DNA from: Glycera tridactyla
Lineage: Eukaryota
Reading direction: 5' to 3'
Assembly (NCBI GenBank): GCA_965644265.1
Contig: OZ286465.1
Span: 22,444,001-22,508,000, forward strand
Length of the DNA stretch: 64,000 bases
Part shown: positions 1 through 64,000 of the stretch, piece by piece
Numbering within the stretch: the first letter of the stretch is position 1
How the letters are laid out: the number at the start of each line of letters is the position of its first letter
Made by a program: the position numbers and the translations under genes
Notes under the pieces: model-generated
Told to the model about the DNA's origin: nothing
What the model saw: only the letters and a program-made list of their open reading frames with translations
Databases searched by the model: none

Positions 1-391
1 AATACTGATAATGAATTTGAGATGGCTGAGGTCCTCACCAAGGTGGTGTGTCTGAGTGGCAAATCACTGAAGGGAAATGACTATGGCTTATGCCATCCAA
101 GGATGCAATTGGTTTGGGGCCACAAATGGTGCATTGTCGGCTAGCAACGACCCGTAACCTGCCCCACACCAAATATTTAGTGGAATAATGATGCCAAGGC
201 TTGATCCACATCATCCGCAGCTAAAAGGAAGTCAGTGTATCAGCTGATGCACCAAATGCCCAACAACCAGTTCCAAAACAATCACACAATCAAATGTAAG
301 GATAGAGGTGAATATTGATAACTAGAACAAGAATTGAAAGATATGGAATTACACCAATATCAAACCTATTGCGTCTCACCCATTCAGAAGT

Positions 392-445
392 AATGATTCT
401 CTTCCATGGCTGATTTTGAAATGATTCTCTTGCATGGCTGATTTT
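392..445 (+). repeat. Two-copy 28-bp tandem repeat (present in every array unit)
   Basis: atgattctctt(c/g)catggctgatttt at 393 and 421. Confidence 0.8.
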
Positions 446-589
446 CACCAACAGTCAACACAATTACTAGGAGGCCATGATGTGAAACCTCTTGCCAATT
501 AGCGTCAGCAAGAGTAGGCTGACCACTTGTATTCTCTCATTAACCTGGTCAGAATTACGTCTAGTTATTCATTGCTCTAAAAACCATAT

Positions 590-742
590 GGCTTATTCCC
601 ACTTGTCTTCGCTTATATTGATAATCAGAATTAATGTCCAGCTTTCCATTGCTTTCAAATCCAAAGGCTCATTTCCACTTGTCTTCACTCATTGAGATAG
701 TCAGAATTAATGTCCAGCTTTCCATTGCTTTGAAATCAAAAC
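590..742 (+). repeat. Two-copy 76-bp tandem repeat (present in every array unit)
   Basis: ccacttgtcttc...tcagaattaatgtccagctttccattgcttt occurs twice; acttgtcttc at 601 and 677. Confidence 0.85.
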
Positions 743-2710
743 CGTGGAAGCAGTGTCACTGCATTAAAATCATATGCTCTTATGGACCAAACTCAACTAT
801 TAGACTATCTGGCTTCAAACTTTTATGGAATGATGCTCAAAGCACAGAGGATGATTAAACAGACAATGTTTGAGACTTCCAAACGGCTAGAGATGGCACC
901 AAAGCTCTTGCAAAGCATTATCCCTTTCTCATTCTGACCCTTGTTTGGTTAGGGGATTAATGGCTTGTATCAACATGAAGGATTATGTATGCTCAGTGTT
1001 CTATGAAAGCTGGATGCTCTACAGGCATCATTCTCAATCTAATAATCAGTGTATTACCTCTGATACATTCATCTTCAACAGTGAAGAGGGCAACCAAATC
1101 CAACTGTGCATCGGACAACATGTACACCACCATTGACTATCAAAAGCTATCCACTAGTCGCTCACAAGCAGATCTGCCTCCCAACATTGATTAACAAAGC
1201 ATCAAAATGGGATTCAAGAAAAAGAGGACACGGTAAATTATCACAAATATGATAAACATAATTTGGGTTAAAGATTTTAGTGTGGCATTACATGGATTGA
1301 GAAGACAAATGAAATACACCTTCAATCCATGCTCGATTTTGTAAGTTGGTGAACGAAACATCGCACAGAAGAGGAGGAAGGTGAAAAACACACTCAAACC
1401 GATTTGAATCAAAATACAGTATTCCCTAGATGATAAGTATGTGTACACATTTCTTGAGGACAGTGGCTGGCTCTCTCTTACATGCACATGCATGCAATGG
1501 TATCATAACAAGGTGCTTGATATGGTCTGTTGTCTTGCAATCAGACCAGCGTTCAGCGAAAAAGAATGGGCCACAAGCAATGTACTCTCAGTATACAGCC
1601 AAATACATAGACATCATTATGACTGCAATGTTCTTCACTCCACACACCCACGCACTAGCTGTCATATATATTTATATTCAAAAGCCACATATCTGTTCCA
1701 CACTTGCACACAATATGGAGTAAGCACAAATTTTATTTTCAACAAGTGAAAGCATCGGATTAAGTGCGGGTGGATGCACCACTCGCAAAGACTCACTTTG
1801 CAAGAATAAATACAGCTATCCTAATCAAGCTCATACTCTGTGACTCAAGCACTCATCAAGATTCCCACATTACACGGCTCACCCTAGAAGTGTCTATGGT
1901 AAATTAAGACATCAATAAACCCAGCAAACTGAAACCACAGATTGATTGAAACATCACCTACGGCCAACAATCCTTATCATCAATACATCTTGTTACCCAA
2001 AACTAGCACTATATTATCATAGCCAGCTCAACAAGATTATCCTCCAGATATTGGAAAACCATGTTTGATTAACTCATGTGATGGTTACTACCATAGTATT
2101 CAAACCATACCAAGGAAATGATTATTATTGCAATGACTGGAAACTATGATGATTGCACTAAATCTTGAAACCATAGTAATCATACCAAAGTGATATAGTA
2201 ACTACATATACTGTTACCATGCTGTTTTTCCGCAACTAGCATGGGCTATGTTGGACACTTTTTTTACTGACCATCTCTCCTGTACTGACCTGTCAGAATC
2301 ACAGGGAATAATCATGCCAATCCGAGGTCTAGATTCTTCACAACATTGTGGGATTGGTGGCTTAAACATTAGAGGGCGCCCATTACAAACATGCTTTTTT
2401 GTGGCTGTTTGTTTGTTTGTTTGTTTGAGGCTTAACGGCATGTATCAACCCACAGGATTATGTATGCTGCATATTTGATGCTGATAGTAGGTGATATTGC
2501 ATTCCATATGGTCTGACTTTACTGGGTTTAACAGTCGTCAAGTGAAACAATAATTAGCAGTGTTCCAATCCGATGACGATTCAGACAACACTCCAAGAGT
2601 CAAGATGTCCCCATAAACAAAGTGAACATGATACAATTGCTCGTCACTAGCTGCAAGACACAAACTGTACACACACTTGGACTCAGACATATACTCACTC
2701 ATGAATACAT

Positions 2711-2741
2711 GCACACACACACACAAACACACACACACACT
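2711..2741. repeat. (CA)n microsatellite, length varies between array units
   Basis: Interrupted CA run; longer homologues near 14265, 25848 and 37423. Confidence 0.85.
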
Positions 2742-2835
2742 CAGCTCACTCCGATGCACCAACCACACCAAAGATACTATAATAAGCAGCCATGTTCATA
2801 CAGTCTAACCAGAGACACTGGTTGGACAAACATCT

Positions 2836-2841
2836 TTTATT
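2836..2841 (-). terminator. Candidate poly(A) signal AATAAA, unit I
   Basis: Homologous position to 37555-37560. Confidence 0.45.
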
Positions 2842-5800
2842 GACAAATCTGAATAATGACATCTTTCCATCATAGTAAAACATTCAACATTTAACATACA
2901 GATATCAAAATAAACAGATTCAGTTCCTTTTTTATACATGACTCTCATAATATAGTGAGATGACTAGTATGGTACACACAAGCCACCAAAAAAGACGACT
3001 GCCGGATGATGGCAGCATTGACTCAGAACAAAGCAACACATTTTAATGGTATCCTACACAAAGATGGCCACCAGAACTCTGCTGCCATACCCAAATAACC
3101 CACTGTATACTCTTAACTTGTACATAGGACAGTATCGATGATCATGATTTGCTCTCTCTGATTATATTGATGATTTTGGACAGTAAACGTAATATGAATA
3201 TGAGGTAAGTTGACTTATCCTGCAGAAATTGACACGAAAGTGCTGACTGGTTTCTGATTGTCCTCTTATACTGACTAGCTACCAAGCAATCTTTGTCATG
3301 AAATTCCAATTCCGGCATTATACCTTGTGGTCGTGCATTACAGATGTTCTACTGAGACCTTCCCCGTCTTGATTGCATTCTACCCAAAGAGAATATCCTT
3401 TGTATTGTAATAAAATACCGTTGGTTGGTTTGTTAGAGTTTAATGGCATGATGGTTATGTATGCCATGCCTTCCAGACCTACTGGGGGTCTCGGCATTGT
3501 CACTTGCAGAGACCCTGAACACAAGAGAGTAGGGAAACAGAAAATTTGTCAGCATCATTGGTTAAAATAGCAGTGATCCGAGCAACCATGCCTGATTCTT
3601 CTCTGTTCAAATGCATGACATGGAGTCATGAAGTGGTTCCGGCTGGTATAATACAAATTCTACAAATAACAGTACAAACTCATATTTACTCAAATATTAA
3701 CTGACATGGGCCAGGCATACAAGCACCTTTGTTCATGAAAAACAAAATACTGATAATATAATGTGCAAATCATTAAATGAACAGACTGAAGATAACAAAG
3801 AAAAACATTCACCTGACATCAGATGATGTGAATGCAAAGGCAAATAAAGCAACTGAACAATCAGAAAGCAGAAATGTTGATAAATTGAAGCTACATTCTG
3901 ACTATGATGCCACATATTCTTAAAAATCATCTGTTCTGAAACATCCAGCCAGATGGCACCTGAGGACACAAAACAGGTGGACACATGAAGCAAGTGGTTG
4001 ACAGCCACCATGCCCCTAATCTAAAAGCCGTCAGGAAGACTCAATTGGATCTCAAAAAATCCATCCAGTTGTGACCTGTTGCGCAATTATCATTTCACAT
4101 TTCAATTGTTATCATTCGAAATCAGACATGGTCCCAGCCATGGATGTATGTTGCCATAATTCCTCAGTGGGTTACCAAAAGGGAGAAGTTTTGCCATCTC
4201 ACAGGTCCATTTCATGTAATCAATGATACAAAAAAATCCCGAACAAACAATTTCTCACTATCTTCATCAAACTGTCCTTCGATTTATCTATTTCTATATG
4301 CATTTATCTGTTCATCTATTCATCATCATCAATTTTTTGAAATGTCATCTTTCCATGGTGATGCAACAGTGAACTGAATTACGATCTTAATATCATTAGG
4401 AGAAACAAAAAAACATTAATAAATAATCAGGATAATTGTTTCGCCTAACCAGACATTTACTTGTACACGCCAATCCACATACAGCTAGCAATTGGTCATA
4501 AATTTCAATGGCAAGTTATATGAAACTGTTGTCAACTCTTATGTTCTCTCATGACAGAGAATGTCACGAGGTCATCAAAAGACAGCGATGCAAGCAGACA
4601 CATTTCACTGCAACTTGAATTATTTAGAACAAGTAACAATACCCTTGTATATCCCACAACACTCACATAATACATGGACAACTGCACATTCCATATTATT
4701 CATCGACTGTCTTGTCCTGCTATGAACACTGTAATCGTTCGAATATACACATTTCAGCGATTGACATTCCAGTCCCATATTTGTGACCAGTATTTCTCTT
4801 TAATACACTTTGTGGATCAGTTGATTTCACACCTGAACTGGCCCATTGCAAAACTATCACTTCTCTCTCCATCAGGTTGGTTTCTCCAATCTCACTCATC
4901 ATCCAAAAAGAGAAATCCACTTTTGACATAGACAGAGAAAACAGTGCGAGAGTCATTTGCCTTTATCCATCAAAATCTGCCACTATTACTTATGATGTTC
5001 CCTCAGATTGTGCAGTGAGTAAACTTTGGTTTCGATTCTGTCAACTTGATGCAGATTTGATGCATTTTCTTTCATCATACCGAGCTGATATGCTCCCTCT
5101 TCTAGAGATACTATGCTGCTTACAACCTTACACGATTCCATAGAGGTTATTCCCAAGTGACAATAACAAATGGTGTGATCTTATAGCACGTTTAAAAAGC
5201 AAGATTCAGCTATGGCCCATATTGCCACTGTACTGTAAGTGTGATTATGCAAGCACCCATCTATCACTCACACACATGCTCAAGCACACACGATTGCACG
5301 CATACCCTCACGCTCAAGCTCACACTTGCATACACACCTTCACAATGTCTATGTACAGTTCTACGTATGATGATGGGTTTTGGCAGTGAAATACACACAT
5401 GGCATGAAAACAGACATAGGGGGACCAGTGAAAATAATGGACTCATGACTACACCTAGCGCCATCTCTAGACCAAGCAGCATAATTAATCTCTCCTCAGT
5501 CCCACCATTAGATGGCGCTTTCATAAAGCTAATACAGGAACAAAATCTGACTAAAGTGTGTACCACATGCATAGTTGAAGCACAGTTTCAAAAAATATAA
5601 GGCAACTTTATTTCAAAAAATATGATAGTGAGTATATTTTCCGTGAGTGCTGAATAGAACACCAAGATGCCAGTGACAAATGTATATCTAAATATAGTTG
5701 TTTTGATTGCATGTCAAATCAAAAAGAGATATCATCAAGGATCCTTACTGTCTTCCAGATAAACAATATGCAAACATCACTGTTCTGGAGTGAAGTAGAT

Positions 5801-7185
5801 AATCAAAGCATATCTCAAGAGAAACTAGAGATTGCTTGCAAGTCAAGAATTTACTTGCTCAAACAGAGAGGATTTTGTGGTCAAGTATACACATATAAGT
5901 ACACCCATTTGCGAATACCTCATCATAAAATTAACAGATCGGATAGGAATGAATCATGAAATTTCTTGAGCTACGGTCCAAGAATGAGTATTCACCACCA
6001 TCCATACATGCACAATCAGCCACTGTTACATGAGTGGCTGATACCATGACTCGGGATCCTATTCAGCACAAACAAAATACTATAACTCATCAACAGAAAC
6101 CATGCTAGATGCACAATGAAGCAAACGTCAGATCAAAACTAAAGGGCCAAAGTGTCAATTCCCGGACATCAATTCTTTTCCAATCATGGTGACAGTGCCT
6201 GGAGTATCTTGGCAGGCATGCGATCATCTACCGACCACTGCATGCTTGACAAGAAGCATCATTCACCACCAGGATTTGCAGAAAACAAGCGATGGCTAAG
6301 AATTCACACTTAGGCCAACTAAAGGTGCATTGTCACTTGCTTTGCTCTCGGCCGTTTCTACACAGCATCAATGCTCCTAACAAGTCCACCTTGAATAGCA
6401 GAAATTTTTACGTGGTCCAACATCGACCAATATCAGTCATTTTCCTATCTCAGATCTGGTAATGTCTGCTTCCTTTGGTTTGTGTATGAGACGGGCTGAC
6501 CTCTTGCCCCCCGACTATGACTGCTCCAGCTTCTGTCAGACCAGGACGTCTTAAAGTTACGCACACAAACACGAAATTGAATACGAGTCAAAACAGCACG
6601 AAGCAAATCCAGCACATGCCACCGGTTAAGTGTCCATTGCAGATTCCTGTGATGTTTTCTTTCGCTCAATGATTTGAAGATTCAGTCCTGGCAAGTACAT
6701 TTCGGGGTTTAACCCACATGATGGATTTGAAGGTCCAGGAGGTCCCCTGAGAGCTGCTCAATCCCTGTCGATTCGAAACTGGCTAGCACCTTCTGACCAA
6801 GATGACCTGACATTGTTACATTATCACAAATGCCTGAAATATTTTCACGGTCAATGAACGAAGGAACACTAGCGATTATCTCGAAGCCATCTGATGAACC
6901 GGCACTTCCAATCTCTCGATTCCTACGGAAAATAATGGTGCTTGTCGACCTCTGAACCACCACGAATGACCATGAAGACTGCAGCTTCCAGAAATGAAAC
7001 GGACCTCCATATTGCACTTGTTTCTGTGTCTAGATTGGCACATGTCACTGGAGCAGGTTGCAAGCATTTTGTCACACTGGCACACATCCACGCAAGCAGA
7101 CACATTGATGTAGACTCAACCACGAAAACAGCATCTGCTTCGGACACTCGATAATATCAAGGGGGGCCACAGAGTGGATGGTGTA

Positions 7186-7408
7186 TTATACAAAAGTGGA
7201 GAGTGCAGACGGGGAGGCGGCATCGGGCTCTTTCTCTTCTTTCTTCGTCTTGCCGCCGTACTGGCCAATAAAGGACCCGTCCTCGTTGAACTTACCCGGG
7301 TCCACCTCCGTGTCGTAATCGGCCATACTGTCTTCGTCACTTCCGCCCATTGATCCCAGGCCACCACTCTCCACGGACCCTTGACTCTTCTTGAAGTCAG
7401 GCTCGTCA
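7186..7408 (-). CDS. Nrg: Duplicated L1-family terminal exon, unit I (intact; usage unknown)
   Basis: Same exon with two synonymous changes (7405 GAC/GAT Asp; 7339 AGT/AGC Ser). Acceptor and stop intact. Confidence 0.75.
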
Positions 7409-7816
7409 CTGAAAACACATCAGAAACACCACACACATGAATATAAAGCATTTCTAAGGTCATACTACCCAAAAAGCACCGCTGCATGAGAAAGGACCTG
7501 CAACTTGAAGGCCAGCTCCTCTTGAGTCATCAAATCTTCACATGGCGATCACTATTCGGTCTCTTATTCAATCCATGTTCTATCGGGCAGAGACCACGAT
7601 CATGAAAAATAATCATGAGAAAGACAAGCAAAAGTAGCAACTAATTGGTTGGCTCTCTAAACATGAAAAGCAATTTGACGTCATCATCATGTCTGGATGC
7701 TGTTCCAAACATCATTGTCGCAAGAGCTATTCCTCAGCTATCTCATCGGGTCCATGTTGTACAGCTCATGAAGAAATGGGCATTCTTTCGATATCAACAG
7801 CAGAGGACAGTGTAAA

Positions 7817-8032
7817 TATGCCTATTAGACTGTCGGTTTCGTTGAGTACGGCCAGGCTGTTGAGCACTTTTCGTATTCGGGTGGCACTCAACACTTTTTC
7901 ATTGCATACAAATCTCAACGGTCATTTGACTACGTTGAACTCGTTAAACGAAACCTATTCGGGTGGGCTACGACCGTTAGGTAAATTTCCGTCAATGCAC
8001 TTTCAACGAGACCTACCAGTCGAATAGGCCTA
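7817..8032. mobile_element. MITE (family 1, junction copy 'B') at the unit I/II boundary
   Basis: Clearly homologous to 42556-42767 but with many substitutions. Ends tatgcctattagactg...cagtcgaataggccta; 216 bp. Confidence 0.75.
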
Positions 8033-8381
8033 ATGACAACGACAACGACGAAGTCACGGTCAAGGTCAGGTCAGCCTGAGCCAATAAGCGATTGGTAGAC
8101 CAAGAACTATAATGGGAAATGAAATCTAGAGCACTGCCATCCTGGTGATTATGTGGAATAGAAACCTTACTATGTGTATAATAGAAGTACATGTCTGCTT
8201 GGTTCAAACAATGAGCAGCAACTTGTATCGGCAGCTTGTATTCATGCGCCAGTGATGCAGTTCCCCTCACTCGAGTAAACACCACCATCACCTACATAAC
8301 TCCAACTACACCACCACGTTCCACCTACACCAGTATCACCTTTGTGGTGCTCCATTGGCAACAGTTGAATCCAACCCATGG

Positions 8382-8576
8382 TATCTAGGGGTGCAACTCC
8401 ATGAAAAAATGAACTGGAACACACACATAGATTACATTTGCAGCAGGGCCAGTAGAGTGTTATGCATACTCAGACGCAATATTGGTGCTTGCAGTCCAGA
8501 ACTGAAACTTTTATCATATATGATCCTAGTACGACCAATACTAGAGTACAGATCTAGGGCATGGGATCCTCACACT
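8382..8576 (+). mobile_element. LINE (non-LTR retrotransposon) ORF2 C-terminal fragment
   Basis: YLGVQLHEKMNWNTHIDYICSRASRVLCILRR...Y..LVRPILEY....WDPH, the typical post-RT region of CR1/L2/Jockey-group LINEs. Isolated fragment. Confidence 0.85.
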
Positions 8577-9326
8577 TTGGAGTTTGGAGTCGTGTCGACT
8601 GATACCGAAAACAATTGTCGATTGGAATAACATAAATAGCATTCAGCTAATTACATGGTTCAGTGCTAAAAACAAAGGGAATGCATGGTGTGATGTCATC
8701 AAGTCATCTGATTAATTCCATGCACACTCCAATGCCCACTGCCAGTTCTGAAAGCAGCCTGATCATGATCACTGCCTGGTCATGTTCTATGGACAGGGCT
8801 GGCTGGTCCAGGGCATGTCGCAATGTCAGCATTTTCACTTATTCAGTCTCATATAACCCAAGGCGGTTGAGAGGACGTTAGACTCAAACAGGCAAATGAA
8901 CAGTCCACCTCCTAGCATTCGTTCGCTACGGTGAATCATTCAAAATAGGTGAATCTTCCCAAATTTTCTTGAGAGTGCGAACACACCGAGTCCATGCTGT
9001 TGCTGCTGGGTGGCTTGTGATCCAGTTAACCATGTTACCAGATTTTTTTTGCTAAGCATAAATCAGCATTCGATAGTTTGGCATACCAAATTTGACTAAT
9101 AAATGCTCATAATGAGGTCGATCCCGTATTGGTTGTATGAAGAAATAAAACAACTTTGATATCTATACGTTTGCTTATACATTGGATATTCTGGTACAAA
9201 ATCTGCTCCTGTACAAATTCAATATGCAGGACAAAGTAGGGTCAGGCTCAGTGATGCAATCAAACCAAGATGATCCCCACCTATTTCAGTGTAAAATGCT
9301 ACTCTAGTCTAGATGTCCTAGTAAGG

Positions 9327-9606
9327 TAGAGTGGACCTATGTACAGAGACCACTCCTGGTTGCATTGAAAAGTGGTTTTTGGGGACAGGTGGTCTTTGAA
9401 TAGAGGTCATTTTCTCTAGAGGATATCATATTGCAACTCAGGGTGGTTCATCTTTGCAGGTAGGAGGCGATCTCTCGAGCAGGTTTGACTGTACAGGCAT
9501 TGTGCCAGTGATAGAGGTTGTTTTCCGTAAAGAATAATGTCATGTTGCAACTCAGGGTGATCCATCTTTGCAGGTAGGAGGTGATCTCTCGAGCAGGTCT
9601 GACTGT
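9327..9606. mobile_element. Degenerate MITE (family 2, TA-CAGTxAAACC type) with a tandemly duplicated right half
   Basis: Ends gcaggtttgactgta at 9493. The block ttgcaactcagggtg...tctctcgagcagg..tgactgt is repeated up to 9606. Confidence 0.6.
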
Positions 9607-12600
9607 TCAGACAGTAACAGAGATCTTACTCGGCAACCAAATCTTGTGATACATCAGCACAACAGTACCTTCATGAGAATGTGGATTGATCAGTTACTTA
9701 CCATCTTCTTTGCACCACCAGGGCTATACTGTGGCACTCATGCTATTTGAATGTGTGAAATCTAGTTGCTCAAGTCACTGATACTGCCTCTTGGGCCCTC
9801 AATGGATTTAGAGGTAAGAGTTCGTAATTATGAAGAAGAGAAGCGTATTTGGAGTGGTAAACCACAAACTGCTGACAACATGATTCAATATCTATTGACC
9901 CTATTCTCACAGCCGGTTCACTGAATGGTGTTTCGGCAACCTGACACAGGGCTCCTTCTCAGATGGGTGACCGAAATGGACAAGGTTCACCATTCAGTAA
10001 CATACCTGCACACAGATCTATAGGATCTGCACTTCTTGCACAGGAGGTACTTGCATGTGTGTGGACAGCACTGAATGGGACCCTCACATTAGTTCACTCA
10101 GGTGTGAATAGGTACTTGGTATGTTTGTTTGTTTGTTATATGTTGTCACGATACAAAGGGTGAATATGTCTTATTTTCCCTCATGGGGAAAAACTCATGA
10201 GTTAGTAGATTCAGTTCCATCTTCTCTATCTTCTATGATGTTGTGTATTCATTTATCATTGTGGAGAATTCTGTAGTTGTCCTGTTTCTATAATTTAGAC
10301 TTTGTCACATTTGGTATACCCTGTCCATGTATTATGAGGATAGGCAATCTTGGTTTCTGTTCCTGTTTTAGGTTGCCAGGCATCTTCATCAGCAGGTTTT
10401 CCCTGGATGTCTTGGAAACTTGGTTTGGGAGCAAGCTCTAGCGTTTCTTGTTCGTATCCCTGTTCTTCCAGCTATATCATTATCATACTGCGATGTTACA
10501 TGAAATTTGTTTTTATAGTTCCTTGTAGGCTCAGAAATTGGCTGTATAGGAGGGCACTGATCCAGTGTCATATGTGCTTCATGCTGCAGCCCCTTGGATG
10601 TTTGTTCCATTCTAACATGAACTCAAGTCCAATGGCCCCAAATGCAGCAGGGTGTCCAGTTGCAGCTAACAATTGTTGACGTTTTGCAAGAGAATGCATG
10701 CTGCTGTCAATCAAGCAGCAAGGGCTATTGGAATCTGTTTGTAAAGAATATCACATAGCTCTCAATGTACCTTATTCAGATCTCTACTGGTCCTCCGAAG
10801 AGAATTATTCGAGAAACTTCAAAATTCGGCCTCGAATTAAATTCATGGGATAAGGTTCTTGATGCCCGTGCAATTGGTATGGATTTGGATCATTCAAGAC
10901 TTCTCCATCTGGGTCCCCATTGGTTGTTGAAATTCTACTATCAAATTCATCCAGTGCAATTATTGTGATCAGGCCTGATTGCCAGAAGAAAAAAGGAAGA
11001 TGATGCTTATACAATTCCCAACATGTCATTTCACACACTCATACCTTGGAAGAGAACAAGAAAGACATACACTGCCTATTTTGATACATGAAATTTTATT
11101 CAACATACATCAGTGGCATACAAAATAACGAGGAAAGCTTTAATCAAAGTCCTTCTCTTGGAAGGACAGGAGGATTCATTACAAACTTATGTGAAACTCA
11201 AAAAATGTGTTCAACTGTAACATAAACCCTGATGACAAGATGGTTCGTGATTCGATCCATTGCTGAAAGAAGTTCACTTCACTCTATAATCCTATGGCAT
11301 GAAGCTTTCACATCTATCATAGGATCATGATCGAGTTGAGTTCATCCAGCAAAGGATGAATCGGATGCTGGGCATCAGGCGGTTGATGGGGATGCAGGTG
11401 AAGGTGATGCCATCAGTGAATGCCACCAGATACACATCAAGCCAACTAATGATGACGAGTATTGGGAATGAGATACAATGGCACCTGTTCATCAATAAAT
11501 AATCATATGAGTATTATAGCAACTTGAATGTCAGTTGTTAACTCGGATGAGCAGTGTCACTATCTTATCAAAACAGATATACCCATAAGCAATAAGTTGA
11601 ACAAAAATATTTGCAATACTGATAATGAATTTGAGATGGCTGAGGTCCTCACCAAGGTGGTGTGTCTGAGTGGCAAATCACTGAAGGGAGATGACTATGG
11701 CTTATGCCATCCAAGGATGCAATTGGTTTGGGGCCACAAATGGTGCATTGTCGGCTAGCAACGACCCGTAACCTGCCCCACACCAAATATTTAGTGGAAT
11801 AATGATGCCAAGGCTTGATCCACATCATCCGCAGCTTAAAGGAAGTCAGTGTATTAGCTGATGCACCAAATGCCCAACAACCAGTTCCAAAACAATCACA
11901 CAATCAAATGTAAGGATAGAGGTGAATATTGATAACTAGAACAAGAATTGAAAGATATGGAATTACACCAATATCGAACCTATTGCGACTCACCCATCCA
12001 AAAGTAATGATTCTCTTCCATGGCTGATTTTGAAATGATTCTCTCGCATGGCTGATTTTCACCAACAGTCAACACAATTACTAGGAGGCCATGATGTGAA
12101 ACCTCTTGCCAATTAGAGTCAGCAAGAGTAGGCTGACCACTTGTATTCTCTCATTAACATGGTCAGAATTACGTCTAGTTATTCATTGCTCTAAAAACCA
12201 TATGGCTTATTCCCACTTGTCTTCTCCTATATTGATAATCAGAATTAATGTCCAGCTTTCCATTGCTTTCAAATCCAAAGGCTTATTTCCACTTGTCTTC
12301 ACTCATTAAGATAGTCAGAATTAATGTCCAGCTTTCCATTGCTTTGAAATCGAAACCGTGGAAGCAGTGTCACTGCATTAAAATCATATGCTCTTATGGA
12401 CCAAACTCAACTATTAGACTATCTGGCTTCAAACTTTTATGGAATGATGCTCACAGCACAGAGGATGATTAAACAGACAATGTTTGAGACTTCCAAACGG
12501 CTAGAGATGGCACCAAAGCTCTTGCAAAGCATTATCCCTTTCTCATTCTGACCCTTGTTTGGTTAGGGGATTAATGGCTTGTATCAACATGAAGGATTAT

Positions 12601-14399
12601 GTATGCTCAGTGTTCTATGAAAGCTGGATGCTCTACAGGCATCATTCTCAATCTAATAATCAGTGTATTACCTCTGATACATTCATCTTCAACAGTGAAG
12701 AGGGCAACCAAATCCAACTGTGCATCGGACAACATGTACACCACCATTGACTATCAAAAGCTATCCACTAGTCGCTCACAAGCAGATCTGCCTCCCAACA
12801 TTGATTAACAAAGCATCAAAATGGGATTCAAGAGAAAGAGGACACGGTAAAAATTATCACAAATATGATAAACATAATTTGGGTTAAAGATTTTAGTGTG
12901 GCATTACATGGATTGAGAAGACAAATGAAATACACCTTCAATCCATGCTCGATTTTGTAAGTTGGTGAACGAAACATCGCACAGAAGAGGAGGAAGGTGA
13001 AAAACACACTCAAGCCGATTTGAATCAAAATACAGTATTCCCTAGATGATAAGTATGTGTACACATTTCTTGAGGACAGTGGCTGGCTCTCTCTTACATG
13101 CACATGCATGCAATGGTATCATAACAAGGTGCTTGATATGGTCTGTTGTCTTGCAATCAGACCAGCGTTCAGCGAAAAAGAATGGGCCACAAGCAATGTA
13201 CTCTCAGTATACAGCCAAATACATAGACATCATTATGACTGCAATGTTCTTCACTCCACACACCCACGCACTAGCTGTCATATATATTCATATTCAAAAG
13301 CCACATATCTGTTCCACACTTGCACACAATATGGAGTAAGCACAAATTTTATTTTCAACAAGTGAAAGCATCGGATTAAGTGCGGGTGGATGCACCACTC
13401 GCAAAGACTCACTTTGCAAGAATAAATACAGCTATCCTAATCAAGCTCATACTCTGTGACTCAAGCACTCATCAAGATTCCCACATTACACGGCTCACCC
13501 TAGAAGTGTCTATGGTAAATTAAGACATCAATAAACCCAGCAAACTGAAACCACAGATTGATTGAAACATCACCTACGGCCAACAATCCTTATCATCAAT
13601 ACATCTTGTTACCCAAAACTAGCACTATATTATCATAGCCAGCTCAACAAGATTATCCTCCAGATATTGGAAAACCATGTTTGATTAACTCATGTGATGG
13701 TTACTACCATAGTATTCAAACCATACCAAGGCAATGATTATTATTGCAATGACTGGAAACTATGATGATTGCACTAAATCTTGAAACCATAGTAATCATA
13801 CCGGAGTGATATAGTAACTACATATACTGTTACCATGCTGTTTTTGCGCAACTAGCATGGGCTATGTTGGACACTTTTTTTACTGACCATCTCTCCTGTA
13901 CTGACCTGTCAGAATCACAGGGAATAATCATCCCGATCCGAGGTCTAGATTCTTCACAACATTGTGGGATTGGTGGCTTAAACATTAGAGGGCGCCCATT
14001 ACAAACATGCTTTTTTGTGGCTGCATATTTGATGCTGATAGTAGGTGATATTGCATTCCATATGGTCTGACTTTACTGGGTTTAACAGTCGTCAAGTGAA
14101 ACAATAATTAGCAGTGTTCCAATCCGATGACGATTCAGACAACACTCCAAGAGTCAAGATGTCCCCATAAACAAAGTGAACATGATACAATTGCTCGTCA
14201 CTAGCTGCAAGACACAAACTGTACACACACTTGGACTCAGACATATACTCACTCATGAATACATGCACACACACACACAAACACACACACACACACACAC
14301 ACACACAGCTCACTCCGATGCACCAACCACACCAAAGATACTATAATAAGCAGCCATGTTCATACAGTCTAACCAGAGACACTGGTCGGACAAACATCT

Positions 14400-14405
14400 T
14401 TTATT
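14400..14405 (-). terminator. Candidate poly(A) signal AATAAA, unit II
   Basis: Homologous position to 37555-37560. Confidence 0.45.
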
Positions 14406-17400
14406 GACAAATCTGAATAATGACATCTTTCCATCATAGTAAAACATTCAACATTTAACATACAGATATCAAAATAAACAGATTCAGTTCCTTTTTTATA
14501 CATGACTCTCATAATATAGTGAGATGACTAGTATGGTACACACAAGCCACCAAAAAAGACGACTGCCGGATGATGGCAGCATTGACTCAGAACAAAGCAA
14601 CACACTTTAATGGTATACTACACAAAGATGGCCACCAGAACTCTGCTGCCATACCCAAATAACCCACCCTATACTCTTAACTTGTACATAGGACAGTATC
14701 GATGATCATGATTTGCTCTCTCTGATTATATTGATGATTTTGGACAGTAAACGCAATGTGAATATGAGGTAAGTTGGCTTATCCTGCAGAAATTGACACG
14801 AAAGCGCTGACTGGTTTCTGATTGTCCTCTTATACTGACTAGCTACCAAGCAATCTTTGTCATGAAATTCAAATTCTGGCATTATACCTTGTGGTCGTGC
14901 ATTACAGATGTTCTACTGAGACCTTCCCCGTCTTGATTGCATTCTACCCAAATAGAATATCCTTTGTATTGTAATAAGATACCGTTTGTTGGTTTGTTAG
15001 AGTTTAATGGCATGAATCAAGCTGATGGTTATGTATGCCATGCCTTCCAGACCTACTGGGGGTCTCGGCATTGTCACTTGCAGAGACCCTGAACACAAGA
15101 GAGTAGGGAAACAGAAAATCTGTCAGCATCATTGGTTAAAATAGCAGTGATCCGAGCAACCATGCCTGATTCTTCTCTGTTCAAATGCATGACATGGAGT
15201 CATGAAGTGGTTCCGGCTGAACAACAGACTGGTATAATACAAATTCTACAAATAACAGTACAAACTCATATTTACTCAAATATAAACTGACATGGGCCAG
15301 GCATACAAGCACCTTTGTTCATGAAAAACAAAATACTGACAATATAATGTGCAAATCATTAAATGAACAGACTGAAGATAACAAAGAAAAACATTCACCT
15401 GACATCAGATGATGCGAATGCGAAGGCAAATAAAGCAACTGAACAATCAGAAAGCAGAAATGTTGATAAATTGAAGCTACATTCTGAATATGATACCACA
15501 TATTCTTAAAAATCATCTGTTCTGAAACATCCAGCCAGATGGCACCTGAGGACACAAAACAGGTGGACACACGAAGCAAGTGGTTGACAGCCACCATGCC
15601 CCTAATCTAAAAGCCGTCAGGAAGACTCAATTGGATCTCAAAAAATCCATCCAGTTGTGACCTGTTGCGCAATTATTATTTCACATTTCAATTGTTATCA
15701 TTCGAAATCAGACATGGTCCCAGCCATGGATGTATGTTGCCATAATTCCTCAGTGGGTTACCAAAAGGGAGAAGTTTTGCCATCTCACAGGTCCATTTCG
15801 TGTAATCAATGATACAAAAAAATCCCAAACAAACAATTTCTCACTATCTTCATCAAACTGTCCTTCGATTTATCTATTTCTATATGCATTTATCTGTTCA
15901 TCTATTCATCATCATCAATTTTTTGAAATGTCATCTTTCCATGGTGATGCAACAGTGAACTGAATTACGATTTTGATATCATTAGGAGAAACAAAAAAAC
16001 ATTAATAAATAATCAGGATAATTGTTTCGCCTAACCAGACATTTACTTGTACACGCCAATCCACATACGGCTAGCAATTGGTCATAAATTTCAATGGCAA
16101 GTTATATGAAACTGTTGTCAACGCTTATGTTCTCTCATGACAGAGAATGTCACGAGGTCATCAAAAGACAGCGATGCAAGCAGACACATTTCACTGCAAC
16201 TTGAATTATTTAGAACAAGTAACAATACCCTTGTATATCCCACAACACTCACATAATACATGGACAACTGCACATTCCATATTATTCATCGACTGTCTTG
16301 TCCTGCTATGAACACTGTAATCGTTCGAATATACACATTTCAGCGATTGACATTCCAGTCCCATATTTGTGACCAGTATTTCTCTTTAATACACTTTGTG
16401 GATCAGTTGATTTCACACCTGAACTGGCCCATTGCAAAACTATCACTTCTCTCTCCATCAGGTTGGTTTCTCCAATCTCACTCATCATTCAAAAAGAGAA
16501 ATCCACTTTTGACATAGACAGAGAAAACAGTGCGAGAGTCATTTGCCTTTATCCATCAAAATCTGCCACTATTACTCATGATGTTCCCTCAGATTGTGCA
16601 GTGAGTAAACTTTGGTTTCGATTCTGTCAACTTGATGCAGATTTGATGCATTTTCTTTCATCATACCGAGCTGATATGCTCCCTCTTCTAGAGATACTAT
16701 GCTGCTTACAACCTTACACGATTCCATAGAGGTTATTCCTAAGTGACAATAACAAATGGTGTGATCTTATAGCACGTTTAAAAAGCAAGATTCAGCTATG
16801 GCCCATATTGCCACTGTACTGTAAGTGTGATTATGCAAGCACCCATCTATCACTCACACACATGCTCAAGCACACACGATTGCACGCATACCCTCACGCT
16901 CAAGCTCACACTTGCATACACACCTTCACAATGTCTATGTACAGTTCTACGTATGATGATGGGTTTTGGCAGTGAAATACACACATGGCATGAAAACAGA
17001 CATAGGGGGACCAGTGAAAATAATGGACTCATGACTACACCTAGCGCCATCTCTAGACCAAGCAGCATAATTAATCTCTCCTCAGTCCCACCATTAGATG
17101 GCGCTTTCATAAAGCTAATACAGGAACAAAATCTGACTAAAGTGTTTACCACATGCATAGTTGAAGCACAGTTTCAAAAAATATAAGGCAACTTTATTTC
17201 AAAAAATATGATAGTGAGTATATTTTCCGTGAGTGCTGAATAGAACACCAAGATGCCAGTGACAAATGTATATCTAAATATAGTTGTTTTGATTGCATGT
17301 CAAATCGAAAAGAGATATTATCAAGGATCCTTACTGTCTTCCAGATAAACAATATGCAAACATCACTGTTCTGGAGTGAAGTAGATAATCAAAGCATATC

Positions 17401-18771
17401 TCAAGAGAAACTAAAGATTGCTTGCAAGTCAAGAATTTACTTGCTCAAACAGAGAGGATTTTGTGGTCAAGTATACACATATAAGTACACCCATTTGCGA
17501 ATACCTCATCATAAAATTAACAGATCGGATAGGAATGAATCATGAAATTTCTTGAGCTACGGTCCAAGAATGAGTATTCACCACCATCCATACATGCACA
17601 ATCAGCCACTGTTACATGAGTGGCTGATACCATGACTCGGGATCCTATTCAGCACAAACAAAATACTATAACTCATCAACAGAAACCATGCTAGATGCAC
17701 AATGAAGCAAACGTCAGATCAAAACTAAAGGGCCAAAGTGTCAATTCCCGGACATCAATTCTTTTCCAATCATGGTGACAATGCCTGGAGTATCTTGGCA
17801 GGCATGCAATCATCTACCGACCACTGCATGCTTGACAAGAAGCATCATTCACCACCAGGATTTGCAGAAAACAAGCGATGGCTAAGAATTCACACTTAGG
17901 CCAACTAAAGGTGCATTGTCACTTGCTTTGCTCTCGGCCGTTTCTACACAGCATCAATGCTCCTAACAAGTCCACCTTGAATAGCAGAAATTTTTACGTG
18001 GTCCAACATCGACCAATATCAGTCATTTTCCTATCTCAGATCTGGTAATGTCTGCTTCCTTTGGTTTGTGTATGAGACGGGCTGACCTCTTGCCCCCCGA
18101 CTATGACTGCTCCAGCTTCTGTCAGACCAGGACGTCTCAAAGTTACGCACACAAACACGAAATTGAATACGAGTCAAAACAGCACGAAGCAAATCCAGCA
18201 CATGCCACCGGTTAAGTGTTCATTGCAGATTCCTGTGATGTTTTCTTTCGCTCAATGATTTGAAGATCCAGTCCTGGCAGGTACATTTCGGGGTTTAACC
18301 CACATGATGGATTTGAAGGTCCGGGAGGTCCCCTGAGAGCTGCTTAATCCCTGTCGATTCGAAACTGGCTAGCACCTTCTGACCAAGATGACCTGACATT
18401 GTTACATTATCACAAATGCCTGAAATATTTTCACGGTCAATGAACGAAGGAACACTAGCGATTATCTCGAAGCCATCTGATGAACCGGCACTTCCAATCT
18501 CTCGATTCCTACGGAAAATAATGGTGCTTGTCGACCTCTGAACCACCACGAATGACCATGAAGACTGCAGCTTCCAGAAATGAAACAGACCTCCATATTG
18601 CACTTGTTTCTGTGTCTAGATTGGCACATGTCACTGGAGCAGGTTGCAAGCATTTTGTCACACTGGCACACATCCACGCAAGCAGATACATTGATGTAGA
18701 CTCAACCACGAAAACAGCATCTGCTTTGGACACTCGATAATATCAAGGGGGGCCACAGAGTGGATGGTGTA

Positions 18772-18994
18772 TTATACAAAAGTGGAGAGTGCAGACGGGG
18801 AGGCGGCATCGGGCTCTTTCTCTTCTTTCTTCGTCTTGCCGCCGTACTGGCCAATAAAGGACCCGTCCTCGTTGAACTTACCCGGGTCCACCTCCGTGTC
18901 GTAATCGGCCATACTGTCTTCGTCGCTTCCGCCCATTGATCCCAGGCCACCACTCTCCACGGACCCTTGACTCTTCTTGAAGTCAGGCTCATCA
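18772..18994 (-). CDS. Nrg: Duplicated L1-family terminal exon, unit II (intact; usage unknown)
   Basis: Same 223-nt exon, same acceptor and stop, identical protein. Confidence 0.75.
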
Positions 18995-19402
18995 CTGAAA
19001 ACACATCAGAAACACCACACACATGAATATAAAGCATTTCCGAGGTCATACTACCCAAAAAGCACCGCTGCATGAGAAAGGACCTGCAACTTGAAGGCCA
19101 GCTCCTCTTGAGTCATCAAATCTTCACATGGCGATCACTATTCGGTCTCTTATTCAATCCATGTTCTATCGGGCAGAGACCACGATCATGAAAAATAATC
19201 ATGAGAAAGACAAGCAAAAGTAGCAACTAATTGGTTGGCTCTCTAAACATGAAAAGCAATTTGACGTCATCATCATGTCTGGATGCTGTTCCAAACATCA
19301 TTGTCGCAAGAGCTATTCCTCAGCTATCTCATCGGGTCCATGTTGTACAGCTCATGAAGAAATGGGCATTCTTTCGATATCAACAGCAGAGGACAGTGTA
19401 AA

Positions 19403-19618
19403 TATGCCTATTAGACTGTCGGTTTCGTTGAGTACGGCCAGGCTGTTGAGCACTTTTCGTATTCGGGTGGCACTCAACACTTTTTCATTGCATACAAATC
19501 TCAACGGTCATTTGACTACGTTGAACTCGTTAAACGAAACCTATTCGGGTGGGCTACGACCGTTAGGTAAATTTCCGTCAATGCACTTTCAACGAGACCT
19601 ACCAGTCGAATAGGCCTA
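19403..19618. mobile_element. MITE (family 1, junction copy 'B') at the unit II/III boundary
   Basis: Matches 7817-8032 by eye. Confidence 0.75.
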
Positions 19619-19967
19619 ATGACAACGACAACGACGAAGTCACGGTCAAGGTCAGGTCAGCCTGAGCCAATAAGCGATTGGTAGACCAAGAACTATAATG
19701 GGAAATGAAATCTAGAGCACTGCCATCCTGGTGATTATGTGGAATAGAAACCTTACTATGTGTATAATAGAAGTACATGTCTGCTTGGTTCAAACAATGA
19801 GCAGCAACTTGTATCGGCAGCTTGTATTCATGCGCCAGTGATGCAGTTCCCCTCACTCGAGTAAACACCACCATCACCTACATAACTCCAACTACACCAC
19901 CACGTTCCACCTACACCAGTATCACCTTTGTGGTGCTCCATTGGCAACAGTTGAATCCAACCCATGG

Positions 19968-20162
19968 TATCTAGGGGTGCAACTCCATGAAAAAATGAAC
20001 TGGAACACACACATAGATTACATTTGCAGCAGGGCCAGTAGAGTGTTATGCATACTCAGACGCAATATTGGTGCTTGCAGTCCAGAACTGAAACTTTTAT
20101 CATATATGATCCTAGTACGACCAATACTAGAGTACAGATCTAGGGCATGGGATCCTCACACT
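19968..20162 (+). mobile_element. LINE ORF2 fragment (array copy)
   Basis: Identical translation to 8382-8576. Confidence 0.85.
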
Positions 20163-20912
20163 TTGGAGTTTGGAGTCGTGTCGACTGATACCGAAAACAA
20201 TTGTCGATTGGAATAACATAAATAGCATTCAGCTAATTACATGGTTCAGTGCTAAAAACAAAGGGAATGCATGGTGTGATGTCATCAAGTCATCTGATTA
20301 ATTCCATGCACACTCCAATGCCCACTGCCAGTTCTGAAAGCAGCCTGATCATGATCACTGCCTGGTCATGTTCTATGGACAGGGCTGGCTGGTCCAGGGC
20401 ATGTCGCAATGTCAGCATTTTCACTTATTCAGTCTCATATAACCCAAGGCGGTTGAGAGGACGTTAGACTCAAACAGGCAAATGAACAGTCCACCTCCTA
20501 GCATTCGTTCGCTACGGTGAATCATTCAAAATAGGTGAATCTTCCCAAATTTTCTTAAGAGTGCGAACACACCGAGTCCATGCTGTTGCTGCTGGGTGGC
20601 TTGTGATCCAGTTAACCATGTTACCAGATTTTTTTTGCTAAGCATAAATCAGCATTCGATAGTTTGGCATACCAAATTTGACTAATAAATGCTCATAATG
20701 AGGTCGATCCCGTATTGGTTGTATGAAGAAATAAAACAACTTTGATATCTATACGTTTGCTTATACATTGGATATTCTGGTACAAAATCTGCTCCTGTAC
20801 AAATTCAATATGCAGGACAAAGTAGGGTCAGGCTCAGTGATGCAATCAAACCAAGATGATCCCCACCTATTTCAGTGTAAAATGCTACTCTAGTCTAGAT
20901 GTCCTAGTAAGG

Positions 20913-21187
20913 TAGAGTGGACCTATGTACAGAGACCACTCCTGGTTGCATTGAAAAGTGGTTTTTGGGGACAGGTGGTCTTTGAATAGAGGTCATTTTG
21001 AGGATATCATATTGCAACTCAGGGTGGTTCATCTTTGTAGGTAGGAGGCGATCTCTCGAGCAGGTTTGACTGTACAGGCATTGTGCCAGTGATAGAGGTT
21101 GTTTTCCGTAAAGAATAATGTCATGTTGCAACTCAGGGTGATCCATCTTTGCAGGTAGGAGGTGATCTCTCGAGCAGGTCTGACTGT
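20913..21187. mobile_element. Degenerate MITE family 2 (array copy)
   Basis: Copy of 9327-9606 lacking a 5-bp ctcta. Confidence 0.6.
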
Positions 21188-24100
21188 TCAGACAGTAACA
21201 GAGATCTTACTCGGCAACCAAATCGTGTGATACATCAGCACAACAGTACCTTCATGAGAATGTGGATTGATCAGTTACTTACCATCTTCTTTGCACCACC
21301 AGGGCTATACTGTGGCACTCATGCTATTTGAATGTGTGAAATCTAGTTGCTCAAGTCACTGATACTGCCTCTTGGGCCCTCAATGGATTTAGAGGTAAGA
21401 GTTCGTAATTATGAAGAAGAGAAGCGTATTTGGAGTGGTAAACCACAAACTGCTGACAACATGATTCAATATCTATTGACCCTATTCTCACAGCCGGTTC
21501 ACTGAATGGTGTTTCGGCAACCTGACACAGGGCTCCTTCTCAGATGGGTGACCGAAATGGACAAGGTTCACCATTCAGTAACATACCTGCACACAGATCT
21601 ATAGGATCTGCACTTCTTGCACAGGAGGTACTTGCATGTGTGTGGACAGCACTGAATGGGACCCTCACATTAGTTCACTCAGGTGTGAATAGGTACTTGG
21701 TATGTTTGTTTGTTTGTTATATGTTGTCACGATACAAAGGGTGAATATGTCTTATTTTCCCTCATGGGGAAAAACTCATGAGTTAGTAGATTCAGTTCCA
21801 TCTTCTCTATCTTCTATGATGTTGTGTATTCATTTATCATTGTGGAGAATTCTGTAGTTGTCCTGTTTCTATAATTTAGACTTTGTCACATTTGGTATAC
21901 CCTGTCCATGTATTATGAGGATAGGCAATCTTGGTTTCTGTTCCTGTTTTAGGTTGCCAGGCATCTTCATCAGCAGGTTTTCCCTGGATGTCTTGGAAAC
22001 TTGGTTTGGGAGCAAGCTCTAGCGTTTCTTGTTCGTATCCCTGTTCTTCCAGCTATATCATTATCATACTGCGATGTTACATGAAATTTGTTTTTATAGT
22101 TCCTTGTAGGCTCAGAAATTGGCTGTATAGGAGGGCACTGATCCAGTGTCATATGTGCTTCATGCTGCAGCCCCTTGGATGTTTGTTCCATTCTAACATG
22201 AACTCAAGTCCAATGGCCCCAAATGCAGCAGGGTGTCCAGTTGCAGCTAACAATTGTTGACGTTTTGCAAGAGAATGCATGCTGCTGTCAATCAAGCAGC
22301 AAGGGCTATTGGAATCTGTTTGTAAAGAATATCACATAGCTCTCAATGTACCTTATTCAGATCTCTACTGGTCCTCCGAAGAGAATTATTCGAGAAACTT
22401 CAAAATTCGGCCTCGAATTAAATTCATGGGATAAGGTTCTTGATGCCCGTGCAATTGGTATGGATTTGGATCATTCAAGACTTCTCCATCTGGGTCCCCA
22501 TTGGTTGTTGAAATTCTACTATCAAATTCATCCAGTGCAATTATTGTGATCAGGCCTGATTGCCAGAAGAAAAAAGGAAGATGATGCTTATACAATTCCC
22601 AACATGTCATTTCACACACTCATACCTTGGAAGAGAACAAGAAAGACATACACTGCCTATTTTGATACATGAAATTTTATTCAACATACATCAGTGGCAT
22701 ACAAAATAACGAGGAAAGCTTTAATCAAAGTCCTTCTCTTGGAAGGACAGGAGGATTCATTACAAACTTATGTGAAACTCAAAAAATGTGTTCAACTGTA
22801 ACATAAACCCTGATGACAAGATGGTTCGTGATTCGATCCATTGCTGAAAGAAGTTCACTTCACTCTATAATCCTATGGCATGAAGCTTTCACATCTATCA
22901 TAGGATCATGATCGAGTTGAGTTCATCCAGCAAAGGATGAATCGGATGCTGGGCATCAGGCGGTTGATGGGGATGCAGGTGAAGGTGATGCCATCAGTGA
23001 ATGCCACCAGATACACATCAAGCCAACTAATGATGACGAGTATTGGGAATGAGATACAATGGCACCTGTTCATCAATAAATAATCATATGAGTATTATAG
23101 CAACTTGAATGTCAGTTGTTAACTCGGATGAGCAGTGTCACTATCTTATCAAAACAGATATACCCATAAGCAATAAGTTGAACAAAAATATTTGCAATAC
23201 TGATAATGAATTTGAGATGGCTGAGGTCCTCACCAAGGTGGTGTGTCTGAGTGGCAAATCACTGAAGGGAGATGACTATGGCTTATGCCATCCAAGGATG
23301 CAATTGGTTTGGGGCCACAAATGGTGCATTGTCGGCTAGCAACGACCCGTAACCTGCCCCACACCAAATATTTAGTGGAATAATGATGCCAAGGCTTGAT
23401 CCACATCATCCGCAGCTTAAAGGAAGTCAGTGTATTAGCTGATGCACCAAATGCCCAACAACCAGTTCCAAAACAATCACACAATCAAATGTAAGGATAG
23501 AGGTGAATATTGATAACTAGAATAAGAATTGAAAGATATGGAATTACACCAATATCGAACCTATTGCGACTCACCCATCCAAAAGTAATGATTCTCTTCC
23601 ATGGCTGATTTTGAAATGATTCTCTTGCATGGCTGATTTTCACCAACAGTCAACACAATTACTAGGAGGCCATGATGTGAAACCTCTTGCCAATTAGCGT
23701 CAGCAAGAGTAGGCTGACCACTTGTATTCTCTCATTAACATGGTCAGAATTACGTCTAGTTATTCATTGCTCTAAAAACCATATGGCTTATTCCCACTTG
23801 TCTTCTCTTATATTGATAATCAGAATTAATGTCCAGCTTTCCATTGCTTTCAAATCCAAAGGCTTATTTCCACTTGTCTTCACTCATTAAGATAGTCAGA
23901 ATTAATGTCCAGCTTTCCATTGCTTTGAAATCGAAACCGAGGAAGCAGTGTCACTGCATTAAAATCATATGCTCTTATGGACCAAACTCAATTATTAGAC
24001 TATCTGGCTTCAAACTTTTATGGAATGATGCTCACAGCACAGAGGATGATTAAACAGACAATGTTTGAGACTTCCAAACGGCTAGAGATGGCACCAAAGC

Positions 24101-25979
24101 TCTTGCAAAGCATTATCCCTTTCTCATTCTGACCCTTGTTTGGTTAGGGGATTAATGGCTTGTATCAACATGAAGGATTATGTATGCTCAGTGTTCTATG
24201 AAAGCTGGATGCTCTACAGGCATCATTCTCAATCTAATAATCAGTGTATTACCTCTGATACATTCATCTTCAACAGTGAAGAGGGCAACCAAATCCAACT
24301 GTGCATCGGACAACATGTACACCACCATTGACTATCAAAAGCTATCCACTAGTCGCTCACAAGCAGATCTGCCTCCCAACATTGATTAACAAAGCATCAA
24401 AATGGGATTCAGGAGAAAGAGGACACGGTAAAAATTATCACAAATATGATAAACATAATTTGGGTTAAAGATTTTAGTGTGGCATTACATGGATTGAGAA
24501 GACAAATGAAATACACCTTCAATCCATGCTCGATTTTGTAAGTTGGTGAACGAAACATCGCACAGAAGAGGAGGAAGGTGAAAAACACACTCAAGCCGAT
24601 TTGAATCAAAATACAGTATTCCCTAGATGATAAGTATGTGTACACATTTCTTGAGGACAGTGGCTGGCTCTCTCTTACATGCACATGCATGCAATGGTAT
24701 CATAACAAGGTGCTTGATATGGTCTGTTGTCTTGCAATCAGACCAGCGTTCAGCGAAAAAGAATGGGCCACAAGCAATGTACTCTCAGTATACAGCCAAA
24801 TACATAGACATCATTATGACTGCAATGTTCTTCACTCCACACACCCACGCACTAGCTGTCATATATATTCATATTCAAAAGCCACATATCTGTTCCACAC
24901 TTGCACACAATATGGAGTAAGCACAAATTTTATTTTCAACAAGTGAAAGCATCGGATTAAGTGCGGGTGGATGCACCACTCGCAAAGACTCACTTTGCAA
25001 GAATAAATACAGCTATCCTAATCAAGCTCATACTCTGTGACTCAAGCACTCATCAAGATTCCCACATTACACGGCTCACCCTAGAAGTGTCTATGGTAAA
25101 TTAAGACATCAATAAACCCAGCAAACTGAAACCACAGATTGATTGAAACATCACCTACGGCCAACAATCCTTATCATCAATACATCTTGTTACCCAAAAC
25201 TAGCACTATATTATCATAGCCAGCTCAACAAGATTATCCTCCAGATATTGGAAAACCATGTTTGATTAACTCATGTGATGGTTACTACCATAGTATTCAA
25301 ACCATACCAAGGCAATGATTATTATTGCAATGACTGGAAACTATGATGATTGCACTAAATCTTGAAACCATAGTAATCATACCGGAGTGATATAGTAACT
25401 ACATATACTATTACCATGCTGTTTTTGCGCAACTAGCATGGGCTATGTTGGACACTTTTTTTTACTGACCATCTCTCCTGTACTGACCTGTCAGAATCAC
25501 AGGGAATAATCATCCCAATCCGAGGTCTAGATTCTTCACAACATTGTGGGATTGGTGGCTTAAACATTAGAGGGCGCCCATTACAAACATGCTTTTTTGT
25601 GGCTGCATATTTGATGCTGATAGTAGGTGATATTGCATTCCATATGGTCTGACTTTACTGGGTTTAACAGTCGTCAAGTGAAACAATAATTAGCAGTGTT
25701 CCAATCCGATGACGATTCAGACAACACTCCAAGAGTCAAGATGTCCCCATAAACAAAGTGAACATGATACAATGGCTCGTCACTAGCTGCAAGACACAAA
25801 CTGTACACACACTTGGACTCAGACATATACTCACTCATGAATACATGCACACACACACACAAACACACACACACACACACACACTCAGCTCACTCCGATG
25901 CACCAACCACACCAAAGATACTATAATAAGCAGCCATGTTCATACAGTCTAACCAGAGACACTGGTCGGACAAACATCT

Positions 25980-25985
25980 TTTATT
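25980..25985 (-). terminator. Candidate poly(A) signal AATAAA, unit III
   Basis: Homologous position to 37555-37560. Confidence 0.45.
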
Positions 25986-28900
25986 GACAAATCTGAATAA
26001 TGACATCTTTCCATCATAGTAAAACATTCAACATTTAACATACAGATATCAAAATAAACAGATTCAGTTCCTTTTTTATACATGACTCTCATAATATAGT
26101 GAGATGACTAGTATGGTACACACAAGCCACCAAAAAAGACGACTGCCGGATGATGGCAGCATTGACTCAGAACAAAGCAACACACTTTAATGGTATACTA
26201 CACAAAGATGGCCACCAGAACTCTGCTGCCATACCCAAATAACCCACTGTATACTCTTAACTTGTACATAGGACAGTATCGATGATCATGATTTGCTCTC
26301 TCTGATTATATTGATAATTTTGGACAGTAAACGTAATATGAATATGAGGTAAGTTGGCTTATCCTGCAGAAATTGACACGAAAGTGCTGACTGGTTTCTG
26401 ATTGTCCTCTTATACTGACTAGCTACCAAGCAATCTTTGTCATGAAATTCAAATTCTGGCATTATACCTTGTGGTCGTGCATTACAGATGTTCTACTGAG
26501 ACCTTCTCCGTCTTGATTGCATTCTACCCAAAGAGAATATCCTTTGTATTGTGATAAGATACCGTTGGTTGGTTTGTTAGAGTTTAATGGCATGAATCAA
26601 GCTGATGGTTATGTATGCCATGCCTTCCAGACCTACTGGGGGTCTCGGCATTGTCACTTGCAGAGACCCTGAACACAAGAGAGTAGGGAAACAGAAAATC
26701 TGTCAGCATCATTGGTTAAAATAGCAGTGATCCGAGCAACCATGCCTGATTCTTCTCTGTTCAAATGCATGACATGGAGTCATGAAGTGGTTCCGGCTGA
26801 ACAACAGACTGGTATAATACAAATTCTACAAATAACAGTACAAACTCATATTTACTCAAATATAAACTGACATGGGCCAGGCATACAAGCACCTTTGTTC
26901 ATGAAAAACAAAATACTGATAATATAATGTGCAAATCATTAAATGAACAGACTGAAGATAACAAAGAAAAACATTCACCTGACATCAGATGATGTGAATG
27001 CGAAGGCAAATAAAGCAACTGAACAATCAGAAAGCGGAAATGTTGATAAATTGAAGCTACATTCTGAATATGATGCCACATATTCTTAAAAATCATCTGT
27101 TCTGAAACATCCAGCCAGATGGCACCTGAGGACACAAAACAGGTGGACACATGAAGCAAGTGGTTGACAGCCACCATGCCCCTAATCTAAAAGCCGTCAG
27201 GAAGACTCAATTGGATCTCAAAAAATCCATCCAGTTGTGACCTGTTGCGCAATTATTATTTCACATTTCAATTGTTATCATTCGAAATCAGACATGGTCC
27301 CAGCCATGGATGTATGTTGCCATAATTCCTCAGTGGGTTACCAAAAGGGAGAAGTTTTGCCATCTCACAGGTCCATTTCATGTAATCAATGATACAAAAA
27401 AATCCCAAACAAACAATTTCTCACTATCTTCATCAAACTGTCCTTCGATTTATCTATTTCTATATGCATTTATCTGTTCATCTATTCATCATCATCAATT
27501 TTTTGAAATGTCATCTTTCCATGGTGATGCAACAGTGAACTGAATTACGATTTTAATATCATTAGGAGAAACAAAAAAACATTAATAAATAATCAGGATA
27601 ATTGTTTCGCCTAACCAGACATTTACTTGTACACGCCAATCCACATACAGCTAGCAATTGGTCATAAATTTCAATGGCAAGTTATATGAAACTGTTGTCA
27701 ACTCTTATGTTCTCTCATGACAGAGAATGTCACGAGGTCATCAAAAGACAGCGATGCAAGCAGACACATTTCACTGCAACTTGAATTATTTAGAACAAGT
27801 AACAATACCCTTGTATATCCCACAACACTCACATAATACATGGACAACTGCACATTCCATATTATTCATCGACTGTCTTGTCCTGCTATGAACACTGTAA
27901 TCGTTCGAATATACACATTTCAGTGATTGACATTCCAGTCCCATATTTGTGACCAGTATTTTTCTTTAATACACTTTGTGGATCAGTTGATTTCACACCT
28001 GAACTGGCCCATTGCAAAACTATCACTTCTCTCTCCATCAGGTTGGTTTCTCCAATCTCACTCATCATTCAAAAAGAGAAATCCACTTTTGACATAGACA
28101 GAGAAAACAGTGCGAGAGTCATTTGCCTTTATCCATCAAAATCTGCCACTATTACTTATGATGTTCCCTCAGATTGTGCAGTGAGTAAACTTTGGTTTCG
28201 ATTCTGTCAACTTGATGCAGATTTGATGCATTTTCTTTCATCATACCGAGCTGATATGCTCCCTCTTCTAGAGATCCTATGCTGCTTACAACCTTACACG
28301 ATTCCATAGAGGTTATTCCTAAGTGACAATAATAAATGGTGTGATCTTATAGCACGTTTAAAAAGCAAGATTCAGCCATGGCCCATATTGCCACTGTACT
28401 GTAAGTGTGATTATGCAAGCACCCATCTATCACTCACACACATGCTCAAGCACACACGATTGCACGCATACCCTCACGCTCAAGCTCACACTTGTATACA
28501 CACCTTCACAATGTCTATGTACAGTTCTACGTATGATGATGGGTTTTGGCAGTGAAATACACACATGGCATGAAAACATGGGGGACCAGTGAAAATAATG
28601 GACTCATGACTACAACTAGCGCCATCTCTAGACCAAGCAGCATAATTAATCTCTCCTCAGTCCCACCATTAGATGGCGCTTTCATAAAGCTAATACAGGA
28701 ACAAAATCTGACTAAAGTGTGTACCACATGCATAGTTGAAGCACAGTTTCAAAAAATATAAGGCAACTTTATTTCAAAAAATATGATAGTGAGTATATTT
28801 TCCGTGAGTGCTGAATAGAACACCAAGATGCCAGTGACAAATGTATATCTAAATATAGTTGTTTTGATTGCATGTCAAATCGAAAAGAGATATCATCAAG

Positions 28901-30346
28901 GATCCTTACTGTCTTCCAGATAAACAATATGCAAACATCACTGTTCTGGAGCGAAGTAGATAATCAAAGCATATCTTAAGAGAAACTAGAGATTGCTTGC
29001 AAGTCAAGAATTTACTTGCTCAAACAGAGAGGATTTTGTGGTCAAGTATACACATATGAGTACACCCATTCGCGAATACCTCATCATAAAATTAACAGAT
29101 CGGATAGGAACGAATCATGAAATTTCTTGAGCTTCGGTCCAAGAATGAGTATTCACCACCATCCATACATGCACAATCAGCCATTGTTACACGAGTGGCT
29201 GATACCATGACTCGGGATCCTATTCAGCACAAACAAAATACTATGACTCATCAACAGAAACCATGCTAGATGCACAATGAAGCAAACGTCAGATCAAAAC
29301 TAAAGGGCCAAAGTGTCAATTCCCGGACATCAATTCTTTTCCAATCATGGTGACAATGCCTGGAGTATCTTGGCAGGCATGCAATCATCTACCGACCACT
29401 GCATGCTTGACAAGAAGCATCATTCACCACCAGGATTTGCAGAAAACAAGCGATGGCTAAGAATTCACTCTTAGGCCAACTAAAGGTGCATTGTCACTTG
29501 CTTTGCTCTCGGCCGTTTCTACACAGCATCAATGCTCCTAACAAGTCCACCTTGAATAGCAGAAATTTTTACGTGGTCCAACATCGACCAATATCAGTCA
29601 TTTTCCTATCTCAGATCTGGTAATGTCTGCTTCCTTTGGTTTGTGTATGAGACGGGCTGACCTCTTGCCCCCCGACTATGACTGCTCCAGCTTCTGTCAG
29701 ACCAGGACGTCTCAAAGTTACGCACACAAACACGAAATTGAATACGAGTCAAAACAGCACGAAGCAAATCCAGCACATGCCACCGGTTAAGTGTTCATTG
29801 CAGATTCCTGTGATGTTTTCTTTCGCTCAATGATTTGAAGATCCAGTCCTGGCAGGTACATTTCGGGGTTTAACCCACATGATGGATTTGAAGGTCCGGG
29901 AGGTCCCCTGAGAGCTGCTTAATCCCTGTCGATTCGAAACTGGCTAGCACCTTCTGACCAAGATGACCTGACATTGTTACATTATCACAAATGCCTGAAA
30001 TATTTTCACGGTCAATGAACGAAGGAACACTAGCGATTATCTCGAAGCCATCTGATGAACCGGCACTTCCAATCTCTCGATTCCTACGGAAAATAATGGT
30101 GCTTGTCGACCTCTGAACCACCACGAATGACCATGAAGACTGCAGCTTCCAGAAATGAAACAGACCTCCATATTGCACTTGTTTCTGTGTCTAGATTGGC
30201 ACATGTCACTGGAGCAGGTTGCAAGCATTTTGTCACACTGGCACACATCCACGCAAGCAGATACATTGATGTAGACTCAACCACGAAAACAGCATCTGCT
30301 TCGGACACTCAATAATATCAAGGGGGGCCACAGAGTGGATGGTGTA

Positions 30347-30569
30347 TTATACAAAAGTGGAGAGTGCAGACGGGGAGGCGGCATCGGGCTCTTTCTCTTC
30401 TTTCTTCGTCTTGCCGCCGTACTGGCCAATAAAGGACCCGTCCTCGTTGAACTTACCCGGGTCCACCTCCGTGTCGTAATCGGCCATACTGTCTTCGTCG
30501 CTTCCGCCCATTGATCCCAGGCCACCACTCTCCACGGACCCTTGACTCTTCTTGAAGTCAGGCTCATCA
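30347..30569 (-). CDS. Nrg: Duplicated L1-family terminal exon, unit III (intact; usage unknown)
   Basis: Same 223-nt exon, same acceptor and stop, identical protein. Confidence 0.75.
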
Positions 30570-30977
30570 CTGAAAACACATCAGAAACACCACACACATG
30601 AATATAAAGCATTTCCGAGGTCATACTACCCAAAAAGCACCGCTGCATGAGAAAGGACCTGCAACTTGAAGGCCAGCTCCTCTTGAGTCATCAAATCTTC
30701 ACATGGCGATCACTATTCGGTCTCTTATTCAATCCATGTTCTATCGGGCAGAGACCACGATCATGAAAAATAATCATGAGAAAGACAAGCAAAAGTAGCA
30801 ACTAATTGGTTGGCTCTCTAAACATGAAAAGCAATTTGACGTCATCATCATGTCTGGATGCTGTTCCAAACATCATTGTCGCAAGAGCTATTCCTCAGCT
30901 ATCTCATCGGGTCCATGTTGTACAGCTCATGAAGAAATGGGCATTCTTTCGATATCAACAGCAGAGGACAGTGTAAA

Positions 30978-31193
30978 TATGCCTATTAGACTGTCGGTTT
31001 CGTTGAGTACGGCCAGGCTGTTGAGCACTTTTCGTATTCGGGTGGCACTCAACACTTTTTCATTGCATACAAATCTCAACGGTCATTTGACTACGTTGAA
31101 CTCGTTAAACGAAACCTATTCGGGTGGGCTACGACCGTTAGGTAAATTTCCGTCAATGCACTTTCAACGAGACCTACCAGTCGAATAGGCCTA
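30978..31193. mobile_element. MITE (family 1, junction copy 'B') at the unit III/IV boundary
   Basis: Matches 7817-8032 by eye. Confidence 0.75.
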
Positions 31194-31542
31194 ATGACAA
31201 CGACAACGACGAAGTCACGGTCAAGGTCAGGTCAGCCTGAGCCAATAAGCGATTGGTAGACCAAGAACTATAATGGGAAATGAAATCTAGAGCACTGCCA
31301 TCCTGGTGATTATGTGGAATAGAAACCTTACTATGTGTATAATAGAAGTACATGTCTGCTTGGTTCAAACAATGAGCAGCAACTTGTATCGGCAGCTTGT
31401 ATTCATGCGCCAGTGATGCAGTTCCCCTCACTCGAGTAAACACCACCATCACCTACATAACTCCAACTACACCACCACGTTCCACCTACACCAGTATCAC
31501 CTTTGTGGTGCTCCATTGGCAACAGTTGAATCCAACCCATGG

Positions 31543-31737
31543 TATCTAGGGGTGCAACTCCATGAAAAAATGAACTGGAACACACACATAGATTACATTT
31601 GCAGCAGGGCCAGTAGAGTGTTATGCATACTCAGACGCAATATTGGTGCTTGCAGTCCAGAACTGAAACTTTTATCATATATGATCCTAGTACGACCAAT
31701 ACTAGAGTACAGATCTAGGGCATGGGATCCTCACACT
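31543..31737 (+). mobile_element. LINE ORF2 fragment (array copy)
   Basis: Identical translation to 8382-8576. Confidence 0.85.
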
Positions 31738-32487
31738 TTGGAGTTTGGAGTCGTGTCGACTGATACCGAAAACAATTGTCGATTGGAATAACATAAATAG
31801 CATTCAGCTAATTACATGGTTCAGTGCTAAAAACAAAGGGAATGCATGGTGTGATGTCATCAAGTCATCTGATTAATTCCATGCACACTCCAATGCCCAC
31901 TGCCAGTTCTGAAAGCAGCCTGATCATGATCACTGCCTGGTCATGTTCTATGGACAGGGCTGGCTGGTCCAGGGCATGTCGCAATGTCAGCATTTTCACT
32001 TATTCAGTCTCATATAACCCAAGGCGGTTGAGAGGACGTTAGACTCAAACAGGCAAATGAACAGTCCACCTCCTAGCATTCGTTCGCTACGGTGAATCAT
32101 TCAAAATAGGTGAATCTTCCCAAATTTTCTTAAGAGTGCGAACACACCGAGTCCATGCTGTTGCTGCTGGGTGGCTTGTGATCCAGTTAACCATGTTACC
32201 AGATTTTTTTTGCTAAGCATAAATCAGCATTCGATAGTTTGGCATACCAAATTTGACTAATAAATGCTCATAATGAGGTCGATCCCGTATTGGTTGTATG
32301 AAGAAATAAAACAACTTTGATATCTATACGTTTGCTTATACATTGGATATTCTGGTACAAAATCTGCTCCTGTACAAATTCAATATGCAGGACAAAGTAG
32401 GGTCAGGCTCAGTGATGCAATCAAACCAAGATGATCCCCACCTATTTCAGTGTAAAATGCTACTCTAGTCTAGATGTCCTAGTAAGG

Positions 32488-32762
32488 TAGAGTGGACCTA
32501 TGTACAGAGACCACTCCTGGTTGCATTGAAAAGTGGTTTTTGGGGACAGGTGGTCTTTGAATAGAGGTCATTTTGAGGATATCATATTGCAACTCAGGGT
32601 GGTTCATCTTTGTAGGTAGGAGGCGATCTCTCGAGCAGGTTTGACTGTACAGGCATTGTGCCAGTGATAGAGGTTGTTTTCCGTAAAGAATAATGTCATG
32701 TTGCAACTCAGGGTGATCCATCTTTGCAGGTAGGAGGTGATCTCTCGAGCAGGTCTGACTGT
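32488..32762. mobile_element. Degenerate MITE family 2 (array copy)
   Basis: Copy of 9327-9606 lacking a 5-bp ctcta. Confidence 0.6.
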
Positions 32763-35700
32763 TCAGACAGTAACAGAGATCTTACTCGGCAACCAAATCT
32801 TGTGATACATCAGCACAACAGTACCTTCATGAGAATGTGGATTGATCAGTTACTTACCATCTTCTTTGCACCACCAGGGCTATACTGTGGCACTCATGCT
32901 ATTTGAATGTGTGAAATCTAGTTGCTCAAGTCACTGATACTGCCTCTTGGGCCCTCAATGGATTTAGAGGTAAGAGTTCGTAATTATGAAGAAGAGAAGC
33001 GTATTTGGAGTGGTAAACCACAAACTGCTGACAACATGATTCAATATCTATTGACCCTATTCTCACAGCCGGTTCACTGAATGGTGTTTCGGCAACCTGA
33101 CACAGGGCTCCTTCTCAGATGGGTGACCGAAATGGACAAGGTTCACCATTCAGTAACATACCTGCACACAGATCTATAGGATCTGCACTTCTTGCACAGG
33201 AGGTACTTGCATGTGTGTGGACAGCACTGAATGGGACCCTCACATTAGTTCACTCAGGTGTGAATAGGTACTTGGTATGTTTGTTTGTTTGTTATATGTT
33301 GTCACGATACAAAGGGTGAATATGTCTTATTTTCCCTCATGGGGAAAAACTCATGAGTTAGTAGATTCAGTTCCATCTTCTCTATCTTCTATGATGTTGT
33401 GTATTCATTTATCATTGTGGAGAATTCTGTAGTTGTCCTGTTTCTATAATTTAGACTTTGTCACATTTGGTATACCCTGTCCATGTATTATGAGGATAGG
33501 CAATCTTGGTTTCTGTTCCTGTTTTAGGTTGCCAGGCATCTTCATCAGCAGGTTTTCCCTGGATGTCTTGGAAACTTGGTTTGGGAGCAAGCTCTAGCGT
33601 TTCTTGTTCGTATCCCTGTTCTTCCAGCTATATCATTATCATACTGCGATGTTACATGAAATTTGTTTTTATAGTTCCTTGTAGGCTCAGAAATTGGCTG
33701 TATAGGAGGGCACTGATCCAGTGTCATATGTGCTTCATGCTGCAGCCCCTTGGATGTTTGTTCCATTCTAACATGAACTCAAGTCCAATGGCCCCAAATG
33801 CAGCAGGGTGTCCAGTTGCAGCTAACAATTGTTGACGTTTTGCAAGAGAATGCATGCTGCTGTCAATCAAGCAGCAAGGGCTATTGGAATCTGTTTGTAA
33901 AGAATATCACATAGCTCTCAATGTACCTTATTCAGATCTCTACTGGTCCTCCGAAGAGAATTATTCGAGAAACTTCAAAATTCGGCCTCGAATTAAATTC
34001 ATGGGATAAGGTTCTTGATGCCCGTGCAATTGGTATGGATTTGGATCATTCAAGACTTCTCCATCTGGGTCCCCATTGGTTGTTGAAATTCTACTATCAA
34101 ATTCATCCAGTGCAATTATTGTGATCAGGCCTGATTGCCAGAAGAAAAAAGGAAGATGATGCTTATACAATTCCCAACATGTCATTTCACACACTCATAC
34201 CTTGGAAGAGAACAAGAAAGACATACACTGCCTATTTTGATACATGAAATTTTATTCAACATACATCAGTGGCATACAAAATAACGAGGAAAGCTTTAAT
34301 CAAAGTCCTTCTCTTGGAAGGACAGGAGGATTCATTACAAACTTATGTGAAACTCAAAAAATGTGTTCAACTGTAACATAAACCCTGATGACAAGATGGT
34401 TCGTGATTCGATCCATTGCTGAAAGAAGTTCACTTCACTCTATAATCCTATGGCATGAAGCTTTCACATCTATCATAGGATCATGATCGAGTTGAGTTCA
34501 TCCAGCAAAGGATGAATCGGATGCTGGGCATCAGGCGGTTGATGGGGATGCAGGTGAAGGTGATGCCATCAGTGAATGCCACCAGATACACATCAAGCCA
34601 ACTAATGATGACGAGTATTGGGAATGAGATACAATGGCACCTGTTCATCAATAAATAATCATATGAGTATTATAGCAACTTGAATGTCAGTTGTTAACTC
34701 GGATGAGCAGTGTCACTATCTTATCAAAACAGATATACCCATAAGCAATAAGTTGAACAAAAATATTTGCAATACTGATAATGAATTTGAGATGGCTGAG
34801 GTCCTCACCAAGGTGGTGTGTCTGAGTGGCAAATCACTGAAGGGAGATGACTATGGCTTATGCCATCCAAGGATGCAATTGGTTTGGGGCCACAAATGGT
34901 GCATTGTCGGCTAGCAACGACCCGTAACCTGCCCCACACCAAATATTTAGTGGAATAATGATGCCAAGGCTTGATCCACATCATCCGCAGCTTAAAGGAA
35001 GTCAGTGTATTAGCTGATGCACCAAATGCCCAACAACCAGTTCCAAAACAATCACACAATCAAATGTAAGGATAGAGGTGAATATTGATAACTAGAATAA
35101 GAATTGAAAGATATGGAATTACACCAATATCGAACCTATTGCGACTCACCCATCCAAAAGTAATGATTCTCTTCCATGGCTGATTTTGAAATGATTCTCT
35201 TGCATGGCTGATTTTCACCAACAGTCAACACAATTACTAGGAGGCCATGATGTGAAACCTCTTGCCAATTAGCGTCAGCAAGAGTAGGCTGACCACTTGT
35301 ATTCTCTCATTAACATGGTCAGAATTACGTCTAGTTATTCATTGCTCTAAAAACCATATGGCTTATTCCCACTTGTCTTCTCTTATATTGATAATCAGAA
35401 TTAATGTCCAGCTTTCCATTGCTTTCAAATCCAAAGGCTTATTTCCACTTGTCTTCACTCATTAAGATAGTCAGAATTAATGTCCAGCTTTCCATTGCTT
35501 TGAAATCGAAACCGAGGAAGCAGTGTCACTGCATTAAAATCATATGCTCTTATGGACCAAACTCAATTATTAGACTATCTGGCTTCAAACTTTTATGGAA
35601 TGATGCTCACAGCACAGAGGATGATTAAACAGACAATGTTTGAGACTTCCAAACGGCTAGAGATGGCACCAAAGCTCTTGCAAAGCATTATCCCTTTCTC

Positions 35701-37534
35701 ATTCTGACCCTTGTTTGGTTAGGGGATTAATGGCTTGTATCAACATGAAGGATTATGTATGCTCAGTGTTCTATGAAAGCTGGATGCTCTACAGGCATCA
35801 TTCTCAATCTAATAATCAGTGTATTACCTCTGATACATTCATCTTCAACAGTGAAGAGGGCAACCAAATCCAACTGTGCATCGGACAACATGTACACCAC
35901 CATTGACTATCAAAAGCTATCCACTAGTCGCTCACAAGCAGATCTGCCTCCCAACATTGATTAACAAAGCATCAAAATGGGATTCAGGAGAAAGAGGACA
36001 CGGTAAAAATTATCACAAATATGATAAACATAATTTGGGTTAAAGATTTTAGTGTGGCATTACATGGATTGAGAAGACAAATGAAATACACCTTCAATCC
36101 ATGCTCGATTTTGTAAGTTGGTGAACGAAACAACGCACAGAAGAGGAGGAAGGTGAAAAACACACTCAAGCCGATTTGAATCAAAATACAGTATTCCCTA
36201 GATGATAAGTATGTGTACACATTTCTTGAGGACAGTGGCTGGCTCTCTCTTACATGCACATGCATGCAATGGTATCATAACAAGGTGCTTGATATGGTCT
36301 GTTGTCTTGCAATCAGACCAGCGTTCAGCGAAAAAGAATGGGCCACAAGCAATGTACTCTCAGTATACAGCCAAATACATAGACATCATTATGACTGCAA
36401 TGTTCTTCACTCCACACACCCACGCACTAGCTGTCATATATATTTATATTCAAAAGCCACATATCTGTTCCACACTTGCACACAATATGGAGTAAGCACA
36501 AATTTTATTTTCAACAAGTGAAAGCATCGGATTAAGTGCGGGTGGATGCACCACTCGCAAAGACTCACTTTGCAAGAATAAATACAGCTATCCTAATCAA
36601 GCTCATACTCTGTGACTCAAGCACTCATCAAGATTCCCACATTACACGGCTCACCCTAGAAGTGTCTATGGTAAATTAAGACATCAATAAACCCAGCAAA
36701 CTGAAACCACAGATTGATTGAAACATCACCTACGGCCAACAATCCTTATCATCAATACATCTTGTTACCCAAAACTAGCACTATATTATCATAGCCAGCT
36801 CAACAAGATTATCCTCCAGATATTGGAAAACCATGTTTGATTAACTCATGTGATGGTTACTACCATAGTATTCAAACCATACCAAGGCAATGATTATTAT
36901 TGCAATGACTGGAAACTATGATGATTGCACTAAATCTTGAAACCATAGTAATCATACCGGAGTGATATAGTAACTACATATACTGTTACCATGCTGTTTT
37001 TGCGCAACTAGCATGGGCTATGTTGGACACTTTTTTTTACTGACCATCTCTCCTGTACTGACCTGTCAGAATCACAGGGAATAATCATCCCAATCCAAGG
37101 TCTAGATTCTTCACAACATTGTGGGATTGGTGGCTTAAACATTAGAGGGCGCCCATTACAAACATGCTTTTTTGTGGCTGCATATTTGATGCTGATAGTA
37201 GGTGATATTGCATTCCATATGGTCTGACTTTACTGGGTTTAACAGTCGTCAAGTGAAACAATAATTAGCAGTGTTCCAATCCGATGACGATTCAGACAAC
37301 ACTCCAAGAGTCAAGATGTCCCCATAAACAAAGTGAACATGATACAATGGCTCGTCACTAGCTGCAAGACACAAACTGTACACACACTTGGACTCAGACA
37401 TATACTCACTCATGAATACATGCACACACACACACAAACACACACACACACACACACACTCAGCTCACTCCGATGCACCAACCACACCAAAGATACTATA
37501 ATAAGCAGCCATGTTCATACAGTCTAACCAGAGA

Positions 37535-40500
37535 CACTGGTCGGACAAACATCTTTTATTGACAAATCTGAATAATGACATCTTTCCATCATAGTAAAAC
37601 ATTCAACATTTAACATACAGATATCAAAATAAACAGATTCAGTTCCTTTTTTATACATGACTCATAATATAGTGAGATGACTAGTATGGTACACACAAGC
37701 CACCAAAAAAGACGACTGCCGGATGATGGCAGCATTGACTCAGAACAAAGCAACACACTTTAATGGTATACTACACAAAGATGGCCACCAGAACTCTGCT
37801 GCCATACCCAAATAACCCACTGTATACTCTTAACTTGTACATAGGACAGTATCGATGATCATGATTTGCTCTCTCTAATTATATTGATAATTTTGGACAG
37901 TAAACGTAATATGAATATGAGGTAAGTTGGCTTATCCTGCAGAAATTGACACGAAAGTGCTGACTGGTTTCTGATTGTCCTCTTATACTGACTAGCTACC
38001 AAGCAATCTTTGTCATGAAATTCAAATTCTGGCATTATACCTTGTGGTCGTGCATTACAGATGTTCTACTGAGACCTTCTCCGTCTTGATTGCATTCTAC
38101 CCAAAGAGAATATCCTTTGTATTGTGATAAGATACCGTTGGTTGGTTTGTTAGAGTTTAATGGCATGAATCAAGCTGATGGTTATGTATGCCATGCCTTC
38201 CAGACCTACTGGGGGTCTCGGCATTGTCACTTGCAGAGACCCTGAACACAAGAGAGTAGGGAAACAGAAAATCTGTCAGCATCATTGGTTAAAATAGCAG
38301 TGATCCGAGCAACCATGCCTGATTCTTCTCTGTTCAAATGCATGACATGGAGTCATGAAGTGGTTCCGGCTGAACAACAGACTGGTATAATACAAATTCT
38401 ACAAATAACAGTACAAACTCATATTTACTCAAATATAAACTGACATGGGCCAGGCATACAAGCACCTTTGTTCATGAAAAACAAAATACTGATAATATAA
38501 TGTGCAAATCATTAAATGAACAGACTGAAGATAACAAAGAAAAACATTCACCTGACATCAGATGATGTGAATGCGAAGGCAAATAAAGCAACTGAACAAT
38601 CAGAAAGCGGAAATGTTGATAAATTGAAGCTACATTCTGAATATGATGCCACATATTCTTAAAAATCATCTGTTCTGAAACATCCAGCCAGATGGCACCT
38701 GAGGACACAAAACAGGTGGACACATGAAGCAAGTGGTTGACAGCCACCATGCCCCTGATCTAAAAGCCGTCAGGAAGACTCAATTGGATCTCAAAAAATC
38801 CATTCAGTTGTGACCTGTTGCGCAATTATTATTTCACATTTCAATTGTTATCATTCGAAATCAGACATGGTCCCAGCCATGGATGTATGTTGCCATAATT
38901 CCTCAGTGGGTTACCAAAAGGGAGAAGTTTTGCCATCTCACAGGTCCATTTCATGTAATCAATGATACAAAAAAATCCCAAACAAACAATTTCTCACTAT
39001 CTTCATCAAACTGTCCTTCGATTTATCTATTTCTATATGCATTTATCTGTTCATCTATTCATCATCATCAATTTTTTGAAATGTCATCTTTCCATGGTGA
39101 TGCAACAGTGAACTGAATTACGATTTTAATATCATTAGGAGAAACAAAAAAACATTAATAAATAATCAGGATAATTGTTTCGCCTAACCAGACATTTACT
39201 TGTACACGCCAATCCACATACAGCTAGCAATTGGTCATAAATTTCAATGGCAAGTTATATGAAACTGTTGTCAACTCTTATGTTCTCTCATGACAGAGAA
39301 TGTCACGAGGTCATCAAAAGACAGCGATGCAAGCAGACACATTTCACTGCAACTTGAATTATTTAGAACAAGTAACAATACCCTTGTATATCCCACAACA
39401 CTCACATAATACATGGACAACTGCACATTCCATATTATTCATCGACTGTCTTGTCCTGCTATGAACACTGTAATCGTTCGAATATACACATTTCAGTGAT
39501 TGACATTCCAGTCCCATATTTGTGACCAGTATTTTTCTTTAATACACTTTGTGGATCAGTTGATTTCACACCTGAACTGGCCCATTGCAAAACTATCACT
39601 TCTCTCTCCATCAGGTTGGTTTCTCCAATCTCACTCATCATTCAAAAAGAGAAATCCACTTTTGACATAGACAGAGAAAACAGTGCGAGAGTCATTTGCC
39701 TTTATCCATCAAAATCTGCCACTATTACTTATGATGTTCCCTCAGATTGTGCAGTGAGTAAACTTTGGTTTCGATTCTGTCAACTTGATGCAGATTTGAT
39801 GCATTTTCTTTCATCATACCGAGCTGATATGCTCCCTCTTCTAGAGATCCTATGCTGCTTACAACCTTACACGATTCCATAGAGGTTATTCCTAAGTGAC
39901 AATAATAAATGGTGTGATCTTATAGCACGTTTAAAAAGCAAGATTCAGCCATGGCCCATATTGCCACTGTACTGTAAGTGTGATTATGCAAGCACCCATC
40001 TATCACTCACACACATGCTCAAGCACACACGATTGCACGCATACCCTCACGCTCAAGCTCACACTTGTATACACACCTTCACAATGTCTATGTACAGTTC
40101 TACGTATGATGATGGGTTTTGGCAGTGAAATACACACATGGCATGAAAACAGACATAGGGGGACCAGTGAAAATAATGGACTCATGACTACAACTAGCGC
40201 CATCTCTAGACCAAGCAGCATAATTAATCTCTCCTCAGTCCCACCATTAGATGGCGCTTTCATAAAGCTAATACAGGAACAAAATCTGACTAAAGTGTGT
40301 ACCACATGCATAGTTGAAGCACAGTTTCAAAAAATATAAGGCAACTTTATTTCAAAAAATATGATAGTGAGTATATTTTCCGTGAGTGCTGAATAGAACA
40401 CCAAGATGCCAGTGACAAATGTATATCTAAATATAGTTGTTTTGATTGCATGTCAAATCGAAAAGAGATATCATCAAGGATCCTTACTGTCTTCCAGATA

Positions 40501-41924
40501 AACAATATGCAAACATCACTGTTCTGGAGCGAAGTAGATAATCAAAGCATATCTTAAGAGAAACTAGAGATTGCTTGCAAGTCAAGAATTTACTTGCTCA
40601 AACAGAGAGGATTTTGTGGTCAAGTATACACATATGAGTACACCCATTCGCGAATACCTCATCATAAAATTAACAGATCGGATAGGAACGAATCATGAAA
40701 TTTCTTGAGCTTCGGTCCAAGAATGAGTATTCACCACCATCCATACATGCACAATCAGCCACTGTTACATGAGTGGCTGATACCATGACTCGGGATCCTA
40801 TTCAGCACAAACAAAATACTATAACTCATCAACAGAAACCATGCTAGATGCACAATGAAGCAAACGTCAGATCAAAACTAAAGGGCCAAAGTGTCAATTC
40901 CCGGACATCAATTCTTTTCCAATCATGGTGACAATGCCTGGAGTATCTTGGCAGGCATGCAATCATCTACCGACCACTGCATGCTTGACAAGAAGCATCA
41001 TTCACCACCAGGATTTGCAGAAAACAAGCGATGGCTAAGAATTCACTCTTAGGCCAACTAAAGGTGCATTGTCACTTGCTTTGCTCTCGGCCGTTTCTAC
41101 ACAGCATCAATGCTCCTAACAAGTCCACCTTGAATAGCAGAAATTTTTACGTGGTCCAACATCGACCAATATCAGTCATTTTCCTATCTCAGATCTGGTA
41201 ATGTCTGCTTCCTTTGGTTTGTGTATGAGACGGGCTGACCTCTTGCCCCCCGACTATGACTGCTCCAGCTTCTGTCAGACCAGGACGTCTCAAAGTTACG
41301 CACACAAACACGAAATTGAATACGAGTCAAAACAGCACGAAGCAAATCCAGCACATGCCACCGGTTAAGTGTTCATTGCAGATTCCTGTGATGTTTTCTT
41401 TCGCTCAATGATTTGAAGATCCAGTCCTGGCAAGTACATTTCGGGGTTTAACCCACATGATGGATTTGAAGGTCCGGGAGGTCCCCTGAGAGCTGCTTAA
41501 TCCCTGTCGATTCGAAACTGGCTAGCACCTTCTGACCAAGATGACCTGACATTGTTACATTATCACAAATGCCTGAAATATTTTCACGGTCAATGAACGA
41601 AGGAACACTAGCGATTATCTCGAAGCCATCTGATGAACCGGCACTTCCAATCTCTCGATTCCTACGGAAAATAATGGTGCTTGTCGACCTCTGAACCACC
41701 ACGAATGACCATGAAGACTGCAGCTTCCAGAAATGAAACAGACCTCCATATTGCACTTGTTTCTGTGTCTAGATTGGCACATGTCACTGGAGCAGGTTGC
41801 AAGCATTTTGTCACACTGGCACACATCCACGCAAGCAGATACATTGATGTAGACTCAACCACGAAAACAGCATCTGCTTCGGACACTCAATAATATCAAG
41901 GGGGGCCACAGAGTGGATGGTGTA
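37535..41924 (-). other. Candidate long 3'UTR (~4.4 kb) of the L1-family gene
   Basis: Non-coding sequence between the stop codon and an AATAAA followed by GT-rich sequence. An earlier AATAAA about 1.6 kb after the stop is an alternative end. The true end is not provable from sequence alone. Confidence 0.45.
37555..37560 (-). terminator. Candidate poly(A) signal AATAAA, unit IV
   Basis: Minus strand gtcAATAAAagatgtttg, followed by a GT-rich tract and a (GT)n repeat. Confidence 0.5.
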
Positions 41925-42147
41925 TTATACAAAAGTGGAGAGTGCAGACGGGGAGGCGGCATCGGGCTCTTTCTCTTCTTTCTTCGTCTTGCCGCCGTAC
42001 TGGCCAATAAAGGACCCGTCCTCGTTGAACTTACCCGGGTCCACCTCCGTGTCGTAATCGGCCATACTGTCTTCGTCGCTTCCGCCCATTGATCCCAGGC
42101 CACCACTCTCCACGGACCCTTGACTCTTCTTGAAGTCAGGCTCATCA
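41925..42147 (-). CDS. Nrg: L1-family gene terminal coding exon, gene-proximal copy (unit IV)
   Basis: Acceptor gtgttttcag|. Reads (T)DEPDFKKSQGSVESGGLGSMGGSDEDSMADYDTEVDPGKFNEDGSFIGQYGGKTKKEEKEPDAASPSALSTFV*, with the ankyrin-binding FNEDGSFIGQY motif and a class-I PDZ-type C-terminus. Confidence 0.95.
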
Positions 42148-42555
42148 CTGAAAACACATCAGAAACACCACACACATGAATATAAAGCATTTCCGAGGTC
42201 ATACTACCCAAAAAGCACCGCTGCATGAGAAAGGACCTGCAACTTGAAGGCCAGCTCCTCTTGAGTCATCAAATCTTCACATGGCGATCACTATTCGGTC
42301 TCTTATTCAATCCATGTTCTATCGGGCAGAGACCACGATCATGAAAAATAATCATGAGAAAGACAAGCAAAAGTAGCAACTAATTGGTTGGCTCTCTAAA
42401 CATGAAAAGTAATTTGACGTCATCATCATGTCTGGATGCTGTTCCAAACATCATTGTCGCAAGAGCTATTCCTCAGCTATCTCATCGGGTCCATGTTGTA
42501 CAGCTCATGAAGAAATGGGCATTCTTTCGATATCAACAGCAGAGGACAGTGTAAA

Positions 42556-42767
42556 TAGGCCTATTAGACTGGTCAGTTTCGTTGAGTACGGCCAGGCTAT
42601 TGAGCACTGTTCGTATTCAGGTGGCACCCAACACTTTTTCATTGCATACGAATCTCAACGGTAATTTGACTACGTTGAACTCGTTAAACAAAACCCATCC
42701 GGCTGGGTTACAACCGTTAAGTCCTGCAATGCCCACTCAACGGAAACTGTCCATTCAAATAGGCCTA
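42556..42767. mobile_element. MITE (family 1, intronic copy 'A'), ~33-bp imperfect TIRs, TA ends
   Basis: Left end taggcctattagactggtcagtttcgttgagt versus reverse complement of right end taggcctatttgaatggacagtttccgttgagt. Non-coding, 212 bp. Confidence 0.75.
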
Positions 42768-44204
42768 TTGACTGCTTCAATATGATGGAGCTACTCATTA
42801 TATTTTATATCTTTTCATGGTAAGTTGTATTCACTATACCACAGACTTCATATTGTCTACATTGGTGGTAGGACTGAACAGCCAAATACTGGAATGGAAT
42901 CTATATCTGCAACGTGCTCATATAAACGAAAAATTCAAGCTAGTCACACCTATAAGCGAGATTAAGGTTGAAAAAGAGAACTAGTACATCCGATTTCTCG
43001 TTAACTCTTCTTTAGTTTTGTGTACCACCAATTGGACTCATAATCATGATGTTCAACGATTGTGAATACCACAATGGTCAAGTGCAGAACACTCAATGGA
43101 GACTCTATACTATACAGAACTTGATGACTTTCATAAAGTCGTACATGAACAATGAACAGTTCAGGACAGGTTTGCAGAATTGTTAGTCTGCATGCAGAGG
43201 TATGACAGCTACACATACTACATATGGAACGGCATGCCGTGCACCACACAGACAGATCCTGCGAATATTATATCAACACTATATATTTTCTACCAGTACC
43301 ACACCACTTTCATAATATTTCCAGGAATAGCTTCTGCATCAAATTTTTGGAACTATGACTCAGGAATCAAAAGGTAATCAAATCTGACTCGGGGCAGGGC
43401 AATATTTGATATAAGATCACACTACATCAAATCAGTCATGAAAATTTTTCATATTCAGATTTGGTTGATCAACAAAATACACTGGCTTCTAAAGGATGCA
43501 ATCATATCTAATTGATACACTTTTGAAATGGCAATGCAAAGGGAGGTAGTTATTCATGATAGACCATTGGAAGTACGAATTACATTCTAAGATATGAATA
43601 CATTTCTTCTAATGGATTCGAGACCTCAATTGCCAGTGCGAGACCAAACATATAGTCTAGGTAGGAACAGGTATCTTGTATCCTGTTGTCGATTTCAGCC
43701 CTGATTTCTGAAATTCTGCGTAGGAGAGAGCCGTTTCTTCGACTGAGCCATCCAAACTTCATGAAAATTCTAGTGGACAATGCACCCTCCTAATCTACAG
43801 TATTGCCCCAATTACCGGGTCTAGGTACAAATATGTTCGCTCTTATTCAGGAATGAAACAATGGAACAAGTGTGGTTATGCTGTCAGTGCTGGTGATGCC
43901 CAGTGTTGAGTGGGTTGTTAGTTGAGTGAACATTGAGTAACCTGGGTGGAGTTATATGTGGTGCATAAGACATTATTTGTACCAGACTATAGATCATGAT
44001 GGCAAAACTCTTCTACTAGATTGCTCAAATATCACTGGAAGACGGTCATTTCTAATTGGAATAGTTCATACAACTACCACTAATATCAAAACAGAAACAC
44101 TCCTGCAGTTTTCAATTCCATGATTATCTTAATCCATGATACATATCCATCTCATACTGAAACTGCAAACAGGGATATGATTGGCAAACAACCCAAAACC
44201 CTGA

Positions 44205-44405
44205 AATTCTACCTGGGGCAATCATTTCCAAGAATTTATCAAGCCGGCCCCTATACCTGTCAACTAACAGGTGCTAGGACTCGGTTATATCTCCTGCAAA
44301 TTCTGTTCTCTATCTCCGCTAATTCTGGTCTGATTTCCATGATCTAAAAGTCAAAATAAGCAGCGAGAAACCTTCTCTTCTTTCATATGTATGGCCGGCT
44401 GCATT
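44205..44405 (+). repeat. Dispersed repeat, diverged copy 1 (pairs with 52272-52462)
   Basis: Shared core ctctatctcc...ctggtctgattt..atgatctaaaag.caaaata..cagc.gagaa. Confidence 0.6.
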
Positions 44406-46096
44406 TCTGATCAGGAACAGGTACATGGAAATCTGTGAACCTGCACGATAATCGCATCTCTGTTATCAAACTGTTGTGAGGGACATCAAACTTTTGTCTC
44501 TGATCCACACCGTCGGGGAATACATTATACAATTACTAATGCTATTTTATGTCCTAAATGCGGAATAAATCAGTCTCCGGGAGACAGATTTATAGTCTGC
44601 ATTGGTATCCGCAGATTTATCTATGGTCCATGTACATATTGTTGAATTTCTATTGCTTCCCCCCCCCCCCCATCTGTCAGTGACAGTCTGCCTGTCGGCC
44701 TTTCTGTCTGTTTGTCTGTCAGTGTTACCCAACTAATTTCACTAATTCTTCCAGTTCAGACTTCAGCAATCACGATGCATTCTTTGAATAGGTATACCAA
44801 GATGGCCCTACGGAAACTTAGGAGGAAATACCAGACTAGCAACATATCTCAAACTCAGTCCATTTCATCAATTTCAAGATTGATGGAATAGCTTAAATAA
44901 ATGATTGCAAAGACCACAAATCAGGATGAGCCATTTTGCACCTCGCTAAAACAACAATGAGTGCCATCGAAATTGACAAGACACTCCCCCCGACAACAAA
45001 TGAATTGCACCGGCGGGTGTGAAGTACTCTGTGGATGGAAACAAGAAAATGAAAGGGTTAACCATGCAAAACAAACACCCAAATATACAAGAGGGGGGGG
45101 GGGGGGGAGTCAAGAAAGGGGGATGAAGTCAGTAACAAACAAATATGGATGGAGTCTGCAAACACAGTTGTTAGTCAAGGGCTAGGGGATGGCTATATAC
45201 ATAGGTGACCACCAATGCTCTACCATCTGTAAAGGTCCCTGAGTTCACAGGCTCTTCTCTGACACATACCAAGGTCAAAGCGGGATATGATCATACTTTG
45301 TCAATTTCTTTGTTTGTAGTTTGATTGATGTTTCATGGCATGATCAAAAAAAAAGATTACCTATGCCATGTGTTCCTGATCAATACAAGTTTGATATGTC
45401 ATCACTCTCACAAACCCTGAATACTGGATGATGTGAAGCAGAAAGTTTGCAATGTAGAAGTATCCCATCTCGTGAGATACTTTCATGATCACTATTCAGG
45501 GAAATATGGTCCATTTTGTACCTGCTCTTTCTGAATTAAATCAAATACAAATAAAATTTCACCTTAGTGAGAATTTTACAGGATTTCCAACTTTAGATAA
45601 GCCAAAAATCATAATGATGTCATGTCCTAACAATACTGATGGACATATCAGTATTAGCAACGACCAAATAAGAACTAAAATTTATTATTTGATGTAACAG
45701 ATGCCAAAATTTTGACCGAAGTCATCGGTACTACAAAAATATAATAGTTAGCATCTCTGCAATTACATGATTGATTGGTGGCAAAAAAGCAAAAATATCT
45801 CTATGTTTAATAAAATCACCATAATTCACTTGGGATTAGTGCCTTAAAATGAGATATATTTATTCAATGATCATGGATTTTTGTATGATGTCTCTTATCC
45901 TTTCAAATAGCCACTATTGGGCATTGGCAGGCATGATCATGCATGCTAATGAGATGGATTGATCCAAAAGGACAGATCGTAGAGCAAGGCGTCATGTATG
46001 TATACAGCAGCTAAGGGGAACACACACACAAACAGTGATAAATACCAGTAACATCCGTCAAATCTAAGACCGGCAGTCACATATCGCAGAAAAAAG

Positions 46097-46262
46097 TATG
46101 GTGAAACCTGTGACAAGAGACCACCTCCAACAGGAGACCCCATCGTAAGGGCAGCCTTTCTAAGTGACAAGGTCAAATATACCTCCGACTAGAGACTGCT
46201 TCTTTGAAGAGACCGCTTTTTGGTGACATTTAGCGTGGTCTCTCATCGCAGAGTTTCCAGTA
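46097..46262. mobile_element. MITE family 2, opposite orientation to 61937-62117
   Basis: gtgaaacctgtgacaagagacc ... gagaccgctttttggtgacatttagcgtggtctctcatcgcagagtttccagta; the internal sequence is the reverse complement of the 61937 copy. Confidence 0.7.
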
Positions 46263-46639
46263 TCCCTGAACTCTTTGGAGTTAGATACAGCCATAGAATG
46301 ACTGTCCGATATTACCACTGAAGATATTTCTCCAAGTGATACGAATGCATCTTTGACTTTGAAACTTACAAAAAAAACTGCATCATGGGATCACAGTTAC
46401 ATGTTCATATACTCTTCAATATGAAATCTATGTGGCCGAGAAAAACGGTACAAATTTTTTTTTGAATATCAGAGGTCACGTCATGTTTTTAATGCACATA
46501 TTGGACTGGACAGGCTTGCCATGATAGGCCATCAAGCCGACCAGAATTGACTCCCATACATTTATGCCCAGTACAGCACAAAATCACGTGAGATGACATG
46601 GTTCTTCAGCAACCACCATTTTGTAAAGCAATAGCATCC

Positions 46640-46850
46640 TGATGGTTATTATCATTACTGACATTTCCATTATCATTATCCTGAATATGATAATCATTAT
46701 CATTTCCATCATTATCATCATTTTCTTCATTCATTGTGCCAATTGGGCAAAGCCGCGCACAAAGGACATGTCTCGAATTCTCGGTCATACTCCCCTGATG
46801 CTTTACGTCATTTCATTCATTATTATTATCATTATTATCATTATCAATGT
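46640..46850. repeat. (ATT/ATC)n low-complexity region
   Basis: Two degenerate attatc/attatt runs. Confidence 0.7.
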
Positions 46851-47928
46851 TTCATCACTCCAGCTGATGAGCAGAGATGCGTTCATATTTCACCAGATCT
46901 CGAAGCTCGTGGGATCATGTGACTGCCAGCTTTGACCTTGACCTAGGACACGTCAGTCATTTCTGCAGAGTCATCTAGTGGAGGAAGTCATCAACCCTAT
47001 CTAGAGAGGTGGTGGCAGATCAGCGGTAACTGGGCACTCTCCAAAAACACATCAAAAATAGGGGAGGAAAGGGGGCAAACAAAATGGTAAGTCAAATTTG
47101 AAATGAATATCGTTTTATTCCATCTATTCATATTCAAGTCAATATCTTTACTTTTCTCAGATGTTCTGATTCAAAATGCAATCTCATTGCAGCAGATGAT
47201 GCCATGATGTTGACATTCGCGGTCCATCATGACAATCAAGTAGCATGAGCATAAATGAAAATTCTATGTCTTCGAGACAGCTGCAAAGGGTTTCAGCAAT
47301 TCAAAGGTGTGACCATTGCAGCCTACATCAAAACGTACAGTCAAATCTGGAATCAATATCTGAGTCAAAATGTGATTTCACTCATAGTATGAGACCATGA
47401 TAATGACAGGATGTGTTGATTGTCATAACCAGGTAGCATGAGCATGAATAAAAATTCCATATTTTCCGAGGCTGCTGTGAATGGTTGTGACTCTTCTGCC
47501 ACAGATCCTGAGAATCTCACATCAGGAATTCCAATTTCAAGAGAAGCTCAACTCGTGAAATGAACCCCGAAACACACTGAAAACACACTCCATAAGGCAC
47601 TATAGGTGAGCCCGGAAGAATTCTCGAACCTATACTACTGTTATCTTCGACCGTAGAGAAATATGGTAAATATGACTTGCCAAGACACATGCAATGTGCA
47701 AGAAAGTCAAGGTTTGCCTACTAGTGAAGCCATCGATGCTCAGGTCATGCTGCCAGATACCAGAAGCCTTATCAGCGGGCCCACTCTCTCTCATGGGGAT
47801 AGATCAATTATAGCAACTCATGATCTTGATCATGCCAGAACCTGATCCAACACTCATTGATTGATCAATCAATCAATGAAGACAGATTGAGAGTGAGCGG
47901 GAAGGAAGGAATCAGTAGGATGAGAGAA

Positions 47929-48096
47929 GAGGAGGGGGAGGAAGGAGAGAGGGGTAGAGAGAGAGAGAGAAGGAGGGAGGGAGGGGATGGATGGATTGAG
48001 GGATATGGAGGGGAGATGTAAGTAGGGAAGAGGGAGGGAGGGAGAGACAGACAGACAGACTAAGAGATAGACACAGGGGGGGGGGGGGGGGGGGGC
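47929..48096. repeat. Polypurine tract (GA, GGGA, GACA repeats and poly-G)
   Basis: Directly visible low-complexity G/A-rich sequence. Confidence 0.85.
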
Positions 48097-48697
48097 AGAT
48101 TGGGAAATCAGAAGGCAACCTCTGACTCTCAGGTTCTGATACATAGATCCTGAGTTTCCATTACTTGATTTATCCCAATATCATGCCAGATAAGCGAGAG
48201 AATAATAGTAACATTTCAAATGGGTTTGACACTTTATAGAGGAGCAGACATGACAGCATAACCTCGAAGCAGAATAATCGAGAGTTTTCATAATTGCTTG
48301 AAACTTTGCCACCATAGATTGGCTGCAAATGATCTCCAACCTTGGTATTATATTCAGGCCACAGGAAAAAGTACGATTGTGACTCCTTGCTTGTCACTGG
48401 TACTGATGGAAGATAGAATGAAATTCAAAAACATCTTGGCTCCAGTCTGACTGAAAACTGTCCACTCGGAATAGGAATTTGATTTCTAGATCCCATATCT
48501 AGATGTGTGAATCCAATATCTAGATGTGTAAAACAGAAAACCCTCTCATCGTCTTGGGCCTGTTCACAGCCGTCTTGAGTGACAGGCTTGATTTTGATTG
48601 GTTTGAATTAGTAGGAGTTTTGGTACAAAACAACAGCAACCTCTACAAAATTGGTAGTCAAACTAAGGTCAAGCAAACAGGAGGAAATAAAAGCAAA

Positions 48698-48756
48698 CCA
48701 CCACCATCACTAACACCACCACCACCACCTCCACCAGAGCTGCCACCACCACCAGC
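48698..48756. repeat. (CCA)n trinucleotide repeat
   Basis: Interrupted CCA run. Confidence 0.8.
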
Positions 48757-50388
48757 AGGAAGGTAGGGACAACTGCTAGTTCAATCAAAAACAGGAGCAT
48801 GAGTTTTACCTCTTTAGTTCCATGTAGGGCCTAAAAACAAAGATGTACAAAAAATGTCAACAAAATTATGGTGACACAAAAACACAATGCAAACAAAATC
48901 AGCAGAGCAACGCGTTATCTCATTCAACAGCAGCATATTCAGCGCAAAAAAATGATATGACGCTAAATTTAATGCCTGAGTATACTATCCTGGGCTTCTT
49001 TTTCTGTGGGATATGAAGCTGAACAAGCTAGTCTGCAACATCTAAACACCACAGAAAGGTGACTTCAATAGCTCCAGCTCTAGCCATCCAGAAGAACTTT
49101 TGCTGCGGGATGACTTTTCAGTCCGCAGCAAGCAGGTAGGGACTTGGCCATTGGCTTATCCACTGTGCATTATTGTCCAATGAATCTTTCACAGCATAGC
49201 ATCTCAAAAAGTGCTCTTTGAGGATTGGTCAGCCACTTCATATCCAACAAAAAGTGTTCATGATTTCCAGACCAATTGTCCGGAGACAAAAAAATGTTGT
49301 ATGAAGCCAGGATCGTAAACTTAGGCTTTGAGGTAGTTGAGGGATGAAATAACTAGAATGGAAACTGAAGCAAGGCATTCTTGAATGGATTTGCTTCGTA
49401 TTTCACTTCAAATTGTGGACCATAAATATTTGATCTATATTTATAATCATGTTTGTGACATGATTGGTTGTTTACATTCATGGTTTTGAAATTAGCGAGC
49501 AGCTCGCACAGGTAGATGGAATCGGTGAATGGTGATCTATGCCAGGGCTATTCTATTTGAAAATGTGCGGGTGGCAGTTGACAGCCGATCCGAAATCTGG
49601 GGAGTTACCAACAGATTTAATCTGAGGGTGCTGCAAAAATCAGGATTCGGGGCTAGGAGGTTGATGTCAATCCATCACATTCAGAATTGGGGAAGGAGAT
49701 CATTGACCACTGTAATGCAAAGATTTCAACAGTTGGCTCGGTCGGTGAATGCAAATTCTGAATCAGGGGTGCCAAATAATTCAGGATATAGGGTAGGGGG
49801 TTAGAATTGTTCCAACCCTGACCCCTCCCTCCCCTCATATTGCTTGATGGAATAGTCCGTTATGAATCGCAGATCAATTCGGATCTCTTCCTGTAGTCTC
49901 ACCCATCGCATATCTATGAGAGGTCACAAAAATGTAAAACACTTCGTATTGTTCCGTGGTGTATAATGGGGAAAAAAATGGGCAATACTCCATTACTATA
50001 ACATGGAATCTGACAAAATTCGATAGAAAAATGGCAGGGAGTGCGAATACTAGAGGGCGATGTTACATCCAACAGAAGTGGTAACGATAGCTGCTGGAAA
50101 CAGTACGGGATTTTTATCGAAAGTCTATGCTTGGAAATCTACCAATCTAGTGAGAACCAAATTAGGAGTCAAGATTATGTGTGGAATTTGAGAAAAAGAA
50201 ATATGTGGGCAACTGATGATAAGAACTGAAATTCAAACGACTGTATATTTGGGAATGCACAATACACGGATGGGATGGTTATGATGGACACTTTGGTACG
50301 GTACGACAGCAAGGCCCATATTCAGCCAGACACAGGAACACTCATGCATACACAAGCATACATGCGCAGACACTTGCATGTACAAATG

Positions 50389-50526
50389 NNNNNNNNNNNN
50401 NNNNNNNNNNNNNNNNNNNNNNNNNNNNNNNNNNNNNNNNNNNNNNNNNNNNNNNNNNNNNNNNNNNNNNNNNNNNNNNNNNNNNNNNNNNNNNNNNNNN
50501 NNNNNNNNNNNNNNNNNNNNNNNNNN
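50389..50526. other. Assembly gap (138 N)
   Basis: Run of N; true size unknown. Confidence 0.99.
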
Positions 50527-50923
50527 TATGTTCTAAGTTCTAAGTTGTTGTATCTTCACCTAAATAGAAACCCCTCTCTCAAGCAAATGCATAAGAAGTT
50601 GAACTAGTGCTGGAAATTGTTCTCCTCAAATCAAATTGTCAATTGTATCGTAAAAATGAAAAAATGAAAATGCAGTCTGTGTAAGTAATGACACTCATGC
50701 TTTAATCGAAAACGTGGATAATGTAGTCATTTCATGAGTCAATTATGGATAATTAGTGTTGATTTCATACAGGATGTAACATGAATTATGATCATATCTA
50801 CCAACAACATCAAAATACACAAGGCAAAATTTTAGTCCACAATGAATCAGTGTATATTTCCATGGGAATTACACCATGCTAGCACACACTCGAACGAGGA
50901 GCGTCCTGGGTTAAATGCTTATT

Positions 50924-51280
50924 CATGCATACATGCATTCATCATACAATCAAAGGAGTAGCAAAGGGGGATCGAGCGATCTGCTCGAAAAATGGCGGTA
51001 TTAGACTGGATACATCATAAGAGTAGTTTGGGTATACAAAACATCTACCCGAATTACATCAGGTAGAGGAAAATCTACCCGATTCTAAATTAGCATGTGC
51101 TTGCGTTAAAACGAAGGCCGAGAATGTACTTACAATAGAGGCATATAACTGATGAATTCACGGTGCACAACAGTCAAGAAGAGCAGCGGCAATCAAAGGC
51201 AAACATAAAACAAAAACACAACATGCACACAGAGTAAGTTATGTCTCATCTAATAAGTGACATCTAGACAAGCTCATGCA
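50924..51280 (-). promoter_or_regulatory. Cluster of four TGCATG (Rbfox-type) intronic motifs around the candidate microexon
   Basis: Plus-strand catgca at 50924-50929, 50932-50937, 51222-51227 and 51275-51280, i.e. TGCATG in the pre-mRNA (two downstream and two upstream of 51134-51148). Confidence 0.5.
51134..51148 (-). CDS. Candidate 15-nt alternatively spliced microexon (adds T-Y-M-P-L-F junction)
   Basis: Minus strand: about 95 nt of AG-free T/TG-rich sequence ending catcag|TTATATGCCTCTATT|gtaagt. Length is 3n and compatible with phase 2-2. Four sense-strand TGCATG motifs lie nearby. No transcript evidence available. Confidence 0.55.
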
Positions 51281-52271
51281 ACGACCACATAAACAATAAC
51301 ATCCGACCAAGTGGCCGATCTGCAGCATTCTCTACACTTCCCGAGGCAACGGAACATGAAGAGTTCCGAAATATGTTTTCTTTCTCGAGTAGGAAGAAAT
51401 ATCTGAGACATCTGGTTTCACCTTTGTTATCAGATCAAAGCTGTGAACACACCTGTAAGATATTTTGCTGTCAGAATTTGAATAGGAATTTCGATGGCCA
51501 TTCGAAAAGAAAATCACACTTGTATGTATGAACAAATCCAGAACACACCAGTCTGAATCTGAATTCGCATCAAAATCTGCATCTGATTTATTAAAACCGC
51601 GAACAATTTTGACATGTTTGGACACTCATCAATAGCCACTACTGAGTCAGACATGGTGTCAGATGCGAGCTCAGACTGGTAGAGTCTGATTCAGAATATC
51701 AGAATTGTGATCCGAATTCTGGTATGTTTACGGTTTTACAGTCTCATGAGATGAAAGATGTTGTTAATTCACTCAACAAGTGCAAAATGAACAAGTATCC
51801 TAAATAATTATGATTTCTCAAGATGTTCAGGGAGGTTCAAACCAGTAGTGTCTAGGACCCAAGTATAATGCCCAAAATTCAGGTACACTCTCCAATTAAG
51901 TACAGTGCCAACAGATCGTCACTTGATCTCAAAATACCACAACATACAGATACAGTAACATTTCAATACATTTTCACCATGTGACACTCGTCTTATTCCG
52001 ACCAACTCTGCATCATCGCAACTTCATTGCCACCGGATTGGAAAGACGCAGCGATTGTGGACAAACCCAACGGAATTGATCACAGGGGTTTTCTCACATG
52101 TTTTAGAACCATTCTAGCCTCAATACACAAGCAAGCAGAGTTGTTTGGCATTCTAAAGCTGTCCTGTATTTCAGAGTGGAACCACAGATGAAGAGTTTTG
52201 AGCCTGATGCTACATTCCGAAATCATCTACCACTTGCAGGGATGTGATTGGCTCACAAACAAAAATACTGA

Positions 52272-52462
52272 AAACCGACCGGGGGGCACTTCCGCTAAGA
52301 TTTTGGGGATTAACAAACCCAAACAACTGGTGACTAAAGGCTACCAGAACTCCAAACAAACATTGTGCTCTATCTCCACAGATACTGGTCTGATTTTTAT
52401 GATCTAAAAGCCAAAATATACAGCAGAGAAGGTTCTTTGCTGTCATGTACATGGCCCTGCTG
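52272..52462 (+). repeat. Dispersed repeat, diverged copy 2 (pairs with 44205-44405)
   Basis: Same core as 44205-44405. Confidence 0.6.
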
Positions 52463-53098
52463 ATTGTCATCGAATACCGTTCTTCACATCGAGTGGTTCC
52501 ACTCGAGAGCAATGTCACACTATGGGGATATTACTCCTATCAAAACCACAAAAATTCGTCGAAATATGTGAAATGAACGATACAAGCATTCGAAGTAAGC
52601 TGAGAGCTTCCAATACTTGTTTTTCTTAATCACTATCTAAAGTTGATGTGATCAAATGATACAGTCCCATCATCATTTCCAAAACATAAAATTGGGAAAA
52701 GGAGAAATTTCCAACTGTACCTGAAAACTACAGGGGTGTCACATGATGATCAACATAGTATAAAACGCACACACAACTTTGCTCAAGACAACATGAACAG
52801 CGCAATTCTATCAACTGTGGACCATGGCTTGGAATGTGAGTTCAATATGAATCTGAGTAAAAAATATGTGCATGCTACTTTTGATTGTCTGACAGTGTCT
52901 ACAATAACTGAGAATCAAACTGAAAAGAAGAGTCTCAATGGAGCCTTAACAAAACTGTAAGATCTGTAGTTATAATACTTCCAATGGATATGATGACATA
53001 TCAATGACCAACCAATGCCTGTATTGAGGGACTGAATTCTGAATAACTTTGAGATGCAGGTTCAACAAAAACCGACACTATTATTGTAAGTCTTCTAG

Positions 53099-53620
53099 TA
53101 CATGGTTCATACGGAAATCCTGAGGAAAAAATCAAGGACTTTTCAAGGACTCTCCCAGTTTTTCAAGCCCTCTGCCTGTGTCTCAGAAATGAGTTTTCAT
53201 GAACCAATCTGCTCAAAGCCATCATTAGTTCCGATTATCGCTATTATACACTAGTTGGCTCTTGAGAAAATTCACGAGCTACATTTACCTACATCAATGT
53301 TTACCATCTAATAGGGGATTTGATGGACTGCAAATCTTAACGACTTCTTGTTTTCTTATATATGTAGGCATGATTCTAGCCTTCGGTATTGTGAGGTGGG
53401 GGGTGCCCTAGTCATGAGATCCAACTGCTGCGAGTCATTTTTCTGTCAGCATGTGACAAACCCGGGATCTTCTGGCCATATTTGTTGGAATTCAAGCACT
53501 CTGTACAGAAATCAAGCACTTTTTCCATTATTTTTCACAATTTTCAAGTCAGCACTCAAATTCAATCACCTTCAAGGACAATGATTTTCAAGCACTTTTC
53601 AAGACTGTGCAAACCCTGTA
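53099..53620. mobile_element. Putative MITE with CAGGGTT-type termini and subterminal TTTTCAAG repeats
   Basis: Left tacatggttcatacgg...tcaaggacttttcaaggac; right ttttcaagcacttttcaagactgtgcaaaccctgta. TIR match is imperfect. Confidence 0.45.
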
Positions 53621-54971
53621 GTATAGAGGGTTTGAAACATTGCTGAAGCCATTCAGATCAAAACATGAGTGACAAGAAACGAGAAGTGGGGACCATTTGT
53701 ATATCTTTCAATGGCGATTTAGCTGTCATTCAGGCTAGAACTGAAGACAGTTCAGTTTGACTAACAGAGAAATATTGGCTGAATCCCCAATCAAGTATTC
53801 TTTATTGTAAATGTGACACAAAGGAATGGGCACCTGTATTCTGTTACGAAATATTACAAAACGTTGGAGACCGTTACCAATGAAAAGCGTGCTGACATTC
53901 CCTCAGACAAAATCAGTGACCCTGCTGATGGTTCAACCACCCCTTCATCAAACTGACACCTAGTGGTTATCGCGTGGGCGATCATGCGGCAAACCACATC
54001 AGCCAGACATGTTGGTCAGTTGCAGAGGTGCTTGACCCATCCCCAACAACACGGCTTGTGTCTGAAAGTAAGGCAACTTCTAGATGGAATATCTACTCTT
54101 TCAAAATACTACTGTAAGTTTTTAATCTTACTTGAGTGATTGCACATTTGGTGGATGCATACTTGTGGCCATTGATTTATTGAGTGGTCATTTTATATCA
54201 GCAGTGCTAAAAATGGAATGACGCGCCACTTTCAGAAATGGTTTAATTGAAGAAAAACCCCACAAAACGGATCCTGAAGAAGATGATTATCACTAAATAG
54301 AAATGTGAATCAAACTCAGGTCTTGAGTTATATCACTATCATATTTCAAAATAAAGACAAACTCAAGCTAATATTGTACTGTTGATGGATGAAATCAAGT
54401 AGGAATGACCCTTAACAGCTCCAAAACTGATGGTAGAGAAACGCAAAATGAAGATATTCAGAGAGCGAGTGAAAATAGTCTATCTCTAGGTTTGTCCGAA
54501 GACAGAATACAAGACATAGGGTATGGAGAAAAAGATCGGAGAAAAGTGAAAGAAACAAAAAGGAAAGTTTGTTCAATGTAAGAAAGGCATCGACTGAGAA
54601 CAGAGAAAAACGAGAACAAAAAAAAGGAAAAAAAGAAGCCATCAAGGAAGTCAAGACCTCCATGATTGAGGAGAAGTGACATAGCATAATTTTTTTTTTT
54701 TTTAATTGAGCGATGAGACACTATAGAGAGGACACTGTCATAGATTCAACCATTTCTACACATGTACTATCAACACATTGGTGCTCATATAAAAATATAA
54801 TAAATATAAGTTGGAAGAAAAAAAATATGAGGAATAAGAGCCCATTTTAAGTTGATGATCTTCGTGATGGGTTGACCTCCCCGACAAAAATAGACTCTTA
54901 GCGCTAGGACTAAGATAAGTCGGTAAAAAAAAAATTGGATTGAAAACTGACAAAATGAGAATTGTGCCTAC

Positions 54972-55025
54972 CCGGATGAGTTAGGTCTAGATCTACCCGC
55001 CCACATTTGATCGGCTGGGTCTTCG
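54972..55025 (-). CDS. Candidate 54-nt in-frame cassette exon (EDPADQMWAGRSRPNSS), or short alternative last exon
   Basis: Acceptor gcctgcttttgcttcag| and donor CGG|gtaggc; 54 nt keeps phase 2. Unspliced readthrough stops at GGG TAG. A competing AG lies 35 nt upstream. Confidence 0.35.
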
Positions 55026-58000
55026 CTGAAGCAAAAGCAGGCATACACATAAAGTCAAAACTACAGGTAGCACACCGCACAAAACACACACACACATGGA
55101 AAGTTAGCCAGCATCTGCCACCTGAACTGATCGGCCCCCAACTGCGCGGGGCAAGGCAATTTCAAAAGTTTAGTTGAACGACTGTAAACTGAAGATAAAA
55201 TTAGTCGGGGAAGCTGTGGGCCAGCAAAGTGACAGCTCAAAACTTTACGTCTCAAGGAGACCAAACTCTCCACTGCTGAAAAATAAAGAAGATGAATATG
55301 GAGCAAAAATACTCTCAAGGGTGACAGATCAAGGGTGAGAAATAGTGGAAACCGGATTTGTAAATTATCAAGTTCAGCTTTGGGAGAAGCAGATAAAAAT
55401 TGGAAGAAGGAAAATCCCCAGCCATTTGTAGGCTTTGAAAAGTGAAGAGAATCTAATGGAAGAATGAAGCAATAAAGCTGAGAGGAATAGTTCCGTTACA
55501 CTTTTTGATAATGCCAAAGACATAATTCTTCATTCTGTGACTGTGGAAAACTATGATGGAAGGTGAAAAAATTATCATCCGGATTTTCATTAAGACATTC
55601 CATGTCAGTATTGCATTATCCCCTTTACAAGGATTGGCCGATCTGAACTGCACTTTTTTCACCAGATATCATCTGAATTCCGGCTTTCAGAGCAAGTATC
55701 AAGGGCACTGGTATAATTTTTAACCATTCCACAGAGCAAATTGTGAAGAGTACCAGATGTACTGGGCATACAGTTGAAATTTGGAATCATCAATTTACAT
55801 GCTATCGAACAAATCGACCTATAAAATGCCGACAGTTTTCGGGCAGATATTTGGCTAAAATCAGGTCAGTACAAGATACAATACTGCCAAATGGTTGAGT
55901 ATTAGTCAAATGCTTTACAGGCTATGAACTGAAAACAACGATATATGTTAGTTGAAACAAATGAAAAATGAGTTTGAGGACGATGGTTTGAGTCTCACAT
56001 ATAGAAGCACATCGAAATACACCAAGAACAGCCAAATAACAGCAAATACATGGACAAATCCAACTGAAATTTTGTTTCCAAGATTGTTTTTCTGAATATC
56101 TTGATTAATTTAAAGAACACATAAGAAGTTAGAAAGAGGCAAACTTTCATGAAATTCTCAATGATGAAAAATGTGGTTGATGGATCAGGGATTCGTTTCC
56201 AGAGTTCAACTGTCTGTATCAATCCATAGGATTGTATGCAATGCATTCTAGGATCATGAAAGCTGAACGCTCTGTCCCCTCAAGCATCACTCTCACACAC
56301 CCTGAACACAAGATGAACACAAGATGAAAGAAACTGCCAACTGAGATGTATCAATACTATAAATAAGGTACTGATATGGTCAAAAATATCTTTCTACGCC
56401 TATGTGTTTTTGCCAAATAATTAAGGTCGAATTCCCGAGAGACAGAACAGATGTGAGGAAAAGGTGATCAAACCTCAAGACAGATGAGAGAGAAACTGAA
56501 AGCTAGTCCAGATGAACTTCTGGTACTCTTCACTTGAAAAAGGATGCACACTGCAAAGTGTGATGGTTCCTCTACACTATCAGTATTATTTCTCCTACCT
56601 TCAGATTTTCTCAAAGAAGTTTGGGCCATTGTGGCCCACAAGCTAGAAGCATCATGGGTCGAATCTCAGTATGATGAGCCATCTAATCATCCGATGGCAA
56701 ATAGGGACAAAAAGAGGAGCCTCCCAATCTAATAACAGGACATTGTGGGCCTAAAAGGACATCATTCTGACCGTGTGTTCTGTGGATACTATCTAGATCT
56801 CTGTAAATGAGGCCTTCCGACTCTAGGGCATGAAATAAACAGTCGTCCACCCGGGAAAGGCCAGTATGGGAGAGACATTTCTCCAAGGAAAAAAGTTATG
56901 AAAATTAAACTTCATCAAGCTGCAGCTGCAAAAAAAATATACAAGTTGTGTGAAAACTGTAGTAGCTGTGATACAAATTAATGTATAAATTAGCCCCCAC
57001 TTCCCATACGGTGTGAGATAACCTGAGGACGTGTCAATCATGCATATTAAAATGACAAATTCACAAGCAAACATTGATGAATATCCGACAATTAGTCATT
57101 TCCTGGAGGTGGCTGATCACACTATAATGGGCAAATTAGCCTTAATGTGGGTATGTTGACCCTTAAATTTGACGAAATTTCGTTTGCTATTCTTCCGAAT
57201 GCCGCATGACCTGAAGGCATCGCTAAAATCTCAAGCTGATTCAGAAATATGGGACAGGAATGATGCGGTAACGGAAATTCATCAATGTTCTATTAGTAAC
57301 TGTAACATCAAAATGCAATGCGATTAGTAACGGAAAGATATCATGCAGCAACGGAAAGCAATATCACCTGCAATGAGGGAACTGAATCCGAAATATTTCA
57401 AAATATTGATGATATACATGAAAAAGTGCCGAAAACAATGAATCCCAGCAATTTAATACAATATGTTATGTGAACACTGAATGGAAATTTTCCAAAAAAA
57501 ATCAAGCTATGCATTGAGCCATTGGAAGAAATAAATATATCACATAGCTCGTTAGATATCATATGTTGCGAGATATACAAAGTACTTATTGAGAAAATGA
57601 CTCACGAATCTGTTCAAATAAAAAAAAAAAGATGAAATTTTTAAGAGGGATACCAAATATTCAACATGAAGGAGGAATAGGTTATATTGGTGTGGGGAAA
57701 TTTGTAGCAGGGACGCTGGATATCAAAACTTGTTGCAAACTTTTGTAATTAGTACACGAGACGTGTAATTTCAAAACAACCACATGCCGCAACACTTGAT
57801 AAAATATTAATGTTAAGAGATACCAAACATCACTTTAGTTGCACTAAAACTATTTGTTCTTCATCAGAACGGTAAACAAACAGAACAATTTCATTAGAGA
57901 CAAGACGACGAGAAAGATAGAACTAACAAAACTTAATTAGAATGGTGAACGTTGTGAATTTCCATGTGATACTGCTCGGCAATAACAGACTGGGGGGATT

Positions 58001-58434
58001 TCCAATGAAAAACAGTATAAACTGCAGTCCGATATGAGGTTTTCCGCATGTCCTTATATGTTGAAGGACTTCTATTGAATATCTGTTAGTGAAATGCGCA
58101 GTATTCAGCTCTATTCTGGACCGTTCACTGCATGCATCCACATTAATTCAATGACATTGGACTAGATCAGGCCCAATTTTCCGATTTTACTTTCTCTCTT
58201 TCCAATGCAAAATTCCCCAAAAAGGGACCACATCAGAATTCCTGTATTTCAGGCTTAATATCCCATTTTTGCAAACATGGTGCTTTTCACCTGCCCTCTT
58301 GTATATATGATAATAGCCTAAATAATGGTCAGGTACCTGACTGTGCCAATACAAAAGCCCTAGTGTAGAGCCCTGTATGCTCCAGAAATAAATGAAATGT
58401 ATAAATGCCCCCTCTGTATGCATTTCTGTACATG

Positions 58435-58585
58435 TCCATTCAAACCTGTCTATACAGACCTTTATAGTGGCCTCTATAGGCAGGTAGCCTCTATCAAGAG
58501 GCCATTTACTGTTAAAAATACTATCACGGTCACAGCTCAGGGTGGCCTTTATGAACAGGTGGTCTCTGGAGCAGGTACGATGGTA
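58435..58585. mobile_element. Degenerate MITE (CAGTCAAACCTG type)
   Basis: ttcaaacctgtctata ... caggtggtctctggagcaggtacgatggta, with decayed TIRs. Confidence 0.5.
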
Positions 58586-60576
58586 TGACTAATCCAACAC
58601 ACAATGAATGCTCCCTGCCAATTTTGCCCTGAACAACTCTTGTTAACTTGACTTCTGAGCTGCATGCAATTAAGAGCTTGACAGAAGCAGCTTGTCTAAA
58701 TCCACTGGCAGTTGGCAAACATGGAATTATGCAGTGAAAGGTTCCAGAACTGAAACCTGACCGACATCAAAAGTGCACATAATGCAGCTCTTATCAAATA
58801 CTGGGCCAAGTTTAATGGCTATCAATGCGCATGCAATCCAGGACACCGCAAACAAGCTGTAAGAGGTCAGGGGAGGATCGGATTATGATTCACACGGCAA
58901 TTAGAATAGAAACTAAAATAGGGCTGGCCATCAGTCTTAATGGAGGACGAGACATATATTGTGCTGGACACTCACACTTTGGATGGCCTGGAAAGAAAAC
59001 AAGAGAAAGAAAGCGATATAAAAATGAATCACTGACGACAAAACTACAACACTACAAGAAAAGTTGTTACTACAAACATTCAAGACGGCCTGAGATTTCA
59101 ACTTTCCAGTTTCTCAACTCTGGGGTTTCTCCGTCATATCAGTGCCATTCTAATTATTGACGGGCCATTATACCACACATGCGTGGTTTACTATGTTTTA
59201 AAGTGGTATGTGATATCACTTGAAATACTCCCGTACCGGGAAGTATTGTCCGGACTATTTTTGCTATTCACCAGCCGACTGGTAACCTAGCTTCTGTTGA
59301 TCATATCAACTCATGTGCAGCCAGATGGGGTACCAGTGAGCATGGAAGGTAAACCAACATGGCGGATGCTTATTGTCAAGGCACTTTACACTGAGAACCA
59401 GAATTTGGAAGGAAGACAGTAGTTTGAGTGTGGCATGAATGCATGAATCTCCACCCCGAACGGTCTGAACGATGATATCACACTCTTGGGATCGCGGGTG
59501 AAGTGATATCACGTGTGATATCATTGTTCTGACCCCTCAGGTAGGGGACTCATGCTATATTGACCCCCTTTTTGGCCTTTTGGCCCATCGATATCCTCTA
59601 CTATGGGTCCACTGGCCCAGATTTTTCTGACCCTCTCATTACGAGATAGGCCACCATTTCGAATTATAACCCATATGTCCAGACGAACGGCCACATGGAC
59701 CCAATGAGCATTGAAGGTTCACGGTTGGGGTCTTTTACACATGGATGTGACATTTTCAGTGGAGTATCAAGTGTTGAGTATTGCATGTGATACTGGATGA
59801 CAAATACTTTTTGACAATTTCTCTCCTAATCCATGTGATAAAAGCAAGAATATATGGCTGTAAGGTTGGAAATGCCCAAAACACTTGAATATTAGACAGA
59901 ACTATGTCTCATGATACATCATCGAAATGTATGAATAACATTTTCAGAAATCATTGGATTTCTTGAATATTATTCACCTGTTCTTTGAAAAAGAACATAA
60001 TCAAAAAACCATTTAAGTGTTTTTGAAACAGGGAATATTTCATCCGCTGGAAGCTATTTAGGCCCTTTGGAGAAAAACCTTCAATTTACCAGGTGTGGAA
60101 GATTTCTATATTTCATCCAAAGTGATTTGGATGAATGGCTTTGGCACTGATGAAACATTTGTGTTCCATCAGGCCTTCAGGCTAGTCTATTTTCACAAGA
60201 GATGATGGCCTAAGAACAATGTATGACTACAGAAATGACAGATGTCTCAAGTCATCTGCATATGTTGTGCTCCAACTTGACAGATTATGATCTGAACTTC
60301 GGGATCTTAGTATTCAATAGCACGAACACTCTACTCTATCATAGGTAACATTTGCCCGAATAAATGTAGAAATCTGCAGATCTATGGAGCAATCACATTT
60401 CTGAGGTGTCGGGCACCGCATTTCGCATAATCTAAACGTGGGAGTCTAGTGAAAGTGCGAGTTCGGATAGCAACATACAACATATATCCTACGATAATGA
60501 TCATGCAGAGTAACACATATACAATTCCACATGATGATAAACATAAAAATTCCCAGGATCAGTCTATTATTGCAAC

Positions 60577-60763
60577 CAGTGATGTCAATGAGATGAAGCT
60601 AAATTTTTCGGAAATATGGAAACATTCTCTGAAAGTACCACCACAAATCATCAAAAGTATTTGTTCTCAAATTCCAAAACAGATTTTAGCCATTTCTGAA
60701 ATAAATATTTTTCACCCAATTTCCTGATTTCCATAAATTTTCGGCAAAATTGACACCACTGTG
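60577..60763 (+). repeat. Diverged direct repeat, copy 1 (pairs with 61503-61690)
   Basis: cagtgatg.caatg.gatgaagct.aattt.tcggaaatat ... aaaattg.caccactgtg in both copies. Confidence 0.7.
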
Positions 60764-61502
60764 CAACCCAGAAGATTCTTCCTAACACTACATATTATGA
60801 AAGTGATGAATGTATCGAGGCCACATCCTTGCAGCAAATTCTCAATGGCGATCCAATTTTGGCCTCTAATTTTCATTTATCATTTCTATAATGCAGTGAC
60901 TTGCAGGAGGAATGTTTCACCAACATACATGTACATGCATTCTGGTAATCATTCCCCACCCCCCCCCCCCATTGATTCCAGTAATAGGATAAACAACATG
61001 AAAGGTATCACCACAATATTAAGAATCAATGTACATATGTATGTATATAATCACAATGATGGTAATGAGTGCAGCCAAATGTTCTGAAATATGATTCATT
61101 CTTCTCAACAGAAAATACTCAAAAGTAACTGGTCAGACATCTCCAGCAAGATTGCGGTCACTTGTACATTTCAATTTTTCAACTAAATTCCAGAATTCTG
61201 AATTGGCATCATTGTAATATCCTTCCACATGATATGCATTCATTGTGTTAATTATCATCATTATCATAACTATCATCATTAATCTCCATATATGCCTTCA
61301 TTTAAGAGATCTGCTCTCTCAAATAAATTTCCAGTAACACCACAAACGTGGAGCTGATGAGAATGTAAATGCCATGTTTATGAAAACATGTTTTTTTGTA
61401 ATATGGAGAATCGGAAAATAGATTGTCGAAATATATTAGATCGCCCAGTATGAAGGTGTATAATCGGAAAATAAATTGCACAACATGGGAACATACTGGA
61501 AA

Positions 61503-61690
61503 CAGTGATGCCAATGGGATGAAGCTGAATTTTCGGAAATATAGGAATATTTTCTGAAACTACCCCATCATATCATCAATAGTATTCATTTTGAAACTCC
61601 CAAGCAGATTATAGCAATTTCGGAAATTATAATTTTTTTCACCCGATTTTCGGATTTCCGAAAAATTTTCAGAAAATTGGCACCACTGTG
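61503..61690 (+). repeat. Diverged direct repeat, copy 2 (pairs with 60577-60763)
   Basis: Same as 60577-60763; 926 bp apart. Confidence 0.7.
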
Positions 61691-61936
61691 GAAATGAAGC
61701 AGAGCTGATCTATTGAGTGTTCCCATATGACTGGTCACTTGTAGTCCTATATTCTGTCCAAACCGCGACCGATAAAACACCTTCTGAGGCTCCCACTTGA
61801 TGTGATTGGAGTGATTGTGGGATATGTACATGCTGTGATGCATTACAATATCTATCAATATCTATACGAGGAACTGACTGCAGATGGAAACCTGTTCGAG
61901 AGACTCCCGACAAGAGGAGACTGCTTCAGCAAAACA

Positions 61937-62117
61937 TACAGTGAAACCTGCAACGAGAGACCACCCTAAATGTCACCAAAAAGCGGTCTCTCAAAAGAGG
62001 TGGTCTCTCGTCAGGGGTATATTTGACCAAGTCATATGGAAAAGCTGTCCTGAAAAAGTAGTTCCGCTGTCGGAGGTGGTCTCTAGTCGGGGGTCTCTCG
62101 TCGCAGGTTTCACTGTA
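61937..62117. mobile_element. MITE family 2, well preserved (Tc1/mariner-like: TA flanks, ~26-bp TIR)
   Basis: tacagtgaaacctgcaacgagagacc ... ggtctctcgtcgcaggtttcactgta, with one mismatch between the TIRs. A partial further copy follows at about 62140-62200. Confidence 0.85.
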
Positions 62118-62368
62118 CATCCCTTTTGACAAAGAAGATGATTGCCCTGATGAGAGGCCAACTCCGCTTTTTGGTGTCACTCGTCACAGGTTTCACTCTA
62201 TTGTATATGTATGTACCTAGAGGCTATGATAACATGGAAGAAATTTGTATGCGTGTATGTGTGACCCAAAAGTTTGTGGGTTCAACCCTGATACGAAACC
62301 CGAATTAAAAATTGGGCTTGGGTATTCAACACATTTCATGAACTTGTGCCCATGTGTCATGTCACAAA

Positions 62369-62375
62369 TGTGTGT

Positions 62376-62427
<52 letters not shown>
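62369..62427. repeat. (TG)n microsatellite
   Basis: About 29 TG units with one interruption. Confidence 0.95.
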
Positions 62428-62431
<4 letters not shown>

Positions 62432-63152
62432 ATTCGTGTGAGTGGGTGTATACATCAACCCAAACCTAGAGTCGCCCATGCGTGTACATGGACTTGCATG
62501 CATAGATATGAATTCCAAGTCTTAGTGCTGCCAAAGATATCAAAATTTCAACGACTAAACTATTACCTTTCAATTTGTACTTGACATAATAAAAAATGTG
62601 TACGAATTTGTCTGTTTCATTATCGGTTCTGCTAGCCATGAAGAGCAGGTATCCCTAAATGGCAGTGTCCAATACCGGCATGAATATCTCAGGGGTGTGA
62701 TAATCAAACAAGCACTAAATAGACTATAGCTAACAGCATACTAAAACACTAATCAAACTGTTCAAGGCCCTAGTTGTCCCTCCTTTTTTTTCACATCCCA
62801 CCGCAGAGTACACTACCTGGATGTGGCAGTCCGGCCCAGTCAATACGATCAAACATCACTCATCAAATATGTTCTACCTTTTTTTCTGAGGTAGCGAGAA
62901 CAAATAATCGTTAAACCATCAACGATGTTAAACAAGCGATGCATCCAGCACAGACATGATACATCCAAACACCTACTCGATTAAAACACGGAGTAACATG
63001 AAACATGGGAGTCGCGCGTTCGCTTTTAGTACAAATAATTCACATGATAGTTAAAATCTGTGGTGTGAGATGACACAAAAATTACGATGACATCATGAAG
63101 GATATTGCGGTGAAGACGGGGATACGTATAAATGATTAACGTCAATACTTAC

Positions 63153-63240
63153 GTTCTCGTGTATTCGCCGAAGCCGCCTTCTTCGTCGTCGCGGTTAGGA
63201 TAGTTGGGATCCTGCGCTCGTAGCTTCTCTTTCTCATACA
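63153..63240 (-). CDS. Nrg: L1-family gene, first cytoplasmic exon (88 nt)
   Basis: Acceptor ctatcag| and donor |gtaagt. Joined in frame to the TM exon it reads (V)YEKEKLRAQDPNYPNRDDEEGGFGEYTR(T), matching the L1-family YPVxEKE...FGEY motif. Ends in phase 2. Confidence 0.93.
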
Positions 63241-63610
63241 CTGATAGCAAAAATAAGCAAACTCATACATCATCTTCCTCATAAATACATGTCTTTGGCA
63301 AAAAAATATTGTGCAAGAAAAATAACATGTTAACGTGATAATGTCTTCCAGTCAATTCTTTCACAAATGCTTCCAGAATTCTCATGGCAAAAACTAGATG
63401 TGTTACATCAACAGAGCTATAGAATTACAAACCATGTTGAATTTGAACAGCAGTTTCTCAATTACATATCAGTATCTTTCAGATGAAGTCAGTAACCATG
63501 ATGATAAAATCAAGGACGAAAGTATGCAAAGTTATCTAAACCATTTGGATCGCCACAAAAGGATACTAAGACAGAAGACAAGCAAGGACATGCCTGTTGA
63601 ATCATCTGCA

Positions 63611-63725
63611 TACAGTCAAACCTGTATTCAGCAACCACCCTCGGAACAGTGAAAAGTGGTTGCTTAAGACAGGTGGTTGTATAATACAGGTTAATTATAG
63701 TGAGAAATCATATGATCCCTGACCG
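63611..63725. mobile_element. Left part of a MITE (TA-CAGTCAAACCTG type)
   Basis: tacagtcaaacctgtattcagcaaccacc...aaaagtggttgcttaagacaggtggttg; resembles 9327-9493. Confidence 0.55.
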
Positions 63726-63828
63726 ATATATGTTGTCATATAGAATACTACATTCTCGGAAAGATAGACAAAAAATTGTTACGATTTGTGACGATATCAC
63801 ATCGCTGTAATGATGAGCGTTTCGTTAC

Positions 63829-63954
63829 CTGGGTATTTGCCTCCTCGATTCCGTTTGATGAGACAGACGATGAGAAGGATGAGGAGGAGGAAGAGAATGG
63901 CGCACATCATCCCGATGAACCACCCCGCCCGCGCGATGTGCTCCACACGTGCAT
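63829..63954 (-). CDS. Nrg: L1-family cell adhesion molecule (neuroglian/NrCAM/L1CAM-like), transmembrane exon
   Basis: Minus strand reads [41 protein letters not shown], the L1-family GWFIG-TM-KRxxGGKYP signature. Donor G|gtaac at 63828 (phase 1). The 5' boundary (ttgcag| at 63955) is uncertain because the frame stays open to the window edge. The symbol is a family-level call only. Confidence 0.93.
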
Positions 63955-64000
63955 CTGCAACACCACCAGCAAAACCTGTCGTATTAGTAACATTACCTGA

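Follow-up and report, generated by a model that had tools for sequence, protein, structure and literature searches.

A probable young tandem segmental duplication carries the FIGQY terminal exon of a putative L1-family gene in Glycera tridactyla

Background

When the last coding exon of a gene occurs several times in tandem, do the extra copies serve as alternative last exons (ALEs) for one upstream donor, or did the exon simply travel with a much larger duplicated segment? This question is raised by a stretch of 64,000 nucleotides of the Glycera tridactyla genome (assembly GCA_965644265.1, contig OZ286465.1, positions 22,444,001 to 22,508,000), which was analysed as a whole and is hereafter called the window. 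A sequence-only reading had proposed that only the ankyrin-binding last exon of an L1-family gene is amplified there, in four intact copies that could act as ALEs, and had regarded such an array as unusual. In vertebrate L1 and in fly Nrg, the FIGQY region is known to bind ankyrin (PMC2173803, PMC3627646), and the motif suggests the same capacity for the gene of Glycera tridactyla.

Results

The gene lies on the minus strand of the window, and its features are collected in Table 1. A single-pass transmembrane (TM) segment is followed by a basic juxtamembrane K/R-x-x-GGKY motif and then by the FGEY region (...EEGGFGEYTR), as in L1CAM, and the terminal exon, with the motif FNEDGSFIGQY in 4/4 copies, matched the Pfam family Bravo_FIGEY (PF13882; E=1.1e-11, 46.1 bits for a cutoff of 23.8, profile positions 38-85 of 86). 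On these sequence features, we take the gene to be of the L1CAM/neuroglian type and annelid-like. The TM and FGEY exon pieces alone gave no Pfam score as they are too short, and support for the junction of the FGEY and terminal exons therefore comes from Lamellibrachia instead: an annotated but incomplete protein of the annelid Lamellibrachia satsuma contains the FGEYTRT/DEPx junction as well. The FGEY exon, which encodes the peptide V YEKEKLRAQDPNYPNRDDEEGGFGEYTR T and ends in the donor AAC/GTAAGT, is 64% identical to residues 4-28 of the Lamellibrachia partial protein P0025. In addition, the TM exon matches that of a related genome (L002), in which an fn3 ORF lies upstream of the equivalent exons, and in which the last intron measures ~0.8 kb compared to ~21 kb in Glycera tridactyla. 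In Glycera tridactyla, the exons further upstream, expected in this family to encode six Ig and several FnIII domains, would be located past the right end of the window. The closest match of the terminal exon in the protein collection is 79-81% identical, so that Glycera tridactyla itself is not represented in it, and the three related genomes each displayed one Bravo_FIGEY ORF only within ±10 kb.

The gene structure proposed by the sequence-only reading was confirmed, with all of its coordinates. Indeed, phases 1 and 2 join the TM, FGEY and terminal exons in frame, with donors and an acceptor (ttttcag/T at 42147) that fit, and the TM and FGEY exons occur once each in the window, outside the repeated unit. 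All four terminal exon copies translate into one and the same 73-aa peptide (DEPDF...FNEDGSFIGQY...PSALSTFV and then a stop; minus strand, one-base phase offset), and the two diagnostic variants of unit I (7339 and 7405) were confirmed as synonymous changes. Every copy retains the acceptor, the frame, the stop and the AATAAA: units II-IV are identical over the 60 nt of acceptor context and the 100 nt around the first AATAAA, and the acceptor context of unit I displays two changes, at -47/-48. A correction concerns the AATAAA itself, which is present downstream of every copy but first appears 1,574 nt past the stop (the equivalent sites in the other units start at 28773, 17198 and 5612). One donor (63153) faces at least four sets of acceptor, stop and poly(A) signal, which is the structure of alternative last exons with a shared donor; as for isoforms that differ in product or regulation, the peptide is the same in all copies and the 3′UTR differs at the rate of neutral DNA. 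An older, diverged FIGQY exon (in the style of Nrg167/180) was also sought in the 21-kb intron by tblastn with the exon and 48 relatives at relaxed thresholds, and this search returned the four copies only.

Table 1. Coordinates of the gene, array and repeat-element features in the window
Feature	Position	Strand	Remarks
TM / juxtamembrane exon	63829..64000	-	donor G/GTAACG after 63829; near window edge
FGEY exon	63153..63240	-	88 nt; phase 1 in, phase 2 out; single copy
Last intron	42148..63152	-	~21 kb; proximal end of the array inside
Boundary element Rp	42547..42774	.	228 bp, MITE-like; proximal end of the array
Unit IV	31200..42546	-	proximal, would be first transcribed; 400 bp intron, terminal exon, 3′UTR, ~9-9.5 kb downstream non-coding DNA
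Terminal exon copy IV (proximal)	41925..42147	-	acceptor ttttcag/T, 73 codons, FIGQY, PSALSTFV C-terminus, TAA
First AATAAA, copy IV	40346..40351	-	1,574 nt past stop; T-rich tracts on both sides
Junction element Rj	30969..31199	.	between units III and IV; ~85% identical to Rp
Unit III	19625..30968	-	from self-comparison
Terminal exon copy III	30347..30569	-	DNA identical to copy IV
Unit II	8039..19393	-	from self-comparison
Terminal exon copy II	18772..18994	-	DNA identical to copy IV
Unit I	1..7807	-	starts at the equivalent of unit IV 34771; cut by left edge
Terminal exon copy I	7186..7408	-	two synonymous transitions (7339, 7405); peptide unchanged

Self-BLAST and a repeat search of the window delimited a head-to-tail array with a period of 11,575-11,616 bp and 98.2-99.3% identity. 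The window holds at least 3.7 units, and the four exon copies counted by the sequence-only reading are indeed there but represent a minimum, since unit I is cut off by the left edge of the window and the array continues past it. The array begins within the last intron, 400 bp upstream of the last acceptor of the gene, and thus carries the FIGQY exon, the 3′UTR and the downstream DNA as passengers. It is in this sense misleading to state that only the last exon is amplified, as the coding exon represents 223 bp of an ~11.58-kb unit (2%); the terminal exon seems to have been carried along when a whole segment, with its start in the last intron, was duplicated in tandem. Another gene or RNA as the target of amplification was considered and rejected: ORFs of at least 85 aa in unit IV gave no Pfam match, no recognisable Rfam family or tRNA was found in the unit, and translated and nucleotide comparisons with the loci of the relatives revealed conservation of the exon and the start of the UTR only. 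Note that one ORF of unit IV looks by eye like the tail of a retrotransposon RT, with no Pfam match even at E<=10.

The units differ by 0.17% (III-IV), 0.7% (II versus III or IV) and 1.0% (I versus the others) in pairwise substitutions, ~75% of the changes between units being transitions and indels being few. Site patterns are tree-like, with I+II against III+IV at 24 sites and the conflicting patterns at 2 and 0 sites, and the array is also a mosaic, with only 3 differing sites among units II-IV over 31200-34770 and 0.2-0.7% divergence over 35000-42550. Paralogous variants around the exon (given as I/II/III/IV in unit IV coordinates) are 42144 G/A/A/A, 42078 A/G/G/G, 41889 G/G/A/A, 41880 C/T/C/C, 41433 A/G/G/A, 41047 A/A/T/T and 40823 A/A/G/A. 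Such tree-like, mosaic and transition-rich differences argue for a real young array rather than for an assembly artefact, in which one or two true units would have been over-expanded or haplotypes stacked. An artefact of this kind is in our view very unlikely: it would agree with the small difference between units III and IV (0.03-0.17%, which could be at haplotype or error level) and with an array that reaches the window edge, where the contig end may be near, but it fits poorly with four distinguishable sequences, with differences that include microsatellite and 5-62-bp indels and not homopolymer noise, and with junctions that are clean, identical to each other, located inside a repeat element and without Ns. 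The sole N run (138 N at 50389-50526) lies in unique sequence of the last intron, 7.6 kb from the array. Stacked haplotypes of a two-copy locus, considered as a particular case, are unlikely as well, since the expected pairing (I=III / II=IV) was found at zero sites. Altogether, the nucleotide data suggest that the array is likely a real, young and macrosatellite-like tandem segmental duplication, which resembles ordinary structural variation, and the locus is a probable copy-number variant.

The proximal end of the array lies in a MITE-like element (Rp), which is short and non-coding, folds as a hairpin (z=-5.9) and displays imperfect terminal inverted repeats of ~40 nt (26/30 nt match) that include the palindrome AATAGGCCTATT; no target-site duplication was recognised in its flanks. 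The unit junctions carry a second version of the element (Rj), whose copies are identical to one another (the other two at ~19394-19624 and ~7808-8038), giving the arrangement of a repeat-flanked duplication, with Rj at three junctions and Rp at the proximal end; within the window, these two versions were the only matches. The array limit at 42557 given by the sequence-only reading marks the end of near-identity but not that of homology. Indeed, the units are 100% identical up to this position, 11 nt into Rp, the next ~217 bp are 85% identical (Rp versus Rj), and homology ends exactly at the right inverted repeat of the element, at 42774.

An element copy at every unit junction suggests unequal recombination between two flanking repeats. 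According to this model, which is drawn from the proximal boundary as the distal end of the array lies outside the window, two diverged copies of the 228-bp element would have flanked an 11.35-kb segment, and unequal recombination would have converted R-X-R into R-X-R-X-R, with later expansion and partial homogenisation by unequal crossing-over or gene conversion between the long units. Against it stands the switch point, which is located only 11 nt inside an 85%-identical element and is thus a poor substrate for classical homologous recombination. The same array could alternatively have started from a break at the end of the MITE-like element, either by alternative or aberrant transposition of a DNA transposon or by microhomology-mediated template switching during replication, in which case the 11 shared nt would be microhomology only. 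Such a break would account for the switch from 100% to 85% identity so near the left end of the element (11 nt), with copies only 85% alike, and would be in line with its transposon-type terminal inverted repeats and with Drosophila hydra, in which duplicated terminal-type exons are flanked by the transposable element DINE-1 (PMC9013439). However, neither an autonomous transposase gene nor a target-site duplication or footprint was found, and simple unequal exchange would be expected to leave just this pattern, R-X-R-X-R with an internal R of hybrid type. We consider the break rather unlikely as the first step and retain unequal recombination between the flanking repeats as the working model.

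Variable sites are found at densities of 0.9% in the exon, 1.6% in the 3′UTR and 1.5% in the downstream non-coding DNA (Fisher p>0.7). With exon, UTR and non-coding DNA varying equally, the distal exons give no indication of selection, whether as a rate difference or as a significant synonymous excess; the exon substitutions are synonymous in 2/2 cases (P=0.11 under neutrality), which is weakly compatible with constraint. The exon copies are still intact, as is expected of copies too young to have decayed (divergence of at most 1%). Given these equal densities and this low divergence, the intactness of the copies is no evidence of their use.

Discussion

The proximal copy (42147-41925) would be the first to be transcribed and is equipped with a poly(A) signal. 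Nearly all transcripts would therefore be spliced from the FGEY donor to this copy, and transcription would end ahead of the next unit or shortly past it. The distal copies would remain silent or be rarely used following poly(A) read-through, and, if used, they would give an identical protein with a 3′UTR at least 98.4% identical, so that gene dosage and protein product would both be unaltered. To judge from the genomic sequence, use of the proximal exon alone is most likely. Functional alternative last exons, for which read-through would allow the FGEY donor to splice to copies III, II or I in some cells (e.g., neurons in which an ELAV-type factor suppresses cleavage at the proximal site), would yield the same protein with slightly different or differently regulated 3′UTRs, and we regard them as improbable. 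The identical acceptor, frame, stop and AATAAA context of every copy, the U-rich tracts around the poly(A) signal, the two synonymous substitutions of copy I and the precedents in the L1 family and in tandem terminal-exon clusters (PMC8055025, PMC3627646, PMC9013439) are consistent with such a role. However, all copies encode one protein, the UTR differences (~1-1.6%) show no structured difference, substitutions are as dense in the exon and UTR as in the remaining, non-coding DNA, U-rich tracts near AATAAA are generic, and the proximal acceptor is transcribed 11.6 kb earlier with its own poly(A) signal.

Read-through as far as unit III is quite conceivable, since neurons of Drosophila are known to bypass proximal poly(A) sites in L1-family genes. 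A newborn ALE system, in which such a bypass would open at least four equivalent FIGQY exons to the FGEY donor in neurons, nevertheless appears highly doubtful; if true, it would represent the first step towards the two FIGQY terminal exons of Drosophila neuroglian, before the copies diverge. Splicing of the distal exons would then show the birth of ALEs by duplication in an L1-family gene, as a young counterpart of the old and diverged Nrg167/Nrg180 with the protein still unaltered. Under the preferred reading of proximal use, the array is a clear case of a segment that was recently duplicated in tandem, is bounded by repeats and happens to include a terminal exon. It also carries a warning for annotation, as the extra FIGQY exons could be miscalled as fragment genes or false isoforms.

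Annelid orthologues of the L1CAM family (e.g., Lamellibrachia satsuma KAI0213653.1, partial, and contigs from ENA, Logan and NCBI) have terminal exons 55-81% identical to that of Glycera tridactyla and share with it the invariant KFNEDGSFIG-Y, PSALSTFV and the FGEYTRT/DEP exon junction, but the relatives inspected contain a single FIGQY ORF within ±10 kb. Tandem alternative terminal exons are themselves already known from Drosophila nrg and pip. In Drosophila neuroglian, the FIGQY region lies on two separate alternative last exons, Nrg167 and Nrg180 (PMC3627646), and the distal one is reached when ELAV blocks cleavage at the proximal 3′ end (PMC8055025); calling the present array unusual was thus an overstatement. 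The Glycera array resembles nrg in that a single donor precedes several terminal exons, all of which contain FIGQY and have separate 3′ ends. However, the nrg exons, old and diverged, differ in the C-termini that they encode and have a demonstrated tissue-specific use, whereas the Glycera copies are at least 99% identical, encode one peptide, lie in 11.6-kb units and are known from genomic sequence alone.

The Drosophila pip, PGRP-LC and hydra clusters also contain terminal or first exons in head-to-tail repeats, and DINE-1 at the hydra exons parallels the MITE-like element at each Glycera unit junction. These arrays are compact, diverged and transcriptionally validated, in contrast to the large and near-identical units described here, of which the exon represents 2%. 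A further likeness is to repeat-flanked segmental duplications and macrosatellite copy-number variants, with which the Glycera array shares multi-kb units, a repeat at the junctions, an identity gradient and mosaic homogenisation; it differs from typical cases in that its flanking repeats are short (228 bp) and 85% identical, with the switch at the very edge of the repeat.

Organization of the array and of the gene

The locus is best classed as a tandem segmental duplication, bounded by repeats, that takes in a terminal exon. Repeat search within the window revealed an array of head-to-tail units that recur every 11,575-11,616 bp and, since unit I is cut by the left window edge, the array extends past the window and the copy number of four is a minimum. 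Window GC content (~40%) is evenly spread, and the sole N run (138 N, 50389-50526) lies in unique sequence of the last intron, with 7.6 kb separating it from the array.

Features of the array and of the adjoining gene (units in plus-strand coordinates)
Feature	Position	Strand	Description
Transmembrane exon	ends 63829	minus	donor G|GTAACG
FGEY exon	63240-63153	minus	88 nt; encodes V-YEKEKLRAQDPNYPNRDDEEGGFGEYTR-T; donor AAC|GTAAGT
Terminal exon, proximal copy (IV)	acceptor ttttcag|T at 42147; stop 41927-41925	minus	73 codons, DEPDFKKSQ...KFNEDGSFIGQYGGK...PSALSTFV
Unit I	1-8038		left window edge cuts at equivalent of unit IV 34771
Unit II	8039-19624
Unit III	19625-31199
Unit IV	31200-42774
MITE-like element Rp	42547-42774		228 bp; ~40-nt imperfect terminal inverted repeats containing palindrome AATAGGCCTATT

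The gene runs on the minus strand, with its last three exons within the window and an intron of 21 kb between the FGEY exon and the proximal terminal exon. The predicted in-frame splicing of the transmembrane and FGEY exons to the FIGQY terminal exon, as proposed by the sequence-only reading, holds: the splice phases are compatible (1, then 2), and the predicted exon-exon junction recurs in an annotated partial protein from the annelid Lamellibrachia satsuma (...EEGGFGEYTRT-DEPEYKKS...). The terminal exon matches Pfam Bravo_FIGEY over the curated cutoff (E=1.1e-11), and its 42 short homologues in public assemblies (43-83% identity) all carry PF13882. Taken together, this match, the homologues and the Lamellibrachia junction lead us to assign an L1CAM/neuroglian-type adhesion gene from the window exons, the ectodomain exons lying outside the window. 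Invariant across an alignment of ten homologues are KFNEDGSFIG-Y and the C-terminal PSALSTFV, the latter looking like a class I PDZ ligand.

Tblastn of the terminal exon recovered exactly four copies in the window and no diverged fifth FIGQY copy. Exon copies II, III and IV share one DNA sequence, from which copy I departs by two transitions (7339 and 7405), both synonymous. The first AATAAA follows the stop at a distance of 1,574 nt, with 100 nt of surrounding sequence essentially the same in all four copies. Thus, tblastn, translation and signal comparison confirmed the earlier claim of four intact exons, each with acceptor, frame, stop and AATAAA. Over 60 nt of acceptor context, units II-IV do not differ, and copy I departs from them at two positions, -47/-48; these adjacent substitutions (7455-7456, equivalent to 42194-42195) fall where a branch point is expected upstream of the acceptor, and are the sole splice-context difference among the four copies.

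The earlier interpretation was only partly supported: an identical protein and unchanged gene dosage stand, but the exon alone is not what was amplified: of the 11.58-kb unit, 223 bp are coding exon, and intron (400 bp), 3'UTR and downstream DNA (~9.5 kb) make up the remainder. No Pfam match was obtained for other unit ORFs, no Rfam family or tRNA was detected in the unit, and translated and nucleotide comparison with loci of related genomes showed conservation of the exon and of ~170 bp at the start of the UTR only. Because no other candidate amplification target was found in the unit, the terminal exon looks like a passenger of the amplification. The unit also carries a (CA)n tract and small internal repeats (76-bp period x 2.9 copies at 35293-35511; 114-bp direct repeat of 88% identity at 32579-32769). 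Note that on the plus strand, 200-600 bp away from the unit junction, an ORF fragment at 31417-31791 (…NPWYLGVQLHEKMNWNTHIDYICSRASRVLCILRRN…LVRPILEY…) looks by eye like the C-terminal portion of a reverse transcriptase from a non-LTR retrotransposon, with no Pfam match even at E<=10. In addition, a dispersed repeat in which an ...ETC.ERPP.RDH...-type reading frame recurs is present in the intron (61878-62183), in the array unit (32463-32567) and in a related genome (locus L002, 17353-17505); it has no significant Pfam match and probably represents a widespread family of transposable or SINE-like elements.

Reality and origin of the array

Internal sequence comparison of the units bears on whether the array is real. 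Over the part common to all four units, substitution divergence is 0.17% for III-IV, ~0.7% for II vs III/IV and ~1.0% for I vs the others; transitions account for three quarters of the substitutions, and the few indels, namely a local duplication of 62 bp, changes in microsatellite length and deletions of 5-12 bp, are of a biological kind. Site patterns are tree-like, grouping I+II against III+IV at 24 sites with conflict at two. Moreover, divergence among units II-IV is mosaic, with three differing sites over 31200-34770 (3.57 kb, the distal third) vs 0.2-0.7% over 35000-42550, a pattern which gene conversion or unequal exchange in a real array gives and which suggests a recent tract of either kind, with a breakpoint between ~32.8 and 35.0 kb. 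An assembly artefact is therefore improbable, as tree-like patterns, mosaic divergence, transition bias and indel types all speak for a real array. Concatenated haplotypes of a two-copy locus are unlikely, the predicted I=III / II=IV pairing occurring at 0 sites. Unit I alone carries the 62-bp tandem duplication (2259-2620, vs 37176 in unit IV) and deletions of 8, 10 and 12 bp at positions equivalent to 37438, 38166 and 38370, which provide useful unit-specific markers.

The proximal end of unit IV is 100% identical to the three internal junctions up to 42557; beyond, identity falls to ~85%, with a 6-bp indel, over ~217 bp and ends abruptly at 42774. The inverted-repeat pattern of Rp was not reproduced by chance in shuffles, its folding gives a long hairpin (z=-5.9), and no target-site duplication was seen. 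Since the three junction copies (Rj) are mutually identical, and X denotes the 11.35-kb segment, the junction anatomy gives the form X-Rj-X-Rj-X-Rj-X-Rp, as expected if the array arose by unequal exchange between two diverged MITE-like copies on either side of X. This model rests on the proximal boundary and the three junctions, the distal array end lying outside the window. Since the identity switch lies only 11 nt inside the element and Rp and Rj are only 85% alike, breakage at the end of the element or a microhomology-mediated event has to be taken seriously as an alternative.

The single FIGQY ORF within +-10 kb in each of three related genomes, together with a last intron of ~0.8 kb in L002 (GCA_029979725.1, JARPNT010000056.1) vs 21 kb here, indicates by sequence comparison that intron expansion and array are lineage-specific. 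Indeed, L002 holds the transmembrane, FGEY and FIGQY exons inside 1.7 kb (6053-7770). A weak second Bravo/FIGQY-like match (16965-17063; 49% over 45 aa, E=9e-6) is present ~9 kb further downstream on the opposite strand of L002, perhaps marking an L1-family paralogue in tail-to-tail orientation.

Possible use of the distal exons

Intactness of the copies was not borne out as a sign of use, and is the neutral expectation at <=1% divergence. Variable sites make up 0.90% of the coding exon (2/223), 1.58% of the 3'UTR, 0.75% of the duplicated part of the intron and 1.48% of downstream non-coding DNA, with no significant difference in density from downstream DNA for exon (Fisher p=0.77) or UTR (Fisher p=0.73). 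Nor is there a significant synonymous excess in the exon, since one third of its possible transitions are synonymous (2/2, P=0.11). The sequence of the distal exons thus shows no evidence that the copies matter.

We infer that the polymerase would meet unit IV first, that its acceptor would be joined to the sole FGEY donor and that its poly(A) signal would end the mRNA. Units III, II and I, 11.6, 23.2 and 34.7 kb further along, would be reached only after read-through, and splicing to them would require the last intron to be still unspliced; any product would be the same protein. The rival, functional alternative last exons reached when neurons bypass the proximal 3' end, has a precedent in the family, ELAV causing such bypass at Drosophila nrg and ewg (PMC8055025). 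However, beyond U-rich tracts at AATAAA, which are generic, nothing in the window favours it.

Comparison with known systems

The locus is of value mainly as an annotation caveat and as one likely to vary in copy number; it might also provide raw material from which alternative last exons arise. The sequence-only reading regarded a tandem array of an identical terminal exon in a neural adhesion gene as unusual, yet a tandem set of terminal exons is a kind already known: in Drosophila neuroglian, Nrg167 and Nrg180 come from two alternative terminal exons that both carry FIGQY ('encoded by unique exons', PMC3627646). Like it, the array belongs to an L1-family gene with several FIGQY terminal exons; unlike known terminal-exon sets, it is very young, its copies are identical and the exon is embedded in a large unit.

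Follow-up and report, generated by a model that had tools for sequence, protein, structure and literature searches.

Did the four tandem copies of an 11.6-kb block on C17, each including the final exon of an L1-type nerve-adhesion gene, arise by breakage at the tip of a MITE or by homologous exchange within it? Within the window (the whole analysed stretch of 64,000 nucleotides), the flank ...gaggacagtgtaaaTA (ending ...gtgtaaaTA) is present four times, ending at 7818, 19404, 30979 and 42557. In three of the four cases it is followed by a 212-bp MITE, here termed J (the "B" of an earlier sequence-only reading), and in the remaining one by a 208-bp MITE, A, downstream of which lies non-repeated sequence belonging to the last intron of an L1-family gene on the minus strand. 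This confirms the layout described in that reading, with four shared flanks, three leading into identical copies of one MITE and one into A and unique intron. Pairwise identity between units is 98.2-99.4%, the periods are 11,586 and 11,575 bp, and J1, J2 and J3 are mutually 100% identical. The features of the array are as follows.

1-7818: X0, right part (unit positions ~3771-11586) of the leftmost block copy, closing with the TA target dinucleotide
7819-8030, plus strand: J1, junction MITE of 212 bp flanked by TA at each end; bp 1-~131 (7819-7949) of common origin with A
8033-9319: Y, junction sequence (1.29 kb), with further copies at 19619-20905 and 31194-32480
9320-19404: X1, block copy, whose homology to X0 begins exactly at 9320
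19405-19616, plus strand: J2, junction MITE, identical to J1 in sequence
30980-31191, plus strand: J3, junction MITE, identical to J1 in sequence
42558-42765, plus strand: MITE A (208 bp, carrying a 6-bp deletion), which closes the array on the right and lies in the last intron
42558-42689, plus strand: A-left, still within the array homology; 95.5% identical to J-left, with locus-specific variants in common

Beyond bp ~131, J1 continues as an ordinary "type-2" right end of its family, and the true limit of array homology on the right lies between 42651 and 42690.

A and J are members of a real Tc1/mariner-type (Stowaway-like) MITE family. Its 213-bp consensus, drawn from 30 copies selected for likeness to A, has a perfect TIR of 23 bp (28 bp with one indel), and the genome holds more than 1,800 candidates (1,834-2,242 in a first look) of this short (208-213 bp), non-coding element. 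TA flanks 20 of the 30 copies on the left and 24 on the right, and is found on both sides of A, J and an upstream copy, C. Scored family copies are 79-89% identical; A is ~80% identical to the other copies, and the closest genomic relatives of J reach 86-89%. Among the nearest relatives of J and A are copies at C4:45248760, C32:71748569, C47:20369135 and C34:16244318. Copies are also clustered, with additional members at five of 23 3-kb loci, some of them 4-40 bp apart, which suggests local or targeted insertion.

Set against this family, the left and right parts of the two elements tell different stories. Over the first ~132 bp, A and J have just 5-6 fixed differences (~96% identity; 95.5% over the 138 alignment columns of A-left versus J-left), and each left part is at most 86% identical to the 30 other family copies, whereas over the last ~80 bp A-right and J-right are ~71-78% identical. 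For A and J, identity on the left exceeds that on the right by 0.242; the largest such contrast in 435 family pairs is 0.172. The two elements share an A at alignment column 17 and a C at column 56, states seen in none of the 30 other copies. In the 2.04-Gb genome, a 30-mer from the common left part (up to two mismatches) matched seven local copies and one on C34 only, and a second left-part marker gave matches with 0-1 mismatch at the array locus only. The alignment of A, J and the family that the sequence-only reading had proposed for locating a switch point did reveal one: a maximum chi-square split separates 5 fixed differences in 133 positions on the left from 17 in 75 on the right (permutation p~0.002), which places the A/J switch inside the element, at bp ~95-133. 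J is a hybrid of A-like and non-A sequence, and this composition supports a chimera in perfect register, probably formed by exchange between two members of one MITE family. That J is a plain copy of A, with the whole MITE duplicated, is ruled out by right halves that are 71% alike, and is also contradicted by Y, which is unlike the sequence downstream of A.

The exchange had earlier been placed within a few bases of the TIR start, given a t/g difference at what was taken for the third base (7819 versus 42558). The difference is real, but it falls at base 1 of the element, because the ranges used in that reading included the TA on both sides, and the proposed exchange point fails, as homology runs ~95-132 bp into the element. 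Since the family has G in 29 of 30 copies at base 1 and in 30 of 30 at the site of the 1-bp deletion in J, both the base-1 G>T and the deletion are derived, later changes in J; the changes private to A, at columns 26 and 71, are CpG transitions. The near-terminus differences are sparse later substitutions on a common, locus-specific background. Given the internal switch and these sparse terminal differences, terminal breakage by transposase or microhomology repair, previously preferred over ordinary NAHR, is not indicated. A sparse first-base difference in a repeat can pass for a breakpoint, and the real homology limit, here ~100-130 bp inward, becomes visible only against the family background.

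Comparison of haplotypes indicates that the array is still changing. The alternative haplotig C118 carries three block copies and two junctions, and C17 four block copies and three junctions. In C118, the last junction MITE has A states at bp 1, 14, 18 and 62 inside junction-type flanks. The patch, 62-245 bp long, is the product of a younger A-to-J gene conversion, and conversion at the array is ongoing. For the old event, crossover and gene conversion cannot be told apart, and because repeated A x J exchanges would push the visible switch rightwards, the primary exchange point itself is irrecoverable. Divergence along the array is uneven. X0-left is 90-93% identical to the inner units, compared to 98.4-98.8% for the rest of X0, with a 482-bp indel forming the left limit of homogenisation, and at base 1 of the MITE divergence steps from at most 1% in X to ~4% in the left part of the element. 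The possibility that X0-left resembles the units merely through shared transposons was ruled out, as the match is 92-93% and other genomic matches are at most 80%.

A two-MITE origin led the sequence-only reading to predict a second, B-type element ~3.8 kb left of position 1. No such element is present there. In both C17 and C118 the leftmost copy has an abrupt start at unit position 1504 (window position -3491), with neither the junction MITE nor the 1.29-kb Y in either; word-7 BLAST detected no remnants of B or Y at this boundary, and no second parental element in direct orientation was found there in either haplotype. Across 60 kb of upstream sequence, the family is represented by a single copy, inverted and 83% identical, at -7250 to -7034. 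The two-MITE origin is upheld in so far as the in-register chimera supports an exchange of family members, but not in its left-hand element, and a second event is needed for the left edge. Y itself contains a solo-LTR-like repeat (8058-8281) and a LINE reverse-transcriptase tail fragment (8331-8576); as these two parts only are repeats and 0.74 kb (8577-9319) is unique, Y as pure transposon filler can be ruled out. The unique part is confined to the junctions of the array locus, with no further copy in the 2.04-Gb assembly, and the Y|X junction shows no visible microhomology.

Based on these data, we consider it probable, though far from assured, that the array is the product of ordinary transposon-mediated homologous rearrangement, with an in-register exchange between A and another MITE followed by unequal crossing-over. 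The array would have been built, or its right edge last set, by homologous exchange in register between two 213-bp MITEs in direct orientation, one being A in the last intron and the other a member with a "type-2" right end adjoining Y. Such an exchange would leave at each unit junction a chimeric element composed of ~95-132 bp of A-type left and ~80 bp of the partner's right. Later unequal crossing-over between the 10-kb X blocks could have brought copy number to four on C17 and three on C118 and held the inner parts ~99% alike, with the edges of the array retaining older divergence (X0-left 6-8% from the inner units, A-left ~4% from J-left). There is no parental B or Y at the left end and no other copy of Y, and therefore an extra deletion must be assumed, by which the parental left element and Y would subsequently have been lost from the leftmost unit. 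Both this deletion and the making of the chimera by the primary rather than a later event are steps that we infer.

The most serious rival reverses the roles of the two elements, with J native and A chimeric. An ancestor of the form L-X-J-Y-R0-D-R would have undergone non-homologous tandem duplication of X-J-Y, creating the Y|X junction at 1503/1504 and leaving L|X as the original contiguity, and exchange of the last J with a downstream member, D, would have deleted J-right, Y and R0, so that A would consist of J-left and D-right. This history predicts the same chimera pattern, yields the leftmost start at exactly unit position 1504 in both haplotypes with no added assumption, and accounts for the presence of Y at junctions only; J is also about equally far from the family on its two halves (82% identity on the left, 83% on the right). 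However, it likewise requires two events, and the left and right parts of A both exceed the average divergence from the family, as would be the case for a single old element. Copies that join the left-subfamily marker to a type-2 right end are limited to the local J elements, and those that join it to an A-like/type-1 right end are the local A elements and one further genomic copy, a weak hint (n=1) that A may be native and J the chimera. We regard this mirrored history as unlikely, while according it real weight.

Replicative template switching (MMBIR/FoSTeS type), producing a duplication with a templated insertion, appears improbable. Replication would have left A at ~bp 100-130, continued by homeology on a family member elsewhere, copied the right end of this partner along with 1.3 kb of its flank (Y), and then returned to the start of X. 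A single event would cover the in-register chimera, a left edge lacking both B and Y, and the difference in phase of the two edges (unit 1504 on the left, unit ~130 on the right), and the mechanism is often invoked for Alu/Alu rearrangements (PMC6071635). Nevertheless, the donor should retain Y, the 0.74-kb unique part of which occurs nowhere else in the 2.04-Gb assembly, and the Y|X junction is free of visible microhomology.

We find it quite improbable that the primary break lay at the very left end of the MITE, whether transposase-initiated, by alternative transposition or by microhomology repair. J would at first have been a pure second element, its A-like left part acquired later, as gene conversion extended into it from the neighbouring 10-kb X homology. 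A-to-J conversion over the X/MITE border does happen, as in the C118 patch, the divergence step at base 1 is consistent with such a history, and class II elements are able to generate tandem duplications directly (PMC3744419). However, no datum demands that the break be terminal: similarity among the X copies is too high to place recent exchanges in their last few hundred bp, the earliest informative site is a substitution private to J, the left boundary is without B, and the new junction holds only the invariant TA, a flank that is uninformative for this MITE family. The more specific proposal that transposition machinery made the first duplication by acting on the termini of two nearby MITEs, with a break at the TIR tip and the A-like left as a conversion overprint, strikes us as highly improbable; if true, MITE-driven tandem duplication of an exon would have a natural example in an animal. 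The locus resembles alternative transposition of the Ac/Ds type in that a class II element marks the duplication junction and the two participants are neighbouring members of one family. In that system, however, junctions lie exactly at the termini and carry diagnostic 8-bp target duplications, whereas here array homology reaches ~100-130 bp inside the element, with uninformative TA flanks. Two independent insertions, in the same orientation into the same TA of paralogous X copies, are scarcely credible, as the clustering of family copies (5/23 loci) would favour them but the same dinucleotide and orientation would be required twice and the locus-specific common left half would be left unexplained.

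The preferred reading, homologous exchange between A and another MITE followed by unequal crossing-over, has a counterpart in human transposable-element-mediated rearrangements, including Alu/Alu events (AAMR) (PMC6071635, PMC9675761), the junctions of which carry chimeric elements (PMC6071635). As in AAMR, the two repeats concerned are dispersed, short (200-300 bp) and diverged (~80-85% identical) and lie in direct orientation; one full-length in-register chimeric element marks the junction, and the copy-number change of ~10 kb takes in an exon. Unlike AAMR, the repeat is a DNA-transposon MITE in an invertebrate rather than a SINE, and the event appears old, followed by array expansion and homogenisation, with one parental element gone. 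Concerted evolution by unequal crossing-over gives rise to tandem arrays with less-homogenised edge repeats. The inner units here, ~99% alike, with the left edge 6-8% and the right edge ~4% off, and the variation in copy number between haplotypes follow this pattern, but, unlike typical arrays of this kind, there are 3-4 units only, and a 482-bp indel bounds homogenisation at the left. The locus would represent a clean invertebrate case of a short DNA-transposon repeat as a substrate for homologous exchange, one that also displays ongoing gene conversion and a haplotype copy-number difference, and it leaves current understanding unchanged.

What the array multiplies is the terminal exon, comprising the FIGQY tail and the 3' UTR, of the L1-type adhesion gene, located as follows.

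41925-42147, minus strand: coding part of the terminal exon, L1CAM/neurofascin-type gene (Pfam Bravo_FIGEY)
7186-7408, 18772-18994 and 30347-30569, minus strand: intact copies of the terminal exon

The exon has an acceptor (...ttttcag), a FIGQY motif, the C-terminus STFV and a stop, and matches PF13882 (Bravo_FIGEY) at 41928-42146 on the minus strand (E=1.1e-11, 46 bits versus a cut-off of 23.8). FIGQY is the ankyrin-binding motif of the cytoplasmic Bravo_FIGEY region in the L1CAM/neurofascin/neuroglian family. Copy-specific variants lie at, among other positions, 41421, 41476, 41498 and 41740. The stretch was found in no DNA run from other individuals; four runs gave only transcript-like contigs, which stop at the exon acceptor. 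Leftwards, the exon runs on into a long 3' UTR. An ORF on the plus strand proposed as a "first exon" (ATG at 7689, 19275 and 42428, ending at a GT just before the MITE) is unsupported, because low-depth contigs cross it without a break and it is the minus-strand exon that is expressed. The predicted upstream exons of the gene lie to the right of 47299, and the window contains a run of N at 50389-50526.

Compared with itself, the window proved to hold a tandem array (periods 11,586 and 11,575 bp; identity 98.2-99.4%) in which copies of a ~10-kb block (X, the leftmost being X0) are joined by a junction MITE (J) followed at every junction by a 1,287-bp sequence (Y). The sequence-only reading had correctly described four occurrences of the flank ending in gtgtaaaTA, continued three times by J and once by A, the MITE beyond which the sequence is non-repeated. 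The four X copies differ from one another by ~1% or less, with no gradient toward the MITE.

MITEs of the array (window positions)
7819-8030, 19405-19616, 30980-31191: J, 212 bp, all three copies identical
42558-42765: A, 208 bp, at the right end of the array

For edge analysis, 60 kb upstream of the window and a 72-kb unplaced contig (C118) were added. Evidently representing the other haplotype, C118 aligns collinearly with the locus at 92-99% identity; it carries two junction MITEs compared to three on the window's contig (C17), indicating that copy number differs between haplotypes. The first C118 block copy, and no other copy, holds a 174-bp inverted duplication of adjoining sequence (reverse complement 19763-19946; unit positions 10341-10514).

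An alignment was made of A, J (each from both haplotypes) and 30 further members of the family. In its first 138 columns, A matches J at 95.5% identity; neither exceeds 86% against any of the 30, and the states that A and J have in common at columns 17 and 56 occur in 0/30. Over the last 88 columns their identity is 71%, the right end being of the common 'type-2' form in J and a diverged one with a 6-bp deletion in A. The left-minus-right identity contrast is 0.242 for A/J, against a maximum of 0.172 among 435 family pairs. The maximum chi-square switch falls at A 42690 / J 7950 (permutation p~0.002), with 5/133 fixed differences to its left and 17/75 to its right, and the last rare state common to both lies at A 42651. 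Genome-wide, a 30-mer from the common left part (up to 2 mismatches) matched only seven local copies and one on contig C34, and matches to a second left-part marker (0-1 mismatch) were confined to this locus. The alignment, switch point and locus-specific markers together imply that homology between the array and its right flank runs in register ~95-132 bp into the MITE before it ends, and J appears from its sequence to be a chimera of an A-type left part and a type-2 right end. The sequence-only reading had placed the exchange within a few bases of the TIR start, and had named a hybrid with an internal switch as the contrary outcome; the alignment with the family shows such a hybrid.

The terminus looked like a breakpoint because the first informative site is a private substitution of J at base 1; the A/J difference previously assigned to the third base is real, but this is its position. 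The few left-part differences are young: J's base-1 T and its 1-bp deletion are derived (29/30 and 30/30 family copies have G), and CpG transitions account for two changes specific to A. Since the last several hundred bp of X are nearly without informative sites, recent exchanges there are not placeable. In the last junction MITE of C118, bp 1, 14, 18 and 62 have A states, the sequence is J-type from bp 71 on, and its X flank (-419 to -175) is junction-type. This is a 62-245 bp conversion patch spanning the X/MITE border, with A as donor and J as recipient.

A B-type MITE (B being the earlier name for J) had been predicted at the left boundary. Instead, X0 has an abrupt start at unit position 1504 (window -3491) on both haplotypes alike, with neither a B-type MITE nor Y there and no remnant of either by word-7 search, so this key prediction fails. 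Across the 60 kb upstream, just one further member of the family occurs, inverted and 83% identical (window -7250..-7034). The left part of X0 (unit positions 1504-3497) shares 90-93% identity with the inner units. This is real paralogy, since no other match in the genome exceeds 80%; on the right side of a 482-bp indel, X0 reaches 98.4-98.8%. This indel coincides with the homogenisation limit (93% vs 99%). The leftmost block also holds a sub-repeat, with 3 copies on C118 and ~1.4 on C17.

Sub-repeat of the leftmost block
Window -3491 to about 0; C118 (reverse complement) 5282-12958: 2.68 kb, unit positions 2338-4516 plus the 482-bp insertion

Every viable model combines a second event with an exchange, homologous or homeologous and in register, that involves two members of the family; of the proposed two-MITE origin this exchange is supported, its terminal break and left element are not. 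In one, a B x A exchange would duplicate Y-X and make J a chimera, B-Y being lost afterwards at the left. Also viable is a plain X-J-Y duplication; a later deletion joining the last J to a MITE further downstream would then make A the chimera. In a genome pattern count, only local J copies join the left marker to a type-2 right end, and one copy elsewhere joins it to an A-like right end; this subfamily test hints weakly that A is the native element. Template switching, with templated insertion from a now-lost donor, is viable as well. Edge divergence is 6-8% at the left and ~4% at the right (95% CI roughly 2-9%), values compatible in age. Since any later exchange between A and J would shift the visible switch rightwards only, a primary break at the MITE terminus stays formally conceivable, though the data give no reason to invoke it.

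The array's origin is an ordinary kind of event, and the locus matches repeat-mediated rearrangement, after which a small array underwent concerted evolution. Alu/Alu rearrangements likewise are repeat-mediated and leave a chimeric element at the junction (PMC6071635; PMC9675761). In contrast, alternative-transposition duplications have junctions at element termini (PMC3744419), whereas here homology continues into the MITE.

A and J belong to a large family (>1,800 candidate copies at a first look through the genome) whose 213-bp consensus, 23-bp perfect TIR and TA flanks indicate a Tc1/mariner-type MITE. Two or three copies occur in 5/23 fetched 3-kb loci, some 4-40 bp apart, which suggests local hopping, insertion beside existing copies, or small MITE arrays.

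Clustered family copies (locus positions)
L011: 1501-1929
L019: 1251-1717 and 2434-2648
L025: 1503-2023
L012: 1502-2647
L015: 400-1716

Four public runs gave transcript-like contigs that all terminate at window 42149, a minus-strand acceptor (...ttttcag), their further letters lying elsewhere. The exon encodes the cytoplasmic-tail end of an L1CAM/neurofascin-type protein (Pfam Bravo_FIGEY, E=1.1e-11).

Terminal coding exon (window positions, minus strand)
41925-42147; copies 7186-7408, 18772-18994, 30347-30569: L1CAM/neurofascin-type, FIGQY motif, PDZ-type C-terminus STFV

To the right of the exon lies the gene body; A is 411 bp into the last intron, and each unit carries the terminal exon and 3' UTR. 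If collinear, one contig (4,968 letters) would give a 3' UTR that reaches at least ~3.9 kb further left. The 72-residue reading frame is kept with identical sequence, and the acceptor is intact, in 4/4 C17 copies; one C118 exon copy has two substitutions. Alleles of both X0 and C118 are seen in the transcripts, which therefore do not single out the expressed copy. The extra terminal exons downstream of the gene could in principle act as alternative 3' exons.

Every unit has a 76-bp tandem repeat of 2.5-2.9 copies (window 549-741, 12137-12355, 23718-23936, 35293-35511), which probably belongs to the duplicated exon's 3' UTR region. At window 45300-45499 and 46100-46299, summed contig depth reaches thousands, and odd joints are numerous in each of the four runs; these intervals hold short intronic elements that are highly repeated and lie outside the finding. 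A run of 138 N occupies 50389-50526.

Y adjoins J and comprises a solo-LTR-like repeat, a LINE fragment and 0.74 kb found, across the whole 2.04-Gb assembly, only at this locus's junctions.

Repeats within Y (window positions)
8058-8281: 224-bp repeat, same offset at other junctions
8331-8576: LINE reverse-transcriptase tail fragment, adjoining the 224-bp repeat

Relatives of the 224-bp repeat elsewhere form same-strand pairs ~4.1 kb apart (e.g., C7:17136519/17140655), and it is probably the solo LTR of a small LTR element.
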